Source: Leucoraja ocellata | Taxonomy: Eukaryota | Reading direction: 5' to 3' | Assembly: GCA_036785375.1 (NCBI GenBank) | Contig: JAWMAR010000070.1 | Coordinates: 4,650,001 to 4,714,000 of the forward strand | Length of the DNA: 64,000 nt | Part shown: one piece after another, positions 1 to 64,000 of the stretch | Numbering within the stretch: the stretch's first letter is position 1 | Layout: every line of letters begins with the position of its first letter | Notes under the pieces: model-generated | Told to the model about the DNA's origin: nothing | Databases searched by the model: none | The model's input: the letters and a program-made list of their open reading frames with translations, nothing else | Translations under genes and position numbers: made by a program

Positions 1-207
1 TGGTTTACTGGCATTCCATACAGCTGTACCTGCAGTAATCATGCAATTAATTGCTGCGACATTAACAACACCAAGAGTGAATATATTTTGAATTTAGCTT
101 TTATTTTGACATGTGCCTGTGATGCTGCTGTAAGTAAGATTTTCATTGTACCTGTGCTTCGCTGTTCTTGTGCACATCACAATACATTTGGCTTGACTTG
201 GCTGTTA

Positions 208-530
208 GGGGTGGGACAGTGGAGCAGCGGTAGAGCTGCTGCCTCACAGCGCCAGAGACCTAGATTCAATCCCGACTATGGGTGCTGTCTGTGTAGAGTT
301 TGTACATTCTCCCTGCGACTGCATGGGTTTCCTCCGGGTGCTCCGGTTTCCTCCCACATCCCAAAGACGTACAGGTTTGTAGATTGATCACCTTTGGTAA
401 GAAAAATTGTAAACTGTTTCTAGAGTGTAGAATGGTGCTAGTGTACGGGGTGATCGCTGGTCGGTGCGGATTCAGTGGGCCAAAGGGCCTGTTTCCACAA
501 GTATCTCCAAAAGTAAAAAATAAAAAAATA
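208..530 (+). mobile_element. tRNA-derived HE1/V-SINE-like element (representative; many copies, e.g. about 11071-11390, 49598-49870, 59340-59640, 62458-62728)
   Basis: A/B-box-like head GGTGGCGCAGCGGTAGAG..GGTTCGATCC in the best copies, V-domain core GGAGTTTGTAC(G/A)TTCTCCC..TTTCCTCCCAC, CR1-like 3' end and (TAAAC)n tail. Confidence 0.8.
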
Positions 531-781
531 AAAGGCTGGACTACTTTCATCAGTCAATGAAAATTGGATTACTTTTATTTTACACTCCAAAGACGTACAG
601 GTATGTAGGTAAATTGGCTTGGTAAAAGTAAAAAAAAACTGTTCCTAGTGTGTGTAGGATAGTGTTAATGTGCAAGGATTGCTGATCGGCATGGACTCGG
701 TGGGCTGAAGGGCCTGTTTACTAAACTAATCAGAACTAAATTTAACTGACTAAACAGAACTAAATCTAACTTTGATTAAAC

Positions 782-1176
782 ACCTCCGAACACCTCCGCT
801 CGGTCCACAAGAACCTACCTGACATCCCGTGGCTCAGCACTTCAACTTCCCCTCCCATTCCCATTCCGACCTCTCTGTCCTGGGTCTCCTCCATTGCCAG
901 AGTGAGCAACACCGGAAATTGGAGGAACAGCACCTCATATTTCGCTTGGGGAGTCTGCATCCTGCGGGCATGAACATCGAATTTTCCCAATTTTGTCAGC
1001 CCTTGCTGTCTCCTCCCATCCCCCAGCCCTCGGACTCCTCCTCCTCCTTTTTCCTTCCTTCTCCCCGCCACCCCCTATCAGTCTGAAGAAGGGTTACTGC
1101 CCGAAACGTTGCCTATTTCCTTCGCTCCATAGATGCTGCTGCACCCGCTGAGTTTCTCCACCATTTTTGTGTACCT
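782..1176 (+). mobile_element. Penelope-like element 3' fragment (GIY-YIG C-terminus plus hammerhead-bearing terminal repeat); paralog at about 13790-14176
   Basis: VAQHFN..RKLEEQHLIFRLGSLHPAGMN peptide followed by CTGAAGAAGGG..CCCGAAACGTT. Confidence 0.75.
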
Positions 1177-1230
1177 TAAATTTAACTGAGACAACTTCAA
1201 ATTCTAAAGTTTCATATTTTATCATCAGTC

Positions 1231-1329
1231 TCATTCTGGTTTCACAATCAGGTTTCCTGTTCTCTTCTTCCTCATTCTTAATACATGCCATATTTGACAG
1301 ACTGTTCAGTCTGAGGACTAAGAGCTGAG
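1231..1329 (+). promoter_or_regulatory. Putative proximal promoter of gene A with ETS/PU.1-like TTCCT cores
   Basis: The block TGGTTTCAC..TTTCCTG..TTCTTCCTCATT..AAGAGCTGA lies just upstream of the leader exon and recurs, diverged, upstream of genes B (14229) and C (29575). Confidence 0.55.
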
Positions 1330-1368
1330 CAGCAGGTCAGTGCTAACATGGTCTCCTTGGATAAAACT

Positions 1369-1405
1369 ATGTGGATTCCAATGCTGCTCATTTATTCCAT
1401 GCCCG
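1369..1405 (+). CDS. Gene A exon 1, signal peptide MWIPMLLIYSMP (in-frame upstream ATG at 1348 adds MVSLDKT)
   Basis: Hydrophobic leader ending G|GTAAGT (phase 1); joins the V exon in frame to give ...MPVSGALW. Confidence 0.85.
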
Positions 1406-4400
1406 GTAAGTAACAGCTTGATTTGGACGGTCATGTGACCAGACTCTACGGGAAGTACGAGATAATCACAAAGTGCTGGAGTAACTCAGCGGGACAGCCT
1501 GAAGAAAAGTCTCGACCCGAAATGTCACCCATACCTTCTATCCAGTGATGCTGCCTGTCCCTCTGAGTTACTACAGCATTTTGTGTCTATCTTTGGTGTA
1601 AACCAGCATCTGCAGTTCCTTCCTTTACATATGTTGGAAATACTTAGCAGGTGTGCCGAGAAAAAGAGTTACCCTTTTAGATCAGAGATCCTTTGACCTA
1701 AAACCTAACTCTATCTCTCCCCACAGATGCGCCCTGACCACCTGATTATTTTTTTGTTTTCGTGTTAGATTTTGTTAACCTCCATAGTTTTATTTTGATA
1801 TTCATTTTGGTGACCAGAATGTATCTGGGTCTTGTGTACCATTTCTGCAGTGGAGATAGTTAAATGCTTGCAGATGTAAAGATAACTGAACAATATTGGG
1901 GCGTGGATCAAGAAAGAGGAACTCAGCGGGTCAGCCAGCATCTGTGAATGTGAAGAGGACCCTGTATCGGGACTGAGCAAGGGAGGCAGGAAAGGTTGAA
2001 TCAGGATCGGCAGGTGGGCTTGTGTGGGAGGAGAACACCAGAGGGTGTGAATTACCCAAAATTGGAAAATGTAATGTTTGTACCATTGAGTTTTGAATTA
2101 TCAATCAACATCTTGTGATCTGCTTGTGTATTCTCTATGAAACACATCCTCTTCATCCAGTTCCATCTTCCTCAACCAGCCCCGACCCTCCCACTCTTTA
2201 GTACATCTATATGTTGCCAAACATCTCTGTCCCCTCTCAGTCCTGATGCAGGGTCTCGATCTGAAAGAACAACTTACACTTTTTTGCCTTCAAACCTCCA
2301 TGACCCACTGAGTCCTTCCAGTGTGCTGTTTGTTGTTCCAGATTCCAGCATCTGCAATCTCTTTTGTCTCAATATTAGAGTGTGTTCTTCCAATCTCCTC
2401 CTGTCTCCATCACTGTGCCACACATAAATCATGACCGCCAATGTATCTGACAGCACAAAGCGACTGTGAATGAAAAACAGAGACAATTACAAGTGACTGG
2501 GACAGTGGCACAGCGGTGCCTTACAGTACCAGAGATCTGGGTTCGATCCTGACTAAGGGGTCTGTCTGTATGGAGTTAGTACTTTCTCCCTGTGACCGCA
2601 TGAGTTTTCCCCCAGTCTTCTGGTTTCCTCCCACACCCCAAAGACGCATGGGTTTGTAGGTTAATTGGCCTCTATAAATAGGGAATATGGACTATGTAAA
2701 TTGTCCCTAGTGTACAAGATACTAGGTCAGCACGGACAAGTTGGGCCGAAGGGCCAGTTTCCATGCTCCATCTTAAACTAAACTAAACTAAAGTAACAGT
2801 GTCAAAGTGCAAAGGGACCCTGTCTATTCATGAAACATTGTTTTATTGCTTGCTTGCACTCACTAACAGCAGCCAAGCAATAATGCCAAAACAATTGTCT
2901 CCATTTTACAACACTTCCTCTTATTTAAAGTTCAGATATTAAATTATTTGACGTCTCAGTTCCTCTTGGGCTGTGGGTTGCTCTTGCAATGTAGCCATTT
3001 CCTTCTTGTTCTTGGACGTCAACTATGCATATTTGTCAAAGTCATCAGCATGCAATATTAATAATTTCTTGTTACCAAGTTCATTTTTTTTTCAATGTTA
3101 TCACTGATGCTCAGATGCAGGTGAAGGCCAACATTAACTGTCTTCATTCACCAGATCATTTCCGGTAATCTAGGATCATTCCTATACTAGTTTAGTTTAG
3201 TTTAGTCCAATGAAGTCCAATTATTGATCGTTCAAGGGGGTAAATAGGAGGCCAGGACTGCGCTCTAGCTAGTGAGAAGATGGGTCAGTTGCCTGAAGAC
3301 AGTTGGGAAGAAAACTATCTCTGAATCTAGAGCATTGGGTTCAAACTTCTGTCCCTCGTGCCTAATGGTAGACAGGTAAAGAAGGAGTGACTGGGATGAA
3401 ACTGCTCCATGATTATGCTGGTGGCCTTGCAAGGCAGCGTGAAGTGTAGGTGACTATTTCCTTGTTTATTGATGGGGATGATGGCAAATAAGGTTTACCC
3501 TCCATAAAACAGGCCAACGATATACGTGCATTTGGAGGATAAGGTTGGTGTAGGGATCCACAAGCCTCAGTACTCATCAATAGACAATAGGTGCAGGAGT
3601 AGGCCATTCGGCCCTTCGAGCCAGCACTGCCATGTAAGATTATTGTAAGATTATTGTAAAATTATTTTAAGATTATTAAGGGTTTGGACACGCTAGAGTC
3701 AGGAAACATGTTTCCGATGTTGGGGGAGTCCAGAACCAGGAGCCACAGTTTAAGAATAAGGGGTAAGCCATTTAGAACGGAGATGATCAGCCATGATCAC
3801 ATTGAATGGCGGTGCTGGCTCGAAGGGCCAAATGCCCCACTCCTGCACCTATTGTCTATTGTTTATTGAATGCGATCATGCTTGATCATCCCCAATCAGT
3901 ACCCCTTTCCTGCCTTCTCCCCATATCCCCTAACTATTATCTTTAAGAGCCCTATCTAGCTCTCTCTTGCAAGTTTCCAGAGAATGGGCAGAGAATTCCA
4001 CATACTCACAACTCTCTGTGTTTCCTTGTCTCCGTTCTAAATGGCTTACCCCTTATTCTTAAACTGTGGCCCCTGGTTCTGGACTGCCCCAACATCGGGA
4101 ACATGTTTCCTGTCTCTAGCGTGTCCAAACCCTTAATAATCTTACATGTTTCAATAAGATCCCCTCTCATCCTAAGTTCCAGAGTGTACAAGCCCAGCTG
4201 CTCCATTCTCTCAGCATATGACAGTTCCGCCATCCCGGGGTTTAAACTTGTAAACCTACGCTGCACTCCCTCAATAGAAAGAATCATCTATGTAGATAAA
4301 TGTAGGGGGCGTGGTGAAGTCCTCTGCCGATGAGACAAAGGTCAGCTGGATGGTTGACAGGGAGGAGAAGGCTTTTGACCCCAGGGCATATATAGATGGA

Positions 4401-5731
4401 CAAATCAGTAGGGCAGAAAAGTGGCAAAGCCAGTTTAATCCAGAGAAGTGAGAGGAATTACATTTGACAAAGAGGTCTAAATAAAGACATTAATATATGG
4501 ATGTTGAGGGAGTGTGGAGGAACAGAAGGACCTTGGAGAATATTCTCACAGCTCATTAAATGCAATATGACAATTAGTTAGTTTTAGAGATACAGCCTTG
4601 AACAGGCCCTTCGGCCCACAATGTCCAAGCCGACCAACGATTACCCGTGCACCAGTTCTATCCTACACCCTTGGGGTAATTTACAGAAGCCAATTAACTT
4701 ACAACCTACTCATGTTTGAATTGTGGGAGGAAACTAGAGCACACAGAGGAAACCCATGCGGTCACAGGGAGAACGTACAAATTATGTACAGGCAGCATCC
4801 ATAGTCAGGATCAAACCCGGGTCCTTGGCGCTGTAAGGCAGCCACTCTTCTGCTGTGCTACTGTGCTGCCCAACTAGTGTAAACAGTTAGGACCAAAGAA
4901 CTGCAGGTGCTGGTTTGTACCAAAGATAGAAACAAAGTGCTGGAGTAACTTAGAAGAGTGTCTGAAGAAGGGTCCCAATCCCGAAACATCACGCATTCTA
5001 TTTCTCCAGACATGCTGCCTGACCCGCTGAGTTACTCCAGCACCTTGTGTCTATCTTTAGTGTGAAGAGGACTCGGTGGGCCAAAGGGCGTCTTTCCATG
5101 CTGTATTTTTCAATCAATTCAATCAATAGAAAAATATCTTATGATCATTAAATTCTCCAATTTTACGTTGCACACCCCCCTACCCTCTCTCACTTTCCTG
5201 TGCACCATTTAACCCATGCCTCTTCCTCCCTTTCACCCTGTCCCCTACCAAATATACCCCTCCCTCTGTCTTTACATTTCGCTTCTCATCTCTCCTCATC
5301 TGACAACCTTTTCACCGCTTTTCACCTCCAGTCTTTGTCCACTCGTGAACCAGTCAAAATTCCCCCCTCATCTGTATCCACTTGTTGTGCTGCCTGTCCC
5401 GCTGAGTTACTCCAGCAATTTGTGTCTACCTTCCACCTGTCACTTGCCAGGCTTTATCCCATCTCCACCTCTCTTCCAGCTTTCCCCACCCTACTTTAAT
5501 CAGTCTGAAGCAGGGTCCCAACCCGACACGTCACGTGTCCATTCCCTCCAAAGATGCTGCCAGATCTGCTGAGTTACACGGGCACTTTGTGCTTGGCTCA
5601 AGGGTAAGTGAATGTCCACACACGGGTTGGACCATTCGGCCCATCGTTGATTAGGGGAAGAGTGGGTGGGACAGCAAACGCTGTGTTAAGTAGATTTGTC
5701 CTGTACATGTTCTGATGATTTTTCTTCTCAG

Positions 5732-6049
5732 TTTCAGGTGCTCTGTGGGCAAAGACACCTGTAAGAGGAGTTGTGGGAAAAACTATCACAATCGATTGTC
5801 ACTATGAAGTCTGGTACCGTTCACATACAAAATACTGGTGTCATGGGTGGACTAACTCGTGTTCAGATGTAGTGAAAACAAATGGGCAACACAGACGTGG
5901 AAGATGGTCAATCACAGATAACTCGACACAAGGAATATTTACTGTGACTGTGGAGGGTCTTCTCTCTAGAGATAAAGGATGGTACAGCTGTGGAATTGAT
6001 ACATCTGGCTTGGATCCAATGTTTAACGTTCGGGTCCAAGTATCTGACG
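5732..6049 (+). CDS. Gene A exon 2, CD300/pIgR-like Ig V domain
   Basis: TTTCTTCTCAG acceptor; ITIDC..KYWCHGWTNSC..DKGWYSCG has the canonical V-set Cys/Trp plus the extra KYWC-x6-C pair of CD300/pIgR/TREM domains; donor GACG|GTACGT. Confidence 0.93.
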
Positions 6050-6092
6050 GTACGTTTTACATTTATACCAAGCCAATTAACCTGTAAACCTG

Positions 6093-6506
6093 GGTTACAC
6101 AAAAAAGCTGGAGAAACTCAGCGGGTGCAGCAGCATCTATGGAGCGAAGGAAATAGGCAACGTTTCGGGCCGAAACCCTTCTTCAGACTGATCGGGGGCG
6201 GGGGTGGGTGGGGACATGAAAGGGAAAAGGAGGAGTAGCCAGAAGGCTGGGGGATGGGAGGAGACAGCGGGGGGGGGGGGGGCTGAGGAAGGGGAGGAGA
6301 CAGCAAGGACTAACAAAATTGGGAGAATTCGATGTTCATGCCCCCGGGGTGCAGACTCCCCAAACGGAATATGAGGTGCTGTTCCTCCAATTTCCGGTGC
6401 TGCTCGCTGTGGCCATGGAGGAGACCCAGGACAGAGAGGTCGGAGACGGAGTGGGAGGGGGAGTTGAAGTGCTGAGCCACCGGGAGGTCAGCTTGGTTCT
6501 TGAACC
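6093..6506 (-). mobile_element. Recent Penelope-like insertion specific to gene A intron 2
   Basis: 16-bp target-site duplication TTAACCTGTAAACCTG (6077-6092 and 6507-6522); the site is empty in gene B. Confidence 0.85.
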
Positions 6507-7728
6507 TTAACCTGTAAACCTGTACGTCTTTGGAGTGTGGGGGGGAAACCGAAGTTTTCAGAGAAAACCCAAGCAGGTCAGGGGGAGAATGTACAAACTC
6601 CAGACAGACAGACAGACAAGTACCCGTGGTCATGATCGAACCCGGGTCCCTGGCGCTGTAAGGCAGCAATTCTACAGCTGCGCCACCGTGCCGCCCTTAA
6701 TGATGCACCATAGGGATCAGTGCCGGGATCTTTGAGCTTTGGCCGAATTCTGTTCTTACCCCTCCTGGGAGTGTGCAGATGATGCCCCTGGATCTGGAAT
6801 AATGATGAAACGGCAAACAGGGAAATGTCTTTTATTGTGGAGGAATGAACTGCAGATGCTGTTTTAATCGAACATAGACACAAAATCTATAGATAATATA
6901 GATGCGTCACTGGGTGGCGCCGAGATGGCAGCCTCGCCAGCAGTCTGTGTGTTATTTCGACTTTTTTGTTATTTTCAGTCTGTCTAAAATGTATGTTTTA
7001 ATGTTTCTCTTTGTTTTTTTCATGTGGGGTGTGACGGGAGGGGAGGGGGGTGAGGGGAGGTGAGGTGAGGGGGGGTGAGCGGAGGGGAGGGGGGGGCGAA
7101 CCCGTTTTCAGTCACTTACCGCAACAGAGATGTGATCTTTCCCCGTGTCACGTCTCCGTCCCCTCCCCACGGACTAACAACTGGATGGATGCGGCCTTTC
7201 CTGGAGACCGGGCTGGAGCTTCGCCGCAAGGGCGACGCGGACTTTAACATTGCGGAGCTGTGATCCTTTGCTGAGAATCGCTGTGGAAGCTCTACAACCG
7301 CGGGGCTTGCGGACTTTAATACCGTGAAGCCGCGGAGAGTTTCCGTTCCGCCCCGACTCCGGAGTCTCCATCATCCCGACGAGAGGGCTTGAACATCGGG
7401 CCGTCGGCAGTGGCAGTGCTGAGGGTTCAAGGCCCCGACCACCACGGGTAAACAAAGGAGGAAGATGACTGAACCTTGTTGCCTTCCATCACAGTGAGGA
7501 ATGATGATTCCACTGTGGTGGATGTTTATGTTAAAACTATTGTGTATTGCGTTATGTTTTTAAACTTGTATGGCTGTATGATAACTCAAATACCACTGTA
7601 CCTTAATTGGTGCACGTGACAATATGTGAACTTGAACTTGAAATGTTGGAGTATCTCAGCGGGACAGGCAGCGTCTCTGGAGGGAAGGAATGGGTGACGT
7701 TTCGGCCCGAGACCCATCCTCAGACCCG

Positions 7729-8178
7729 AATGACGAAAGACTGGATAGACTTGGTTTATACTCTCTAGAATGTAGGAGATTGAGAGGGAATCTTATAGAA
7801 ACTTACAAAATTCCTAAGGGGTTGGACAGGCTAGATGCAGGAAGATTGTTCCCGATGTTAGGGAAGTCCAGGACAAGGGGTCACAGCTTAAGGATAAGGG
7901 GGAAATCCTTTAAAACCGAGATGAGAAGAACTTTTTTCACACAGAGAGTGGTGAATCTCTGGAACTCTCTGCCACAGAGGGTAGTTGAGGCCAGTTCATT
8001 GGCTATATTTAAGAGGGAGTTAGATGTGGCCCTTGTGGCTAAGGGGATCAGGGGGTATGGAGAGAAGGCAGGTACGGGATACTGAGTTGGATGATCAGCC
8101 ATGATCATATTGAATGGCGGTGCAGTCTCGAAGGGCTGAATGGCCTACTCCTGCAGCTAATTTCTATGTTTCTATTCT
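7729..8178 (+). mobile_element. CR1/HER1-like LINE 3' fragment, absent from the gene B copy
   Basis: ERLDRLGLYSLE..RTRGHSLRIRG..FFTQRVVNLWNSLP peptide and a TTTCTATG tail. Confidence 0.85.
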
Positions 8179-8282
8179 AAACTTCACCCATTCCTTCTCT
8201 CCAGAGATGCTGCCTGTCCCGCTGAGTTACTCCAGCATATTTTGTCTATCTTTAATTGTCTTTTATTTCCTTTTCTCAACAG

Positions 8283-8388
8283 AACCTGAACCTAATCCTG
8301 GATCGTCAACAACAACAACAGTAGCATTTACTTCAACTACAAAAGTAACATCCGAAAACAATGATCATGCCACCAGTTTCTCTAACAG
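8283..8388 (+). CDS. Gene A exon 3, Ser/Thr/Pro-rich stalk (EPEPNPGSSTTTTVAFTSTTKVTSENNDHATSFSN)
   Basis: Polypyrimidine-CAACAG acceptor; phase 1 in and phase 2 out (AG|GTATAA); same 106-nt length as in gene B. Confidence 0.85.
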
Positions 8389-9530
8389 GTATAATTTTCA
8401 CTTGCTCAAGTTTTGATTGGCCTTGTTTTCAATATGAGAGGTGGAGACACAAGGAACTGTTGATCCATACATAGATAGATAGACAATAGTGCAGGAGTAG
8501 GCCATTCTGCCCTTCGAGCCAGCACTGCCATTCAATGTGATCATGGTTGACCATCCACAATCAGTACCCCGTTCCTGCCTTGTCCCCATATCCCTTGATT
8601 CCGCTAGCCCTAAGAACTCTATCTAATTCTCTTTTGAGTGTATCCAGTGATTCAGCCTGCACTGCCTTCTGAGGCAAAGAATTCCCCAGATTCGCAACTC
8701 TCTGGGTGAAAAGGTTTTCCTCGTCTCAGTTCTAAATGGCCTACCCCTTATTCTTAAACTGTGGCCCCTGATTCTGGACACCCCCAACATCGGGAACATG
8801 TTTCCTGCATCTCACGTGTCCCTTAATAATCCCTTAATAATTTTATATGTGTCTATAAGATACCCTCTCATCCTTCTAAATTCCAGTGAATACAAGCCCA
8901 GTCGCTCCATTCTTTCATCATATGACAGTCCCGCCATCCCGGGAATTAAACTGGCTGGATGCTGGATCCTTGAGTACAACACAAAGTACTGGAGTAACTC
9001 TAGGTTGTCGAGGGTGGCATGGTGGTGCAGCGGTAGAGTTGAAGTTTGAAAACGCACACCTGCAGAGTCAGGGACATTTTCTTCCCAACGGTTATCAGGC
9101 AACTGAATCATCCCCTCACCAGCGATCCTGACCTCCCATCTACCTCATTGGAGATCTTCCAACTTTGTTTCATCAGACTTGCATCTGATCACATAGGATT
9201 TAAGGCACAGAAAAGATCAACTGAACTGATCCCATGCTGGTGTTTACATACCACTCGTCACTTCTCCCATCTTTTCTTATCTAACTTTATCAACGCTAGA
9301 CACAAAATGCTGGAGTAACTCAGCTAGTCAGGCAGCATCTCTGAAGAACATGGATAGGTGAGGTTTCAGGTTGAGATCCTGGATGGTGGAATTTCCCAGC
9401 TGAACTCCCTGGGCTCTGTTGCTGTACCCTGCTCCATGCAGAGATTTCACAACAATCAGGCTATGAATGTTTCCAACACGAACTAGTCTGTTTCCTCCTA
9501 CTGATTCTGTATCTTTCCCCTTTTGCTCAG

Positions 9531-9621
9531 TTACATGATATGGAATGTGGGACGCTGGCTGTACTTCGCTCTGCTTGGGATCTGCAGCATCTCAGTCTCA
9601 TTGTTCACAAGTATAAGGAAG
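9531..9621 (+). CDS. Gene A exon 4, transmembrane exon with Arg (SYMIWNVGRWLYFALLGICSISVSLFTSIRK)
   Basis: TTTTGCTCAG acceptor with phase 2 matching the stalk; AAG|GTATGT donor; hydrophobic helix containing N-x-x-R. Confidence 0.85.
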
Positions 9622-10397
9622 GTATGTTTTGCGGAGATCATCAGAATCGCTGAATGCTTCCAAATGCTGTCCATTAATACCTTCAAACATGCTGATAAAA
9701 TAAAACAAACGAAAAGCGTTTAGATAAAGTACTTCACAAATATAGGCCAAACCAATGCTCTACGAAGATGATATCAATTGGTCTTGACAAGATGTGTGTG
9801 TGCAGAATGAACTGAAGTGTTTGACGTAGATGTTGTAGTGTCATTGAATCAGAGAAATACAACTGGGAAACAGGCCCTTTGACCCACTGTAACAAGCGCA
9901 GACCATCTTATCTGAACCCAATTCCCTCCCCTCTACTTTCAGTTTGAAGAAGGGTCCCGACCTGAAATGTCACCCATCCTTTTTCTCCAGAGATCGTGCC
10001 AGACTCGCTGGGTTACTCCAGCACTTTGTGCCGATCAGGCCATTGATCACCCGTACGCATTAGTTTGATGTTATCCCATTCTCTCATCCCAACTCCCAAC
10101 ACACTAGGGGAAATTCACACTGGCCAATTAACCTGGAAACCCACAAGTCTTTGGGAGGTGGGAGGAAACCGGAGCTCGCGGAGGAAACCCACATGGACAC
10201 AGCGAGAACATGCAAACTCCACACAGATAGCATCAAAGTCAAAATCCAAGCAAATTCTTGGACGTTGGGAGGCAGCAGCTCTATCAGCTGCATCACTGTG
10301 CCAATTGGAACAAGAATTCTGTTGTTAGTGGCCTTGTGAAATAAAGCACAATTCCCGGAGTCAATTATCTGATGACTTCAAACATTTTTTTTTGCAG

Positions 10398-10433
10398 GGA
10401 CCTAATGAACCGAAACCTCACAGCTTGCCGTAG
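10398..10433 (+). CDS. Gene A terminal exon, short cytoplasmic tail GPNEPKPHSLP*
   Basis: TTTTTTTGCAG acceptor, phase 0; the peptide is identical in gene C despite synonymous changes; AATAAA at 10800-10805. Confidence 0.75.
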   Translation, partial: GPNEPKPHSLP

Positions 10434-11541
10434 AAGGCAGAATGAAGATCCACTGGTGATAGTGACTGTGAAACAACTCTCCAACAAGACCAAATGATCA
10501 TTATTATTTTGAATGAATTAATTAATTAATACTTCATTGTCACGTGTGACAAGTCACAGTGAAATTCTTTGCTTGCTAACCCAAGGTATGCAAATAGTCG
10601 CACATAAAGGGCATTGATAAAGTGTTTTTCATTTTGCTTTCATAATAGACTGCACAGAATTAATGCTTCTTCTGCTAAAATTATTAACTTAGTTTACACA
10701 ATATTCACTCAGTAAAGGTGCCATTTAAACAATGTTGCTAGCCTTTATAGCAATGACTTATTATTTTGTGTTGTGTAGCATGACATTGCAGTTATGTGGA
10801 ATAAATTGTATTCAATCCTGGAAATGCCTCATGGTTTTAACTGTGAAGAATATTTAGAAGAGGGAAACTATAAGCTATGACATCCCATCAGATCAAATGT
10901 TCTGGAACTACTTTTTCTCATGAGAACATCACTGTAATATACTTTGCTGAGCTGTTTTCAAGTCAAGTCTGTCATTCTTATGTGCACGTATGGTGAGGTG
11001 CAGATACAATGAAAATCGCACTTGTGGCAACATCACATACACGTAGACACACAAAAATATAAATGATACATAGGGCGGCACGGGTGTATAGCGGTGGTGT
11101 TGCTGCCTTCATTTCAGCGCCAGGGACGCGGGTTCGATACGGGTGCTGTCTGTACGGAGTTTGTATGTTCTCCCCATGACCAAGTGGGTTTTCTCTGAGA
11201 TCTTTGGTTTCTTCCCACACTCAAAGACGTGCAGGTTTTTAGGTTAATTGGCTTTGGTAAAATTGTAAATTGACCCTAGTGTATGCAGGATAGTGCTGGT
11301 GTGCGGAGGAGATAGCTGGTTGGCGTCAACTAGGTGGGCCAAAGGTCCTGTTTCCATGCTGTATCTCTAAACTAAACTCAACTCAACTAAGACGTCCAAT
11401 TCCACTCAAGGAAAGTCACCGTATCTCTCAAACTAATTGGCACTTTACTCAAAGCAATGGGTTCCATCTGACAATCTTGTTCTCTTTATTCACTGCATGT
11501 GAAAACAGCTGAGACTTAATTTTATTTCCTTGCCTCAACAG

Positions 11542-11812
11542 AACTTGAATAAACTTATGAAGGAATGATGAATGAATGATGAATGAATAGGTTTATGAAT
11601 GAATAGGTTTATTGACCAAGTATTCACATACAAGGAATTTGCCTTGGTGCTCCGCACGCAATTGCAATGTGACACACAGTGACATTATGAATGACACCTA
11701 AAACATTAAACATTAACAATAACATATATTTTTATAACAGAACCAATGACAACCACACTATCTCCAATTACAAAATTGATATCAACAGTATTCAAAACAA
11801 ATATAGTGCAAG
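11542..11812 (+). pseudogene. Orphan stalk-like exon relic downstream of gene A (copy at about 41607-41870 downstream of gene C)
   Basis: The acceptor TATTTCCTTGCCTCAACAG resembles the stalk acceptors; the relic is interrupted by a (GAAT)n-type insertion; 11741-11812 reads EPMTTTLSPITKLISTVFKTNIVQ with an AAG|GTATAT donor. Confidence 0.4.
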
Positions 11813-14366
11813 GTATATTCTTCTCATAATTTTTTTTACGCACTGGAACTGAATCCATGTCGAGGACATTTGGTCGATTTTGTATTGTTTTGTATTGTAT
11901 TGTTAAACGCAAGCGTTTAGTGTGCTTGATTGTCATATCACGTCAACTAAGATGCCCCATCTACTCTAGTTCCTCCTGCCAGCGTTTGGTCCATCTCCTA
12001 CTAAACTAGTCCAATTCATGTAACTGTCCAAATGCCTTTAAAATGTTTTTGTAGCACCTGCCTCAACTACCTCATCAGTTAGCTCATTCCATACACCCAC
12101 AACTCACTGTGTAAAAAAATGATGCCCCTCAGGATCCTATGAAATATTTCCCCTTTCACCTGAAGCCTTGTCCCCTGGGTCTTGATTCCCCTGCTCTAGG
12201 TAAGATACTTGTTTCCCTTGTTACCCTTGTTTCCCTTTCCCCTAACTTTGTCTGAAGAAAGGTCTTGACTCAAAACATCACCTATTTCTTTACTCCAAAG
12301 ATGCTGCCTCACCCAATGAATAACTCTAGGTTTTTGAGTCAATCTTCGGTTTTAACGAGCATCTGCAGTTCCTTCATAGAAACATAGAAACATAGCATAA
12401 GGTGCAATAATAATTTAAAATATAAATAATACCAGGATCTGGTAACGGGGGGTATAAAATACATTAAAAAAAAAAAACACGGTTGGTATATCCTTTCTTG
12501 CGAGTTTTGTGTTACAATAGAGCGATTGTTTTTCCTTTTCTTTCTTTTCTTTTTAGGGTCTTATTTCCTTTCTTTACTTCCTTCTCTAACTTCTTCCCTA
12601 AGGGGCTTTCTTTTCCCAACACTTTCCTGCACCTTCACGATTCTTGCTCACTTTCCTTACTTCTTTTATTTCTATCTATTTTTAAAAATAACAAAAAAAA
12701 ATTAAAAAAATTAAAAATTGTTTTAAAAAAAAAAGAAAAGAAACATAGAAAATAGGTGCAGGAGTAGGCCATTCGGCCCTTCGAGCCTGCACCGCCATTC
12801 AATATGATCATGGCTGATCATCCAACTCAGTATCCTGTGCCTGCCATCTCTCCATACCCCATGATATCTTTAGCCACAAGGGCCACATCTAACTCCCTTT
12901 TAAATATAGCCAATGAACTGGCCTCAACAACCTCCTGTGGCACAGAATTCCAGAGATTCACCACTCTTTGTCACCTGCCCGCTGTTCCTGACGCTAAAGC
13001 CTTGGGATCGTTGCCCTTCGTGTTGGCATGGAGCGGGAGGGGAATATTGTGCTGTTTGGTCACCCCCTGCTAATCCCAGGGACAGGGAGACACAGCGGCT
13101 TTTGAGACTGGTGGGCAATCACTTCCAAAGTGGCTGCCCACAGTCAGTACACCTGTCCTACACTTGTCTCCCGCACTAAGATCATCCCGCAGAGAATGAT
13201 CCCAGCCTAACCCAAGAGCCATGTCACCCCAGACAGATTAAAGACGCCCGCCCCCTCTCACAGCGCCAGAGACCTAGATTCAATCCCGACTATGGGTGCT
13301 GTCCGTGCAGAGTTTGTACATTCTCCCTGCGACTGCATGGGTTTCCTCCGGGTGCTCCGGTTTCCTCCCACATCCCAAAGACGTACAGGTTTGTTGGTTG
13401 AATCCTTTGGTAAGAAAAATTGTAAACTGTTTCTAGAGTGTAGAATGGTGCTAGTGTGCGGGGTCATCGCTGGTCGGTGCGGACTTAGTGGGACAAAGGG
13501 CCTCTTTCCACAATTATCTCCAAAAGTAAAAAATAAAAAAATAAAAGGCTGGACTATATACATCAGTCAATGAAAATTGGATTACTTTTATTTTACACTC
13601 CAGACGTACAGGTATGTAGGTAAATTGGCTTGGTAAAAGTAAAAAAACTGTCCCTAGTGTGTGTAGGATAGTGTTAATGTGCAAGGATTGCTGATCGGCA
13701 TGGACTCGGTGGGCCGAAGGACCTGTTTACTAAACTAATCAGAACTAAATTTAACTGACTAAACAGAACTAAATCTAACTTTTATTAAACACCTTCGCTC
13801 GGTCCGCAAGAACCTACCTGACCTCCCGTGGCTCAACACTTCAACTCTCCCTCCCATTCCCATTCCGACCTCTCTGTCCTGGGTCTCCTCCATTGCCAGA
13901 GTGAGCAACACCGGAAATTGGAGGAACAGCACCTCATATTTCGCCTGGGGAGTCTGCATCCTGCGGGCATGAACATCGAATTCTTCCAATTTTGTCAGCC
14001 CTTGCTGTCTCCTCCCCTTCCCTCAGCCCTCGGGCTTCTCCTCCTCCTTTTTCCTTCCTTCTCCCCGCCACCCCCTATCAGTCTGAAGAAGGGTTTCGGC
14101 CCGAAACGTTGCCTATTTCCTTCGCTCCATAGATGCTGCTGCAGCCGCTGAGTTTCTCCACCATTTTTGTGTACCTTAAATTTAACTGAGACAACTTCAA
14201 ATTCTAAAGTTTCAGATTTTATCATGTCTCATTCTGGTTTCACAATCAGGTTTCCTGTTCCCTTCTTCCTCATTCTTAATACATGCCATATTTGTCAGAC
14301 CGTTCAGTCTGAGGACTAAGAACTGATCAGCAGGTCAGTGCTAACATGGTCTCCTTGGATAAAACT

Positions 14367-14403
14367 ATGTGGATTCCAATGCTGCTCATTTATTCCCTGC
14401 CCG
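14367..14403 (+). CDS. Gene B exon 1, signal peptide MWIPMLLIYSLP (upstream in-frame ATG at 14346)
   Basis: Copy of the gene A leader with a G|GTAAGT donor. Confidence 0.85.
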
Positions 14404-17400
14404 GTAAGTAACAGCTTGATTTGGACGGTCATGTGACCAGACTCTACGGGAAGTATGAGATAGTCACAACGTGCTGGAGTAACTCAGCGGGACAGGCTGA
14501 AGAAAAGTCTCGACCCGAAATGTCACCCATACCTTCTATCCAGTGATGCTGCCTGTCCCTCTGAGTTACTCCAGCATTTTGTGTCTATCTTCGGTGTAAA
14601 CCAGCATCTGCAGTTCCTTCCTTTACATATGCTGGAAATACTTAGCAGGTGTGCCGAGAAAAAGAGTTACCCTTTCAGATCAGAGATCCTTCGACCTAAA
14701 ACCTAACTTTATCTCTCCCCACAGATGCGCCCTGACCACCTGATTATTTTTTTGTTTTCGTGTTAGATTTTGTTAACCGCCATAGTTTTATTTTGATATT
14801 CATTTTGGTGATCAGAATGTAACTGGGTCTTGTGTACCATTTCTGCAGTGGAGATAGTTAAATGCTTGCAGATGTAAAGATAACTGAACAATATTGGGGC
14901 GTGGATCAAGAAAGAGGAACTCAGTGGGTCAGCCTGCATCTGTGAATGTGAAGAGGACCCTGTATCGGGACTGAGCAAGGGAGGCAGGAAAGGTTGAATC
15001 AGGATCGGCAGGTGGGCTTGTGTGTGAGGAGAACACCAGAGGGTGTGAATTACCCAAAATTGGAAAATGTAATGTTTGTACCATTGAGTTTTGAACTATC
15101 AATCAACATCTCATGTTCTGCTTGTGTATTCTCTATCAAACACATCCTCTTCATCCAGTTCCATCTTCCTCAACCAGCCCCAACCCTCCCACCCATTAGT
15201 ACATCTATATGTTGCCAAACATCTCTGTCTCCTCTCAGTCCTGATGCAGGGTCTCGATCTGAAAGAACAACTTACACTTTACTTTTTTGCCTTCAAACCT
15301 CCATGACCCACTGAGTCCTTTCAGTGTGCTGTTTGTTGTTCCAGATTCCAGCATCTGCAATCTCTTTTGTCTCAATATTAGAGTGTGGTCTTCCAATCTC
15401 CTCCTGTCTCCATCACTGTGCCACACATAAATCATGGCCGCCAATGTATCTGACAGCACAAAGCGACTGTGAATGAAAAACAGAGACAATTACAAGTGAC
15501 TGGGACAGTGGCACAGCGGTGCCTTACAGTACCAGAGACCTGGGTTCAATCCTAACTAAGGGGACTGTCTGTAGGGAGTTTGCACTTTCACCCTGTGACC
15601 GCATGGGTTTTTTACCCAGTCCCCTGGTTTCCTCCCACATCCCAAAGACGCACAGATTTGTAGGTTAATTGGCCTCTAAAAATAGGGAATAAGGACTATG
15701 TAAATTGTCCCTAGTGTACAAGATACTAGGTCAGCACGGTCACGTTGGGCCAAAGGGCCAGTTTCCATGCTCTATCTTAAACTAAACTAAACTAAAGTAA
15801 CGGTGTCAAAGTGCAAAGGGACCCTGTCTATTCATGAAACATTGTTTTATTGCTTGCTTGCACTCACTAACAGCAGCCAAGCAATAATGCCAAAACAATT
15901 GTCTCCATTTTACAACACTTCCTCTTATTTAAAGTTCAGATGTTGTTTGACGTCCAGTTCCTCTTGGGCTGTGGGTTGCTCTTGCAATGTAACCATTTCC
16001 TTCTTGTTCTTGGACATCAACTATGCATATTTGTCAAAGTCATCAGCATGCAATATTAATAATTTATTGTTACCAAGTAAATTCTTTTTTTCAATGTTAT
16101 CACTGATGCTCAGATGCAGGTGAAGGCCAACATTAACTGTCTTCATTCACCAGATCATTTCCGGTAATCTAGTATCATTGCTTTACTAGTTTAGTTTAGT
16201 TTAGTCCAAAGAAGTCCAATTATTGATTGTTCAAGGGGGTAAATAGGAGGCCAGGACTGCGCTCTAGCTACTGAGAGGATGGGTCAGTTGCCTGATAACA
16301 GTTGGTAAGAAAACTGTCTCTGAATCTAGAGCATTGGGTTCAAACTTCTGTTCCTCGTGCCTAATGGTAGACAGGTAAAGAAGGAGTGACTGAGATGAAA
16401 CTGCTCCATGATTATGCTGGTGGCCTTGCAAGGCAGCGTGAAGTGTAGGTGACTATTTCCTTGTTTATAGATGGGGATGATGGCAAATAAGGTTTACCCT
16501 CCATAAAACAGGCCAACGATATACGTGCATTTGGGGGATAAGGTTGTTGTAGGGATCCACAAGCCTCAGTACTCATCAATAGACAATAGGTGCAGGAGTA
16601 GGCCATTCGGCCCTTCGAGCTAGCACTGCCATGTAAGATTATTGTAAAATTATTTTAAGATTATTAAGGGTTTGGTCACGCTAGAGGCAGGAAACATGTT
16701 TCCGATGTTGGGGGAGTCCAGAACCAGGAGCTACAGTTTAAGAATAAGGGGTAAGCCATTTAGAACGGAGATGATCAGCCATGATCACATTGAATGGCGG
16801 TGCTGGCTCGAAGGGCCAAATGCCCTACTCCTGCACCTATTGTCTATTGTCCATTGTTTATTGAATGCGATCATGCTTGATCATCCCCAATCAGTACCCC
16901 TTTCCTGCCTTCTCCCCATATCCCCTAACTATTATCTTTAAGAGCCCTATCTAGCTCTCTCTTGCAAGTTTCCAGAGAATGGGCAGAGAATTCCACATAC
17001 TCACAACTCTCTGTGTTTCCTTGTCTCCGTTCTAAATGGCTTACCCCTTATTCTTAAACTGTGGCCCCTGGTTCTGGACTCCCCCAACATCGGGAACATG
17101 TTTCCTGTCTCTAGTGTCTCAGCATCCATAGTCAGGATCAAACCCGGGTCCTTGGCGCTGTAAGGCAGCCACTCTTCTGCTGTGCTACTGTGCTGCCCAA
17201 CTGGTGTAAACAGTTAGGACCAAAGAACTGCAGGTGCTGGTTTGTACCAAAGATAGAAACAAAGTGCTGGAGTAACTTAGAAGGGTGTCTGAAGAAGGGT
17301 CCCAATCCCGAAACATCACGCATTCTATTTCTCCAGACATGCTGCCTGACCCGCTGAGTTACTCCAGCACCTTGTGTCTATCTTTAGTGTGAAGAGGACT

Positions 17401-18058
17401 CGATGGGCCAAAGGGCACCTTTCCATGCTGTATTTTTCAATCAATTCAATCAATAGAAAAATATCTTATGATCATTAAATTCTCCAATTTTACATTGCAC
17501 ATCCCCCTACCCTCTCTCACTTTCCTGTGCACCATTTAACCCATGCCTCTTCCTCCCTTTCACCCTGTCCCCTACCAAATATACCCCTCCCTCTGTCTTT
17601 ACATTTCGCTTCTCATCTCTCCTCATCTGACAACCTTTTCACCGCTTTTCACCTCCAGTCTTTGTCCACTCGTGAACCAGTCAAAATTCCCCCCTCATCT
17701 GTATCCACTTGTTGTGCTGCCTGTCCCGCTGAGTTACTCCAGCAATTTGTGTCTACCTTCCACCTGTCACTTGCCAGGCTTTATCCCATCTCCACCTCTC
17801 TTCCAGCTTTCCCCACCCTACTTTAATCAGTCTGAAGCAGGGTCCCAACCCGACACGTCACGTGTCCATTCCCTCCACAGATGCTGCCAGATCTGCTGAG
17901 TTACACGGGCACTTTGTGCTTGGCTCAAGGGTAAGTGAATGTCCACACACGGGTTGGACCATTCGGCCCATCGTTGATTAGGGGATGAGTGGATGGGACA
18001 ACAAACGCTGTGTTAAGTAGATTTGTCCTGTACATGTTCTGATGATTTTTCTTCTCAG

Positions 18059-18376
18059 TTTCAGGTGCTCTGACGGCAAATACACCTGTAAGAGGAGTTG
18101 TGGGGAAAAATATCACAATCGATTGTTACTATGTAGCACGGTACCGTTCACACACAAAATACTGGTGTCATGGGTGGACTCGCTCGTGTTCAGTTGTAGT
18201 GAAAACAAATGGGCAACACAGACGTGGAAGAGCGTCAATCACAGATAACCCGGCACAAGGAATATTTACTGTGACTGTGGAGGATTTTCTCTCTAGCGAT
18301 ACAGGATGGTACAGCTGTGGAATTGATACATCTGGCTTGGATCCATTGTTTAACGTTCAGGTCCAAGTATCTGACG
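18059..18376 (+). CDS. Gene B exon 2, CD300/pIgR-like Ig V domain
   Basis: 318 nt with the same splice sites as the gene A V exon; KYWCHGWTRSC and DTGWYSCG motifs. Confidence 0.93.
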
Positions 18377-19717
18377 GTACGTTTTACATTTATACCAAGC
18401 CAATTAACCTGTAAACCTGTACGTCTTTGGAGTGTGGGGGGAAACCGACGTTTTCAGAGAAACCCCACGCAGGTCACAGGGAGAATGTACAAACTCCAGA
18501 CAGACAGACAGACAAGTACCCGTGGTCATGATCGAACCCGGGTCCCTGGCGCTGTAAGGCAGCAATTCTACAACTGCGCCACCGTGCCGCCCTTAATGAT
18601 GCACCATAGGGATCAGTGCCGGGATCTTTGCTGTTTGGCCGAATTCTGTTCTTACCCCTCCTGGGAGTGTGCAGATGATGCCCCTGGATCTTGAATAATG
18701 ATGAAACGGCAAACAGGGAAATGTCTTTTATTGTGTTGGAAAGAACTGCAGATGCTGTTTTAATCGAACATAGACACACAATCTATAGAGCAGATAGATG
18801 CGTCACTGGGTGGCGCCGAGATGGCAGCCTCGCCAGCAGCCTGTGTGTTAGTTCGACTTTTTTGTTATTTTCAGTCTGTCTAAAATGTATGTTTTAATGT
18901 TTCTCTGTGTTTTTTAATGTGGGGGGTGAGGGGAGGGGGGGGTGAGGGGAGGGGGGGGGGGGGGGTGAGGGGAGGGGGGGGGGGGGGTGAGGGGAGGCCG
19001 AAACCGTTTTCAGTCACTTACCGCAACAGAGATGTGATCTTTCCCCGTGTCACGTCTCCGTCCCCTCCCCGCGGACTAACAAGTGGATGGATGCGGCCTT
19101 TCCTGGAGACCGGGCTGGATCTTCGCCGCAAGGGCGACGCGGACTTTAACATTGCGGAGCTGTGATCCTTTGCTGAGGATCGCTGTGGAAGCTCCCCGAC
19201 CGCGGGGCTTGTGGACTTTAATACCGTGAAGCCGCGGAGTGTTTCCGTTCCGCCCCGACGCCGGAGTCTCCATCATCCCGACGAGAGGGCTTGAACATCG
19301 GGCCGTCGGCAGTGGCAGTGCTGAGGGTTCAAGGCCCCGACCACCACGGGTAAACAAAGGAGGAAGATGACTGAACCTTGTTGCCTTCCATCACAGTGAG
19401 GAATGATGATTCCACTGTGGTGGATGTTTATGTTAAAACTATTGTGTATTGCATTATGTTTTTAAACTGGTATGGCTGTATGATAACTCAAATACCACTG
19501 TACCTTAATTGGTGCACGTGACAATATGCGAACATGAACTTGAAATGTTGGAGTATCTCAGCGGGACAGGCAGACAGGGTGATGTGTCGGCCCGAGACCC
19601 ATCCTCAGACCCAAAACTTCACCCATTCCTTCTCTCCAGAGATGCTGCCTGTCCCGCTGAGTTACTCCAGCATATTTTGTCTATCTTTAATTGTCTTTTA
19701 TTTCCTTTTCTCAACAG

Positions 19718-19823
19718 AACCTGAACCTAATCCTGGATCGTCAACAACAACAACAGTAGCATTTACTTCAACTACAAAAGTAACATCCGAAAACAATGAT
19801 CGTGCGACCAGTTCCTCTAACAG
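19718..19823 (+). CDS. Gene B exon 3, mucin-like stalk
   Basis: Near-identical to the gene A stalk exon; CAACAG acceptor and AG|GTATAA donor. Confidence 0.85.
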
Positions 19824-20869
19824 GTATAATTTTCACTTGCTTAAGTTTTGATTGGCCTTGCTTTTCAATATGAGAGGTGGAGACACAAGGAACTGTTGAT
19901 CCATACATAGATACATAGATGGATAGACAATAGTGCAGGAGAAGTCCATTCTGCCCTTCGAACCAGCACCGCCATTCAATGTGATCATGGTTGACCATCC
20001 ACAATCAGTACCCCGTTCCTGCCTTGTCCCCATATCCCATGATTCCGCTAGCACTAAGAACTATGTCTAATTATCTTTTGAATGTATCCAGTGAATCGGC
20101 CTGCACTGCCTTACGAGGTAAAGAATTCCCCAGATTCACAACTCCCTGGGTGAAAAGTTTTCCTCAACTCAGTTCTAAATGGCCCACCCCTTATTCTTAA
20201 ACTGTGGCCCCTGGTTCTGGACTTCCACAACATCGGGAACATGTTTCCTGCATCTCGCGTGTCCCATCCCTTAATAATTTTATATGTGTCTATAAGATAT
20301 CCTCTCATCCTTCTAAATTCCAGTGAATACAAGCCCAGTCGCTACATTCTTTCATCATATGACAGTCCCGCCATCCCGGGAATTAACCTGGCTGGATGCT
20401 GGATCCTTGAGTAGAACACAAAGTACTGTAGTAACTCTAGGTTGTCGAGGGTGGCATGGTGGTGCAGCGGTAGAGTCGCTGCCTTACAATGCCAGAGAGT
20501 CATAATCAAGGACCACTCACCCCAGTCACTCCCTCTTCTTCCCCTCTCCCATCAGGGACATTTTCTTCCCAGCAGTTACCAGGCAACTGAACCATCCCCT
20601 CACCAGCTAGAGAGCGACCCTGACCTCCCATCTACCTCATTGGAGACGTTCCAACTATCTTTAATCAGACTTTATTGGACTCTATCTTACACTAAACATT
20701 CTACCCTTTATCACAAATCTATATGCTGTGACAGCTTGATTGTAATCGTGTCTAGTCTTTTCGCTGACTGGATAACACACAACCAAAAGCTTTTCACTGA
20801 ACCACGATGCACGTGACTATAATAAACTAAACTAAATTAACGAAACAACAGTTAAACTTGGCAGGACAT

Positions 20870-21716
20870 TGACACCCACCACTAGCCACATCTCCCCATC
20901 TCCACCCCTTTCTGCTTTCTGCAGAGACCGTTCCCTCCGCATCTCCCTGGTTAACTCATCCCTTCCCACCAAACTACCGCCTCCCCAAGTACTTTCACCT
21001 GCAACTGCAGGAGATGCAACACCTGTCCCTATACCTCGCCCCTCGAATCCGTCCAAGGACCCTGACAGTCTTTTCAGGTGAGGTAGGGGTTCACTTGCAG
21101 CTCCTCCAACCTCATCTACAGTTGCAGGTGTGGACTCCTATATATCGGCAAGAATACGCACAGGCTTGGCGATCGTTTCACTGATCTCCTTCGCTCAGTC
21201 CGCTTAAGCCTAGCTGACCGTCCGGTGGTGAACACTTTAACTCCCCCTCCCATTCCCACGCTTACATTTCTGTCCTGGGCCTCCTCCTTTATCAGCGAAA
21301 ATTAGGGGTAACAGCACCTCGTATTGGGCAGCTTCCACCCCAGCTGTATGAATATTGACTTCTCCAACTATAAGTATCCCTTGATTTCCCTGACTCCATC
21401 CCATTCCCTTTCCAGTACTCCGACCAGTCTGACTCTGCCCAATTATATTTTATCTTTGTTTATTTTGTTGTTACCGTCTCCCAGCTAACAATGATCTATT
21501 CTACATTTTCCTTGATCTCCACCCTCTTTGTTTCATTTTCACACCTTACACTTCCTTATCTCTGTATCTCCTTCTCCCCTGAAGGAGGGTCTCAATCCCA
21601 AATGTCATCCATTCCTTCTCTCCAGAGATGCTGCCTCTCCCGCCGAGTTACTCCAGCATTTTGTGTCTATCTTCTTCGGTTTAAACCAGCATCTGCAGTT
21701 CCTTCCTACACTTATT
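20870..21716 (+). mobile_element. Degenerate Penelope-like element in the gene B stalk-TM intron
   Basis: Decayed GIY-YIG region similar to 31918-32378, followed by the terminal repeat. Confidence 0.65.
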
Positions 21717-22424
21717 GACTGTCCACTGGTTTTGAACAAGGGGTGTTTCCTTTGTAAATCTGTAAGCTGTGAGCATTTGTAAACCAATCGGCAGATATAT
21801 CGACCACGGACAATGCCACTGGCCAGATCTCACACACAATTAGTTTAGTTTTACTTTAGTTTAGAGATACAGCATGGTAACAAATCCTTCGTTCCTCCGA
21901 GTCCACGCTGTCCGTCGATCACCCTTTTATATTAGATCTATGTGATCAAGCTTTTTCATCCACTCGCTACAAATTAAGGACAATTTACCAAGGCCAATTA
22001 ACCCACAAACCCGCACGTCTTTGTGATGTGGGAGGAAACCGGAGCACCCGGAGAAAACCCACTTCATCACAGGGAGAACATGCAAACTCCTTACAGACAG
22101 CACCTGTAGTCTGGATTGAACCTGGGTCTCTGGCGCTGTAAGGCATCAACTCCATGCTGTGCTACTGTTGGGTTGAGTTGGGTTTATTCTTTATCCAACA
22201 TCACAATCATTGGTCGTTATCGCACTGCTGTTTGTGGAACTTGCTGTGGGCAGATTGGCTTTGGTGTTTACCACATTACAGCAATGTGTGCACTCCATTG
22301 ACTGGGCTTGACTTATCCTGAGCTCATGAAAGATACCCTGCAGATGTTAGACTTTTGTTCTTTACCAAAGGATAGGAATCAATGATGAAACAAGAGTAAC
22401 CTTTTTGCTTTCTCTGTCCCATAG

Positions 22425-22510
22425 ACCCATAATTTACCTCAGTATTGCTGGAGTTCTTCTCGTGGTGATATTTGCTGGTCTACTTTGGTGCCTAATGTGT
22501 AGACAAAGGA
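22425..22510 (+). CDS. Gene B exon 4, uncharged transmembrane exon (RPIIYLSIAGVLLVVIFAGLLWCLMCRQR)
   Basis: TCTCTGTCCCATAG acceptor, phase 2 in; A|GTGAGT donor; hydrophobic run followed by a basic stop-transfer sequence. Confidence 0.88.
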
Positions 22511-23371
22511 GTGAGTTTCTATGTTTCCTTCATCCTTTCATGATGTATGTTATCATTTCCTGCAGAGAGGGAGAGAGATACAGCACTGAAACAGGCCCTT
22601 TATCAACCATCTCTTTATTCCAGTCCTACAATAATCTTATCCAGTCTGAAGAAGGGTCCCGGCCTGAAATGTCACCCACCCTTTTCGTCCAGAGATGCTG
22701 CCTGATCCATTGAGTTACTACTTTGTATCTATCTTTGATGTAAACTAGCATTCTTAACAGTCATTCCTAACTGTCACTGTTTGTCGTTGTCACTTGCGGG
22801 GGCGGAGCACCAAGGCAAATTCCTTGTATGTGAATACTTGGCCAATAAACTTATTCATTAATTCATTAATCTGCAGGTCCTTTCTACACACTAATTTTAT
22901 CCAACTTTGTTCTCTCCATGTTGTTATCAATTCCCCCAAGATTCTACCCCTCGCCTACACACTAGGGGCTATTTACAGTGGGAATTAACCTACAGGCGTG
23001 CATGTCTTTAGGATGTAGGGGGAAACGGAGCACCCAGAGGTAACCCACCTAGTTGGGCTTGTGGTTCTCATGAATAAAAGTGTAGGAAGGAACTGCAGAT
23101 GCTGGTTATACACCTAAGACAGATTGAAGATGCTGGAGTAAATCAGCAAGATAGGCATCTCTGGAGAGAACGGTCTGAAGAAGGGTCTCAACCTGAAACG
23201 CCATCCATTTCTTCTCTCCGGAGATGCTGCCTGTCCCACTAAGTTACTCCAGCATTTTGTGTCCATCTTCGGTTTAAACCAGCATCTGCAGTTCCTCCCT
23301 ACTCTATATGCATCAAGATGGCTGGTTAAAAATGTCCCTGACATGTTCAATGTTAACATTGTGTTTTCCAG

Positions 23372-23418
23372 AATCAGAAGGGAACAAACCTCCCAGAGCA
23401 AATAACAATGAAATGCAG
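23372..23418 (+). CDS. Gene B exon 5, membrane-proximal cytoplasmic exon (KSEGNKPPRANNNEMQ)
   Basis: TTTTCCAG acceptor and CAG|GTAAAG donor; phase 1 in and phase 0 out exactly bridges exon 4 and exon 6. Confidence 0.75.
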
Positions 23419-24013
23419 GTAAAGACGGCAAAGTATGAATTCTCCGTGGATTGAGAACTTACAAAATTCTGTAATCCAACCTCACTAATCAAGTCACTAA
23501 TCTGCTTCAATGGTTCTATGGTTCCTTTATCATCAAACGCATCAAGATGCATCAAGGTTATTTTATGCATACAGATCAGACGATTATTTCAAAGGAACAG
23601 GGTTCTAATTTTGGATGATCAGCCATGATCACATACACAGCGTTCCATACACCCACCACACTTTGTGTAGAAAGTTACCCCTTGGGTTCCTATTAAATCT
23701 TTCCCCCCCTCATCATAAACCTATATCATCTGGTTCTCGATTCTTCTACTCTAGACAAAAGGCTCTGTGCGTCTACCCGATCTTTTCCTCTCATGATTTT
23801 GTACACCTCTATCAGATCACCCCTCATCCTCCTGCACTCCAAGCGTCCTGGCCTGCTCAACCTCTCTCTATAATTCATGCCCACGAGTCTGGGCAACATC
23901 CTTGCAAATCTTCTCCGCACCCTTTCCAACTTGACAGCATCTTTCCTATGACATGGTGACTAAAACTGAACACAAATCATCAGACAAACCTTGGTTCCTC
24001 TTTTGTTTTTCAG

Positions 24014-24274
24014 GGTTTGCCAGCAGGAAAACGGAGCATCGTTTATGCAACACTGTCAGACATTCGAAGCAACAAGGAAGCTGCCCATTGTTCTAATCAA
24101 TATCAAACTGTGTATGCAGAAGTGCAAGTTCAAAGCAAATCGACAGGGTCTCACTCCAGTACTGGGGAGGACAATGTCACCTATTCAGAAGTTACATCTC
24201 AAAGCGTCAGCCAGATTGCCCGTCAGAAAGCTCCTTCTCCTGTGCAGAGTATTTATGCCACTGTGACTTCTTAG
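24014..24274 (+). CDS. Gene B terminal exon, inhibitory tail with IVYATL, TVYAEV, VTYSEV and SIYATV
   Basis: TTTTTCAG acceptor, phase 0; ORF 24017-24274 carries four ITIM/ITSM-consensus tyrosine motifs, then TAG. Confidence 0.9.
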   Translation, partial: GLPAGKRSIVYATLSDIRSNKEAAHCSNQYQTVYAEVQVQSKSTGSHSSTGEDNVTYSEVTSQSVSQIARQKAPSPVQSIYATVTS

Positions 24275-27200
24275 ATAGACCATTGAGTCATTGATTGATT
24301 GATTGATACTTTATTACCACATGTGACATGTCACGGTGATAATTGTTTTTGTTTTGCGTACCATAAACAAGGTATATAAAGAGTCACTATGTATAGGGCG
24401 TCAACAGTTACAAACTATTCATTACAGTCCCTATTGTTCCCCCTTTGTTCTCGGCTCCCCCACCCCCCCACTCCATGACCCCCTTTGTTCACACACCCCC
24501 ACCCCACGCCAGGTCCGCTATGTTCTCGGCAGCCCCGTACCTGGACCAGTGCTGTTTGTTGCCCCATCTTTGCGCCATGGTTGCATTGAGGTTTCGCTGC
24601 TGTAATCGACAAATCTAGTTACTTTGAAGAAGGGTCTCGACCTGAAATATCACCCATTCCTTCTCTTCAGGGATGCTGCCTGACCCGATAAGTTATTCCA
24701 GAACTTTGTCTCTTTTTTTTGCAAACCAGCTTCTGCAGTTCCTCATTTTTCCACTCCCTTCCTTGGTCCCAATGATCAGCAATTGTCATAAAATTACTGA
24801 ATCTGGGCCAGCTTTGCAAATAGCAGCCATTTTGCTCAATGCATTGAATGATGCCGTCTCCTTCCTCACCCCCATCCCCAACATAGACTGAGAGGTGTTA
24901 TGTTACAGTGCAAACATCTTCTCTCTACAACTCAAGGTTGTGAGTTCAAATCTCATCACAGCACCTGAGCAGGTAACCCACCTGAACACTTCAGTGCAGA
25001 ACGAGTGAGTGTGTCGATCTACAAGGCACCTCCTGCATCGCAGGAGACATAGAAAAAAAGGAAACAAAAGTTGGAGATGGCAAATATTGTATATTGAAGA
25101 TGATGAATGTGTTCTTGCGCAGAGAATGTTTCTGCTTCCAGAGATCATGTTGAATATTGAGATTAATAAGACACAATAAAGCTTTTTTTTTCTCTTCACG
25201 TGATGATTTTTGACTCGAGAGTCAAGTGTGTTTCATTGTCATATGTCCCAAAATAGAACAATAACATTCTCACTTGTAGCAGCACAACAGGTTTGTAAAC
25301 ACAGTTTCGGAGTCAGTCTCAGTTTAGTCTATTGTCACGTGTACCGAAGTACAGTGAAAAGCTTTTGTTACGTGCTAACCAGTCAGCAGAAAGACAATAC
25401 ATGCTTACACTTGAGCCATTACAGTGTATAGATACATGATAAGGGAATAACGTTTAGTGCTAGGTTAAGCCAGCAATTGCTCAATGGATAAAATAACAAG
25501 CAAACAAAACAATAAGTTCAACAAATAAAAATAAATAGTGCCTATTGGGATCCATATTCAAACCACTCCAAAAGCCCTGGGTTATGAGCTGCATGACAGG
25601 GTGAACTATGAAGAGGATATAGAGAGTCATTGTGGAATGCAGTTGGGTTAACTGAATGCACGAGGATGTGGGAAATGCAGCATATGAGACACGAGGGGAA
25701 GAAAGCAGAAATGCTGAACCGTTTTATAAACGGCAAGGGATTGAAATGTCTTCATGTTTAGTTTAGAGATACAGCGTGGAAACAGGCCCTTCGGCCCACC
25801 GAGTCTGCACCACCAGCAATTAACACTACCCCACACACACTGGTGACAATTTACAATTGACGTTGAGGAAAGGAGTAAACCGGAGATCTCTAAAAAAAAA
25901 CCCATGTGGTCACGGTGAGTACGTACAAACTCTATATAGACTGTACCCGTAGTCGGGATCAAACATGGGTCTCTGGTGCTGTAGATGTTGTAAGGCAGCA
26001 ACTCCACCGCTGTGCCACCGTGCTGTGGAGCAGAAGGGCCCAGATATTCCAGGACATGAATCATTGAAAGTTGACCAACAGTGCAACTTTTAGGAAGGCA
26101 AACGGCATGTGGGTAATTGTTGCAAGAAATTTGAATGCAAGCATAGTGACACTTTGGTTCAATGCTATATAGGGTTCTGTTGAGACTGCGTCTGGAATGT
26201 TTTGTTGATCTGGTCTTTATACATAATGATGGATATACTTGCAAAGGAGAGAATGCAGCCAAGATTCAACAGAGCTGCTGCCTCACAGCACCAGAGGCCC
26301 AGTTTCAAAACTGACTATAGGTTCTGTCTGTGAAGAGTTTGCACATCCTCCCGGTGACTGTGTGGGTTTTCTCTGGGTCCTCTGGTTTCCTCCCTCATTC
26401 CAAAGATCTGCAGTTTTGTAGGTTGTTTGGCTTCTATAAATTCTCCCAAGTGTGTAAGATATGAATGTGGGATCACATAGAACTAGTACAAAGGGGCTGG
26501 ATGGTCAGCATAGTGGGCCAAAGAGCCGGTTTCAACACTGTATTTAAACTAAACTAAAAATTCAGCAGTCTATATTCTGAAGAAGAAGGGTCTTGACCCG
26601 AAACATCACCTATTCCTTATCGCCAGAGATGCTGCCTGACCAGCTGAGTTACACCAGCTTTTTGTGGATAATCTTATGGAAGCAGGTACAGGAGATGCCG
26701 CTGCTAGTGCATCTGTCTCACAGCTCCAGTCGTCTGGGTTCAATTCTGAACTTCATTGCTCTCTGTGTGGAGTTTGCATGTTCTCTCTGTGATAGCATAG
26801 TTATCCTCTGGATTCTCCAGTTTCCTCCCATACTCCAGAGCATACTAGGTGGTAGAATAACTGGCAACTGTAACATGCAAGAGAATAGGCAAAGGGATGT
26901 AGGATGGGGACAAATTAATGGGATAACTCCCAAAGCTGGTATGGAATCAATGGGCCTAATGGGCTCCATATATTAATAGGTTTTGATAGGGTAGCTGCTG
27001 GGATGAAGCTTCCCCTGTTTATAAGTGGCATCTGACTCAAAATATGAGGTCAGTCATTCAAGAATGGGACAAGAAGAAGCCTCTTTACAAGGAACATGGT
27101 GAATCCTCAAAGTTCTCTCACCAGGAGACCATCGAGCCTCAATCACAGTAAAAATCAATATTTTAATTAAAAACTATAGGAAACAAAGGATATAGAATCC

Positions 27201-29574
27201 ATTCACAAAAGTGGTGCTGTGTCAACCATGATGCCATTGAGTAGCGGAGAAAAATACTGAAGATGGACACAAAGTGTTGGAGTAACTTAGCGGGTCAGGC
27301 AGCATCTCTGGAGATAAAGGATAGGTGACATTTTAGGTCGAGACCCTTCTTGAGACTATACTCTTGCTTTATGTTGTGTTCAAACTATGAGCACTGCATG
27401 GTATGATTTTTGGCACAGTGCTGTTATCTTAGTTGAATGTTGTTTCGAACAATAAAGGGGAGTTAGATTAGATGCTCAGTTTTGTTAACAGCAATACAGA
27501 GAAGAAGCCCCCAGAGCCTACAAGTGGACAGCCATTTCTCCATCAGCCTGCGGCACAGTGGCCCAGTTGGTAGGGCTGCTGCCTCACATCGCCAGAGACC
27601 CGGCATCCATTAATCCCTCAGCTACTTTGTCAGACATGATTTCCCTCCCATAAATGCACCATGATCCTGTCCCAATTGCTTGCTGCGATCACATGCTATT
27701 AGCATATTGAAGGCGTCCAAAACACGTCTCCTCCCAGAGATCCTTACTCATTGAATTTGCCGAACCTAATGAGTATTGAACTCAGACACAATCATTTGAT
27801 GACCGCTATTAGTTCTTTGCTGATTGTGTGTCCAATCGTACACCTACTGTACCAGGGTCAAGACACAACTCCAAGTGATGCTTTCAAGTGGTTAGTAATC
27901 CTTATCGCCACACAGGCTAACTTTAAGGGCAGCAATCTGCCTTGAAATAGATTAAAGTGAGATATAATGATTTCATTATCTTCTTTGTCCATTATTAACA
28001 CTGTGAACGATTGTATACCAACCTCCCTTCCATTGACTCCATCAACAAGACACGCTGCCTTGGCAAGGCCACCAGCATAATCAGGGATGAGTCACACCCT
28101 GGACACTCCCTCTTGTCCCCTCTTCCATCAGCCAAGAGGTACAGAAATGTGAAAATGCATATCTCCAGATTCAGAGTCAGATCCTTCCCAGCTGTTATCA
28201 GGAAACTGAACCATCCTCTCACCGACTAGATAGCGGTCCTAACCTCCCACCCACCTTATTGGAGACAGCCAGACTATCTTTACCCGGTCTTTACTGGACT
28301 TTATCTTGCATTAAATGTTATTCACTTTATCCTGTATCTGTACACTGTGGATGGCTGTTTGTAATCATGCATAGGTAGGCAAAAACGAAGGAATATGTGA
28401 CGTTTCGGGTCTCGACCAGAAACGTTGCCTATTCCTTCGCTCCATAGATGCTGCCTCACCCGCAGAGTTTCTCCAGCATTTTTGTCTACCTTCGATTTTT
28501 CCAGCATCTGGAGTTCTTTCTTAAACAGTAATCATGCATCGTCTTTCTGTTGCAACAAACATCTTCTCACTGTACCTCGGTACACATGACGATAAACTAA
28601 ACTAAACTAAACTTGCCAACTGGACAGTGAATGACATCCTGGCCAAAGGTTTTGTGAAATGAGCAATAAGAGATTTTTTTAAACTTACAATGTTGTTGAG
28701 GTTTAGTCGGAAATCCAATCCCCTTCCCAACCAGTAAGGCTTGCTGGGGAAGTCGAACTTTTGGCAATTGTGGGTCAGGTTTGCATTGGGTTACTTAGCT
28801 GGTTGCGAGAATCAAACTTGGAATGAAGCAAAACCCATCAGGAACAGTGGTGCAGTGTTAGAGCTGCCGTCTCACAGCGCCAGAGACCTGGATTTGATCC
28901 TGGCATCATGCGCTGCCTGTGTGGAGTTTGCATGTTCTCACTGTGACAGTCGGGTTCTCTCCAGGTGGTCTGGTTTCCTCCTCCATCCCAAATATGTACA
29001 GGTTTGTAGGTTCATTAGCATCTGTAAATGTCCCCCAGTGTGTAGGATGTGAATATGGGATAACATTGGACTACAATGGTGTGGAATTGGTTGGCCCGAA
29101 GGGACTATTTCCATGCTGTATCTCCAAACAAAACTAAATCGCCCACCATTAACAAGCTCCAGGCATGAAACGAGACCTGCCCTGAGATCAAAGTCCCAGC
29201 CTGGATCACACCCATCAAAGTTCAGAACAAATCCCGTCCAAATCGGCATGACTTGCCCACCACAATCAGCCATTTCTGGTCAAAGGGTGACCAGCGAGGT
29301 GGGTGTGGGACTATGCTACCTGTCCTGAAGACCTCTGTAGCCAACATCCAGCATAGATATGGTGGTCCTCTCCCAACTACAGAACAAGATGGTTCCACAG
29401 GCGTTGGCACAATCCCTTCTGACTTTGTCCAGTTATCTGGACCTCGTAAGTTCATGCCATGGGAGTAGCATGGAGTCATAGCATAACTACATTCTATCAT
29501 GTGATTAAAATTCACTTTAGATTCATGCAATCATTTATAGCCAAGGGGAACTAGCTGGTTGTCAGCTATTGGCT

Positions 29575-29677
29575 TACTCTTGTTTCACATTCCGGTTCCT
29601 TGTTTCTTTCTTCATCATTTATATTGTAACATTTCTTCTCGATGGGCATTTATTTAGTTCTCTGGACTAAGAGCTGA
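29575..29677 (+). promoter_or_regulatory. Putative promoter of gene C, a diverged homolog of the gene A/B promoter
   Basis: TGTTTCAC..GGTTCCTTG..TTCTTCATCATT..GGACTAAGAGCTGA upstream of the leader exon. Confidence 0.5.
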
Positions 29678-29715
29678 ACAATAAACGTCCCAGCATGGGG
29701 TCTGCATCTAAAACG

Positions 29716-29752
29716 ATGTTGGTGCCAATTCTTCTCATTTGTTTCTTGCCCG
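29716..29752 (+). CDS. Gene C exon 1, signal peptide MLVPILLICFLP (upstream in-frame ATG at 29695 adds MGSASKT)
   Basis: Same length, phase and two-ATG layout as the A/B leaders; G|GTGAGT donor. Linkage to the V exon crosses the N gap. Confidence 0.8.
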
Positions 29753-31615
29753 GTGAGTAACATTCAGCATTGGACATTCTGATAATTAGTATTAGTTTGC
29801 ACGTTATACACTGTTGCCACTGCAGAGATGCAGTGTTATTAATGTGTAATGTTTTATGTAGCATTCCTATCTGTCACTGTATGCCATTTTGTCATTTGCG
29901 GGCGGAGCACCAAGGCCAATTCCTTGTATGTGAATACTTGGCCAATAGACATTCATTCATTCATTCAGATGGTTAAAAATGTGTCGCCACGTAAAGCTGC
30001 AAAATGTTCAGCACATAATAATATGACCAGTATTGGAATATAGTCATGTAAACACTCTCTCTCTGTAACATGGTACTACACAAATCATCACCAATGTATC
30101 CAATGTGTACTTCAAGTAGCCTTTGCTTTCCCTCTGTCTCCATCACCTCCCCCTTCTCGCCAGAGATGACGTCTGACCCGCTGCGTTACCCCAGCATTTA
30201 GTCGATCAAAGACACACGGCACTCCGTCCACGCACTGCAATGGGAAATGTTGAACCTAAACCTTAGCACATTCAAAGAAAATTCTGTGAAAGCCAGCCAT
30301 TGGGAACAGGCGTCATCTCAAATGAGGAAGCACCAGAGTGACTGTCCAATTTAGCATTTGGAGAAGTAGTGGTAATCTCTCCCTTCTAAGAAAAACCAGC
30401 TGCCTTACAACAGACTCTGCTGCTCGAGCTGTTCTTCACACTGTGCTTTCCCCAGCCTCTGAGTTCTCCTTCAAGGCATTTGTCTTGTGGCTTGTGAGCC
30501 GACCTGGACTGATATGATGATGTGTCTCCACCCCAGCTCCTGAATCTGCAGAGTTTCACATGTGTTAGAGTCATAGAGTGATACAGTCTGGAAACAGGCC
30601 CTTCAGCCCTTCTTACCCACACCGGCCAACATGTCTCAGCAACACTAGTCCCACCTGTCCACGTTTGGTCCATGTACCTTCAAACCTGTCCTATCCATGT
30701 ACCTGTCTAACTGCTTCTTAGATTATGGGATAGTCCCTGCCTCAACTACCTCCTCTGGCAGCTTGTTCCATACACCCACCAGCCTTTGTGTGAAAAAGAC
30801 ACCTCATTATTATTCCAGGTGGACGTGGAGTTTGAAACATCAGTGGCAGATCCAGTTTCCACCACAGGCCGGGAAGTTTAGTTCAATGGGGCACAAAGTG
30901 CTGCCGTAACTCAGTAGGTCAGGCAGTATGTCATGGTCTTGACTTGAAACGTCACCTATCCATGTTCTCCACAGATGCTGCCTGACCTGCTGAGTCACCA
31001 CTGGTACCACAGGCAGCTGGCTATTCAGCTTTAGTAATGACCAAAGTGCTGGAGTAAGTCAGCAGGTCAGGCAGCATCTCTGGAGAACATGGATAGGTGA
31101 CGTTTTGGGTTGAGACCTGAATAAGGGGTAGGCCAGATGAGGAAAACTCTTTTCACCCAGAGTTGTGAATCTGTAGAATTCTCTGCCACAGAGGGCAGTG
31201 GAGGCCAATTCAAGAGAGAGTTCAAGAGAGAGTTAGATACAGCTCTTAGGGCTAATGGAATCATGGGGTATGGGGAGCAAACAGATCTGGCCGCCATTGC
31301 TGTCTGGTCGCTGAAAACCAACGCAGAATCACTCCCTGACCCTGGATCTGGAGTAACACCCTGGAGTAACTCTTGCTTCTGGTTTCCTGGTCCTCCACAA
31401 ATATTCTAAATGGAATTTAAACTGGAGGTGGTGGAGGGCTGAACAATAACAGCCTATTGTATTGTATTGTGTATATATATATGGTCTATGGTATATAAGG
31501 ACACTGAACTTTTATCTCCTGTTCTGTAATATGTTTACATATTCTCTTGTGCTGCAGCAAGCAAGAATTTAATTGTCCTATCTGGGACACATGACAATAA
31601 AACTCTCTTGACTCT

Positions 31616-32586
31616 AGTACACAAAAATGCTGGAGAAAGTCAGCAGGTGCAGCAGCATCTATGGAGCGAAGGAAATAGGCAACGTTTCGGGCCAAAACCC
31701 TTCTTCAGACTGATGGGGGGTGGGGGGGGGGGGGGGGGGGGGGGCAGGGAGAAGAAAGGAAAAAGGAGGTGGAGCCCGAGGGCTGAGGGAGAGCTGGGAA
31801 GGGGAGGAGACAGCAAGGGCTAACGGAATTGTGAGAATTCAATGTTCATGCAATGGAGGAGGCCCAGGACAGAGACGTCAGATACGGAATGGGAGGGGGA
31901 GTTGAAGTGCTGAGCCCGTTCCCTCCGTAACTCCCTTGTTAATTCTTCCCTTCCCTCCTGCACCACCCCCTCCCCAGGCACTTTCCCATGCAACCGCAAG
32001 AGATGCTACACTTGTCGCTTTACCTCCCCCCTTGACTCCATTCAAGGAGCCACGCAGTCGTTCCAGGTGCGACAGAGGTTCACCTGCATCTATTGCATCC
32101 GCTGCTCTAGATGCCAGCTGATCTACATCGGTGAGACCAAGCGTAGGCTTGGCGATCGTTTCGCCGAACACCTCCGCTCGGTCTGCATTAACCAACCTGA
32201 CCTCCATGTGGCTCAGCACTTCAACTCCCCCTCCCATTCCGTATCCACCCTCTTTGTCCTGGGCCTCCTCCATGGCCAGAGTGAGCACCACCAGAAATTG
32301 GAGGAACAGCACCTCATATTCCGCTTGGGGAGTCTGCATCCTGGTGGCATGAACATTGAATTCTCACAATTCTGTTAGCCCTTGCTGTCTCCTCCCCTTC
32401 CCAGCTCTCCCTCAGCCCTCTGCTTCTCCTCCTCCTAACCCTAACCCCCCACCAGTCTGAAGAAGGGTTTTGGCCCGAAACATTGCCTATTTCCTTCGCT
32501 CCATAGATGCTGCTGCAAACCGCTGAGTTTCTCCAGCACATTTGTGTACCTGGGATTTTCCAGCATCTGCAGTTCCTTCTTAAACA
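31616..32586. mobile_element. Fold-back Penelope-like insertion: inverted 3' end plus GIY-YIG endonuclease fragment
   Basis: ORF 32067-32378 IYCIRCSRCQLIYIGETKRRLGDRFAEH is GIY-YIG-like; 12-bp duplication TCTCTTGACTCT at 31604-31615 and 32587-32598. Confidence 0.8.
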
Positions 32587-33045
32587 TCTCTTGACTCTTG
32601 ACTTGGACGCAAGCATGAAAGGGTTCTTGGGGAAAAAAGAGGTACCTTAAATTTAGTTGCGTCTGTTTGGGTAACTATGGTAGGGTGAAGACTATTCCAT
32701 GCTTTAATTGTGCGGGGTTACTCCATGGAGCAGCCAGCAACTCTGGATAGAAGAAATTGGGTGACGTTTCGGGTAGAGACCCTTCTTTACCCTCCCTCTG
32801 GTTTTAGTGTTTTTAGTTTAATTTAAAGATACAGCGTGGAAACAGGCCCTTCGGCCCACCGAGTCCACGCCGACCACCGATCACCTGTACACTAGTTCTA
32901 TCCCACACATTAGCGGAGTAAGTCAAGAGTCAAGAGTGTTTTGTTCACTCACGTCCCAGTTAGAACAATGAAATCCTTACTAGCAGCAGTACAACAGAAT
33001 ATGTAAACATAGTACTCTGTAAACAATGTTATAAACGAGAAAACA

Positions 33046-33273
33046 NNNNNNNNNNNNNNNNNNNNNNNNNNNNNNNNNNNNNNNNNNNNNNNNNNNNNNN
33101 NNNNNNNNNNNNNNNNNNNNNNNNNNNNNNNNNNNNNNNNNNNNNNNNNNNNNNNNNNNNNNNNNNNNNNNNNNNNNNNNNNNNNNNNNNNNNNNNNNNN
33201 NNNNNNNNNNNNNNNNNNNNNNNNNNNNNNNNNNNNNNNNNNNNNNNNNNNNNNNNNNNNNNNNNNNNNNNNN
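33046..33273. other. Assembly gap (228 N) in intron 1 of gene C
   Basis: Run of N. Confidence 1.
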
Positions 33274-33412
33274 ACGTATCTCCTCAAAAACCTGACACAA
33301 AAAAGCGGAGATTTTTACAATTTCCGTAGCGATTTATCTTAGGAGTTCAGAAATCCATTCCTTGGTCAATTATTTCCCCAGATTTTGAATAAATCTCTCT
33401 CCCCACCCCTCT

Positions 33413-33448
<36 letters not shown>

Positions 33449-33902
33449 CCACCTCTCTCTCCTTCTCTCCCCCACCTCTCTCTCTCTTCCCACATCTCCA
33501 CCCCTCACCCCGTCCTCCCCCCTTCTCCCTTCCCCCTTCCCTGTACCCCCCTCCTTCCCTGCCACTCCATCTGCCTCTCCTCCTCCCTCCCTCTTCCCCC
33601 CTTCTCTCTCTGCCATCACTCTCTCCCCCCCCCCCCCCCCCCCTTCATCTCTAGACGCGCCTGCGAGTTGGGGGCTTTGCGTCAGTAGATAGGGCGGTTG
33701 TGGGGTAAAAGGAGCAAATGAATAATATTAATATATTGACAAGGGGGGGTTAGTTAGCGTGTGTGCGAGGGGGTAGTTAGTATGTGTGTGGGGGTGGTTA
33801 ATGTGTGTGACGCCGCATGCCACCCCCCCCCCCCCCCCCCCACCTCTCCCCTCGCAACCGCACGCTGGGGGTACATACACAACGGGTCTCCACTTGGTCT
33901 AG
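33274..33902 (+). mobile_element. Possible non-autonomous Helitron-like element 3' part with an internal polypyrimidine/(CT)n tract
   Basis: Ends ..CACTTGGTCTAG|T; the 5' end is lost in the gap; the subterminal hairpin is weak. Confidence 0.35.
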
Positions 33903-34927
33903 TTACGCTTCAAATTCTCAAATTGACAAGAGGTCCGGTTTGTTTAAAATTTAGCCGTTTATTTTGTTAGTTCACTAATCCTCGTGGGTAGAATGTTGGT
34001 CAACAGCGCTCCTGCAATGAGTAATCATTTACTTCTCATTTTGTGTTGCCTCTGTTGTGCTTTTGTCTAATTCAGCAAGGCCCAACCTTAACCCTGATGC
34101 TGTTGTGAAACTGATTGTGAGTTAGAGGGGATCCCTATCCAGAATCCCATATAGTTACTTGGACGTATTTTCCCACTCGGTCATTAAAGCGAGCCATTTA
34201 GTTGGTAGCTATAGTGAGGTAATTTGCTGAATATTGTACTCTGTGGTCTCCTTCCATTCACAACTGCTGGATCTTCTGGGAAGTCACCAGCCGACACTAA
34301 GGCCGGGAGATGCCGCTCCCAGCAGCGCGACGAGCGATAGAAACGCCGGCAATGCTGAGGGGCAGAGACAATGTTGGTTTGGAAGATAGACACAATATAC
34401 TGGGGTAACTCAGATGGTCAGACAGCATCTATGGAACTAAGGGATAGGTGCTGTTTCGAGATCTAGACTCTTCTACAGAGTCGGGGGAAATGGAAGAGGT
34501 ATAGACGGTTGTGTAGAGAGATATAGAACAAATAAATGAAAGATATGTAAACAAGTAACAATGGTAAAAGAAACAGGCCATTGCTGTGCGGTAAGTGAGA
34601 ACTAGTTACAGACAATGAGATTCAACAAGAAGCTGGTGCAACTTGAGTGGGGGAGGGATGGACAGAGGGGGGGATATAAGGTTTACTTGATATCAATATT
34701 CATACCATTGAGGTGTAATTTGCCGACGGGAAATATGAGATGTTGTTTCCTACCACTAGGTTGGAGATGGCAGAGACGTTTCCAATTGAAACGAGGGCAA
34801 GTCCATTCAGTGATGGATGATCTGGTCCAGTGTTAGTGTGGAGGTGAATGTTGTCCAACACACCCCTCATCATTCCGAATATTCAGCTGATTTTTCCTGT
34901 TCATTTTCAGAAGATTTGACCTCTCAG

Positions 34928-35248
34928 TTTCAGGTGCGGTGTGGGGGAAGGAACATGTAAGAGGAGTTGTGGGAAGAGCGATCACAATCGATTGTCACTA
35001 TGAAGCAAAGTACCGCTCACACACAAAATACTGGTGTCAAGGGTGGACCCGCCATTGTAGAGTTTTATTGGAAACAAATGGGCAACACGGACGGAATGGA
35101 AGAGTGTCAATCACCGATAACCCGGCACGAGGAATATTTACCGTGTCTGTGGAGGATCTTCGCTCTGGAGATACTGGATGGTACAACTGTGGAATTACTA
35201 CAACTGGCTACGATCCATTGTTTAACATTTATCTCCAAGTATCTGACG
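34928..35248 (+). CDS. Gene C exon 2, CD300/pIgR-like Ig V domain
   Basis: CTCTCAG acceptor; AITIDC..KYWCQGWTRHC..DTGWYNCG; donor GACG|GTACGT. Confidence 0.93.
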
Positions 35249-36080
35249 GTACGTTTCGCAGCGATTGACTTGACGTCTCCACTGAAATGCCTGATCCATG
35301 TTTTCTCCGGGAAGGGTCAGGGCAGCACCGATATCCCGAGGCTCCGCAGCAGTGCAGAGACCTGCGGGGAGCGGGTGGGGGGTCGGGAAACCCCACTCAT
35401 GTTGCTCTCACCCAGTGCCGGCTCTGTCCCGCTCAGCACATTTCCCTGTCTCTGAACTGTATGAAATGTCACCCTGTCAGAGGTTTGCATTCCCACTAAA
35501 ACTAATAATCCGACAGATCAGGTAGAAACAAGTGGTCTGGTCTGAATACCTGGAGAATCATAAACAGGGAATCAGTCCCGTGAGTTCAACAGACTGCATT
35601 CAATACTCCCGGGGCAGGCCAGCCCGCACCCCGCCCCCACCTCAGGGACCATACACCCTCTCCCCACCCAGCGGTCTCTCTCCCTCTATCCGGTCAATGC
35701 GCCCCCACCCCCAGCAGCCACTCACCACTGACCACCCACCGCCCGGCAGCCAGCCAGCCTCTGCACCCGGCCCAATCTCGGTGGAAATTTGAGTAAAGCA
35801 ATCCTAATCAAACCTTTCAGGAAACTCCCGGCGACCTCCAGCTTCCCCGAGTTTCTGCGATTCTCAGACTGACAATATCTCTCGCTGTCTCCACCCCGAT
35901 ATCAGCATCAGTGGGTGCCCTTCCTGTTGCAGGTCACTTAATCCAAGCACAACTATAGCCTCTCTGTATAGCCACCGAACATTGGACAGGTGTACGGCAC
36001 GTGAACAAAACCATAAGTGCTGGAAGAACTTAGTGGGTCAGGTAGCATCTGTGGAGGCAATGGACAAAACCAACTCGAGT

Positions 36081-36108
36081 CTGAAGAAGGGTTTCGGCCC
36101 GAAACGTC
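36081..36108 (+). ncRNA. Minimal type I hammerhead ribozyme core in a Penelope-derived repeat (representative copy)
   Basis: CUGAAGA-A-GGGU(UUCG)GCCC-GAAACGUC: conserved core boxes, stem II with a UUCG loop, palindromic ACGU and a GUC triplet. Stem I is short. Confidence 0.6.
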
Positions 36109-36972
36109 GCCTATTTCCTTCGCTCCATAGATGCTGCTGCACCCGCTGAGTTTCTCCAGCATTTTTGTGTACCTTCGATCTTCCAGCATCTGCAGTTCCT
36201 TCTTGAACACTCGAGTCGTGACCCTCCTTCAGACAGACGGAATGAGGGAGGAGAAAACTGGAATTGAGAGATGGGAACGGCACCAAGCCTGGCGAGGGAT
36301 AGATAGATAGATATATACAGATGAGAGGGTTGATCAACAGACGGGTGGAGTGATATAAGTGAGGAGGAGACCAGATAAGGAGAGGAGGAACAGTGAAATG
36401 TGAAGCAGGTTTGAGGGAGGGATGGAGGGATGGAATTGACCGCGTGGAGGGGAACGGGGCGGTATACAAAGGAAACGGGGAACTCGGTGGGAGATGTGAC
36501 GAGTTTATGAATGTACAGAAGCGGGGATGGTGGAAGGGTGGCTGGGATGGGGTGGAAGTTTCATGGGGGGGAGGGACGGTAGTGAGGCATTAATTGAAAT
36601 CCGCGAATACAAATGTTCATACCGTTGCGTTGGCCGATTGTTAAGGGGAATATGAGTTGCTGTTTCTGTTTCAAAATAGTTTTGGCAATGGATGGACCTA
36701 AACAGGACAGAAAGGGGTGAACGGGAAGGTGACGTAAACGATTAGCAACCAGCATCCCCAGGCTCGCTCGTGGCAAGTGTTCAGCGAACCGGTCTCCAAG
36801 CCTCCGTTTGGGCTGGCCGATGTCAAGGTCGAGGTCATATTGCTAGCACCGAAGGCAGGAGACGAGGTTCGCGTGTACCTCTTCACAAGTCGAGGTACAA
36901 GGGTGCCAGAATGGGAGAGTCGTTTATATTCAGGTGTTGACTTTGTATCCATTATTTGCTCCTTTCCCACAG

Positions 36973-37281
36973 AACCTGTGTCTGTTCCTGTGCTTGGATT
37001 ACTATCACCAGCCAATGTCCCAGGTGTCAGAGGCTCAGTGACAGTGTCCTGTAGGTCTGAGCGGGGATCTCTTCCCATTAGCTACACCTGGTATGAAAAT
37101 ACCTTAAAGATATCAAATAACAACAACCTGGATCTACGTTGTCAATACTTCAAACAACAAAGCCATCAATATTACTGCAAAGCCTCAAATAATAACGGGA
37201 CAGAGTCCAGTGAAATGGTCACTGTGGCAGTGTCCAACACCGGAGAGAATTGCAGTTATATAGTGCATTTCGGTAACAATG
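36973..37281 (+). CDS. Gene C exon 3, second Ig domain (C2/I-type, FcR-like/PECAM-like)
   Basis: CCCACAG acceptor; EPVSVPVL..VTVSCRSERGSLPISYTWY..YYCKASN; G|GTAAGT donor; phase 1/1. Confidence 0.88.
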
Positions 37282-38279
37282 GTAAGTACGAAACGTTACC
37301 CTACCCAGGGCCCCGAAATCTAGGGGCCTCGGCCAAAGCAGGGCTCGAAATTTACTGTTGCCCAGGTGCCAATGGCCATCTAACGTCCTGCCGGGCAACC
37401 TAAAAGTTGTGTCATTTTGCCCGGCATGGCAAGCACCCGGGACACCTGCCGTTTAACTCTGAGTGAGTCCCCTCTTTATCTCTCTCTGTCTGTTACTCTC
37501 CGTCTCCGCCCGCCATCCGTGTCTGGGCCGCCGGGCTCCTCGTCCGCCGGCACGGCCGGCCGCCTCGCACATGCGCACTGCTACGGCCAGCACACCCCCC
37601 CCCTGCACATGGGGTAGAGAGGGAGGGATAGATCTGCCGTGATTGAATGGTGGAGCAGACTGTTTGGTCAGTCCCATATCTGAGGAAGGATGTGCTTGTT
37701 CTGGAGAGGGTCCAGAGGAGGTTTACAAGAACGATCCCAGGAATGAGTGGGTTAACATATGATGAATGTTTGACAGCACTGGGCCTGTACTCGCTGGAGT
37801 TTGGAAGGGTGAGGGAGGCCCTTTTTGAAACTTACCGAATAATGAAAGGCCTGGATAGAGTGGATGTGGAGAAGATGTTTCCACTAGTGAGATAATCTAG
37901 GGCCAGAGGTCATAGCCTCAGAATTAAAGAGTGTTTCTTTAGGAAGGAATTCTTAAGCAAGACGGTAGTGAATCTGTGGAATTTATTGCCACAGAATATT
38001 GTGGAGGCCAAGTCAATGGATATTTTAAGGCGGAGATAATACGGGTATCAGGGGTTATGGGGAGAAGGCAGGAGAATAGGGTTAGGAGTGAGAGATAGAT
38101 CAGCCATGATTGAATGATGGAGTAGACTTGATGGGCCGAATGACCTAATTCTGCTCCTATCGCTTATGAACATGAACTGATGAACTTGATGTGCCAAATG
38201 GCCTAATTCTGCTCCTATGCCTTATGAACTTGCAAGTGAAAAGCAGGTGATGCTGAATTGTATTTCCTTGACCCAACAG

Positions 38280-38382
38280 AACATAAAGTGACTGAACGAA
38301 TGATGACTACACCTTTTGCAAGTACAGTAAAAAGATCCAATGAGAGTCAAAATGACTCCACCCGATCCACCTGCACTGAATG
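38280..38382 (+). CDS. Gene C exon 4, stalk (EHKVTERMMTTPFASTVKRSNESQNDSTRSTCTE)
   Basis: TATTTCCTTGACCCAACAG acceptor; open S/T-rich frame; phase 1 in and phase 2 out (TG|GTACAA), matching the TM exon. Confidence 0.7.
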
Positions 38383-39592
38383 GTACAATTATGTTATTAC
38401 TGCTGTTGTGATTGGCTCTGCTTCCCTATGATATTTAATTGGAAGAGAATTTCCTCTTTCATTTGCTAGTTAAGTGCATCAGAGTATTGACTTCAATCGA
38501 TTCAAATGTTGAGATCGGAGTACGAGAATGATCTAAGATCCAGCATACACTCAATGGGCCAAATGGACTCTAGCACGGAAACAGGCCCTTCCACCCTATG
38601 AGTCCATGACATCCATAGATCAGTCTGAAGAAGTGACTCAACATGAAACACGTCATCTATTCCTTCTCTCCAGAGGTGCTGTCTGACCCGCTGAGTTACT
38701 CCAGCTTTTTGTGTCGATCTTCCATTCCCCCGTTAACATTAGTTCTGTGTTGTACCACCTTATTGTTCACTTCCTACACATTAAGGGCGATTTTACAGAT
38801 GCCAATTAACCTCCAAACCCGCATGCTTTAGGATGTGGGAGCAAACCAGAGCACCTGCAGGAGAACCACGCGGTCATAGGGAGAATGTAGAAATCCACGC
38901 AGATAACATCCTGAGTTCAGGATCGAACCCAGGTGTCTAGCGCCTTAAGAGGGCAGCTCTATCAAATGTGTCAATGTAACAAAAAAACGATGAGAGAGTA
39001 ATTGTTGATTCATCTCTTGATGATACACCTCCATAAGATCACCCCTCGTTCTCCTGCTCTCCAAGAAATAATCACCGAGCTTGCTCAACCTTTCCCTATA
39101 CATCAGTCCCTCGAGTCCCGGCAACATCCTCGTTAATCTTCTCTGCACCCTTTCCAGCTTGACAAAATCTTTCCTGTAACATGGTGACCAGAAATGCACA
39201 CAATACCCTCAATGTGATGAGGTTCCAGGGTTACGCAGAATGACATCTGATCACATAGGATTTAAGGCACAGAAAAGGTCAACTGAACTGGTCCCACACA
39301 GGTGTTTACATACCACTCGTCACTTCTCCCATCTTTTTTTATCTAACTTTATCAACGCTAGACACAAAATGCTGGAGTAACTCAGTGAGTCAGGCAGCAT
39401 CTCTGGAGAACATGGATAGGTGAAGTTTCGGGTCGAGATCCTGGACGGTGGAATTTCCCAGGTGAACTACCTGGGCTCTGTTGCTGTACCCTGCTCCATG
39501 CAGAGATTTCACAGCAATCAGGCTATGAATGTTTCCAACACGAACAAGTCTGTTTCCTCCCACTGATTCTGTATCTTTCCCCCTTTGCTCAG

Positions 39593-39683
39593 TTACATGA
39601 TATGGAATGTGGGACGCTGGCTGTACTTCGCTCTGCTTGGGATCTGCAGCATCTCAGTCTCATTGTTCACAAGTATAAGGAAG
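39593..39683 (+). CDS. Gene C exon 5, Arg-containing transmembrane exon
   Basis: Identical translation to gene A exon 4 (ORFs at 9523 and 39585 are identical). Confidence 0.85.
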
Positions 39684-40455
39684 GTATGTTTTGCGGAGAT
39701 CATCAGAATCGCTGAATGCTTCCAAATGCTGTCCATTAATACCTTCAAACATGCTGATAAAATAAAACAAACGAAAAGCGTTTAAAGTACTTCACAAATA
39801 TAGGCCAAACCAATGCTCTACGAAGATGATATCAATTGGTCTTGACAAGATGGTTGTGTGCAGAATGAACTGAAGTGTTTGACGTAGATGTTGTAGTGTC
39901 ATTGAATCAGAGAAATACAACTGGGAAACAGGCCCTTTGGCCCACTGTAACAAGCGCAGACCATCTTATCTGAACCCAGTTCCCTCTCCTCTACTTTCAG
40001 TTTGAAGAAGGGTCCCGACCTGAAATGTCACCCATCCTTTTTCTCCAGAGATCGTGCCTGACTCGCTGGGTTACTCCAGCACTTTGTGCCGATCAGGCCA
40101 TTGATCACCCGTACGCATTAGTTCGATGTTATCCCATTCTCTCATCCCAACTCCCAACACACTAGGGGAAATTCACACTGGCCAATTAACCTGCAAACCC
40201 ACAAGTCTTTGGGAGGTGGGAGGAAACCGGAGCTCGCGGAGGAAACCCACATGGCCACAGCGAGAACATGTAAACTCCACACAGGTAGCATCAAAGTCAA
40301 AATCCAAGCAAATTCTTGGACGTTGGGAGGCAGCAGCTATATCAGCTGCATCATTGTGCCAATTGGAAGCAGAATTCTGTTGTTATTGGCCTTGTGAAAT
40401 AAAGCACAATTCTCGGAGTCAATTATTTGATGACTTCAAACATTTTTTTTTGCAG

Positions 40456-40491
40456 GGACCTAATGAACCCAAACCTCACAGTTTGCCGTAG
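40456..40491 (+). CDS. Gene C terminal exon GPNEPKPHSLP*
   Basis: Copy of the gene A terminal exon; AATAAA at 40874-40879. Confidence 0.75.
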   Translation, partial: GPNEPKPHSLP

Positions 40492-43400
40492 ATGGCAGAA
40501 TGAAGATCCACTGGTGATAGTGACTGAGAAACAACTCTCCAACAAGACCAAATGATCATTATTATTTTGAATTAATCAATTAATTAATTAATTGATTGAT
40601 TAATACTTTATTGTCACGTGTGACAAGTCACAGTGAAATTCTTTGCTTGCTAACCCAAGGTATGCAAATAGTCGCCCATAAAGGGCATTGATAAAGTGTT
40701 TTTCATTTTGCTTTCATAATAGACTGCACAGAATTAATGCTTCTTCTGCTAAAATTATTAACTTAGTTTACACAATATTCACTCAGTAAAGGTGCCATTT
40801 AAACAATGTTGCTAGCCTTTATAGCAATGACTTATTATTTTGTGTTGTGTAGCATGACATTGCAGTTATGTGGAATAAATTGTATTCAATCCTGGAAATG
40901 CCTCATGGTTTTAACTGTGAAGAATATTTAGAAGAGGGAAACTATAAGCTATGACATCCCAGATCAAATGTTCTGGAAGTACTTTTTCTCATGAGAACAT
41001 CACTGTAATATACTTTGCTGAGCTGTTTTCAAGTCAAGTCTGTCATTCTTATGTGTACGTATGGTGAGGTGCAGATACAATGAAAATCGCACTTGTGGCA
41101 ACATCACATACATGTAGACACACAAAAATATAAATGATACATAGGGCGGCACGGGTGTACAGCGGTGGTGTTGCTGCCTTCATTTCAGCGCCAGGGACGC
41201 GGGTTCGATAGGGGTGCTGTCTGTACGGAGTTTGTATATTCTCCCCATGACCAAGTGGGTTTTCTCTGAGATCTTTGGTTTCTTCCCACTCCAAAGACGT
41301 GCAGGTTTGTAGGTTAATTGGCTTTGGTAAAATTGTAAATTGACCCTAGTGTATGCAGGATAGTGCTGGTGTGCGGAGGAGATAGCTGGTTGGCATCAAC
41401 TAGGTGGGCCAAAGGTCCTGTTTCCATGCTGTATCTCTAAACTAAACTCAACTAAGGCGTCCAATTCCACTGAAGGAAAGTCACCGTGTCCCTCAAACTA
41501 ATTGGCACTTTACTCGATGCAATGGGTTCCATCTGACAATCTTGTTCTCTTTATTCACTGCATGTGAAAACAGCTGAGACTTAATTTTATTTCCTTGCCT
41601 CAACAGAACTTGAATGAACTTATGAAGGAATGATGAATGAATGAATAGGTTTATGAATGAATAGGTTTATTGACCAAGTATTCACATACAAGGAATTTGC
41701 CTTGGTGCTCTGCCCGCAATTGCAATGTGACACACAGTGACATTATGAATGACACCTAAAACATTAAACATTAAAAATAACATATATTTTTATAACAGAA
41801 CCAATGACAACCACACTATCTCCAATTACAAGATTGATATCAACAGTACTCAAAACAAATATAGTGCAAGGTATATTCTTCTCAACTTTTTTTACGCGCT
41901 GGAACTGAATCCATGTCGAGGACATTTGGTTGATTTTGTATTGGTAAACGCAAGCGTCAAGAGTGCTTGATTGTCATATGTACCGACAGAGGGGAAATAT
42001 ATTGCTTTGTTTCAGTAGCACAACGAATCTGCAGATTTATAGAGATGTACAGCACGGAAACAGGCCCTTCAGCCCAACTTGGCCACGTCAACTAAGATGC
42101 CCTATCTACTCTAGTTCCTCCTGCCAGCGTTTGGTCCATCTCCTCCTAAACCAGTCCAATTCATGTAACTGTCCAAATGCCTTTAAAATATTTTTGTAGC
42201 ACCTGCCTCAAATACCTCATCAGTTAGCTCATTCCATACACCCACAACTAACTGTGTAAAAAAATGATGCCCCTCAGGATCCTATTAAATCTTTTTGTTT
42301 TCACCTGAAGCCTTGTCCCCTGGGTCTTGATTCCCCTGCTCTAGGTAAGAGACTTGTTTCCCTTGCCCCTAACTCTGTCTGAAGAGAGGTCTCGACTCAA
42401 AACACCACTTATTCCTTTACTCCAAAGATGCTGCCTCGCCCAATGAGTAACTAGGTTTTTGAGTCTATCTTCGGTTTGAATGAGCATCTGCAGTTCCTTC
42501 CAACAGATACCCTATCTATTCCCCTCATTGAGCTTGTATACACAATGCATACACTTAATAAAAAATGTACAAAAATGAATTAGTTAATAAGTCCAATAAG
42601 GACAAAAAAGAACTGATGTCTGTAGAGCAACCAAAGACTGCCCATACATGATAGTTGAGGTTAGTGTGCAGTGTTCAAAAGCCTAATTGTTGCTGCTGAG
42701 AAGCTGTTCTTGAACCTGGAGGTCACGGTTTTCAGGCTCCTGTACCTTCTTCCCAATGGCAGGAGTGAAATGAGAGTGTGGTCAGAGTGTCATAGTCATA
42801 CAGTGTGGAAACAGGCCATTCGGCCCAACTCGCCCACACCCGCCAACAATGTCCCAGGTACACTAGTCCCACTTGCCTGTGCTTGGTCCATATCCCTCCA
42901 AACTTGGCCTATCCATGTATCTGTGTAACTTAAACTTCTTAAACGATCAGATAGTCCCAGCCTCAACTACCTCCTCTGGCATTTTGTTCCATATACCCAC
43001 CACCCATTGTGCGAAAAAGTTACCCCTCAGATTCCTATTAAATCTTTTCCCCTTCACCTTTAACCTATGTCCTCTGGTCCTCGATTTCCCTACTCTGGGC
43101 ATAAGACTTTGTGAGTCTACCCGATCTATTCCTCTCATGATCTTATACACCTCTTTCAGATCACCCATCTGCTCTACAACACTACCCAGAGGCCTGCCAT
43201 TTACTGTGTAGGTCCAGCCCTTGTTCGACGTCCCAAAATGCAACACCTCACACTTCTCTGTATTAAATTCCATCAACCAATGCTCCGGCTACCAGGTCAA
43301 TCGATCCAGATCCTGCAAAGGGGTTATGAGGAGAAGGCAGGAGAATGGGGTTAGGAGGGAGAGATAGATGAGCCATGATTGAATGGCGGGGTAGACATCA

Positions 43401-43935
43401 TGGGCCGTATCACTAATGACCTGATGACCGTATTACCAAATATTCCTCACTCGTGCCAGGTTTTTGACTCTTTTCACCATTTTCATTACTCTATGAACAT
43501 TAATTTATGTTTGAAATGTGCTGGGAAAATTTGAAACTCGAGAGTTAATCTGCAAGATCATTGTGGTTTCATACACAATGTCCTGCTGACTTCTTCCTCA
43601 TTTATGTTCCTCATAACGTTTCTACTTAAACGTTATTTTGCAATGAAGAGGAAGAGCTGAGAGACTTATGAGTGACAATAAACTTAACTAGCTAACTGAC
43701 TAACAAAAACCTTCAAAATGTAAACTAACAATTAGTGCTAAAATATATTTTTGATATAGTCTAGTCGTTTTTGCAAAGTGGAAATATATGCTTCATTGTT
43801 ATCATGGATAAATGAGGGATTGGAGGGGATGACTGCGGTGAAAAAGGTCCTTTAATATGTTGGCTGCTTTCTTGAGGCAGGGTGGCACAGTGACACAGCG
43901 GTAGAGTTGCTGCCAGACACCTGGGATCAATCCTG

Positions 43936-45982
43936 TTTTAATATTTTTTATTGTTTTATACAATTTTTTAACAAAACAAACCAAAAAAAAAAAAAACTGA
44001 AAAAGACAACAGGAAAAAAAAAAATTAAAAAAAAATAAAATAAAACAAAGCCGCCAGACATAACAGTATTGGTACAATCCACATGGTGCTACACAGTCAG
44101 GCATTGCAAAAACAGAAGTAAAGGTCACAGGACTACATCACTGCAGATAATATGAAATTGTGAAATTATTGGACTTTGAGATGGTTGATAAATGGTCCCC
44201 AAACACTTAAAAAGTTGTTTGGTACCTTGGAGTGGTAGAAGCGTATCCTTTCCATCTGTATGATTATTATCATTTCATTGAGCCATTTTACGAAGCAGGG
44301 GGGTGTAGATGATTTCCAGTCTGTTAGGATCATTTTCTTGGCTGCCACCATACCAAGCATCAGTGCTTGTTGTTCTTCAGACGTGAAGTACAAAGCAGTC
44401 TCTGAGCATCCAAAAAGTGCCAGTTCTGGATCAGGGAGAATATCTTTTCCATAGACCCCAGAAAACCACTTAAATATTTTAGACCAGTATCTTTGTATAT
44501 GAGGACAGAGCCAGAAAATATGTGTTAAAGAACCATCTGCACTTTTGCATCTGTCACATAATGGAGAAATAGCAGGGTAGATTCGATGTAATTTGGTCTT
44601 TGAGTAATGGAGTCTGTGGATGACTTTAAACTGAATCAGTTTATACCTGACATTGATCGAACAAATTTGGATTCTGGTCAGACCTTCATTCCAGGTGTCG
44701 TCAGACACCTCGAAATTCAGCTCAGTAGACCAGGCTTCTTTCAGATGGGTAGTGGATACAGAGGTGGTGAATAGACTCACAAAGCGAGATATTAGATGTT
44801 TGGAGTCTGGAGGAAGCTGCAGGAGCTCATAGAGTGGGCATGGTTTGAAAATTTGCAATTTGATCTTTAACGTAGTGCCTAATTTGGAGATAGCGAAAAA
44901 AATGAGAGTTGGAAAGGTTAAATTTTGATTTCAGCTGATTAAACGAAGCAAACTTTTTGTCAATATATAGATCTCTGAGGGTCGCAAGGCCCTTGTCCCT
45001 CCAGACAGCAAACACCCCATCCGTCTGTGATGGCAAAAAGGAGTGGTTGTGACATATGGGGGTGTAAATAGAGACATTTGACAATGTACTGAAACTTCTT
45101 ATCTGATTTAAAATTCGAATAGAATTTCTTAAAATGAAGTTCTCACCAACCAACTTATGTGGGGATTCTGTTTTGGAAAAAAGCAAAGTACAGAGGGAGG
45201 AATTTTTCACTGCTGTGTTTTCAATGTTTAGCCACGAAGGGGTATTATTATTATTATTATCCAAAGGTTCATCTGGGAATCCCCATTGCCAGTAAATCAG
45301 AGCTCTAGCATTGGCTGCCCAATAGTAGTGCCTAAATATAGGAAGGCCCATGCCTCCCTCATTTTTTGGCTTTTGAAGATGTGCCTTTGATATACGGTGG
45401 GCTTTATAGCCCCAAATGAATGGAAGGATAATGGAGTCCAATTTTTTTTAAATGATGAAGTAAGAAAAATTGGAAGATTTTGGAATAAATACATGAATCT
45501 AGGAAGAGACACCATCTTGATAGCGTTAATACGCCCCACTATAGACAAGGGTAAAATCCTCCATTTCTCTATGTTCAGTTTTAACTTTGTAATCATATCA
45601 GCGTAGTTGAGTTTGAATATAAGTTTGGGGTTTAGGGGTATTTTGAGTCCTAGATATGTAAAATGGTCATATACTATCTTAAATGGTAGAGCCTCAAGAA
45701 AATCTGAATCTATATTGTCTGATAAAGGCATGAACTCACTCTTACTCCAGTTGACTGTGTATCCAGAAAGCTTGCCAAATGATTTAATAAAATCTAACAA
45801 GGGAAGAACAGAGGCTTCTGGATCGGAGAGATATAGTAATGTGTCATCGGCGTAAAGCCGCACACGACTTTTCACATTCCCCACCTTTATACCCCTGATG
45901 TTTGGGTAACTCCTGATACCTATTGCGAGGGGCTCCGGAGCAATATCAAAGAGTAAGGGGGACAGAGGATCTCCCTGTCTGA
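43936..45982 (-). mobile_element. 5'-truncated L1-clade LINE ORF2 fragment, copy 1 (frameshifted)
   Basis: LYADDTLLYL, INWSKSE-like VNWSKSE, GRINAIKM, GGMGLP and C-terminal C-x2-C..H-x4-C motifs; 11-nt deletion near 44840 relative to copy 2. Confidence 0.9.
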
Positions 45983-46783
45983 TCTCATGATCTTATACAC
46001 CTCTTTCAGATCATCCATCTGCTCTACAACACTACCCAGAGGCCTGCCATTTACTGTGTAGGTCCTGCCCTTGTTCGACGTCCCAAATTGCAACACCTCA
46101 CACTTCTCTGTATTAAATTCCATCAACCAATGCTTCGGCTACCAGGTCAATCGATCCAGATCCTGCAAAGGGGATATGAGGAGAAGGCAGGAGAATGGGG
46201 TTAGGAGGGAGAGATAGATGAGCCATGATTGAATGGCGGGGTAGACATCATGGGCCGTATCACTAATGACCTGATGACCGTATTACCAAATATTCCTCAC
46301 TCGTGCCAGGTTTTTGACTCTTTTCACCATTTTCATTACTCTATGAACATTAATTTATGTTTGAAATGTGCTGGGAAAATTTGAAACTCGAGAGTTAATC
46401 TGCAAGATCATTGTGGTTTCATACACAATGTCTTGCTGACTTCTTCCTCATTTATGTTCCTCATAACGTTTCTACTTAAACGTTATTTTGCAATGAAGAG
46501 GAAGAGCTGAGAGACTAGAGTGACAATAAACTTAACTAGCTAACTAACTAACAAAAACCTTCAAAATGTAAACTAACAATTAGTGCTAAAATATATTTTT
46601 GATATAGTCTAGTCGTTTTTGCAAAGTGGAAATATATGCTTCATTGTTATCATGGATAAATGAGGGATTGGAGGGGATGACTGCGGTGAAAAAGGTCCTT
46701 TAATATGTTGGCTGCTTTCTTGAGGCAGGGTGGCACAGTGACACAGCGGCAGAGTTGCTGCCAGACACCTGGGATCAATCCTG

Positions 46784-48856
46784 TTTTAATAATTTTTATT
46801 GTTTTATACAATTTTTTAACAAAACAAACCAAAAAAAAAAAACTGAAAAAGACAACAGGAAAAAAAAAGGAAGGAAAAAAAAAAAAATTTAAAAAAATAA
46901 AATAAAACAAAGCCGCCAGACATAACAGTATTGGTACAATCCACATGGTGCTACACAGTCAGGCATTGCAAAAGCAGAAGTAAAGGTCACAGGACTACAT
47001 CACTGCAGATAATATGAAATTGTGAAATTATTGGACTTTGAGATGGTTGATAAATGGTCCCCAAACACTTAAAAAGTTGTTTGGTACCTTGGAGTTGTAG
47101 AAGCGTATCCTTTCCATCTGTATGATTATTATCATTTCATTGAGCCATTTTACGAAGCAGGGGGGTGTAGATGATTTCCAGTCTGTTAGGATCATTTTCT
47201 TGGCTGCCACCATACCAAGCATCAGTGCTTGTTGTTCTTCAGACGTGAAGTACAAAGCAGTCTCTGAGCATCCAAAAAGTGCCAGTTCTGGATCAGGGAG
47301 AATATCTTTTCCATAGACCCCAGAAAACCACTTAAATATTTTAGACCAGTGTCTTTGTATATGAGGACAGAGCCAGAAAATATGTGTTAAAGAACCATCT
47401 GCACTTTTGCATCTGTCACATAATGGAGAAATAGCAGGGTAGATTCAATGTAATTTGGTCTTTGAGTAATGGAGTCTGTGGATGACTTTAAACTGAATCA
47501 GTTTATACCTGACATTGATCGAACAAATTTGGATTCTGGTCAGACCTTCATTCCAAGTGTCGTCAGACACCTCGAAATTCAGCTCAGTAGACCAGGCTTC
47601 TTTCAGATGGGTAGTGGATACAGAGGTGGTGAATAGACTCACAAAGCGAGATATTAGATGTTTGCAGTCTGGAGGAAGCTGCAGGAGCTCATAGAGTGGG
47701 CAACTGTCAGGCATGGTTTGAAAATTTGCAATTTGATCTTTAACGTAGTGCCTAATTTGGAGATAGCAAAAAAAATGAGAGTTGGAAAGGTTAAATTTTG
47801 ATTTCAACTGATTAAACGAAGCAAACTTTTTGTCAATATATAGATCTCTGAGGGTCGCAAGGCCCTTGTCCCTCCAGACAGCAAACACCCCATCCGTCTG
47901 TGATGGCAAAAAGGAGTGGTTGTGACATATGGGGGTGTAAATAGAGACATTTGACAATGTACTGAAACTTCTTATCTAATTTAAAATTCGAATAGAATGT
48001 CTTAAAATGAAGTTCTCACCAACCAACTTATGTGGGGATTCTGTTTTGGAAAAAAGCAAAGTACAGAGGGAGGAATTTTTCAGTGCTGTGTTTTCAATGT
48101 TTAGCCACGAAGGGGTATTATTATTATTATTATCCAAAGGTTCATCTGGGAATCCCCATTGCCAGTAAATCAGAGCTCTAGCATTGGCTGCCCAATAGTA
48201 GTGCCTAAATATAGGAAGGCCCATGCCTCCCTCATTTTTTGGCTTTTGAAGATTTGCCTTTGATATACGGTGGGCTTTATAGCCCCAAATGAATGGAAGG
48301 ATAATGGAGTCCAATTTTTTTTTAAATGATGAAGTAAGAAAAATTGGAAGATTTTGGAATAAATATATGAATCTAGGAAGAGACACCATCTTGATAGCGT
48401 TAATACGCCCCACTATAGACAAGGGTAAAATCCTCCATTTCTCTATGTTCAGTTTTAACTTTGTAATCATATCAGCGTAGTTGAGTTTGAATATAAGTTT
48501 GGGGTTTAGGGGTATTTTGAGTCCTAGATATGTAAAATGGTCATATACTATCTTAAATGGTAGAGCCTCAAGACAATCTGAATCTATATTGTCTGATAAA
48601 GGCATGAACTCACTCTTACTCCAGTTGACTGTGTATCCAGAAAGCTTGCCAAATGATTTAATAAAATCTAACAAGGGAAGAACAGAGGCTTCTGGATCGG
48701 AGAGATATAGTAATGTGTCATCGGCGTAAAGCCGCACACGACTTTCCACATTCCCCACCTTTATACCCCTGATGTTTGGGTGACTCCTGATACCTATTGC
48801 GAGGGGCTCCAGAGCAATATCAAAGAGTAAGGGGGACAGAGGATCTCCCCGTCTGA
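46784..48856 (-). mobile_element. 5'-truncated L1-clade LINE ORF2 fragment, copy 2 (premature stops)
   Basis: Same truncation point and junctions as copy 1; ORFs 47976-48758, 47445-47957 and 47028-47255. Confidence 0.9.
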
Positions 48857-50669
48857 TCTCATGATCTTATACACCTCTTTCAGATCATCCATCTGCTCTA
48901 CAACACTACCCAGAGGCCTGCCATTTGCTGTGTAGGTCCTGCCCTTGTTCGATGTCCCAAAATGCAACACCTCACACTTCTCTGTATTAAATTCCATCAA
49001 CCAATGCTCCGGCTACCAGGTCAATCGATCCAGATCCTGCAAAGGGGTTATGAGGAGAAGGCAGGAGAATGGGGTTAGGAGGGAGAGATAGATGAGCCAT
49101 GATTGAATGGCGGGGTAGACATCATGGGCCGTATCACTAATGACCTGATGACCGTATTACCAAATATTCCTCACTCGTGCCAGGTTTTTGACTCTTTTCA
49201 CCATTTTCATTACTCTATGAACATTAATTTATGTTTGAAATGTGCTGGGAAAATTTGAAACTCGAGAGTTAATCTGCAAGATCATTGTGGTTTCATACAC
49301 AATGTCTTGCTGACTTCTTCCTCATTTATGTTCCTCATAACGTTTCTACTTAAACGTTATTTTGCAATGAAGAGGAAGAGCTGAGAGACTTATGAGTGAC
49401 AATAAACTTAACTAGCTAACTAACAAAAACCTTCAAAATGTAAACTAACAATTAGTGCTAAAATATATATTTGATATAGTCTAGTCGTTGTGCAAAGTGG
49501 AAATATATGCTTCATTGTTATCATGGATAAATGAGGGATTGGAGGGGATGACTGTGGTGAAAAAGGTCCTTTATTATGTTGGCTGCTTTCTTCAGGCAGG
49601 GTGGCACAGTGACACAGCGGTAGAGTTGCTGCCAGACACCTGGGATCAATCTTGACCACGGAGATTGTACGTACTCCCAGTGACCGCGTGGGTTTTCTCT
49701 GGCTGCTCTGGTTTCCTCCCACATTCCAAAGACGTGCAGGTTTGTAGGTTAATTGGCTTAATTGTACCTAGGGTGCACGATAGAACTAGTGTATGGGTGA
49801 TTGCTGGTCAGAACGAACTTAGTGGAGCAAAGGGCATGTTTCCATGCTGTATCTCTAAACTAAACTAAACATGACAGGAACAAGCCCTCGGGCCCACAAT
49901 GTCCATGCCGAACATAATGCCAGGAACCAGGCCAGGTCATAGATGAACTGAGGCCGAGGCCAATTTCAATTTTAGAATTTCAAGCAGAAGCCCCTCAATT
50001 TTAGAGGCACCCAAATCAAGATCCCTTTGAAGCAGACAGGCATGAGGCCCATGCCAAATGCCACTCGTTGCCCCCCCCCCCCCCCCCCCCCCCTCTGAGA
50101 GTGCTTGCCCTGAACAAACCCTTATCTGCCTGCACATAATCCATATCCCTCCAGCCCTGCACCTCCATGTATTTATCTAAAAGTCTCTTACATCACATCA
50201 GGTTTGAAGAAGCTGTCCCTGAAACTGGCGGGGTATAATTTCAAGCTTTTATATTTTCTGCCTTGATGGGAGAGGGGAGAAGAGGGGACGGCTGGGATGA
50301 AAAAGGTCCTTAATTATGTTGTCTGCTTTCTTGGGGCATCGTGAGGTATAGATGGCTCAATGGTGGGATACAGTGCATCTTCAGAATCTATAACATTGAT
50401 AGGTGACGTTTCGGGTCGGGGCCCTTCTTCAGACCCGTCAAAATGTAGAAACAAGAAACCGAAGATACTGGTTTACACAAAAGACACAAGCGTGCTGGAG
50501 GAACTCAGTGGGTTAGACAGCATGCCTGGAGAACAAATAGAAAAAATTAACTGCAAAAGCTTGTTTACAAAAAGAACAAGCAGTTGTGTTTGCCTCACAC
50601 ATTTGAGCATTAATTGACACATTGCTCAACAATTGACTTCCAAGAAGAACACAGTTTTGCAAAGAATAC

Positions 50670-50692
50670 AAACCACTTCCTGATTGTGGTTT
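50670..50692. promoter_or_regulatory. Candidate RUNX-ETS-RUNX composite site
   Basis: AAACCAC-TTCCTGATT-GTGGTTT: inverted AAACCAC arms around an ACTTCCTG ETS core. Confidence 0.4.
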
Positions 50693-51183
50693 CGAAGAGC
50701 TAGGTTTAAAGGCAGTGAAATACTAAATTTGATCTTAATCTTAGCAAGGTAATGAGAACAATATTGTACTCATCTCTACACGTCCACACTATATAAAATT
50801 AACAAACAATTGTTCCTTCCTATATTTTCTAAGTTGCTTCATACGTTTGTTGTTTGGCCAATAAAATTTAATAATAAAGAATGTAACGCATTACATTATG
50901 TTTAAGAAAGAACTGCAGATGCTGGCAAAATCGAAGGTAGACAAAAGTGCTGGAGAAACTCAGCGGGTGAGGCAGCATCTATGGAGCGAAGGAATAGGTG
51001 ACGTTTCGGGTCGAGACCCTTCTTCAGACTTATTTTATGATCAGTATTGCAAGTGGCAATATAAACTGGAAGGTACAAAAACAAGACTTCTGCAGAATGT
51101 TTAATAGCCAAGCTCCTTGAAAGTTCCAGAGCAGATTGGGAAATTGATTGAAAAAAATGAATTAACTCTGATACATAGAATAT

Positions 51184-52555
51184 TAGGCTGTGGGCCGAGC
51201 ATCAAAAATGTGTCTAGAAATCGGTTTTCGTGACCCAAGTCACCAAACTACATGAAATTTTCCACAGATTTAGATGAAATATAATTGAGAAGGATGTCAT
51301 AACTCATCATTGCCTAAAGTTGCACATTAATTAATTAAACTAATTAGGAAATGAAATCGGGAAAGTAAGCGCCATCTAGTGGCCAATGCCCACATTACAC
51401 CATGGGCAGCCTATTTCCGTGTTGCAGTCCATTTAAACTATATATTATTATACCAAATTAACATCCACCACAGTGAGTTCACCAGGCACCTCCTCACTGT
51501 GCAAAAGTCTTAAGTCTTTGTCTCAACCCTTCTTATTCTCCCTCTGCGCCGAGGCGATCCAGGCTTCAGATGCTGTGACCCCGCCGGGCGATGGTAAGTA
51601 ATGTCAGTCCCGCGGCTGAATCCGAGCTCCGCGAACGGGCCGGTTCAACTCCGCGGCCCGGAGTGGTCGAAGCTGCGGCTCGGGTAGTCGAAGCTGCCGA
51701 AGCTGCGGCCCTCCAGTCCAGCGGACGCAGCTGTTGTTGCGGAGGCGCCGGAGAACAGGTCACCAACCAGTGACTGTGAGCTCCCGACGATGTCGTCCAC
51801 TGGGCCTGCAGTTGGGTCGGGTCACCGCTGCCTCCGTCGCTGCCCCAACTCCGAGGCCGGGTGGCCGCTGCCACTGCCCCAGCTCCGAGGCCGGGTTGTG
51901 TGCTAGCCTGAATGAATGAGTGAGTGAGTGAGTGAGTGAGTGAGTGAGTGAGTGAGTGAGTGAGTGAGTGAGTGAGTGAATGTACAGCTTCGAAATCTCA
52001 TTTTCTCACATTATAAAAGGGTGCAATTAAATTAATTAAAGTCCATACAGATAGATTTTCATAAATTCAGACTTTAGATCTTACCTTTCAGTTACAGTTG
52101 ATTCACAAAGTTTGACTGCAGCACTTCAGCATCGACTTTGCTTTCAAGACTTTCTTCCTCTTCTATCCTCTTAGCAGCACATTCTTCAGCCTTCTTAATG
52201 CTTTTCTCACTAAATTCAATTACCCTGCTGTAAGTTTCCACGACATGTATTCCACAGAACTAGAAAGAACCTTCATAGGAATCTCCAGTAAAGCAGGCAT
52301 CAGTGAATTCCTCTCAGCCATGTTGTGTGCTAGCCTGAAGCAAAGCGCGTGATTGGCCAACTGGCATACAACTCAATGTTAAACATGCTTTGATTGGACT
52401 AAAAATACCCGAAATTTAATAAAAAATATGCAAGTCTTGTTCATGACGAGTTTCAGGGGTGATTTATATATTTTTACATAATATGTGAAAATTTCATGTA
52501 GTTCTGTGACTTGGGTTTCGAAACGCTGGGAAAAAGCTCCTCGCCCCACAGCCTA
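51184..52555. mobile_element. Non-autonomous TIR DNA transposon, superfamily unresolved
   Basis: Terminal TAGGCTGTGGG(C/G)CGAG inverted repeats plus subterminal inverted ACCCAAGTCAC..AACTACATGAAATTTT; flanked by TAT/TAT (or TA); contains (GAGT)n at about 51917-51978. Confidence 0.75.
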
Positions 52556-52962
52556 TATGAGTTATTATGAAACTTTATGAAACATGTAAGAGCCAAAAAA
52601 CTGCTCAAGGCACTCAATGGGTTAAGCAGAGTCCGCAAGCAGAAATAAATTGCCAACATTTTGGTCTAGACTGCACCAGGATACCTTCTTGCTTCAGATT
52701 CCAGCATCGATAGTTTAGTGTACCTCCATTTATAAAATATGAGTTTGGTCACAATAGGAAGGTTGTGAAATCGTTACAGAGGTACATGAGGGATTTAGAA
52801 AAAGTAACTTAGGAATGAAGGACTTTAGTCTGGTGGATAATTGATCAGCGAACAATTGATCTCCTGAGAACAGAGAAGATTGCAAAGTGATCAGGTGGAG
52901 ATGTTTAAAATCAAGGTAAAATGCAAATTCCAAATGGAAGGCATAGTGGCATAGCGGTAGAG

Positions 52963-53900
52963 TCAAGTCAAGTCAAGCCTATTCGTCACATACACATACG
53001 AGTTGTGCAGTGAAATGAAAAGTGGCAATGCTCGCGGACTTTGTGCAAAAAGACAAACAAACAAACAACCAAACAAGCTACAAACAGAATCACATATTCT
53101 TTTACATATTAAATATTGTGGGCGGAAGGAAAAAGGTTCAGTAAAGTTGTCCCTGGTGAGATAGGAGTTTACAGTCCGAATGGCCTCTGGGAAGAAACTC
53201 CTTCTCAACCTCTCCGTTCTCGCAGCATGGCAACGGAGGCGTTTTGCCTGACCGTAGCAGCTGGAACAGTCCGTTGCAGTGGTGGAAGGGGTCTCCCATG
53301 ATTTTATTGGCTCTGGAGTTGCACCTCCTGATGTATAGTTCCTGCAGGGGGCGAGTGAAGTTCCCTACTCTCTGCAGCGCCTTCTTGTCCTGGGCAGACA
53401 ATTCCCAAACCAGATGGTAATATTTCCGGACAAGATGCTTTCCACAGCCGCTGAGTAGAAGCACTGGAGGATCCTCGGAGACACTCTGAATTTCATCAAT
53501 TGCCTGAGGTGGTAAAGGCGCTGCCTTGCCTTACTCACGAGTACTGCGGCATGTGATGTTCATGTCATATCCTCAGAGATGTGGACTCCCAGATATTTAA
53601 AACAGCTCAACCTATCCACAGTATCCCCATTTATCCTCAATGGTGTGTACGTCCTCGGATGATGTGCCCTCCTAAAGTCAACGATCAACTCCTTAGTTTT
53701 TTTGATGTTCAAGAGGAGGCTGTTGTCCTGACACCAGAGTGCTAGATCAGCCACCTCCTCCCGGCAGGCCTTCTCATCGTTGTCTGAGATCAGGCCCACC
53801 GCCACTGTGTCATCAGCAAACTTGATTATTGAGTTGGAGCTGAACCTAGCCACACAGTCATGTGTGTACAGGGAGTACAATAGAGGGCTGAGGACGCAAC
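52963..53900 (-). mobile_element. Rex1/Babar-like LINE RT fragment inserted into a SINE head
   Basis: LYSLYTHDC..IIKFADDT..WCQDNSLLLNIKKTKELIVDFRR; (CAAGT)n tail; the SINE head is split across both flanks. Confidence 0.8.
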
Positions 53901-54449
53901 CTTACAGCCTTGACAGAGACCCAGGTTTGATCCTGGCAATGGGTGCTGTCTGCACTGAGTTTGTACGTTATCCCTCTGATCACGTGGGTTTCCACCCATA
54001 TTCCAAATACGTGCAGGTTTGTGGGTTTTAATATAACCTCAATGACCATATCTTAATATTGTTAAATAGTTAAGAAGCAGATGCTGGGAAATCGAAGGTA
54101 GACAAAAATGCTGGAGAAACTCAGCGCTCATCTATGGAGCGAAGGAAATAGGCAACGTTTCAGGCCGAAACCCTTCTTCAGTCGAAAGGACGGACAGCTG
54201 CTGGCGAAGCTGCCGGCTCGGGATGCCACCCGATGCTGGTTTAAACTGAAGATAAGACACAAAATGCTGGAGTAACTCAGAGGGACAGGCAGCATCTCTG
54301 GAGAGAAGGAATGGGTGATGTTTCGGGTCAAGACCCTTCGTCAGACTATTTTATATTGCCCCAAAGTATTCAAAATTTATCACCTCATTTCTCTGCAATA
54401 AATGAATCTGTCATATGTCTAGGAAGGAACTGCAGATGCTGGTTTCACT

Positions 54450-54618
54450 TAGACCACAGCTAACAAGGTTTTCACCAAAACCACAGCTGACAATGTTTTT
54501 TTTTTTCACATAGACCACAGCTAACACTGTTTTTATTCATCTCGATTACAGCGAACATTTTTTTTCCATGTAGACCGCAGCTAACACTGGTTTGTTTCAC
54601 CTAGACCACAGCTCACAT
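54450..54618 (+). repeat. Minisatellite, about 6 copies of a ~30-bp unit TAGACCACAGCTAACA-(T-rich)
   Basis: Repeated unit visible directly in the sequence. Confidence 0.8.
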
Positions 54619-55887
54619 TAGCCAGTCTCCTTTATCATCGTTACTTTCCACCATTTCTTTCATTCATTTGTTCTATATCTCTCTATATTACCGCATATAT
54701 CTCTCTTGCTTCCCTTTCCCCTGACTCTCAGTCTGAAGAAGGGTCTCAACCCAAAACGTAATCTATTCCTTTCCTCCAGAGATGCTGTCTGACCCGCTGA
54801 GTTGCTCCAGCTTTTTATGTCTACCTTCCGCCATATGTCTGTCCATCCCGCCAGCAAGTCTATGCACTCCCGAAATTCAACAACATCCTGGATTGCAGTT
54901 CACAATGCTATTTCGTTTTGCATCAGCTCATTTAAAACTTGTGGCTTGCAAATCCAAGTCTAGGTCACTTATATCCTAATTTGAGGAAGGACATCCTTGT
55001 GATTGAGGCAGTGCAGCGTAGGTTCACGAGATTGATCCCTTTGATGGTGGGACTGTCTTATGAGGAAAGATTGAAAAGACTAGGCTTGTATTCATGGGAG
55101 TTTAGAAGGATGAGGGGTAATCATGTAGAAACCTATAAAGTTATAAAAGGACGGGACAAGTTAGATTCAGGAAAAATGTTCCCAATGTTGGGCGAGTCCA
55201 GAACCAGGGGCCAGTCTTAGAATAAAGGGGAGGTCATTTAAGACTGAGGTGAGAAACAACTTTTTTGCCCAGAGTTGTGAATTGATGGAATTCCCTGCCA
55301 CAGAGGGCAGTGGAGGCCAAGTCACTGGATGGATTAAGAGAGAGTTAGGTAGAGCTCTAGGGGCTAGTGGCGTCAAGGGATATGGGGAGAAGGCAGGCAC
55401 GGGTTATTGATAGGAGACTATCAGCCATGATCACAATGATGGAGGTGCTGGCTCGAAGGGTCGAATGGCCTCCTCCTGCACCTATTTTTATGTTTCTATG
55501 TTTCTTTTTCGATTTTTAAAAAGCCAACACCAATCTCACTATTGACCTTCCTCCTGCTCAATAAGCAGCCGATCACCCATATTCCTCTGTAGTAGCGAGT
55601 CTGGGTCCCCTTTACCCTGACTGTTGTATGAAGGGTCTCGACCTAAAACATCACCTATTCCTTTTCTCCAGAGATGCTGTCTGACCCACTGTTACCCCAG
55701 TTTTCAATGTCTTTCCTCTGTAATATGATACTTAACCATCTTCAAGGTTTCCAGGTCAGTTTACTGTCACATGTACCAATTAAGGTACAGTGAAATTTGA
55801 GTTACCATACAGGCAAACTAAGTGAAAAGCAACAAGACTCACAACCATATAAAAGTTAACATCAACATCCATCACAGTGGATTCCAT

Positions 55888-56572
55888 GGTTACACAGAAA
55901 AGCTGGAGAAACTCAGCGGGTGCAGCAGCATCTATGGAGCGAAGGGAATAGGCAACGTTTCGGGCCGAAACCCTTCTTCAGACTGATCGGGGGTGGGGGT
56001 GGGTGGGGACAAGAAAGGGAAAAGGGAGAGTAGCCAGAAGGCTGGAGGGTGGGAGGAGACAGCAGGGCAGCTGAGGAAGGGGAGGAGACAGCAAGGACTA
56101 ACAGAATTGGGAGAAATCGATGTTCATGCCCCCGGGGTGCAGACTCCCCAAACGGAATATGAGGTGCTGTTCAACTCCCCCTCCCACTCCGCCTCCGACC
56201 TCTCTGTCCTGGGTCTCCTCCATGGCCACAGCGAGCAGCACCGGAAATTGGAGGAACAGCACCTCATATTCCGTTTGGGGAGTCTGCACCCCGGGGGCAT
56301 GAACATCGATTTCTCCCAATTCTGTTAGTCCTTGCTGTCTCCTCCCCTTCCTCAGCTCCCCTGCTGTCTCCTCCCACCCTCCAGCCTTCTGGCTACTCTC
56401 CCTTTTCCCTTTCTTGTCCCCACCCACCCCCACCCCCGATCAGTCTGAAGAAGGGTTTCGGCCCGAAACGTTGCCTATTTCCTTCGCTCCATAGATGCTG
56501 CTGCACCCGCTGAGTTTCTCCAGCTTTTCTGTGTAACCTTCGATTCTCCAGCATCTGCAGTTCCCTCTTAAA
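55888..56572. mobile_element. Young fold-back Penelope-like insertion with 284-bp inverted arms
   Basis: Arms 55888-56171 and 56255-56538 (about 2 mismatches), 83-bp spacer, 15-bp duplication CACAGTGGATTCCAT at 55873-55887 and 56573-56587. Confidence 0.9.
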
Positions 56573-57299
56573 CACAGTGGATTCCATATTCCTCACTGTG
56601 ACGGAAGGCAATAAAGTTCAAACTTCTTCCTCTTTGTTCTCCCGTGGTCGGGGCAGACAAACCATCTGCAGTCGGGGCAGTCAAAGTCTCCGCAGCCGGT
56701 GATTGAAGTCCTCGTCGGGGTGATCGAAACTCCCACATCGGGCCAGTTGAAACTTTCTCCACTGCATGGATCTCCCGAGTCCATGGGACTCTTACCAGAG
56801 ATTGCGGGCTTCACAATGTTCAAGTCCACAGGCCCCGCGGTTAGAGCTTCGATCCCCAGCAAAGGGATCGCAAGCTCCGCAATGTTAAAGTCCCGCAGTC
56901 TCCCGCGGCTTGGAGCGCCCGTCCGTCTCCAGGAAAGGCCGCCAACTCCACAATGTTAGGCCGCAGTGGGGACAGTGATACGGTACGGAAACAAACCTCA
57001 TCTCCGTCGAGATAAGAGATTGACAAAAAGTTTCCCCCACATAAAACAAACCAAGAAAGGCTGAAACATACTTTTAACACATACTAAAAACAAAAAGAAG
57101 AAAGGACAGACAGACTGTTGGCGAGGCAGCCACTGCTGGTGGCACCACATGGTGTTCCTATCCATAAATGTTCTTCATGTTCTTCAACTTTACTTTTATT
57201 CCTGATATCTGCTATTATCCTGTTATTAAAACCATCTGGAAGCTCATTTATAATTAACTTCATTACCATCAACTTTATCTGTAATTTTATCGGAAAGGA

Positions 57300-58277
57300 T
57301 CAAAGTTTTGAATATGATTTCCTCTATGCCTGGAAGGTCATGTTTGACTAATCTTCTTGAATTTTTTGAAGAGGTTACTAGGGAAATTGACGAGGGTAAA
57401 GCAATGGATGTTGTCTATATGGACTTTAGTAAGGCCTTTGACAAGGTTCCTCATGGAAGGTTGGCTAAGAAGGTTCAACTGTTGGGTATAAATGCAGGAG
57501 TAGCAAGATGGATTCAACAGTGGCTGAATGGGAGACACCAGAGGGTAACGGTGGATGGCTGTTTGTCGGGTTGGAGGCAGGTGACTAGTGGGGTGCCTCA
57601 GGGATCTCATATAGATAGGGTGGTAAAGAAAGCTTTTGGTATGCTAGCCTTTATAAATCAGAGCATTGAGTATAGAAGCTGGGATGTAATGTTAAAATTG
57701 TACAAGGCATTGGTGAGACCAAATCTGGAGTATGGTGTACAATTTTGGTCGCCCAATTATAGGAAGGATGTCAACAAAATAGAGAGAGTACAGAGGAGAT
57801 TTACTAGAATGTTGCCTGGGTTTCAACAAATAAGTTACAGAGAAAGGTTGAATAAGTTAGGTCTTTATTCTTTGGAGCGCAAAAGGTTAAGGGGGGACTT
57901 GATGGAGGTCTTTAAAATTATGAGAGGGATAGGCAGAGTTGATGTGGACAAGCTTTTCCCTTTGAGAATAGGGAAGATTCAAACAAGAGGACATGACTTC
58001 AGAATTAAGGGACAGAAGTTTAGGGGTAACATGAGGGGGAACTTCTTTACTCAGAGAGTGGTAGCGGTGTGGAATGAGCTACCAGTGGAAGTGGTGGAGG
58101 CAGGTTCGTTGGTATCATTTAAAAATAAATTGTATAGGCATATGGATGAGAAGGGAATGGAGGGTTATGGTATGAGCGCAGGCAGGTGGGACTAAGGGAA
58201 AATAATTGTTCGGCACGGACTTGTAGGGCCGAGATGGCCTGTTTCCGTGTTGTAATTGTTATATGGTTATATGGTTA
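57300..58277 (+). mobile_element. CR1/HER1-like LINE RT fragment with an internal in-frame deletion
   Basis: SCLTNLLEFFEEVT..YMDFSKAFDKVPH..SGVPQGS is joined directly to the C-terminal region, so the catalytic ADD motif is missing; (ATATGGTT)n tail. Confidence 0.88.
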
Positions 58278-61200
58278 AACAAATCTGTGCTGTGATTTCC
58301 CTTAATTAATCGATTTCTTGCCCAGTACTATTAATGCTGTCTAGTTTATTTTAGTTAGTTTATAGATACAGCCCAGTAACAGGCCCTTCGGCCCACCGAG
58401 TCCATGCCGACCTGCGACCCCCGCACATTAACACTATCCTACACATACTAGGGACAATTTACATTTATACCAAGCCAATTAACCTATAAACCTGTATGTC
58501 TTGAAGTGTGAGCGGAAACCGAAGATCTCGGAGAAAACCTACGAACCTTCAAACCTGTACGTCTTTGGAGCGTGGGAGGAACCCTGAGCACCCGGAGAAA
58601 CCCACATAGGTCACAGGGAGAACGTACAAACTCTGAACAGACAGCACCCGTAGTCAGTATCGAACCCAAGTCTCTGGCGCTGTGAGGCAGCAACTGCTGC
58701 GCCACAGTGCCGCCCAAGATCAAAGATCCGTCTACGATCAATATTTCTAAAAGCTGGAATTATTGCAAAATCAAGTCTATTTTCAAATGAAAAACATGAA
58801 TATTGTTTTTAAAATGCCCTTATCAATCATAGTAACAATTAAGCCACAAAGTTGTTATGTAAATCTATCTTTCACTAACATCCTTCAGTAAAAACTAAAT
58901 CATAGGCACAAACAAATCAATGACATTATTGACGTGAAACAGCTGAACAAACTATTAAAGTCAAGTGCAATTCAAAATGGACATCTGCCTTTGCTACAAG
59001 TTGTGAATGAGTCAATAAATGACTGGTATATATTCCGTCATCACTCCACCAACAGTACTTAGTTGGTCATGTACTGGGATTCCCATGTCGGCAGTCCCCA
59101 TGAACAATGAGATTATGGAACTGTTCCAGCTGACATCTCTTCACTACACCAGGAGAGGGAGGAAGATACTAGATTTGCTGTAATCAGCAGCATTTGCACT
59201 GTGATAATAACATTACACAATTTCCTCTCTTTTCAAGCCTGTGAATTTGTGGCTGCTTTCAGAGGGGAAATAATAGATAGTGGAGCCCAGAGGCTGTGGT
59301 GTGAAGGACAGCCCCGGAACCAGGGAACAGCCAGGGCTACACGATGACACAGCGGTAGAGTGGCTGCATTACAGCACCAGAGACCCGGGTTCGATCCTGA
59401 CTGCGGATGCTGTCAGTACAGAGTTTGTACATTCTCCCAGTGACCTATGTGGGTTTCTCTGGGTGCTCAGGGTTCCGCCTACGCTCCAAATACGTACAGG
59501 TTTGTAGGTTAATTGGCTTTGATAAAAATTGTAAATTTCCCCTAGTGTGTATGACAGTGCTAGTGTAGGTAATCGCTGGTGGGCACGGACACGGTGGGCC
59601 GAAGGACCTGTTTCCACGCTGTATCTCTAAACTATAACTGAAGGGCCTGTTTCTGAGCCATGAGGCCATGACTATGTCTCTAAGTATTTCTATTCCCAGG
59701 TGATAGTTTTGAGGCCAGGTAACTTATTGAATTATTTGAACAAAATGCGATATCCTGGACAACATTTACAATACCTTTCCTGTGCCATCATTACGAGAAC
59801 ATTTCTATCTTCTTGAAATATGGAAGATCCTTCCAACAAATGTGATTGTTGATTTCTAAGGCATTTGGTGAAACATGGCACTGTCTTGCAGAACAATAAG
59901 AGCAGTGAATATTTTAATCCTATTCTGGAATCTAGGCCTGCTCGTAAAAAGACAAGTGTAAGTATTTTAACCATAAATGAGTTGGACAATAGACAGTAGA
60001 CAATAGGTGCAGGAGTAGGCCATTCGGCCCTTTGAGCCAGCACCGCCATTCAATGTAATCATGGCTGATCATTCCCAATCAGTACCCCGTTCCTGCCTTC
60101 TTCCCATATCCCCTGACTCCGCTATCTTTAAGAGCTCCATCTAGCTCTCTCTAGCATCACTTCCTATTTTATCCAAAACAGTAAACTAAAAATACTGGTC
60201 TTGCCAAATAAATATTCGGCACGGACTTGAAGGGCCGAGATGGCCTGTTTTCCGTGCTGTAATTGTTATATGGTTATATATGGTTCTCGAGAACATGAGG
60301 GAGGAAGTTCTGAGTTTATGGCTGTTATTTCCTTTAATCCATTTTGTACCACTCTATCTACTTGTGTTACCACTTCCAGTGAGTCATGGATATGGACCAA
60401 AAGATCTCTCTGCTCATCAATGGTGTTAACCTTAACAATTATCAATTGTGACCAACCTTAGCACCATAAAGAAATGCCATTTGAGTCATGGTTGAGGTGT
60501 TAAAATTATATCTTACTTATAAAGCAACTTTAACACAGTGGAACATTTCAAGACTCTGCACAGGTGAGTTCTTAAATAAAATATTGTTCCCACACCACAT
60601 GGGAGGTATTTAGACTGGAGATATTAAGAGGTACACTGTTCAAAAGATTGATGAACAAAATGACTTCTGCCCCACTCACATCATCAGCCTGAAGTCCGGG
60701 GAGATTTTGCAACCAATGGATTTATTAAAGTTCATTTGGAAGTTTGGCTCCAGTGTGACCGAAACTGGGTTGAATAATGATCGTGCAACAACAGAAACAG
60801 GCACTTCCTTGTGGAGCCTTTTGTAAAATAACCAAAGTGACTGAAGTGGAAATAGATGCCTACAGATCTCATCAATATTGTGGGGAAAAAACCTGATCAT
60901 AGTGCAAGCAGGGAATTAGTTTAGTTTAGTTTATCAATTACTTTATTTCCATAGCATCATAGAGTGATACAGCATGAAAACAGGTCCTTCGGCCCAATTT
61001 GCCCACAGTAACATGCTCCGTCTACACTAGTCCCACCTGCCCGCATTTACCCCATAACCCTCTAAACCCATCCTACCCATCTACCTGTCTTATTGTTTCT
61101 TAAACGTTGCCATAGTCCCAGCCTCAACTACCTCCTCAAGTAGCTCGTTCCATGCACCCACCATCATTTGCTTGAAAAGGTGACCCTTCAGATTCCTATT

Positions 61201-62289
61201 AAATCTTTTCCCCTTCATGTTAAACCTATGTCCTCTGGTTCTCTATTCTCCTACTCTTGGCAAGAGACTCTGTGCTTTTACTTTATAATTGTTACGTGAG
61301 CCAAGGTACATGTGACAATAAAACTATACATGATTACAATCAAGCCGTCCAAGTGTAACGTTCAACTTCTCACATATGTCCATGGCACAATCCTGGGTCA
61401 CATTGTTTAGATTAGTTTGGTTTATTGTCATGGGTACCAAGGTGCAGTGAAAAGCATTTCTGTCGCATGTTATCCAGTCAGCGGAAAGACTACATATGAT
61501 TAAAATCAAGCCGTTCACAGTATCAAGGGAATAACGTTTAGTGCAAGATGAAGTCCAGTAAAGTCCAATTAAAGATAGTCCAAAGGTCTCCAATGAGGTG
61601 GATGGAAGGTCAGAACAGCTCCCTAGTTGGTGAGAGGATGGTTCAGTTGGGTGATAACAGCTGGGAAGAAACTGTCCGTGAATCTGTAGGTGCGCGTTTT
61701 CAAACTTCTGCATGTCACTGCTTTGCAGATTTTGAATTCTTATCTGTCCTGGACCTGTTTAGATCATATGCAATCAAGACAAAAGTCAAGTATAATCGGT
61801 AGAGTGAAGGTAAAGTTACAGACTGCAGAATATAGTTCTCAGCATTGAGAAATAATTTAATCACCAGATCCCAAACATCAGTCCTTAAGATTTATCTTTG
61901 CTCAGCCACAGCTTAATATCCAATCCTGAAACTTGCAACAAAGCTAGAATGAGCTTAGAGTAAAATATAAAGACTTCTATCTTCTTCTTCTTCTTGCGTA
62001 TGGCGTGCACAGCCTAAAGTTGTCAGACTACTTGTTCAATTTGATCTTATTTGAATTTGCAAGTCGGGTTGATTGCATTAGTCGAAACAGGGTGGACCAC
62101 GCGAAGGTTGCAATCCCCCACCCAAGGCTTCTATGATTCATTCTGTCACCAGCCCCATGCTATTGCTATAAATATACTTACTGTAACGAATGGTAATTTC
62201 GAAACTCAAGCAGAGCTGTGCAAAGATACAAAATAGGAACAATATCACAAGTTCCACTGGAATCATTATTTGCTTTCAAAACGTACACT

Positions 62290-62329
62290 ATGGACTTTGT
62301 ATTTCTTTATTTCATGATCACCATTTCGG
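62290..62329 (+). CDS. Candidate signal-peptide exon of a fourth gene (MDFVFLYFMITIS)
   Basis: ATG, hydrophobic 13-mer and a consensus phase-1 donor G|GTAAGT in non-repetitive sequence; no downstream exon is visible in the window. Confidence 0.5.
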
Positions 62330-64000
62330 GTAAGTGCCTGCAATTGCTGTTGGCTGCATATCGGTACATGATAATAGATAGATTAGGTTTCAGTGGAATT
62401 AAGGATGATTGGGAGAGGTTGGCTTGCCTAATGATAAGATTGTTCACATCAACAGTGGGGCGACACGGTGGCGCAGCGGTAGAGTTGCTGCCTTACAGCA
62501 CCAGAGATCCGGGTTCAATCCTGACTATGGTTGCGGTCTGTATGGATTTTGTACGTTCTCCTCGTGACTCCAAAGATGTACATATTTATGTCATTTGGCT
62601 TGGTATAATTGTAAATTGTCCGTACTGTGTGTAGGATAGCGCCCGTGTGCTTGATTAGCTGGTCGGCGTGGACTCGGTGGGCTGACGAGCCAGTTTCTGC
62701 GCTGTATCTCTAAACTAAACTAAACTAAGTTTGCTTGTATGGATGTGAAATCATACAGTCTCCATTATCCAACCTCTCTATCTGCAATGTATATTGTTCA
62801 CAGAAGATCAAACATACCCAACTGGATGATCCAATCTGAGTGTCCGACCCCTCTTTGTACTTGTGGGAGGTTGATGCACACAAGTCGGTCCTCTTGCCTC
62901 CTACCTTACGATAGTGACTGCATCAAAAATCTCATGATTGTCTGCAAATTGTTTGGAAATTCTCTGACGATGTTTCAAGTCATCCTTGTTTCCTTCTACT
63001 TTGTGCAGCATCTGTTCGTGATAGATTGCTTTGAATTTTCTTTCCAAATAAATAAAGCCATTTTAAGCATTTTAATTCTGAGCACACTTATCCGTTTTCT
63101 ATGCTTTTTAAATTGATTTCGGATTCACTAACTGGGCTGGATGCCAACCCAAACATGTCGCTTATCCTTCTCCACAGATGCTGCCTAACCCGTTGAGTTA
63201 CTCCAGTGCTTCATGTCCTGTTCTGAGCCATATTGTGTCAGTATAAGGATGGTTAGGTGATTGGGGAAAATACAAGTGCAATATGACATGAAGAATTGTG
63301 AAATTATCTATCTTGACATGAAGCAAGGAAGAGCAGGATATTTTTTAAGAGCTGCCAGCGTGGTTACAATTTGGCATTCCTTGCAATCCCGCTGTCCCGT
63401 TTGTGAAACCGTTTCAATTATGTGAGGAGTTCAGGAAGTGAAAAATAAGTACTTAAAGCAATGTATATATATCTTGGGATGAAGTAAGGACAAAATATTT
63501 TATTCAGCATGAAATTATGATCTGCCAGTTTCACATTTAAACAATCAAATGAAACAGGTGTATCTTCCCGAGAGTAGGTGAATTGTGCACCAGAGGACAT
63601 AGGTTTCAGGTCAAGGGGAAAAGATTTAATCTGAATTTGAGGGGTGACTTTTTAATACATAGGGTGGTGGGTGTATGGAACAAGTTGCCAGAGGAGGTAG
63701 TTGAGGCTGGGACTATCCCAACGTTCCAGAAACATAGTCAGGTGCATGGATAGGACATGTTTGGAGGGATATTGCCAAACATGGGCAGTTGGGATTAGTG
63801 TAACTGGGACATTGGGCCAGTGTAGGCAAGTTGGGCCGAAAGGCCTATTTTCATGCTATCACTCCATGCCTATGTTGGGTGAATTAGAATTTGGTGAGAG
63901 TTAGGACATTGGAAAAGCAGCCAACATAACCAAACACTTGTCTCACCCTAGTCATTCCTTTTTCCTGTTCCCATCCAGCAGAACGTACATAAGCTTGAAA

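What the first reader, a model, noticed from the sequence alone, without database searches (positions are those of the whole stretch)
1348..24274. Adjacent activating/inhibitory receptor pair with near-identical ectodomains in a cartilaginous-fish CD300/pIgR-like cluster
Seen: genes A and B share the leader, a 318-nt V exon and a 106-nt stalk exon. A ends in an Arg-containing TM and an 11-aa tyrosine-free terminal exon; B ends in a neutral TM and a four-tyrosine tail. Established: this is the paired-receptor layout of mammalian CD300, LILR, KIR and Siglec-5/14, and skate MDIRs are CD300/TREM/pIgR-related. Inference: A is an activating counter-receptor or decoy for ligands that engage inhibitory B.
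Basis: partly seen in the sequence, partly recalled or inferred. Interest (0 to 1): 0.85.

Follow-up and report, generated by a model that had tools for sequence, protein, structure and literature searches.

The report
Paired skate MDIR immune receptor genes
Two neighbouring skate immune-receptor genes share one outer sensing part, but one carries an inhibitory tail and the other a short tail with a charged membrane anchor; this is a fresh example of a receptor pairing already known in this gene family.

Summary
Gene A (1348-10433) and gene B (14346-24274) lie in a 94-97% identical duplicated block that carries the leader, a 318-nt pIgR/CD300-like V exon and a 106-nt stalk exon.

- **Gene A:** it continues with an Arg-bearing TM exon and an 11-aa Tyr-free exon.
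- **Gene B:** it continues with a neutral TM exon and a tail with ITIM/ITSM motifs.
- **Corrections:** B needs a further 47-nt exon (23372-23418) to keep the tail in frame. The tail has five tyrosines, four of them in conserved ITIM/ITSM motifs. The V domains are 82.5% identical, not near-identical, and diverge faster than the flanking intron.
- **Origin of A:** A is a chimera. It is B-like up to 9180 and, from 9182, like a third gene C (29695-40491).
- **Family:** the genes belong to the skate MDIR family. They match Rostroraja MDIR2 and MDIR5, a family described as having activating and inhibitory forms.
- **Expression:** a 191-aa protein from a 1,028-nt public contig has exactly A's exon order. 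No read or contig shown was specific to A itself.

The scan noted similar pairs on other pieces of this genome; none has been followed up. Verdict: a real feature and a new member of a known kind. The activating role is inferred.

The parts
243..9180 (+). B-like duplicated block of gene A: promoter, leader, V exon, stalk exon and part of intron 3
   Evidence: Self-BLASTN aligns it with 13257-20476 at 94-97%. A weaker continuation, 9068-9180 with 20552-20672, is 85% identical.
1348..1405 (+). Gene A leader exon (58 nt, ends in phase 1)
   Evidence: ATG at 1348 and donor gtaagt. 18 of 19 residues match B.
5732..6049 (+). Gene A V exon (318 nt; alternative acceptor at 5738)
   Evidence: Pfam V-set, E 4.1e-8. 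PDB matches to pIgR, CD300f and CD300a. Splice sites.
8283..8388 (+). Gene A Ser/Thr-rich stalk exon (106 nt, ends in phase 2)
   Evidence: 32 of 34 residues match B.
9181..9181 (+). Breakpoint where A changes from B-like to C-like
   Evidence: A-B homology ends at 9180 and A-C homology starts at 9182. No repeat is shared between B 20300-21200 and C 38400-39600.
9182..12375 (+). C-like duplicated block of gene A: TM exon, terminal exon and 3' flank
   Evidence: 90-96% identical to 39244-42500. DNA contig 9182-9320 of run X15 has no differences, although A and C differ at 6 sites there.
9531..9621 (+). Gene A TM exon with Arg (91 nt, phase 2 in, phase 0 out)
   Evidence: 30 of 30 residues match gene C and Amblyraja P0037. 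The Arg lies 2 residues before the best hydrophobic 19-mer.
10398..10433 (+). Gene A terminal exon (11 codons plus stop, no Tyr)
   Evidence: The peptide is identical in C, P0037 and P0155.
14346..14403 (+). Gene B leader exon
18059..18376 (+). Gene B V exon (318 nt)
   Evidence: Pfam V-set, E 1.4e-9..
19718..19823 (+). Gene B stalk exon (106 nt)
22425..22510 (+). Gene B uncharged TM exon (86 nt, ends in phase 1)
   Evidence: It aligns with the TM of Rhinoraja P0002.
23372..23418 (+). Gene B small cytoplasmic exon (47 nt); it restores the frame for the tail and is not in the finding
   Evidence: 13 of 16 residues match P0002. Sequence and splice sites.
24014..24274 (+). Gene B tail exon: 86 codons plus stop, five Tyr, three ITIM-type motifs and one ITSM-type motif
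   Evidence: The four motif tyrosines are each kept in 5 or 6 of 6 aligned elasmobranch tails.
29695..40491 (+). Gene C, the donor type of A's 3' module. Exons: leader 29695-29752, V 34928-35248, second Ig 36973-37281, stalk 38280-38382, Arg TM 39593-39683, terminal 40456-40491.
   Evidence: The exon lengths add up to 305 codons, the same as Amblyraja P0037.

Best explanation
A, B and C are members of the skate MDIR family, single-pass Ig receptors with a pIgR/CD300-like V domain.

B is an inhibitory receptor. It has a V domain, a Ser/Thr-rich stalk, an uncharged TM and a tail with three ITIM-type motifs and one ITSM-type motif. After ligand binding and tyrosine phosphorylation, these motifs would recruit SH2 phosphatases (inferred).

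A arose when a copy of B's 5' part (promoter to stalk exon) was joined, at a sharp non-homologous breakpoint at 9181, to a copy of the 3' part of a C-type gene (Arg TM exon plus 11-codon exon). The stalk exons of both parents end in phase 2, so the fusion reads through (shown).

A would therefore show a B-type ectodomain on a short-tailed receptor. Its boundary Arg would couple it to an acidic-TM, ITAM-bearing adaptor, making it the activating counterpart of B (inferred).

After the duplication the two V exons diverged mainly by amino-acid changes. The pair therefore probably no longer binds identically (divergence shown, consequence inferred).
For: - **Gene structure.** All splice sites are canonical and all phases fit.
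- **Duplication blocks and breakpoint.**
- **Family.** The V exon hits Pfam V-set and the PDB entries for pIgR, CD300f and CD300a. Rostroraja MDIR2 aligns with the V exons at 69-76% and with C's second Ig at 72%. MDIR5 carries the same W-x-V-G-R-W TM.
- **B's model.** Rhinoraja P0002 residues 711-870 align with the TM exon (52%), with 13 of 16 residues of the 47-nt exon, and with the tail exon (72%). The four motif tyrosines are kept in sharks, rays and skates.
- **A's model.** P0155 is 191 aa and comes from a 1,028-nt contig, too short to hold introns. It runs leader, V, the same stalk, TM and terminal peptide, with the junction exactly as predicted. Amblyraja P0037 ends in the identical TM plus terminal peptide. 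A contig of run X14 joins the TM exon to the terminal exon.
- **Either/or pattern in the family.** 14 of 162 proteins have the W-x-[VI]-x-R-W TM, and 11 of those 14 have no ITIM or ITSM after it.
- **V divergence.** 24 differences in 318 nt of exon against 11 in 939 nt of flanking intron, Fisher p 6e-8. 21 changes are nonsynonymous and 3 synonymous. Nonsynonymous density against all non-coding DNA gives p 7e-5.
- **Arg position.** A TM with Arg at its N-terminal end (the NxxR type) binds FcR-gamma in mammals and Xenopus (passages of PMC2413239).
Against: - **No A-specific RNA was seen.** The X14 contig carries gene C's letters at 10535 and 10602. X14 has depth 0 in the bins 5700-5898 and 8287-8485. 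The two raw RNA runs, which carry another species label and were read at about 5 in 100, give depth near 0-1 in the 5700-5898 and 9481-9679 bins. Only 15 of 5,171 joints were displayed, so a rare A joint could be hidden.
- **The Arg is at the edge of the TM.** It lies 2 residues outside the best hydrophobic 19-mer. The Asn of NxxR is not kept in homologues, which have K, S, E, D or T there.
- **The adaptor may be missing.** A 2014 survey reported no FcR-gamma homologue in cartilaginous fish (passages of PMC4016189).
- **Earlier classification of MDIR5.** As I recall the abstract of Cannon et al. 2006 (not held), MDIR5, which has this TM, was listed as lacking activating or inhibitory motifs.
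- **dN/dS alone is not significant.** The value is 2.16, Fisher p 0.31. Gene conversion from paralogues could also explain the V divergence.
- **Possible soluble form.** The Leucoraja model P0029 ends by reading through the stalk donor, so such a form is possible.
Confidence: 0.6

Rival explanations
1. A is a young, functionless by-product of segmental duplication. It is an intact-looking chimeric copy that is not expressed, or only barely, and plays no part in signalling.
For: - No read or contig shown was specific to A.
- The duplication is recent: non-coding divergence from B is 3.28%. Open frames may therefore simply not have decayed yet.
Against: - All five exons and eight splice sites are intact.
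- The V exon has gained 21 nonsynonymous changes and no stop.
- The promoter block is copied along with the gene, with 3.86% divergence.
- The same architecture is transcribed in some skate, as shown by P0155.
Confidence: 0.2
2. A is expressed but does not activate. It is either a short-tailed membrane decoy without an adaptor, the Arg being only a juxtamembrane residue, or a soluble form made by reading through the stalk donor.
For: - The Arg lies outside the best hydrophobic core.
- The stalk donor is weak (gtataa). Read-through gives nine codons and a stop in both A and B, the same ending as the Leucoraja model P0029.
- No FcR-gamma homologue was reported in sharks in 2014.
Against: - The R-W pair is kept in all 14 such TMs, from catshark to skates. 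That is unexpected for an idle flank on the outer side of the membrane.
- Arg at the N-terminal end of the TM is exactly where FcR-gamma-coupled receptors carry it.
- P0155 and P0037 splice on to the TM exon.
Confidence: 0.15
3. The A chimera is an assembly error that joins a B-like 5' copy and a C-like 3' copy from elsewhere in the cluster.
For: - The junction at 9181 lies beside highly repeated DNA: depth is in the millions in bins 8884-9082.
- None of the pieces shown bridges 9181.
- The only piece shown on the B-like side (8224-8366) cannot tell A from B.
Against: - Both halves are distinct copies, 3-5% from B and from C, and not collapsed duplicates.
- The DNA contigs 9182-9320 and 9500-9861 carry A's own letters.
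- The same exon combination exists as a transcript, P0155.
Confidence: 0.05

Closest known systems
Modular domain immune-type receptors (MDIR) of the clearnose skate, Rostroraja (Raja) eglanteria: MDIR2 and MDIR5
   Same: - The V domain is the same: 64-76% identity to the window's V exons.
- The second Ig of gene C is the same type: 72% to MDIR2.
- MDIR2 has an uncharged TM and a tail rich in ITIMs, like B.
- MDIR5 has the same W-x-V-G-R-W TM and a short tail, like A and C.
- The family is described as multigenic with activating and inhibitory forms (passages of PMC3031540).
   Different: - A and B are single-V forms with a Ser/Thr-rich stalk instead of a second Ig domain.
- The adjacency of the two genes, the chimeric origin with a sharp breakpoint, and the fast V divergence are seen only here.
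- I could not read the original MDIR paper, so I cannot say whether such pairs were described there.
Mammalian CD300 (CMRF35-like) family: CD300a and CD300f (inhibitory) against CD300b, c, d and e (adaptor-coupled)
   Same: - A single pIgR-like V domain. PDB matches: CD300f E 2.4e-18, CD300a E 1.2e-15.
- A stalk, a TM and either an ITIM tail or a short tail with a charged TM residue (the latter is established knowledge, recalled).
- NCBI names the skate relatives 'CMRF35-like molecule'.
   Different: - Orthology is not shown, and the expansions are independent in each lineage.
- As I recall, mammalian activating CD300 members mostly carry Lys or Glu deeper in the TM. Here it is an Arg at the outer edge.
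NxxR-type TM receptors that bind FcR-gamma: LILRA2, PIR-A, NKp46, GPVI, OSCAR, Fc-alpha-R, Xenopus XFL
   Same: - Arg at the N-terminal end of the TM. In A and C an Asn sits three residues before it.
- A short tail.
- Paired with forms that have an uncharged TM and ITIMs (passages of PMC2413239).
   Different: - The ectodomains are unrelated (C2-type Ig).
- The Asn is not kept in homologues of other elasmobranchs.
- Homology of the TM exons was not tested.
- Binding to an adaptor was not tested.
Siglec-5/Siglec-14 and similar young paired receptors
   Same: Neighbouring genes share 5' exons, with one inhibitory tail and one charged TM (established knowledge, recalled).
   Different: In those pairs, as I recall, gene conversion keeps the ligand-binding domain almost identical. 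Here the V exon is the most diverged part of the shared block: 7.55% against 1.17% in the flanking intron.

Membership tests
MDIR family (skate modular domain immune-type receptors) | Ig ectodomains homologous to named MDIR proteins | tested here: met
   - MDIR2 (P0182): 69% to the A and B V exons, 76% to C's V, 72% to C's second Ig.
- MDIR5 (P0165): 58-70% to the V exons.
- The names are those given by UniRef.
MDIR family (skate modular domain immune-type receptors) | Modular signalling ends: either an uncharged TM with an ITIM tail, or a positively charged TM with a short tail | tested here: met
   - B's TM and tail align with MDIR2's; the tail alignment is weak, 27% at E 4e-5.
- A's and C's TM aligns with MDIR5's.
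- 11 of 14 R-W TMs have no ITIM after them.
pIgR/CD300/TREM-type V-set domain | V-set fold closest in sequence to pIgR domains and CD300 | tested here: met
   - Pfam V-set above its cut-off: 33.8 and 38.6 bits against 26.
- 36 distinct PDB sequences at E up to 0.01, led by pIgR, CD300f, CD300a and CLM-6. TREM2, TLT-1 and NKp44 are weaker.
pIgR/CD300/TREM-type V-set domain | Four cysteines (the canonical pair plus an extra pair after the K-Y-W-C motif) | tested here: met
   The A and B V translations each have four Cys, including the K-Y-W-C motif and the W-Y-S-C motif. That this pattern defines the group is recalled, not tested here.
Paired activating/inhibitory receptors (functional class) | Closely related ectodomains on genes with opposite signalling ends | tested here: met
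   The leader, V and stalk exons are shared. V is 82.5% identical. The ends are opposite in type.
Paired activating/inhibitory receptors (functional class) | Both members expressed | tested here: inconclusive
   - No A-specific or B-specific RNA was seen in the 4 runs laid.
- An A-type spliced sequence exists in a contig of unknown origin.
Paired activating/inhibitory receptors (functional class) | The charged-TM member binds an ITAM adaptor, and the ITIM member recruits phosphatases | not testable with these tools
   This needs co-expression and binding assays.
NxxR TM class (FcR-gamma-coupled) | A conserved N-x-x-R at the N-terminal end of the TM | tested here: inconclusive
   - N-V-G-R is present in A, C, P0037 and P0155.
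- In the other 10 R-W TMs the Asn position holds K, S, E, D, T or G, while the Arg is invariant.
- The Arg lies 2 residues before the hydrophobic core.

The most novel reading that the evidence does not exclude
The locus catches the birth of an activating receptor. A single non-homologous join at 9181 put an inhibitory gene's promoter and ligand-binding exons onto a ready-made Arg-TM/short-tail module that shares the same splice phase. The new pair's V domains then diverged under selection, the arms-race pattern seen in mammalian paired receptors.

If the R-W TM kept across sharks, rays and skates does bind an ITAM adaptor, then elasmobranchs must have such an adaptor. A 2014 survey did not find FcR-gamma there.
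Probability: 0.35. Interest if true: 0.55.

Novelty: new member of a known kind. Interest (0 to 1): 0.4.

Why it matters
Activating and inhibitory receptors that share an ectodomain are thought to arise again and again under pressure from pathogens. Most worked examples are mammalian. This pair comes from a lineage that split from ours over 400 million years ago. Its origin can be read directly from the DNA: two duplicated blocks, one sharp breakpoint, matching splice phases, and a binding domain that changed faster than the intron next to it.

It offers a simple test system for two questions. How are such pairs born? Which adaptor do cartilaginous fish use with Arg-TM receptors? It does not reveal a new kind of system: the MDIR family and its two signalling types are already described.

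Tried and rejected
- **RNA support for gene A.** Repeats took almost all the depth and the displayed joints: 15 of 5,171 joints were shown. The only informative piece was a contig joining the TM exon to the terminal exon, and it proved to be C-type. The raw RNA runs carry another species label, and only about 5 in 100 of their reads were read.
- **Origin of the A-type contig.** The cluster look-up gave no accession or name, so its species is unknown.
- **dN/dS as proof of selection.** The ratio of 2.16 is not significant on its own (p 0.31). I rely instead on the comparison with intron and other non-coding DNA. Gene conversion remains an alternative.
- **Unequal crossing-over at a shared repeat.** Rejected as the origin of A: no repeat is shared at the two parental sites.
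- **Direct splice from B's TM exon to the tail exon.** Rejected: it shifts the frame and ends after about 27 codons without a tyrosine.
- **Adaptor genes in cartilaginous fish.** Two paper searches returned nothing relevant. One paper reports absence as of 2014.
- **The MDIR paper and a review by the same group.** Neither is held. What I say of the 2006 abstract is recalled.
- **Supplements.** I asked for no supplementary files. Those of the papers cited may list further MDIR-like genes.

Full report
**What is there**

Self-BLASTN of the window shows two sets of duplicated blocks.
- 243-9039 matches 13257-20476 in four pieces of 94.3-97.3% identity.
- 9182-11887 and 11939-12375 match 39244-41943 and 42084-42500, at 96.1% and 89.9%.

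Reading the sequence and translating each exon on its own gives three genes on the + strand.

| Gene | Leader | V | Second Ig | Stalk | TM | Small cytoplasmic exon | Last exon |
|---|---|---|---|---|---|---|---|
| A | 1348-1405 | 5732-6049 | none | 8283-8388 | 9531-9621 (Arg) | none | 10398-10433 |
| B | 14346-14403 | 18059-18376 | none | 19718-19823 | 22425-22510 (uncharged) | 23372-23418 | 24014-24274 |
| C | 29695-29752 | 34928-35248 | 36973-37281 | 38280-38382 | 39593-39683 (Arg) | none | 40456-40491 |

Every acceptor is AG behind a pyrimidine tract, and every donor starts with GT. The exon lengths add up to 202 codons for A, 291 for B and 305 for C.

All searches were exon by exon or used proteins that the tools returned.

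**Check of the observation**

The leader, the 318-nt V exon and the 106-nt stalk exon are shared by A and B as described. So are A's Arg TM exon and its 11-codon Tyr-free last exon, and B's uncharged TM exon and its tyrosine tail. Three points need correcting.
- **A missing exon in B.** B's TM exon ends in phase 1 while the tail exon starts in phase 0, so a direct splice would shift the frame to a short tail without tyrosine. The frame is restored by a 47-nt exon at 23372-23418. I found it because the C-terminal 160 residues of Rhinoraja longicauda XP_078277136 (P0002) align in turn with B's TM exon, with this exon (13 of 16 residues) and with the tail exon (72%).
- **Five tyrosines, not four.** Four sit in ITIM-type or ITSM-type contexts. 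Each of those four is kept in 5 or 6 of the 6 elasmobranch tails aligned. The fifth is not kept.
- **The V domains are not near-identical.** 24 of 318 nt and 18 of 103 residues differ.

**What family it is**

- The V exons pass Pfam's V-set threshold.
- Among solved structures they match pIgR domains, CD300f (E 2.4e-18), CD300a (1.2e-15) and CLM-6. TREM2, TLT-1 and NKp44 match more weakly. In all, 36 distinct sequences match at E up to 0.01.
- A HMMER scan of 1.84 billion representatives gave 2,471 proteins at E up to 0.001 and 109 at E up to 1e-30.
- The closest named proteins are NCBI models from skates, rays and sharks. They are called CMRF35-like molecule or polymeric immunoglobulin receptor-like.
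- The list also contains Modular domain immune-type receptor 2 and 5 of Rostroraja eglanteria.
  - MDIR2 aligns with the A and B V exons at 69%, with C's V at 76% and with C's second Ig at 72%. It has an uncharged TM and an ITIM tail.
  - MDIR5 ends in the same W-x-V-G-R-W TM and a short tail.
- Passages of PMC3031540 describe MDIRs of skate and zebrafish as multigenic families of activating and inhibitory receptors related to CD300, TREM, FCAR and pIgR.

The genes are therefore MDIR family members, and the two signalling types are already known in that family. The original paper (Cannon et al. 2006) is not held. As I recall its abstract, MDIR1 has a positively charged TM residue, MDIR2 and MDIR3 have ITIMs, and MDIR4 and MDIR5 were said to lack such motifs.

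**Origin of A**

A's similarity to B runs to 9180, and its similarity to C starts at 9182. B's and C's parental sites share no repeat, so the join is non-homologous and sharp. The stalk exons of B and C both end in phase 2, and both TM exons accept phase 2. This is why the fusion stays in frame. Non-coding divergence from B is 3.28% (220 differences against 6,484 matches). Divergence from C is about 4%. The two halves are therefore of similar age.

The same swapping is seen across the family.
- Leucoraja P0181 and MDIR2 carry a C-like ectodomain on an ITIM tail. The window's C and Amblyraja P0037 carry it on the Arg TM.
- The A/B-type stalk sits on an ITIM tail in Rhinoraja P0002 and on the Arg TM in P0155.

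**V-exon divergence**

The V exon differs at 7.55% of its positions, while the 939 nt of intron just before it differ at 1.17% (Fisher p 6e-8). 21 of the 24 changes alter the protein. The density of nonsynonymous changes exceeds that of all aligned non-coding DNA (p 7e-5); the density of synonymous changes does not (p 0.51). dN/dS is 2.16, which is not significant alone (p 0.31).

A's V is closer to a Leucoraja protein (87.5%) than to its neighbour B (82.5%). Conversion from other paralogues is therefore a live alternative to selection. One change removes an N-I-T glycosylation sequon in A that B keeps.

**Expression**

The run search listed DNA-like holders for one organism label and RNA raw reads only for another label. 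I laid 5700-11650 on four runs at 90% likeness.
- **Repeats dominated.** Only 15 of 5,171 joints were displayed.
- **One informative contig.** A 401-nt contig of run X14 (guessed to be RNA; same organism label as the best DNA holders) lies on 9530-9623 with no differences and continues at 10400-10665. This supports the splice from the TM exon to the terminal exon. It is therefore a C-type transcript.
- **No sign of A or B in X14.** The run has depth 0 in the bins 5700-5898 and 8287-8485.
- **Raw RNA runs.** Depth is 0-0.8 in the 5700-5898 bin and 0-1.3 in the 9481-9679 bin.
- **DNA contigs of X15.** They match A exactly at 9182-9320, where A and C differ at 6 sites. They match with one difference at 9500-9861. 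A's 3' half is therefore real DNA. No piece shown bridges 9181.

Independent support for A's exon order comes from P0155. It is a 191-aa protein predicted on a 1,028-nt Logan contig, which is too short for the 9 kb of introns. It reads part of the leader, a V domain (80% to A, 81% to B), the same stalk (33 of 35 residues as in A), the split Ser codon, the identical TM exon peptide and the identical terminal peptide. It may come from a paralogue or from another skate.

**Mechanism**

- **B (likely).** It has an uncharged, strongly hydrophobic TM (mean hydropathy 2.79) and four conserved ITIM/ITSM tyrosines. It should act as an inhibitory receptor that recruits SH2 phosphatases. This is inferred from established knowledge of such motifs.
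- **A (plausible).** Its short tail of 11 residues beyond the TM exon has no tyrosine.
  - In favour: the Arg with its following Trp is kept in all 14 such TMs among 162 family proteins, from catshark to skates. 11 of those 14 have no ITIM after the TM. The three exceptions are a fused two-gene model, one 52-residue tail with a single match, and one false match inside the TM. Arg at the N-terminal end of the TM is the place used by receptors that bind FcR-gamma, as shown by experiment for Xenopus XFL (passages of PMC2413239).
  - Against: the Arg is two residues outside the best hydrophobic 19-mer. The Asn of the NxxR motif is not kept in other species. A 2014 survey found no FcR-gamma in sharks (passages of PMC4016189).
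  - My two searches for later reports of adaptors in cartilaginous fish found nothing relevant.

**Verdict**

The feature is real and was read correctly in outline. It is a new member of a known kind: MDIR genes with the two known signalling ends, here as neighbours with a legible chimeric origin and a fast-evolving V exon. The activating role of A, its expression in this species and any shared ligand remain inferences.

First-stage notes on this window made the chimera, V-divergence and NxxR points separately. I checked the first two myself and the third in part. Notes on other pieces of this genome describe similar candidate pairs: 8 were shown of 254 that fitted the look-up, and none has been followed up.

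Noticed in passing
window 29695-40491: Gene C is a complete two-Ig receptor (V plus a C2-like domain) with the Arg TM and the 11-codon terminal exon. Its exon lengths add up to 305 codons, the same as Amblyraja radiata XP_032898776. A masked N run (33046-33273) lies in its first intron and was left alone.
   Followed up: partly
window 8389-8415 and 19824-19850: Reading through the weak stalk donor (gtataa) gives nine codons and a stop in both A and B. This is the same ending as the Leucoraja erinacea model XP_055510915, so a soluble isoform is possible.
   Followed up: partly
window 5780-5788 against 18107-18115: B, like several homologues, has an N-I-T glycosylation sequon near the start of the V domain. 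A has T-I-T there and has lost it.
   Followed up: no
window 43133-46780 and 45983-49651: A tandem repeat of about 2.85 kb, 97.9% identical, with a third partial copy (43133-43932 against 48857-49651). It lies downstream of gene C and its content was not examined.
   Followed up: no
window 7690-8290, 8490-8950 and other places: Fragments of a very abundant interspersed repeat that carries a LINE-like open frame. They take depths of thousands in the RNA runs and millions in the DNA run, and they swamp read-based tests in this locus.
   Followed up: no
proteins P0011 (Narcine) and P0002 (Rhinoraja): Automatic gene models in other species fuse neighbouring family members. P0011 has an internal Arg TM followed by further domains, an uncharged TM and ITIMs. 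Activating and inhibitory genes may therefore lie side by side in those species too.
   Followed up: no
protein P0165 (Rostroraja MDIR5): MDIR5 carries the conserved W-x-V-G-R-W TM. As I recall the 2006 abstract, MDIR5 was listed as lacking activating or inhibitory motifs. If so, the class of Arg-TM members in this family may have been under-counted.
   Followed up: partly

What the first reader, a model, noticed from the sequence alone, without database searches (positions are those of the whole stretch)
5732..6049. V exons of A and B diverge almost only at amino-acid-changing sites while the flanking intron is nearly identical
Manual alignment of 5732-6049 with 18059-18376 gives 24 substitutions in 20 codons. 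Eighteen of these codons change the amino acid and only 2 are purely synonymous. The preceding ~530 bp of intron (5200-5731 vs 17527-18058) shows only about 4 differences. With V of gene C as outgroup, both lineages carry derived changes (about 8 in A and 5 in B). An exon more divergent than its intron suggests strong diversifying selection on the ligand-binding domain, or exon-limited gene conversion from other paralogs.
Basis: partly seen in the sequence, partly recalled or inferred. Interest (0 to 1): 0.8.

Follow-up and report, generated by a model that had tools for sequence, protein, structure and literature searches.

The report
Skate paired receptors swap fast-evolving domains
Two neighbouring skate immune-receptor genes, one with a predicted "go" tail and one with a predicted "stop" tail, have ligand-sensing domains that gather amino-acid changes about three times faster than neutral DNA and are exchanged between the two tail types, likely in an arms race with pathogens, as is already known for mammalian paired receptors.

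Summary
The counts are exact: 24 substitutions, 20 codons, 18 amino-acid changes, 4 intron differences. The contrast was overstated. The chosen intron is the quietest stretch of a duplication that differs by about 3.3% elsewhere, and dN/dS for A versus B alone (2.4-2.7) is not significant.

A and B are CD300/pIgR-like skate MDIR genes. A has a transmembrane arginine and a short tail (activating type); B has four ITIM/ITSM-like motifs (inhibitory type). A second haplotype contig holds six more copies, nine genes where the window has three. Across 8 copies, 48 variant letters are nonsynonymous and 6 synonymous (P 0.001-0.013; omega 2.85). Synonymous diversity (2.7%) matches the introns (about 3%); nonsynonymous diversity is 8%. 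Import from distant paralogs does not explain the A-B differences. Conversion among close copies is real: one V protein sits on both an activating and an inhibitory tail.

So positive selection and paired-receptor shuffling both act, as known in mammals. The scan met MDIR paired clusters before on other DNA. No ligand or expression was shown.

The parts
1348..1405 (+). Gene A leader exon
   Evidence: tblastn with skate proteins; ATG and GT donor
5176..5550 (+). 375-bp run identical between the A and B introns; likely a local conversion tract and the cause of the 'quiet intron'
   Evidence: background 3.3%
5732..6049 (+). Gene A V exon: CD300/pIgR-type V-set domain with C22-C86 and the extra C36-C43 pair; N-glycan sequon at residue 63
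8283..8388 (+). Gene A Ser/Thr-rich stalk exon
9531..9621 (+). Gene A transmembrane exon with an Arg near the outer end (activating type, predicted)
   Evidence: with the tail, 42/42 identical to P0062 and 41/41 to P0063
10398..10433 (+). Gene A short tail exon with stop; no tyrosine motif
14346..14403 (+). Gene B leader exon
18059..18376 (+). Gene B V exon; identical to activating copy H3 through codon 68; N-glycan sequon at residue 17
19718..19823 (+). Gene B stalk exon (97% identical to A's)
22425..22510 (+). Gene B transmembrane exon with an uncharged membrane segment
23372..23418 (+). Gene B first cytoplasmic exon
   Evidence: matches P0011; splice ends
24014..24274 (+). Gene B last exon with four ITIM/ITSM-like tyrosine motifs and stop (inhibitory type, predicted)
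5981..18262 (+). 12.3-kb block, running from inside V exon A to inside V exon B, almost identical to two separate pieces of the other haplotype (H1 3' half; spacer plus H3 5' half); mark of very recent unequal recombination
   Evidence: 2 mismatches in 5850 bp; 2 mismatches and 3 gaps in 6434 bp; flanks 95-98.7%
29695..40491 (+). Gene C, activating type: leader 29695-29752, V 34928-35248, second Ig exon 36973-37281, stalk 38280-38382, TM 39593-39683, tail 40456-40491; TM and tail protein as in A

Best explanation
A and B are intact skate CD300/pIgR-like (MDIR) receptor genes with predicted opposite signalling, and their V exons carry an excess of amino-acid changes that is likely due to positive selection, with recombination among close copies shuffling those changes between the two tail types. 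Shown here: the gene structures; the N:S excess across 8 copies; synonymous diversity equal to intron diversity; 3 versus 9 genes on two collinear contigs; and the same V protein on both tail types. Inferred: B signals inhibition through SHP-type phosphatases, and A signals activation through an ITAM adaptor bound by its membrane arginine (by analogy with CD300A/CD300C). Also inferred: a pathogen protein that engages the inhibitory receptor favours new surface residues, and copying a V exon onto an activating tail turns it into a decoy sensor. The quiet intron beside the exon is a patch homogenised by the same conversion.
For: Gene models with AG/GT ends and open frames of 202 and 291 aa. 8 copies: 48 N: 6 S variant letters, P 0.0014-0.0125 over six mutation models including CpG. 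44:4 counted per codon allele; 37:3 after dropping 8 candidate imports, P 0.006 or less. Codon ML omega 2.85, LRT P=0.003 (MGK) and 0.006 (GY). piN 7.8-8.0% and piS 2.6-2.8% against introns at 3.0-3.3%. Variant density per site: N 0.21, S 0.07, introns 0.08-0.09. H3 (activating) and H8 (inhibitory) differ by one synonymous letter in V, yet by 3.7% in intron 1, with a 457-bp identical run. H2 (activating) and H6 (inhibitory) share a 182-bp run in V. Whole-gene incompatibility test: 0 of 1000 permutations as clustered. P0062 is 80% identical to A in V and 42/42 in TM and tail. Samples S1 and S2 both hold a 137-nt piece identical to A's V exon; S2 holds A's 5940-6005 exactly.
Against: A versus B alone is not significant (P 0.05-0.13). 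The 8 copies come from one assembly and are not independent. Recombination can inflate tree-based omega. The clustering test within the exon alone was not significant (P=0.26). No site model was run. The A/B group exceeds the rest of the cluster (ratio 1.1-1.2 over 50 close pairs) only at P=0.05. Changes are scattered over the fold, and several hit positions conserved in other paralogs (W5, I69, D76, T82, W84), which partial relaxation would also give. No ligand, adaptor binding or expression of A or B was shown. The pathogen step is analogy only.
Confidence: 0.75

Rival explanations
1. The differences were imported by exon-limited conversion from a distant paralog of the cluster of more than 100 V exons, with no selection needed.
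For: Such imports exist in sister copies. H1 codons 45-64 lie 1-4 letters from a distant paralog but 6-7 from any sister, and H4 and H2 have weaker cases. B is one letter closer to a distant paralog in 2 of 24 windows.
Against: A is closer to a distant paralog in 0 of 24 windows. 20 of 24 derived letters are at 5% or less among 120 distant V exons. An import would bring synonymous changes too (dS to gene C is 0.16-0.19), yet A-B dS is 0.04. The N excess survives removal of candidate imports (37:3).
Confidence: 0.05
2. The V exons are drifting under relaxed constraint, and the contrast is a chance excess plus a hand-picked quiet intron.
For: The pair alone is not significant and the intron is atypically quiet. 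Some changes hit positions conserved elsewhere in the cluster.
Against: Relaxation gives omega near 1, not 2.6-3.0. Nonsynonymous variant density is over twice that of the introns (P 7e-7 and 5e-8). All 8 V frames are open and keep the four Cys and the C-strand Trp. TM and tail proteins are almost invariant.
Confidence: 0.1
3. Selection is real, but it comes from divergence toward different self ligands (lipids or immunoglobulins) rather than from pathogens.
For: CD300 ectodomains bind phospholipids of dying cells, with residue-level differences between paired members (PMC12447643, Introduction). No pathogen ligand is known here.
Against: One V protein on opposite tails, copy-number differences between haplotypes and scattered surface changes suit a moving target. 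The predicted CC' and FG loops hold only 2 of 18 A-B changes.
Confidence: 0.15
4. Assembly artefact: the window is a mis-joined mosaic of the longer haplotype, so A and B are not real alleles.
For: The 12.3-kb block 5981-18262 is almost identical to two separate pieces of contig C1141, while its flanks differ by 1.3-5%.
Against: The joints fall inside the most divergent part (the V exons) and the window has private letters near the middle joint. A's letters across its joint are matched exactly by a contig of sample S2 (5940-6005). A B-like piece across codons 68-69 appears in S1, read from 6 other letters in a partial table. The variant letters occur on both contigs whatever the joins.
Confidence: 0.04

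Closest known systems
Modular domain immune-type receptors (MDIR) of clearnose skate; MDIR3 = P0026, MDIR5 = P0054
   Same: 62-67% identity over leader and V. A's TM matches MDIR5's Arg-bearing TM (53% over 38 aa). B's tail matches MDIR3's tyrosine-motif tail (29% over 140 columns). Described as a multigene family of activating/inhibitory receptors (PMC3031540, passages).
   Different: A and B have one V domain plus a stalk; MDIR3 and MDIR5 have several Ig domains. They form a separate subfamily, closest to Amblyraja radiata models (79-83% in V). My searches found no paper on selection, haplotype copy number or V/tail exchange in MDIRs. The original MDIR paper was not held.
Mammalian CD300A/CD300C and CD300lf/CD300ld paired receptors
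   Same: Single V domain with a second disulfide, Ser/Thr-rich stalk, ITIM tail versus charged TM with a short tail, and gene conversion between the ectodomains (PMC12447643). Best single-domain sequence and fold hits are CD300lf (E 2.4e-18; TM 0.71). The mouse CD300 locus is stated to be under positive selection, and CD300lf is a norovirus receptor (PMC7162533 passages).
   Different: Only 35-40% identity, and orthology was not tested. The TM charge is Arg, not the Glu of CD300C. In primates conversion is read as preserving the ligand site; here several V lineages coexist and diversify, and gene number differs threefold between haplotypes.
Dog CEACAM1/CEACAM28; SIGLEC5/14, KIR and LILR (these last recalled, not read)
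   Same: Near-identical ligand-binding domain on opposing tails through gene conversion, with pathogen pressure proposed (PMC2110893 abstract).
   Different: Different Ig families. The dog CEACAM28 N domain is under purifying selection, whereas these V domains show omega near 2.8.
Polymeric Ig receptor (pIgR)
   Same: V domains align to pIgR domains and top the whole-chain hit list. Many relatives carry the automatic name 'pIgR-like'.
   Different: One V domain instead of five (two in teleosts). The loop after the B strand is two residues shorter than in pIgR domain 1. Tails are of the paired-receptor type.

Membership tests
MDIR / CD300-like receptors of cartilaginous fish | V-set domain of CD300/pIgR type with the extra C-C' cysteine pair | tested here: met
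   PF07686; C22, C36, C43, C86 invariant in 28 aligned domains; best fold CD300lf
MDIR / CD300-like receptors of cartilaginous fish | Sequence kinship with named MDIR proteins in leader, V and TM/tail | tested here: met
   (P0026, P0054)
MDIR / CD300-like receptors of cartilaginous fish | Clustered multigene family with modular domain content | tested here: met
   150 scored matches, all on C70 3.87-4.90 Mb and C1141; V-only and V+second-Ig genes side by side
Paired activating/inhibitory receptors | Similar ectodomains on opposite tails (charged TM and short tail versus ITIM tail) | tested here: met
   A versus B 83% identical in V; H3 and H8 identical V protein; tails
Paired activating/inhibitory receptors | Gene conversion or recombination between ectodomain exons | tested here: met
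   the exon-only clustering test was not significant (P=0.26)
Paired activating/inhibitory receptors | Opposite signalling (ITAM adaptor binding; SHP-1/2 recruitment) | not testable with these tools
   inferred from motifs only
Paired activating/inhibitory receptors | Shared ligand and expression on leukocytes | tested here: inconclusive
   RNA lays gave 6 reads, all under 95% alike, or were swamped by repeats; P0062, from a 1028-nt contig, has A's exon order; ligand untested
Mammalian CD300 family (orthology) | Synteny between GPRC5C and RAB37 and one clade with CD300 | not tested
   anchors named in PMC12447643; no synteny or cross-vertebrate tree run
pIgR | Tandem V domains and the domain-1 Ig-binding loop | tested here: not met
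   single V in A and B; loop two residues shorter than pIgR D1; that this loop binds Ig is recalled

The most novel reading that the evidence does not exclude
Skates carry a KIR-like, haplotype-variable paired-receptor locus (3 versus 9 genes). A small set of positively selected V domains is repeatedly moved between inhibitory and activating tails, by crossovers and conversion tracts that fall inside the V exon, in an ongoing arms race with a pathogen ligand; some variants are shared across species. This would be direct sequence evidence that the decoy-and-counter-decoy mode of paired-receptor evolution runs in cartilaginous fish, the earliest-branching jawed vertebrates.
Probability: 0.45. 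Interest if true: 0.6.

Novelty: new member of a known kind. Interest (0 to 1): 0.42.

Why it matters
Rapid, conversion-driven evolution of paired immune receptors is established in mammals. This locus shows the same pattern in a skate, in unusually direct form: the same V protein on both a predicted activating and a predicted inhibitory tail, a threefold difference in gene number between two haplotypes, and omega near 2.8 over the whole domain. It picks out, among more than 100 V exons, the subfamily most likely to face a moving ligand. It also gives natural variants for finding that ligand, which to my knowledge has not been identified for any MDIR (recalled, not searched).

Tried and rejected
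RNA evidence: no RNA holder was listed. The 9.4-kb lay was swamped by repeats and showed no splice joints. The V-exon lay gave 6 RNA reads, all under 95% alike. None of this bears on expression.

GC-biased conversion as the source of the N excess: rejected, since polarised variants are 21 S>W against 10 W>S. CpG hypermutation: rejected, it raises the expected synonymous share. Multi-letter mutations: counting per codon allele keeps the excess (44:4). Long retention of old V alleles: not supported, since dS equals the intron level. A and B as domains of one pIgR-like gene: rejected, each has its own leader, TM and stop. C1141 as an unlinked duplicate: unlikely, it is collinear with C70 at 96-98% out to its far end.

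Mapping on structure: the model is modest (pLDDT 69.5, one good model of five) and no coordinates were available, so surface exposure was not computed. 12 of 18 A-B changes fall in DSSP loops, which make up about half the domain; this was counted by hand and not tested.

The upstream (pi 0.11) and stalk (0.086) values were not used: upstream alignment is doubtful, and H6/H8 have a replaced stalk end. C-type copies (4) gave no significant pair.

Literature: searches listed no paper on selection or conversion in MDIRs, judged from titles and abstract starts. The library lacks most subscription journals, and the original MDIR paper was not held. No supplements were consulted.

Full report
OBSERVATION. 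The two 318-bp exons align without gaps and differ at 24 letters in 20 codons; 18 codons change the amino acid and 2 are synonymous only. The 532 bp upstream differ at 4 letters. The intron chosen is not typical. Other blocks of the same A/B duplication differ by 126/3849, 48/1200 and 62/995, and 4/532 is low against 3.3% (P=2e-4). For the pair alone, Nei-Gojobori gives 21 N and 3 S differences, dN 0.094-0.098, dS 0.036-0.040, ratio 2.4-2.7, one-sided P 0.07-0.12 (0.05-0.13 under six mutation models). Synonymous sites match the non-coding background (P=1.0), and nonsynonymous sites exceed it about 2.6-fold (P=1e-4). The effect is real but about a quarter of the tenfold contrast implied.

WHAT THE GENES ARE. 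The exon is a V-set domain. Its best single-domain relatives among solved structures are CD300lf, CD300a and CD300c, with pIgR leading on whole-chain score. The predicted fold (pLDDT 69.5) matches CD300lf best. All 79 named proteins among the 80 longer relatives are from sharks, rays and skates; they include skate MDIR3 and MDIR5, and the closest are Amblyraja models at 79-83%. These proteins located the other exons, all with AG/GT ends and open frames. A (202 aa) is leader, V, stalk, a membrane segment with an arginine near its outer end, and a short tail without tyrosine. B (291 aa) is leader, V, stalk, an uncharged membrane segment and a tail with four ITIM/ITSM-like motifs. C (305 aa) has V, a second Ig domain and A's TM and tail. 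By the known design of CD300A/CD300C (PMC12447643: abstract, introduction and passages read), A is predicted to be activating and B inhibitory.

MORE COPIES. The genome search scored 150 of 228 candidates; all 150 lie on C70 (3.87-4.90 Mb) and contig C1141. C1141 is collinear with C70 at 96-98% wherever tested, out to its far end, so it is most likely the other haplotype. Where the window has A(act)-B(inh)-C(act), C1141 has nine genes: H1, H2, H3 activating; H4 inhibitory; H5 C-type; H6 inhibitory; H7 C-type; H8 inhibitory; H9 C-type. That gives 8 A/B-type V exons, all with open frames.

SELECTION. The 8 exons hold 54 variant letters, 48 nonsynonymous and 6 synonymous; P 0.0014-0.0125 for expected synonymous shares of 0.24-0.29, CpG included. 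Counted per codon allele the ratio is 44:4. After dropping 8 singleton codons that are common in distant paralogs it is 37:3 (P 0.006 or less). Codon ML gives omega 2.85; fixing omega at 1 is rejected (P=0.003 MGK, 0.006 GY), though recombination weakens tree tests. With the 4 C-type exons added the likelihood gain is smaller. TM and tail proteins barely vary, and P0062 is 80% identical to A in V but 42/42 in TM and tail. In the rest of the cluster, 50 disjoint close pairs from 109 usable of 120 V exons give pN/pS of 1.1-1.2; the A/B group is higher at P=0.05. There is no GC bias. N-glycan sequons move among copies: residue 63 in A, 17 in B, three in H4, none in H2 and H6.

CONVERSION. I compared against 116 distant V exons fetched from C70 and the start of C1141, plus 4 C-types; the divergent downstream exons (32-43% identity) were left out. 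20 of 24 derived A/B letters occur in 5% or fewer of them. A is closer to a distant paralog than to a sister in 0 of 24 windows, and B in 2 of 24, by one letter. So distant import does not explain the pair, although H1 has a clear imported patch around codons 54-56. Exchange among close copies is evident. H3 (activating) and H8 (inhibitory) differ by one silent letter in V but by 3.7% in intron 1. H2 (activating) and H6 (inhibitory) share 182 identical bp in V. B (inhibitory) equals H3 (activating) from upstream of the leader to V codon 68, and A equals H1 from V codon 83 through the tail. The 12.3-kb block between those points has 4 mismatches and 3 gaps against C1141 and skips one repeat unit, while the flanks are 95-98.7% identical. 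Over the whole gene, incompatible sites cluster as recombination predicts (0 of 1000 permutations); within the exon alone, 90 of 351 site pairs are incompatible but the clustering test is not significant (P=0.26).

ARE THE ALLELES REAL? Contigs of two samples, S1 and S2, each contain a 137-nt piece identical to A (5749-5885), and S2 has A's 5940-6005 exactly, across the joint at 5981. Letters typical of B/H3/H8, H2/H6 and H4 are also present (24 of 151 pieces shown). At most one of the two samples can be the assembly's source. A run with another species label (X5) shares many of the same variant letters and adds new ones. These are short unphased contigs and cannot confirm the long-range order.

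WHERE THE CHANGES FALL. On the model's secondary structure, the 18 A-B changes are spread over strand A, the end of B and the BC loop, CC', C', D, the DE and EF loops, the end of FG and G; none lies in strands C, E or F. In CD300lf the CC' and CDR3 loops bind norovirus (PMC7162533, passages); only 2 of 18 changes fall in the corresponding loops here. The pattern is domain-wide rather than one pocket. This rests on a modest model with no exposure calculation.

MECHANISM. Tandem units of about 12 kb recombine unequally and convert one another, which changes gene number, homogenises patches of intron and moves V exons between tails (shown in sequence). New amino-acid variants in V are kept in excess (shown statistically). 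The likely driver is a pathogen ligand that engages the inhibitory receptor, favouring escape variants and activating decoys (inferred from mammalian paired receptors; no ligand known). Relaxed constraint, self-ligand specialisation and mis-assembly are the rivals.

KNOWN VERSUS NEW. The genes belong to the MDIR/CD300-like family, already described as activating/inhibitory in skate (PMC3031540, passages). Conversion between paired ectodomains is published for primate CD300A/C (PMC12447643) and dog CEACAM1/28 (PMC2110893, abstract only), and positive selection is stated for the mouse CD300 locus (PMC7162533). Eight searches listed nothing on selection, copy number or V/tail exchange in cartilaginous-fish MDIRs. 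The original MDIR paper could not be read, so it may already note some of this. Earlier notes of this scan reported MDIR paired clusters in other genomes and called them known; I had reached the family and pairing before reading them. Verdict: a real, well-supported new instance of a known kind; interest 0.42.

Noticed in passing
G000:C1141 (L031-L048) versus window 1-42000: The second haplotype has 9 receptor genes where the window has 3; C-type copy H7 has no match to the second Ig exon.
   Followed up: partly
G000:C70:3.87-4.90 Mb: Well over 100 related V exons in about 1 Mb, in blocks of alternating strand, many about 0.9 kb apart (multi-domain genes); few have stops.
   Followed up: partly
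window 9174-11938 versus 39236-41979: The activating TM/tail module of A and C differs by only 2.8% although their V exons differ by about 17%, so tails are shuffled as modules too.
   Followed up: partly
window 43133-49654: Tandem repeat with a period of about 2.86 kb, 97.7-98% identical and also present on C1141; a 100-bp piece resembles 38050-38149. No protein match.
   Followed up: no
window 6093-6502: Repeat insertion in intron 2 of A, shared with H1 and absent from B.
   Followed up: no
C1141 copies H6 and H8: Both have a different 3' end of the stalk exon; H6 has Cys in place of Tyr in the second tyrosine motif.
   Followed up: no
window 5726-5737: Two in-frame AG acceptors lie 6 bases apart; one contig of run X5 has lost the first.
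   Followed up: no
G000:C70 about 13.6, 59 and 79 kb before the window: Minus-strand stretches 82-85% like B's tyrosine-motif exon lie inside plus-strand V/Ig arrays.
   Followed up: no

What the first reader, a model, noticed from the sequence alone, without database searches (positions are those of the whole stretch)
9040..9300. Gene A is a chimera: gene B ectodomain fused to gene C activating module at a breakpoint near 9181
Seen: up to ..CATCAGACTT (9180) the sequence tracks gene B intron 3 (to about 20672). From CATCTGATCACATAGG (9182) it switches to gene C sequence (39244 onward). Both parental stalk-TM introns are phase 2, so the fusion is in frame. Inference: a new activating receptor arose by intronic module swapping, a nucleotide-level record of how paired receptors originate.
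Basis: partly seen in the sequence, partly recalled or inferred. Interest (0 to 1): 0.88.

Follow-up and report, generated by a model that had tools for sequence, protein, structure and literature searches.

The report
Chimeric skate immune receptor gene
A skate immune-receptor gene was made by joining the front half of an inhibitory receptor gene to the membrane anchor of a neighbouring activating one; this is a known way of making paired receptors, and here the join can be read to the base.

Summary
Gene A (243-12375, + strand) follows gene B (13257-20672) up to base 9180. From 9182 it follows gene C (39244-42500).

All three genes are CD300/pIgR-like V-set receptors of a skate.
- B has an uncharged TM and a tail with ITIM/ITSM-like motifs.
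- C has V, a second Ig domain, its own stalk, an N-x-x-R TM and an 11-residue tail.
- A has B's leader, V and stalk, and C's TM and tail. Its five exons sum to 609 nt, in frame.

A's junction is the derived state. A retroposon that is continuous in B is cut off at 9180 in A.

Both arms have the same age: 3.30% (A-B) and 3.09% (A-C) noncoding divergence. The best fit is a duplicated B-C block that lost 18.6 kb by a non-homologous join.

A spliced protein with exactly this architecture, P0153, exists in a public assembly.

No laid contig was shown crossing 9107-9182. Contigs of two samples start exactly at 9182.

The closest precedent is the primate chimeric gene FCGR2C, so this is a new member of a known kind. 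Expression of A itself and its adaptor coupling are untested.

The parts
243..9180 (+). 5' arm of gene A, a paralogous copy of gene B 13257-20672 (upstream region, leader, V, stalk and part of intron 3)
   Evidence: 222 substitutions in 6735 aligned noncoding bases (3.30%).
1348..1405 (+). Gene A leader exon (58 nt, phase 1 out, donor GTAAGT)
   Evidence: tblastn with P0029 and P0038; sequence read.
5732..6049 (+). Gene A V-set Ig exon (318 nt, phase 1 in and out)
   Evidence: Pfam V-set E = 7e-08. PDB hits to pIgR and CD300 chains. Splice sites read.
6093..6506 (+). Repeat insertion private to A, flanked by a 16-nt target-site duplication (6077-6092 and 6507-6522); B has the empty site
8283..8388 (+). 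Gene A stalk exon (106 nt, phase 1 in, phase 2 out); B-type, 3 nt differences from B 19718-19823
9041..9180 (+). Fragment of a retroposon ('TE2') whose 3' part is missing in A. B's copy (20552-20836) and two other copies run on past this point
9181..9182 (+). Breakpoint. 9180 is the last B-like base, 9181 (G) matches neither parent, and 9182 is the first C-like base. No shared homology across the join
9182..12375 (+). 3' arm of gene A, a paralogous copy of gene C 39244-42500 (rest of the intron, TM exon, tail exon and downstream sequence)
   Evidence: 92 substitutions in 2974 aligned noncoding bases (3.09%).
9531..9621 (+). Gene A TM exon (91 nt, phase 2 in, phase 0 out) with N-V-G-R at the start of the hydrophobic stretch; 0 of 91 nt differ from C 39593-39683
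10398..10433 (+). Gene A last coding exon: an 11-residue tail without tyrosine, plus the stop codon
   Evidence: An RNA-like contig of run X20 joins the TM exon to this exon.
12376..13256 (+). 881-nt spacer between the end of the A block and the start of the B block. It holds low-complexity sequence, a repeat fragment (12721-12971) and 285 nt that match nothing else in the window
13257..24274 (+). Gene B, inhibitory type. Exons: leader 14346-14403, V 18059-18376, stalk 19718-19823, uncharged TM 22425-22510, cytoplasmic 23372-23418 and 24014-24274. The tail carries IVYATL, TVYAEV, VTYSEV and SIYATV
20673..39243 (+). The 18,571 nt of the B-C block that have no counterpart in A. They hold B's TM and tail exons and C's leader, V, Ig2 and stalk exons
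29695..40491 (+). Gene C, activating type. Exons: leader 29695-29752, V 34928-35248, second Ig about 36972-37295, stalk 38280-38382, TM 39593-39683, tail 40456-40491. An N run at 33046-33273 lies in intron 1 and was left untouched

Best explanation
Gene A is a real chimeric receptor gene in a skate cluster of CD300/pIgR-like genes.

Origin. A block holding an inhibitory gene (B) and the next activating gene (C) was duplicated in tandem. In the left copy, 18.6 kb running from B's stalk-TM intron to C's stalk-TM intron is missing. The ends were joined without homology, inside a retroposon on the B side. This happened either in a second step or as part of one complex event. Both introns are phase 2, so B's leader, V and stalk exons now splice in frame to C's TM and tail exons.

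Predicted product. The protein has 202 residues. It carries a B-like ligand-binding domain on a TM with an N-x-x-R motif and an 11-residue tail with no signalling motif. It should therefore signal through an ITAM adaptor of the FcR-gamma type, opposite in sign to B, whose tail has ITIM/ITSM-like motifs. After the event the V exons of A and B diverged mainly by amino-acid changes.

Shown: the mosaic, the breakpoint, the direction of change, the equal age of the arms, the intact frame and the existence of an A-type spliced product.

Inferred: the order of duplication and loss, transcription of this particular copy, adaptor coupling and opposite signalling.
For: - Mosaic and breakpoint.
- Direction: TE2 is continuous across B 20672 and in two other copies (61400-61720 reverse strand, 28130-28345), but stops at A 9180. 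TE2's A-rich tail lies on the missing side, so the A copy cannot be a primary insertion.
P0002 (Rhinoraja longicauda) follows it with an uncharged TM and an ITIM-type tail. P0153 follows it with the arginine-bearing (N-x-x-R) TM. P0029 is a truncated model. C's stalk occurs in 2 (P0038, Amblyraja radiata; P0154, R. longicauda), both followed by the arginine-bearing TM.
- Same age of the arms: 222/6735 = 3.30 +/- 0.22% (A-B) and 92/2974 = 3.09 +/- 0.32% (A-C).
- Block ends: at 243/13257 a SINE is whole in A and lacks its first ~38 nt in B. Homology with C stops sharply at 12375/42500.
- A is an independent locus: it has its own repeat insertion with a 16-nt target-site duplication.
- Frame: exons of 58+318+106+91+36 = 609 nt, with canonical AG/GT at every boundary.
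- Product: P0153 has 191 residues on a 1028-nt contig. It reads V, A/B stalk (32/34 identical to A), a Ser junction codon, a TM identical to A and C, and the same tail. Such a contig can only be spliced RNA.
- Reads: contigs carrying A-specific alleles lie on both sides of the join in X1 and X2. In both samples a contig starts exactly at 9182, as expected where two left contexts meet a shared 34 nt.
- N-x-x-R TMs associate with FcR-gamma in Xenopus and mammals (PMC2413239 and PMC4536121, passages read).
- V exon: 24/318 nt differ against 11/1085 in the flanking intron (Fisher p = 6e-9). 18 codons change the residue and 2 are silent. dN = 0.092, dS = 0.042.
Against: - No laid contig was shown crossing 9107-9182. 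The output was flooded by repeats, with 473,079 pieces not listed. Physical continuity therefore rests on the assembly and on indirect signs.
- No transcript specific to this copy was seen. The one RNA-like contig of the window's species label (X20) that joins the TM and tail exons differs from A by 9 letters and an 8-nt insert. It comes from C or another paralogue. Its 33 letters upstream of the TM exon were not placed.
- P0153's V domain is only 80% identical to A's. It is an orthologue or paralogue, not this gene, and the A-type architecture may be older than 3% divergence suggests.
- Divergence along the A-B arm is uneven: 0-1.2% around the V exon and 4.8% elsewhere. Gene conversion has therefore acted, and this blurs the dating.
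- The 881-nt spacer at the block junction is not explained by a plain tandem duplication.
- An intact 609-nt frame after about 3% divergence is only weak evidence of function.
Confidence: 0.78

Rival explanations
1. The A-type gene is an older, established lineage. The 95-97% similarity to B on the left and to C on the right comes from later gene conversion (concerted evolution), so the breakpoint marks an old fusion or the edges of conversion tracts, not a recent birth.
For: - P0153 has the A-type architecture with a V domain only 80% identical to A and 81% to B.
- Divergence is patchy: 11/981 around the V exon against 56/1163 in 6507-7671.
- In the V tree, A, B, P0029, P0153 and the C-type P0038 fall into one unresolved group, which suggests exon exchange.
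Against: - Homology runs for 9 kb and 3.2 kb through introns and shared repeats. It ends at sharp points inside or at the end of repeats. That is long for conversion tracts.
- Both arms have the same divergence.
- This rival changes the date, not the chimeric origin. The truncated TE2 still marks a physical join.
Confidence: 0.12
2. The join at 9181 is an assembly error. Two different genes (a B-like one and a C-like one) were stitched together.
For: No listed contig crosses 9107-9182. The region is dense in repeats, and an N run elsewhere in the window shows the assembly is not gapless.
Against: - The two sides share no sequence at the join, so an assembler has nothing to mis-overlap there.
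- Contigs with A-specific alleles in two samples begin exactly at 9182.
- A differs from B and C by about 3% and has private insertions, so it is not a collapsed or duplicated haplotype.
- P0153 shows the same exon combination in a spliced product.
Confidence: 0.05
3. A is a real chimera but a silent by-product of cluster turnover. It is not transcribed or not functional and is on its way to decay.
For: No RNA specific to A was found. By my own rough estimate, an intact frame after about 1.6% change per lineage is expected fairly often by chance. A young repeat sits 44 nt after the V exon donor.
Against: - All five exons are open with canonical splice sites.
- No indel lies in 609 coding nt, whereas noncoding sequence shows about 0.3 gap openings per 100 nt.
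- The V exon shows excess amino-acid change, not random decay.
- The upstream region is copied with the gene.
- An A-type product is expressed somewhere.
Confidence: 0.15
4. A has the ancestral arrangement, and B and C are the recombinants.
For: None specific. A keeps 30 nt of TE2's 5' end that B lacks.
Against: - TE2 lacks its 3' part in A but is complete across the breakpoint in B.
- The B-type and C-type architectures occur in a different skate family with more diverged sequence. The stalk is 58% identical in P0002.
- This rival needs two precise events instead of one.
Confidence: 0.02

Closest known systems
FCGR2C of humans and African apes (chimeric gene of FCGR2B and FCGR2A)
   Same: The extracellular part comes from an inhibitory receptor gene and the signalling part from an activating neighbour. 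The gene arose together with a segmental duplication of the cluster and serves as its marker (PMC6563257, abstract and passages read).
   Different: FCGR2C arose by non-allelic homologous recombination between two similar genes and sits at the link between the two duplicated modules. Here the join has no homology (retroposon against unique intron). The hybrid is the left copy of a duplicated block with an 18.6-kb internal loss. The activating part is a charged TM for an adaptor, not a tail with its own ITAM-like motif.
CD300A/CD300C and other mammalian CD300 (CMRF35-like) paired receptors
   Same: The V-set domain belongs to the same family: CD300 chains match at E = 2e-18 to 5e-14 and pIgR down to 1e-40. 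RefSeq names the skate relatives CMRF35-like or pIgR-like. One partner has ITIMs and the other a charged TM and a short tail. The ectodomains are kept similar.
   Different: In primates the similarity is ascribed to gene conversion of the ectodomain (PMC12447643), not to a mapped fusion. CD300C carries a glutamate in its TM (passage); the skate gene carries arginine in an N-x-x-R motif. Orthology to any mammalian CD300 gene was not tested.
Receptors with an N-x-x-R TM that couple to FcR-gamma (LILRA2, PIR-A, NKp46, GPVI, OSCAR, Fc-alpha-R, Xenopus XFL)
   Same: The N-x-x-R motif sits at the N-terminal end of the TM, followed by a short tail. This motif was shown to mediate FcR-gamma association for Xenopus XFL (PMC2413239, passages read; PMC4536121).
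   Different: Those receptors belong to the LRC/FcR-like families, not to the CD300/pIgR-like family. Association with an adaptor is untested for the skate protein.
Domain and exon shuffling in paired-receptor families (Xenopus FcR-like, CEACAM)
   Same: Intergenic exon recombination and birth-and-death turnover are the stated mode of evolution (PMC2413239, passages; CEACAM papers seen only as search listings and abstracts).
   Different: Those inferences come mostly from trees of domains. Here the junction, its repeat context and the block ends can be read directly.

Membership tests
CD300 / pIgR-like V-set receptors | An N-terminal V-set Ig domain most similar to pIgR and CD300 domains | tested here: met
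   Pfam V-set hits for A, B and C (E = 7e-08, 2e-09, 1e-11). The best PDB sequence matches are pIgR (1e-40) and CMRF35-like molecules (2e-18). The nearest named proteins are 'CMRF35-like molecule' and 'polymeric immunoglobulin receptor-like' of skates and rays.
CD300 / pIgR-like V-set receptors | Orthology or conserved synteny with the vertebrate CD300 or PIGR loci | not tested
Paired activating/inhibitory receptors | Two neighbouring genes with closely related ectodomains | tested here: met
   A and B are adjacent. V is 83% identical in protein. The stalk differs at 3 of 106 nt. The introns are 95-97% identical.
Paired activating/inhibitory receptors | One partner has an uncharged TM and cytoplasmic ITIM/ITSM motifs | tested here: met
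   B has an uncharged TM. Its tail carries IVYATL, TVYAEV, VTYSEV and SIYATV. This is a match at motif level only.
Paired activating/inhibitory receptors | The other partner has a charged TM residue and a short tail without signalling motifs | tested here: met
   A has arginine within the N-V-G-R motif in its TM and an 11-residue tail without tyrosine.
Paired activating/inhibitory receptors | Shared or related ligand and opposite signalling | not testable with these tools
   This needs binding and signalling assays.
FCGR2C-type chimeric genes | 5' part from an inhibitory gene and 3' part from an activating gene of the same cluster | tested here: met
FCGR2C-type chimeric genes | Made by homologous unequal crossing-over (NAHR) between the two parents | tested here: not met
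   There is no similarity between B 20673 onward and C 39244 onward, or between the two left sides. B and C align only in exons and repeats.
FCGR2C-type chimeric genes | The hybrid lies at the link between the two duplicated modules | tested here: not met
   The gene order is A-B-C. One unequal crossover in a B-C array would give a C5'/B3' hybrid lying between B and C. A is the left block copy with an internal loss.
FcR-gamma-coupled N-x-x-R TM receptors | N-x-x-R at the N-terminal end of the TM segment | tested here: met
   The motif is present in the TM exon translation. The same TM type occurs in 17 of the 161 stored relatives.
FcR-gamma-coupled N-x-x-R TM receptors | Physical association with FcR-gamma that depends on the arginine | not testable with these tools
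   This needs co-expression and co-precipitation.

The most novel reading that the evidence does not exclude
The junction is a base-resolved, non-homologous birth of an activating partner from an inhibitory CD300-like receptor in a cartilaginous fish. On this reading it is shared by several skate species and is expressed. It was followed by adaptive divergence of the ligand-binding V domain while the surrounding intron stayed nearly unchanged. That would make it a natural time series for the idea that activating partners arise from inhibitory receptors and then evolve away from them, in the oldest living jawed-vertebrate lineage.
Probability: 0.35. Interest if true: 0.6.

Novelty: new member of a known kind. 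Interest (0 to 1): 0.45.

Why it matters
Paired receptors are usually explained by domain trees and gene conversion. Few cases show the physical join. Here four things can be read directly:
- the two parents lie next to the product;
- the breakpoint is known to within one base;
- a truncated retroposon gives the direction of change;
- the two arms date the event to one time.

This gives simple tests: PCR across the join in related skates, and RNA across the stalk-TM splice. It also gives a natural pair (A and B) in which to ask whether the V domain of a newborn activating receptor moves away from that of its inhibitory parent.

The CD300/pIgR-like cluster of cartilaginous fish appears undescribed in the searched literature. 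Searches found 4 papers mentioning both CD300 and cartilaginous fish, none with cartilaginous fish in the title (listings and abstract starts only); one search was mis-aimed and says nothing either way.

The principle is not new, so the value is that of a clean example, not a new mechanism.

Tried and rejected
- Orthologous loci. The look-up of encoding contigs was called for P0038 and P0029 to fetch such loci and test whether the junction and C's continuity exist in other skates. The question stays open.
- Reads. Read laying was run at 90% likeness so that a second species could be laid. Repeats flooded the output, and no piece across 9107-9182 was listed. Cross-species presence of the junction could not be read from X4. 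Depth-based copy counts were not used.
- V-domain tree. A tree of 12 V domains gave no resolved branch. It has 0 starred branches of 9, and one 84/89 group holding A, B, P0029, P0153 and P0038. It supports only 'A's V is not C's V'.
- More A-type proteins. Two searches for further A-type proteins found only P0153 (13 hits, 11). The length filter hides longer fused models. Not all 13 and 11 hits were read one by one, but all stored proteins were screened by BLAST with the stalk and TM exons.
- Source of P0153. The look-up gave no accession.
- One unequal crossover between B and C. Rejected, because it predicts a C5'/B3' hybrid between B and C.
- A 'C-A-B' model with an upstream C. Rejected, because A's upstream 1-242 does not match B's upstream 13015-13256.
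- The 881-nt spacer and the 30-nt/75-nt difference at 9040. These remain unexplained.
- Scan notes. The search of earlier findings by words returned nothing.
- Literature. One search was badly aimed and gave only unrelated elasmobranch papers. Supplementary files of papers were not consulted. Those of PMC6563257 may hold breakpoint details of FCGR2C that bear on the comparison.
- Spliced model. The model of A was never joined. The V exon was searched alone. Stalk, TM and tail exon translations were compared one by one. Only exon lengths were summed.
Full report
**What is there**

The window is repeat-rich, and its receptor genes lie on the + strand. A self-comparison shows that the first 12 kb are a mosaic of two later parts of the window.
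- A 243-9039 matches B 13257-20476 in four collinear blocks of 94.3-97.3% identity. These blocks are interrupted by three stretches present only in A.
- A 9182-12375 matches C 39244-42500 (96.1% over 2722 columns, then 89.9% over 437).

A follows B up to 9180 (B 20672). Base 9181 matches neither parent. From 9182 A follows C (39244). The two parents share no similarity at that point.

The last 111 B-like bases carry 10 substitutions and an 8-nt gap.

**The genes**

Three V-set exons were found by motif and confirmed with Pfam. A search of 1.84 billion representatives with A's V exon alone gave 2483 relatives. The closest named ones are 'CMRF35-like molecule' and 'polymeric immunoglobulin receptor-like' proteins of skates and rays: Leucoraja erinacea, Amblyraja radiata, Rhinoraja longicauda and Mobula. 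The genome is therefore that of a skate or close relative; the species was not determined. The best solved relatives are pIgR domains and CD300 family chains.

Laying these proteins on the window with tblastn and reading the splice sites gives three models.
- Gene A: leader 1348-1405, V 5732-6049, stalk 8283-8388, TM 9531-9621, tail 10398-10433.
- Gene B: leader 14346-14403, V 18059-18376, stalk 19718-19823, uncharged TM 22425-22510, and two cytoplasmic exons (23372-23418, 24014-24274). The tail carries four tyrosine motifs of ITIM/ITSM form.
- Gene C: leader 29695-29752, V 34928-35248, a second Ig exon near 36972-37295, its own stalk 38280-38382, TM 39593-39683, tail 40456-40491.

The TM exon of A and C has N-V-G-R at the start of the hydrophobic stretch. 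The tail has 11 residues and no tyrosine.

The stalk donors of A, B and C all leave two bases, and all three TM exons begin with the third base of a codon. A's exons sum to 609 nt and B's to 876 nt, both multiples of three. The spliced model was handled exon by exon, and only lengths were added.

**Which arrangement is derived**

On the B side the breakpoint lies inside a retroposon, here called TE2. In B this element runs from 20552 to 20836 and ends in an A-rich tail. Two other copies in the window (61400-61720 on the reverse strand, and 28130-28345) also continue past the point that corresponds to A 9180. A's copy stops there. A retroposon copy that keeps its 5' part and lacks its 3' tail cannot be a primary insertion (established knowledge of target-primed reverse transcription). 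A's junction is therefore secondary.

I screened all 161 stored relatives with the single exon translations.
- The A/B-type stalk occurs in 3 proteins. P0002 of R. longicauda follows it with a B-like uncharged TM and an ITIM tail, and its stalk is only 58% identical. P0153 follows it with the arginine-bearing (N-x-x-R) TM. P0029 is a truncated model.
- C's stalk occurs in 2 proteins, both followed by the arginine-bearing TM.

The B-type and C-type arrangements therefore exist in other skates, one of them in a different family and with diverged sequence. The A type is known only with nearly identical stalk and TM.

**How it arose**

Counting substitutions only, the two arms are equally old: 222/6735 = 3.30 +/- 0.22% for A-B and 92/2974 = 3.09 +/- 0.32% for A-C.

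At the left end of the homology (243/13257) a SINE is complete in A and lacks about 38 nt of its head in B. At the right end, homology with C stops abruptly at 12375/42500, at the end of a repeat.

The order A-B-C excludes one unequal crossover between B and C, which would leave a C5'/B3' hybrid between them. The pattern fits a tandem duplication of a block of about 29.2 kb (13257-42500). Its left copy keeps the original upstream flank and lacks 18,571 nt (the equivalent of 20673-39243).

Whether the loss came later or was part of one complex replicative event cannot be told. An 881-nt spacer (12376-13256) between the two copies is not explained.

The join is of the end-joining kind, with no homology and one unassigned base. 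This differs from the homologous recombination that made FCGR2C (PMC6563257, abstract and passages read).

**Is it real**

A is not a duplicated haplotype. It differs from its parents by about 3%. It also carries a private 414-nt repeat insertion with a 16-nt target-site duplication, where B has the empty site.

Contigs of public runs were laid on 7700-10700. In two samples of the same species label (X1, X2), contigs with A-specific alleles lie left of the join (X1: 9001-9107, 2 mismatches) and right of it. The right-hand contigs are 9182-9320 in X1 with 0 mismatches and 9182-9319 in X2 with 1 mismatch, and they cover five sites where A and C differ.

Both right-hand contigs start exactly at 9182. 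That is what a de Bruijn assembly does where two different left contexts meet a stretch shared by A and C (34 nt identical). This is my inference, not a direct observation. No listed piece crosses 9107-9182, most pieces were not listed, and the single call is used.

The strongest independent support is P0153. It is a 191-residue protein from a 1028-nt contig of a Logan assembly. It reads V, A/B-type stalk (32 of 34 residues as in A, 30 of 34 as in B), a serine at the splice, the identical TM and the identical tail. In the window these exons span 4.7 kb, so that contig must be spliced RNA. Its V domain is only 80% identical to A's, so it is an orthologue or paralogue, not this copy.

One RNA-like contig of the window's species label (X20) joins the TM exon to the tail exon. 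It differs from A by 9 letters and an 8-nt insert, so it says nothing about A itself.

**What it probably does**

B has the features of an inhibitory receptor. A has those of an adaptor-dependent activating receptor with a closely related binding domain.

N-x-x-R TMs are the FcR-gamma-coupling type in mammals, and this was shown experimentally for Xenopus FcR-like receptors (PMC2413239 and PMC4536121, passages read). Coupling in the skate is inferred.

After the event the V exons of A and B diverged at 24 of 318 nt, while the adjoining intron differs at 11 of 1085 (p = 6e-9). Eighteen codons change the residue and two are silent, with dN 0.092 and dS 0.042. On these counts dN/dS above 1 is not significant by itself. 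Import of patches from other family members by exon-limited conversion is an alternative to point-wise selection. Several of the variant residues recur in other family members.

**Comparison and novelty**

The closest precedent is FCGR2C. It combines the ectodomain of an inhibitory gene with the signalling part of an activating neighbour, and it was born with a segmental duplication.

Ectodomain homogenisation between CD300A and CD300C (PMC12447643) and exon recombination in Xenopus FcR-like genes show that the general theme is well known.

What is particular here is threefold:
- the family and lineage (CD300/pIgR-like genes of a skate, not described in the papers found);
- the non-homologous join inside an intron;
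- the fact that parents, product, direction and relative date can all be read in one 43-kb stretch.

I file it as a new member of a known kind.

**Limits**

- Physical continuity across the join was not directly shown.
- Expression of this copy, adaptor coupling and ligand were not tested.
- Dating is relative only and is blurred by conversion.
- Earlier notes of this scan on the same window (V-exon divergence, N-x-x-R motif) agree with what I measured. They are not independent evidence.

Noticed in passing
window 4793-6092 versus 17120-18419: The V exons of A and B differ at 24 of 318 nt (18 residue changes, 2 silent codons, 4 codons with two changes). The 981 nt of intron around them differ at 11. 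Elsewhere the same arm differs by 4.8%. This looks like a recent conversion tract with selection on V, or exon-limited import from other paralogues.
   Followed up: partly
window 9040-9069 versus 20477-20551: Just left of the breakpoint, A keeps 30 nt of the 5' end of TE2 that B lacks. B keeps 75 nt of the preceding SINE that A lacks. This needs two adjacent losses or a small conversion patch from another repeat copy.
   Followed up: partly
window 12376-13256: An 881-nt spacer lies between the end of the A block and the start of the B block. It holds low-complexity sequence, a repeat fragment and 285 nt that match nothing else in the window. A plain tandem duplication does not explain it.
   Followed up: partly
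window 6093-6506: A young repeat (93-95% identical to copies at 55888-56538) inserted 44 nt after A's V exon donor, with a 16-nt target-site duplication. It is absent from B.
   Followed up: yes
window 8389-8416 and 19824-19851: Reading through the stalk exon donor gives the same short open extension and stop in A and B. The RefSeq model of Leucoraja erinacea (P0029, 169 aa) ends in exactly this read-through. A secreted isoform is possible, or it may be a truncated gene model.
   Followed up: no
P0038 (Amblyraja radiata) versus window genes: P0038 has C's architecture: second Ig domain, C-type stalk 97% identical, TM identical. Its leader and V domain, however, group with A and B (80%) and not with C (75%). 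V exons appear to move between architectures in this family.
   Followed up: partly
window 43133-49651: A tandem repeat with a unit of about 2.85 kb in roughly 2.3 copies (97.9-98.1% identical) lies directly downstream of the end of the C block.
   Followed up: no
window 10469: The window has T here. The contigs counted at this place in all four runs read A, as in gene C, including an otherwise A-specific contig of X2. This may be a private allele or a consensus error in the 3' untranslated part of A.
   Followed up: no
window 10400-10665 (run X20): An RNA-like contig joins the TM exon to the tail exon. It has an 8-nt AATT-type insert where C has 16 nt more than A. This points to a third allele or paralogue of the activating module that is expressed.
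   Followed up: no
window 33046-33273: An N run of 228 bases lies in intron 1 of gene C, between its leader and V exons. It was left untouched.
   Followed up: no
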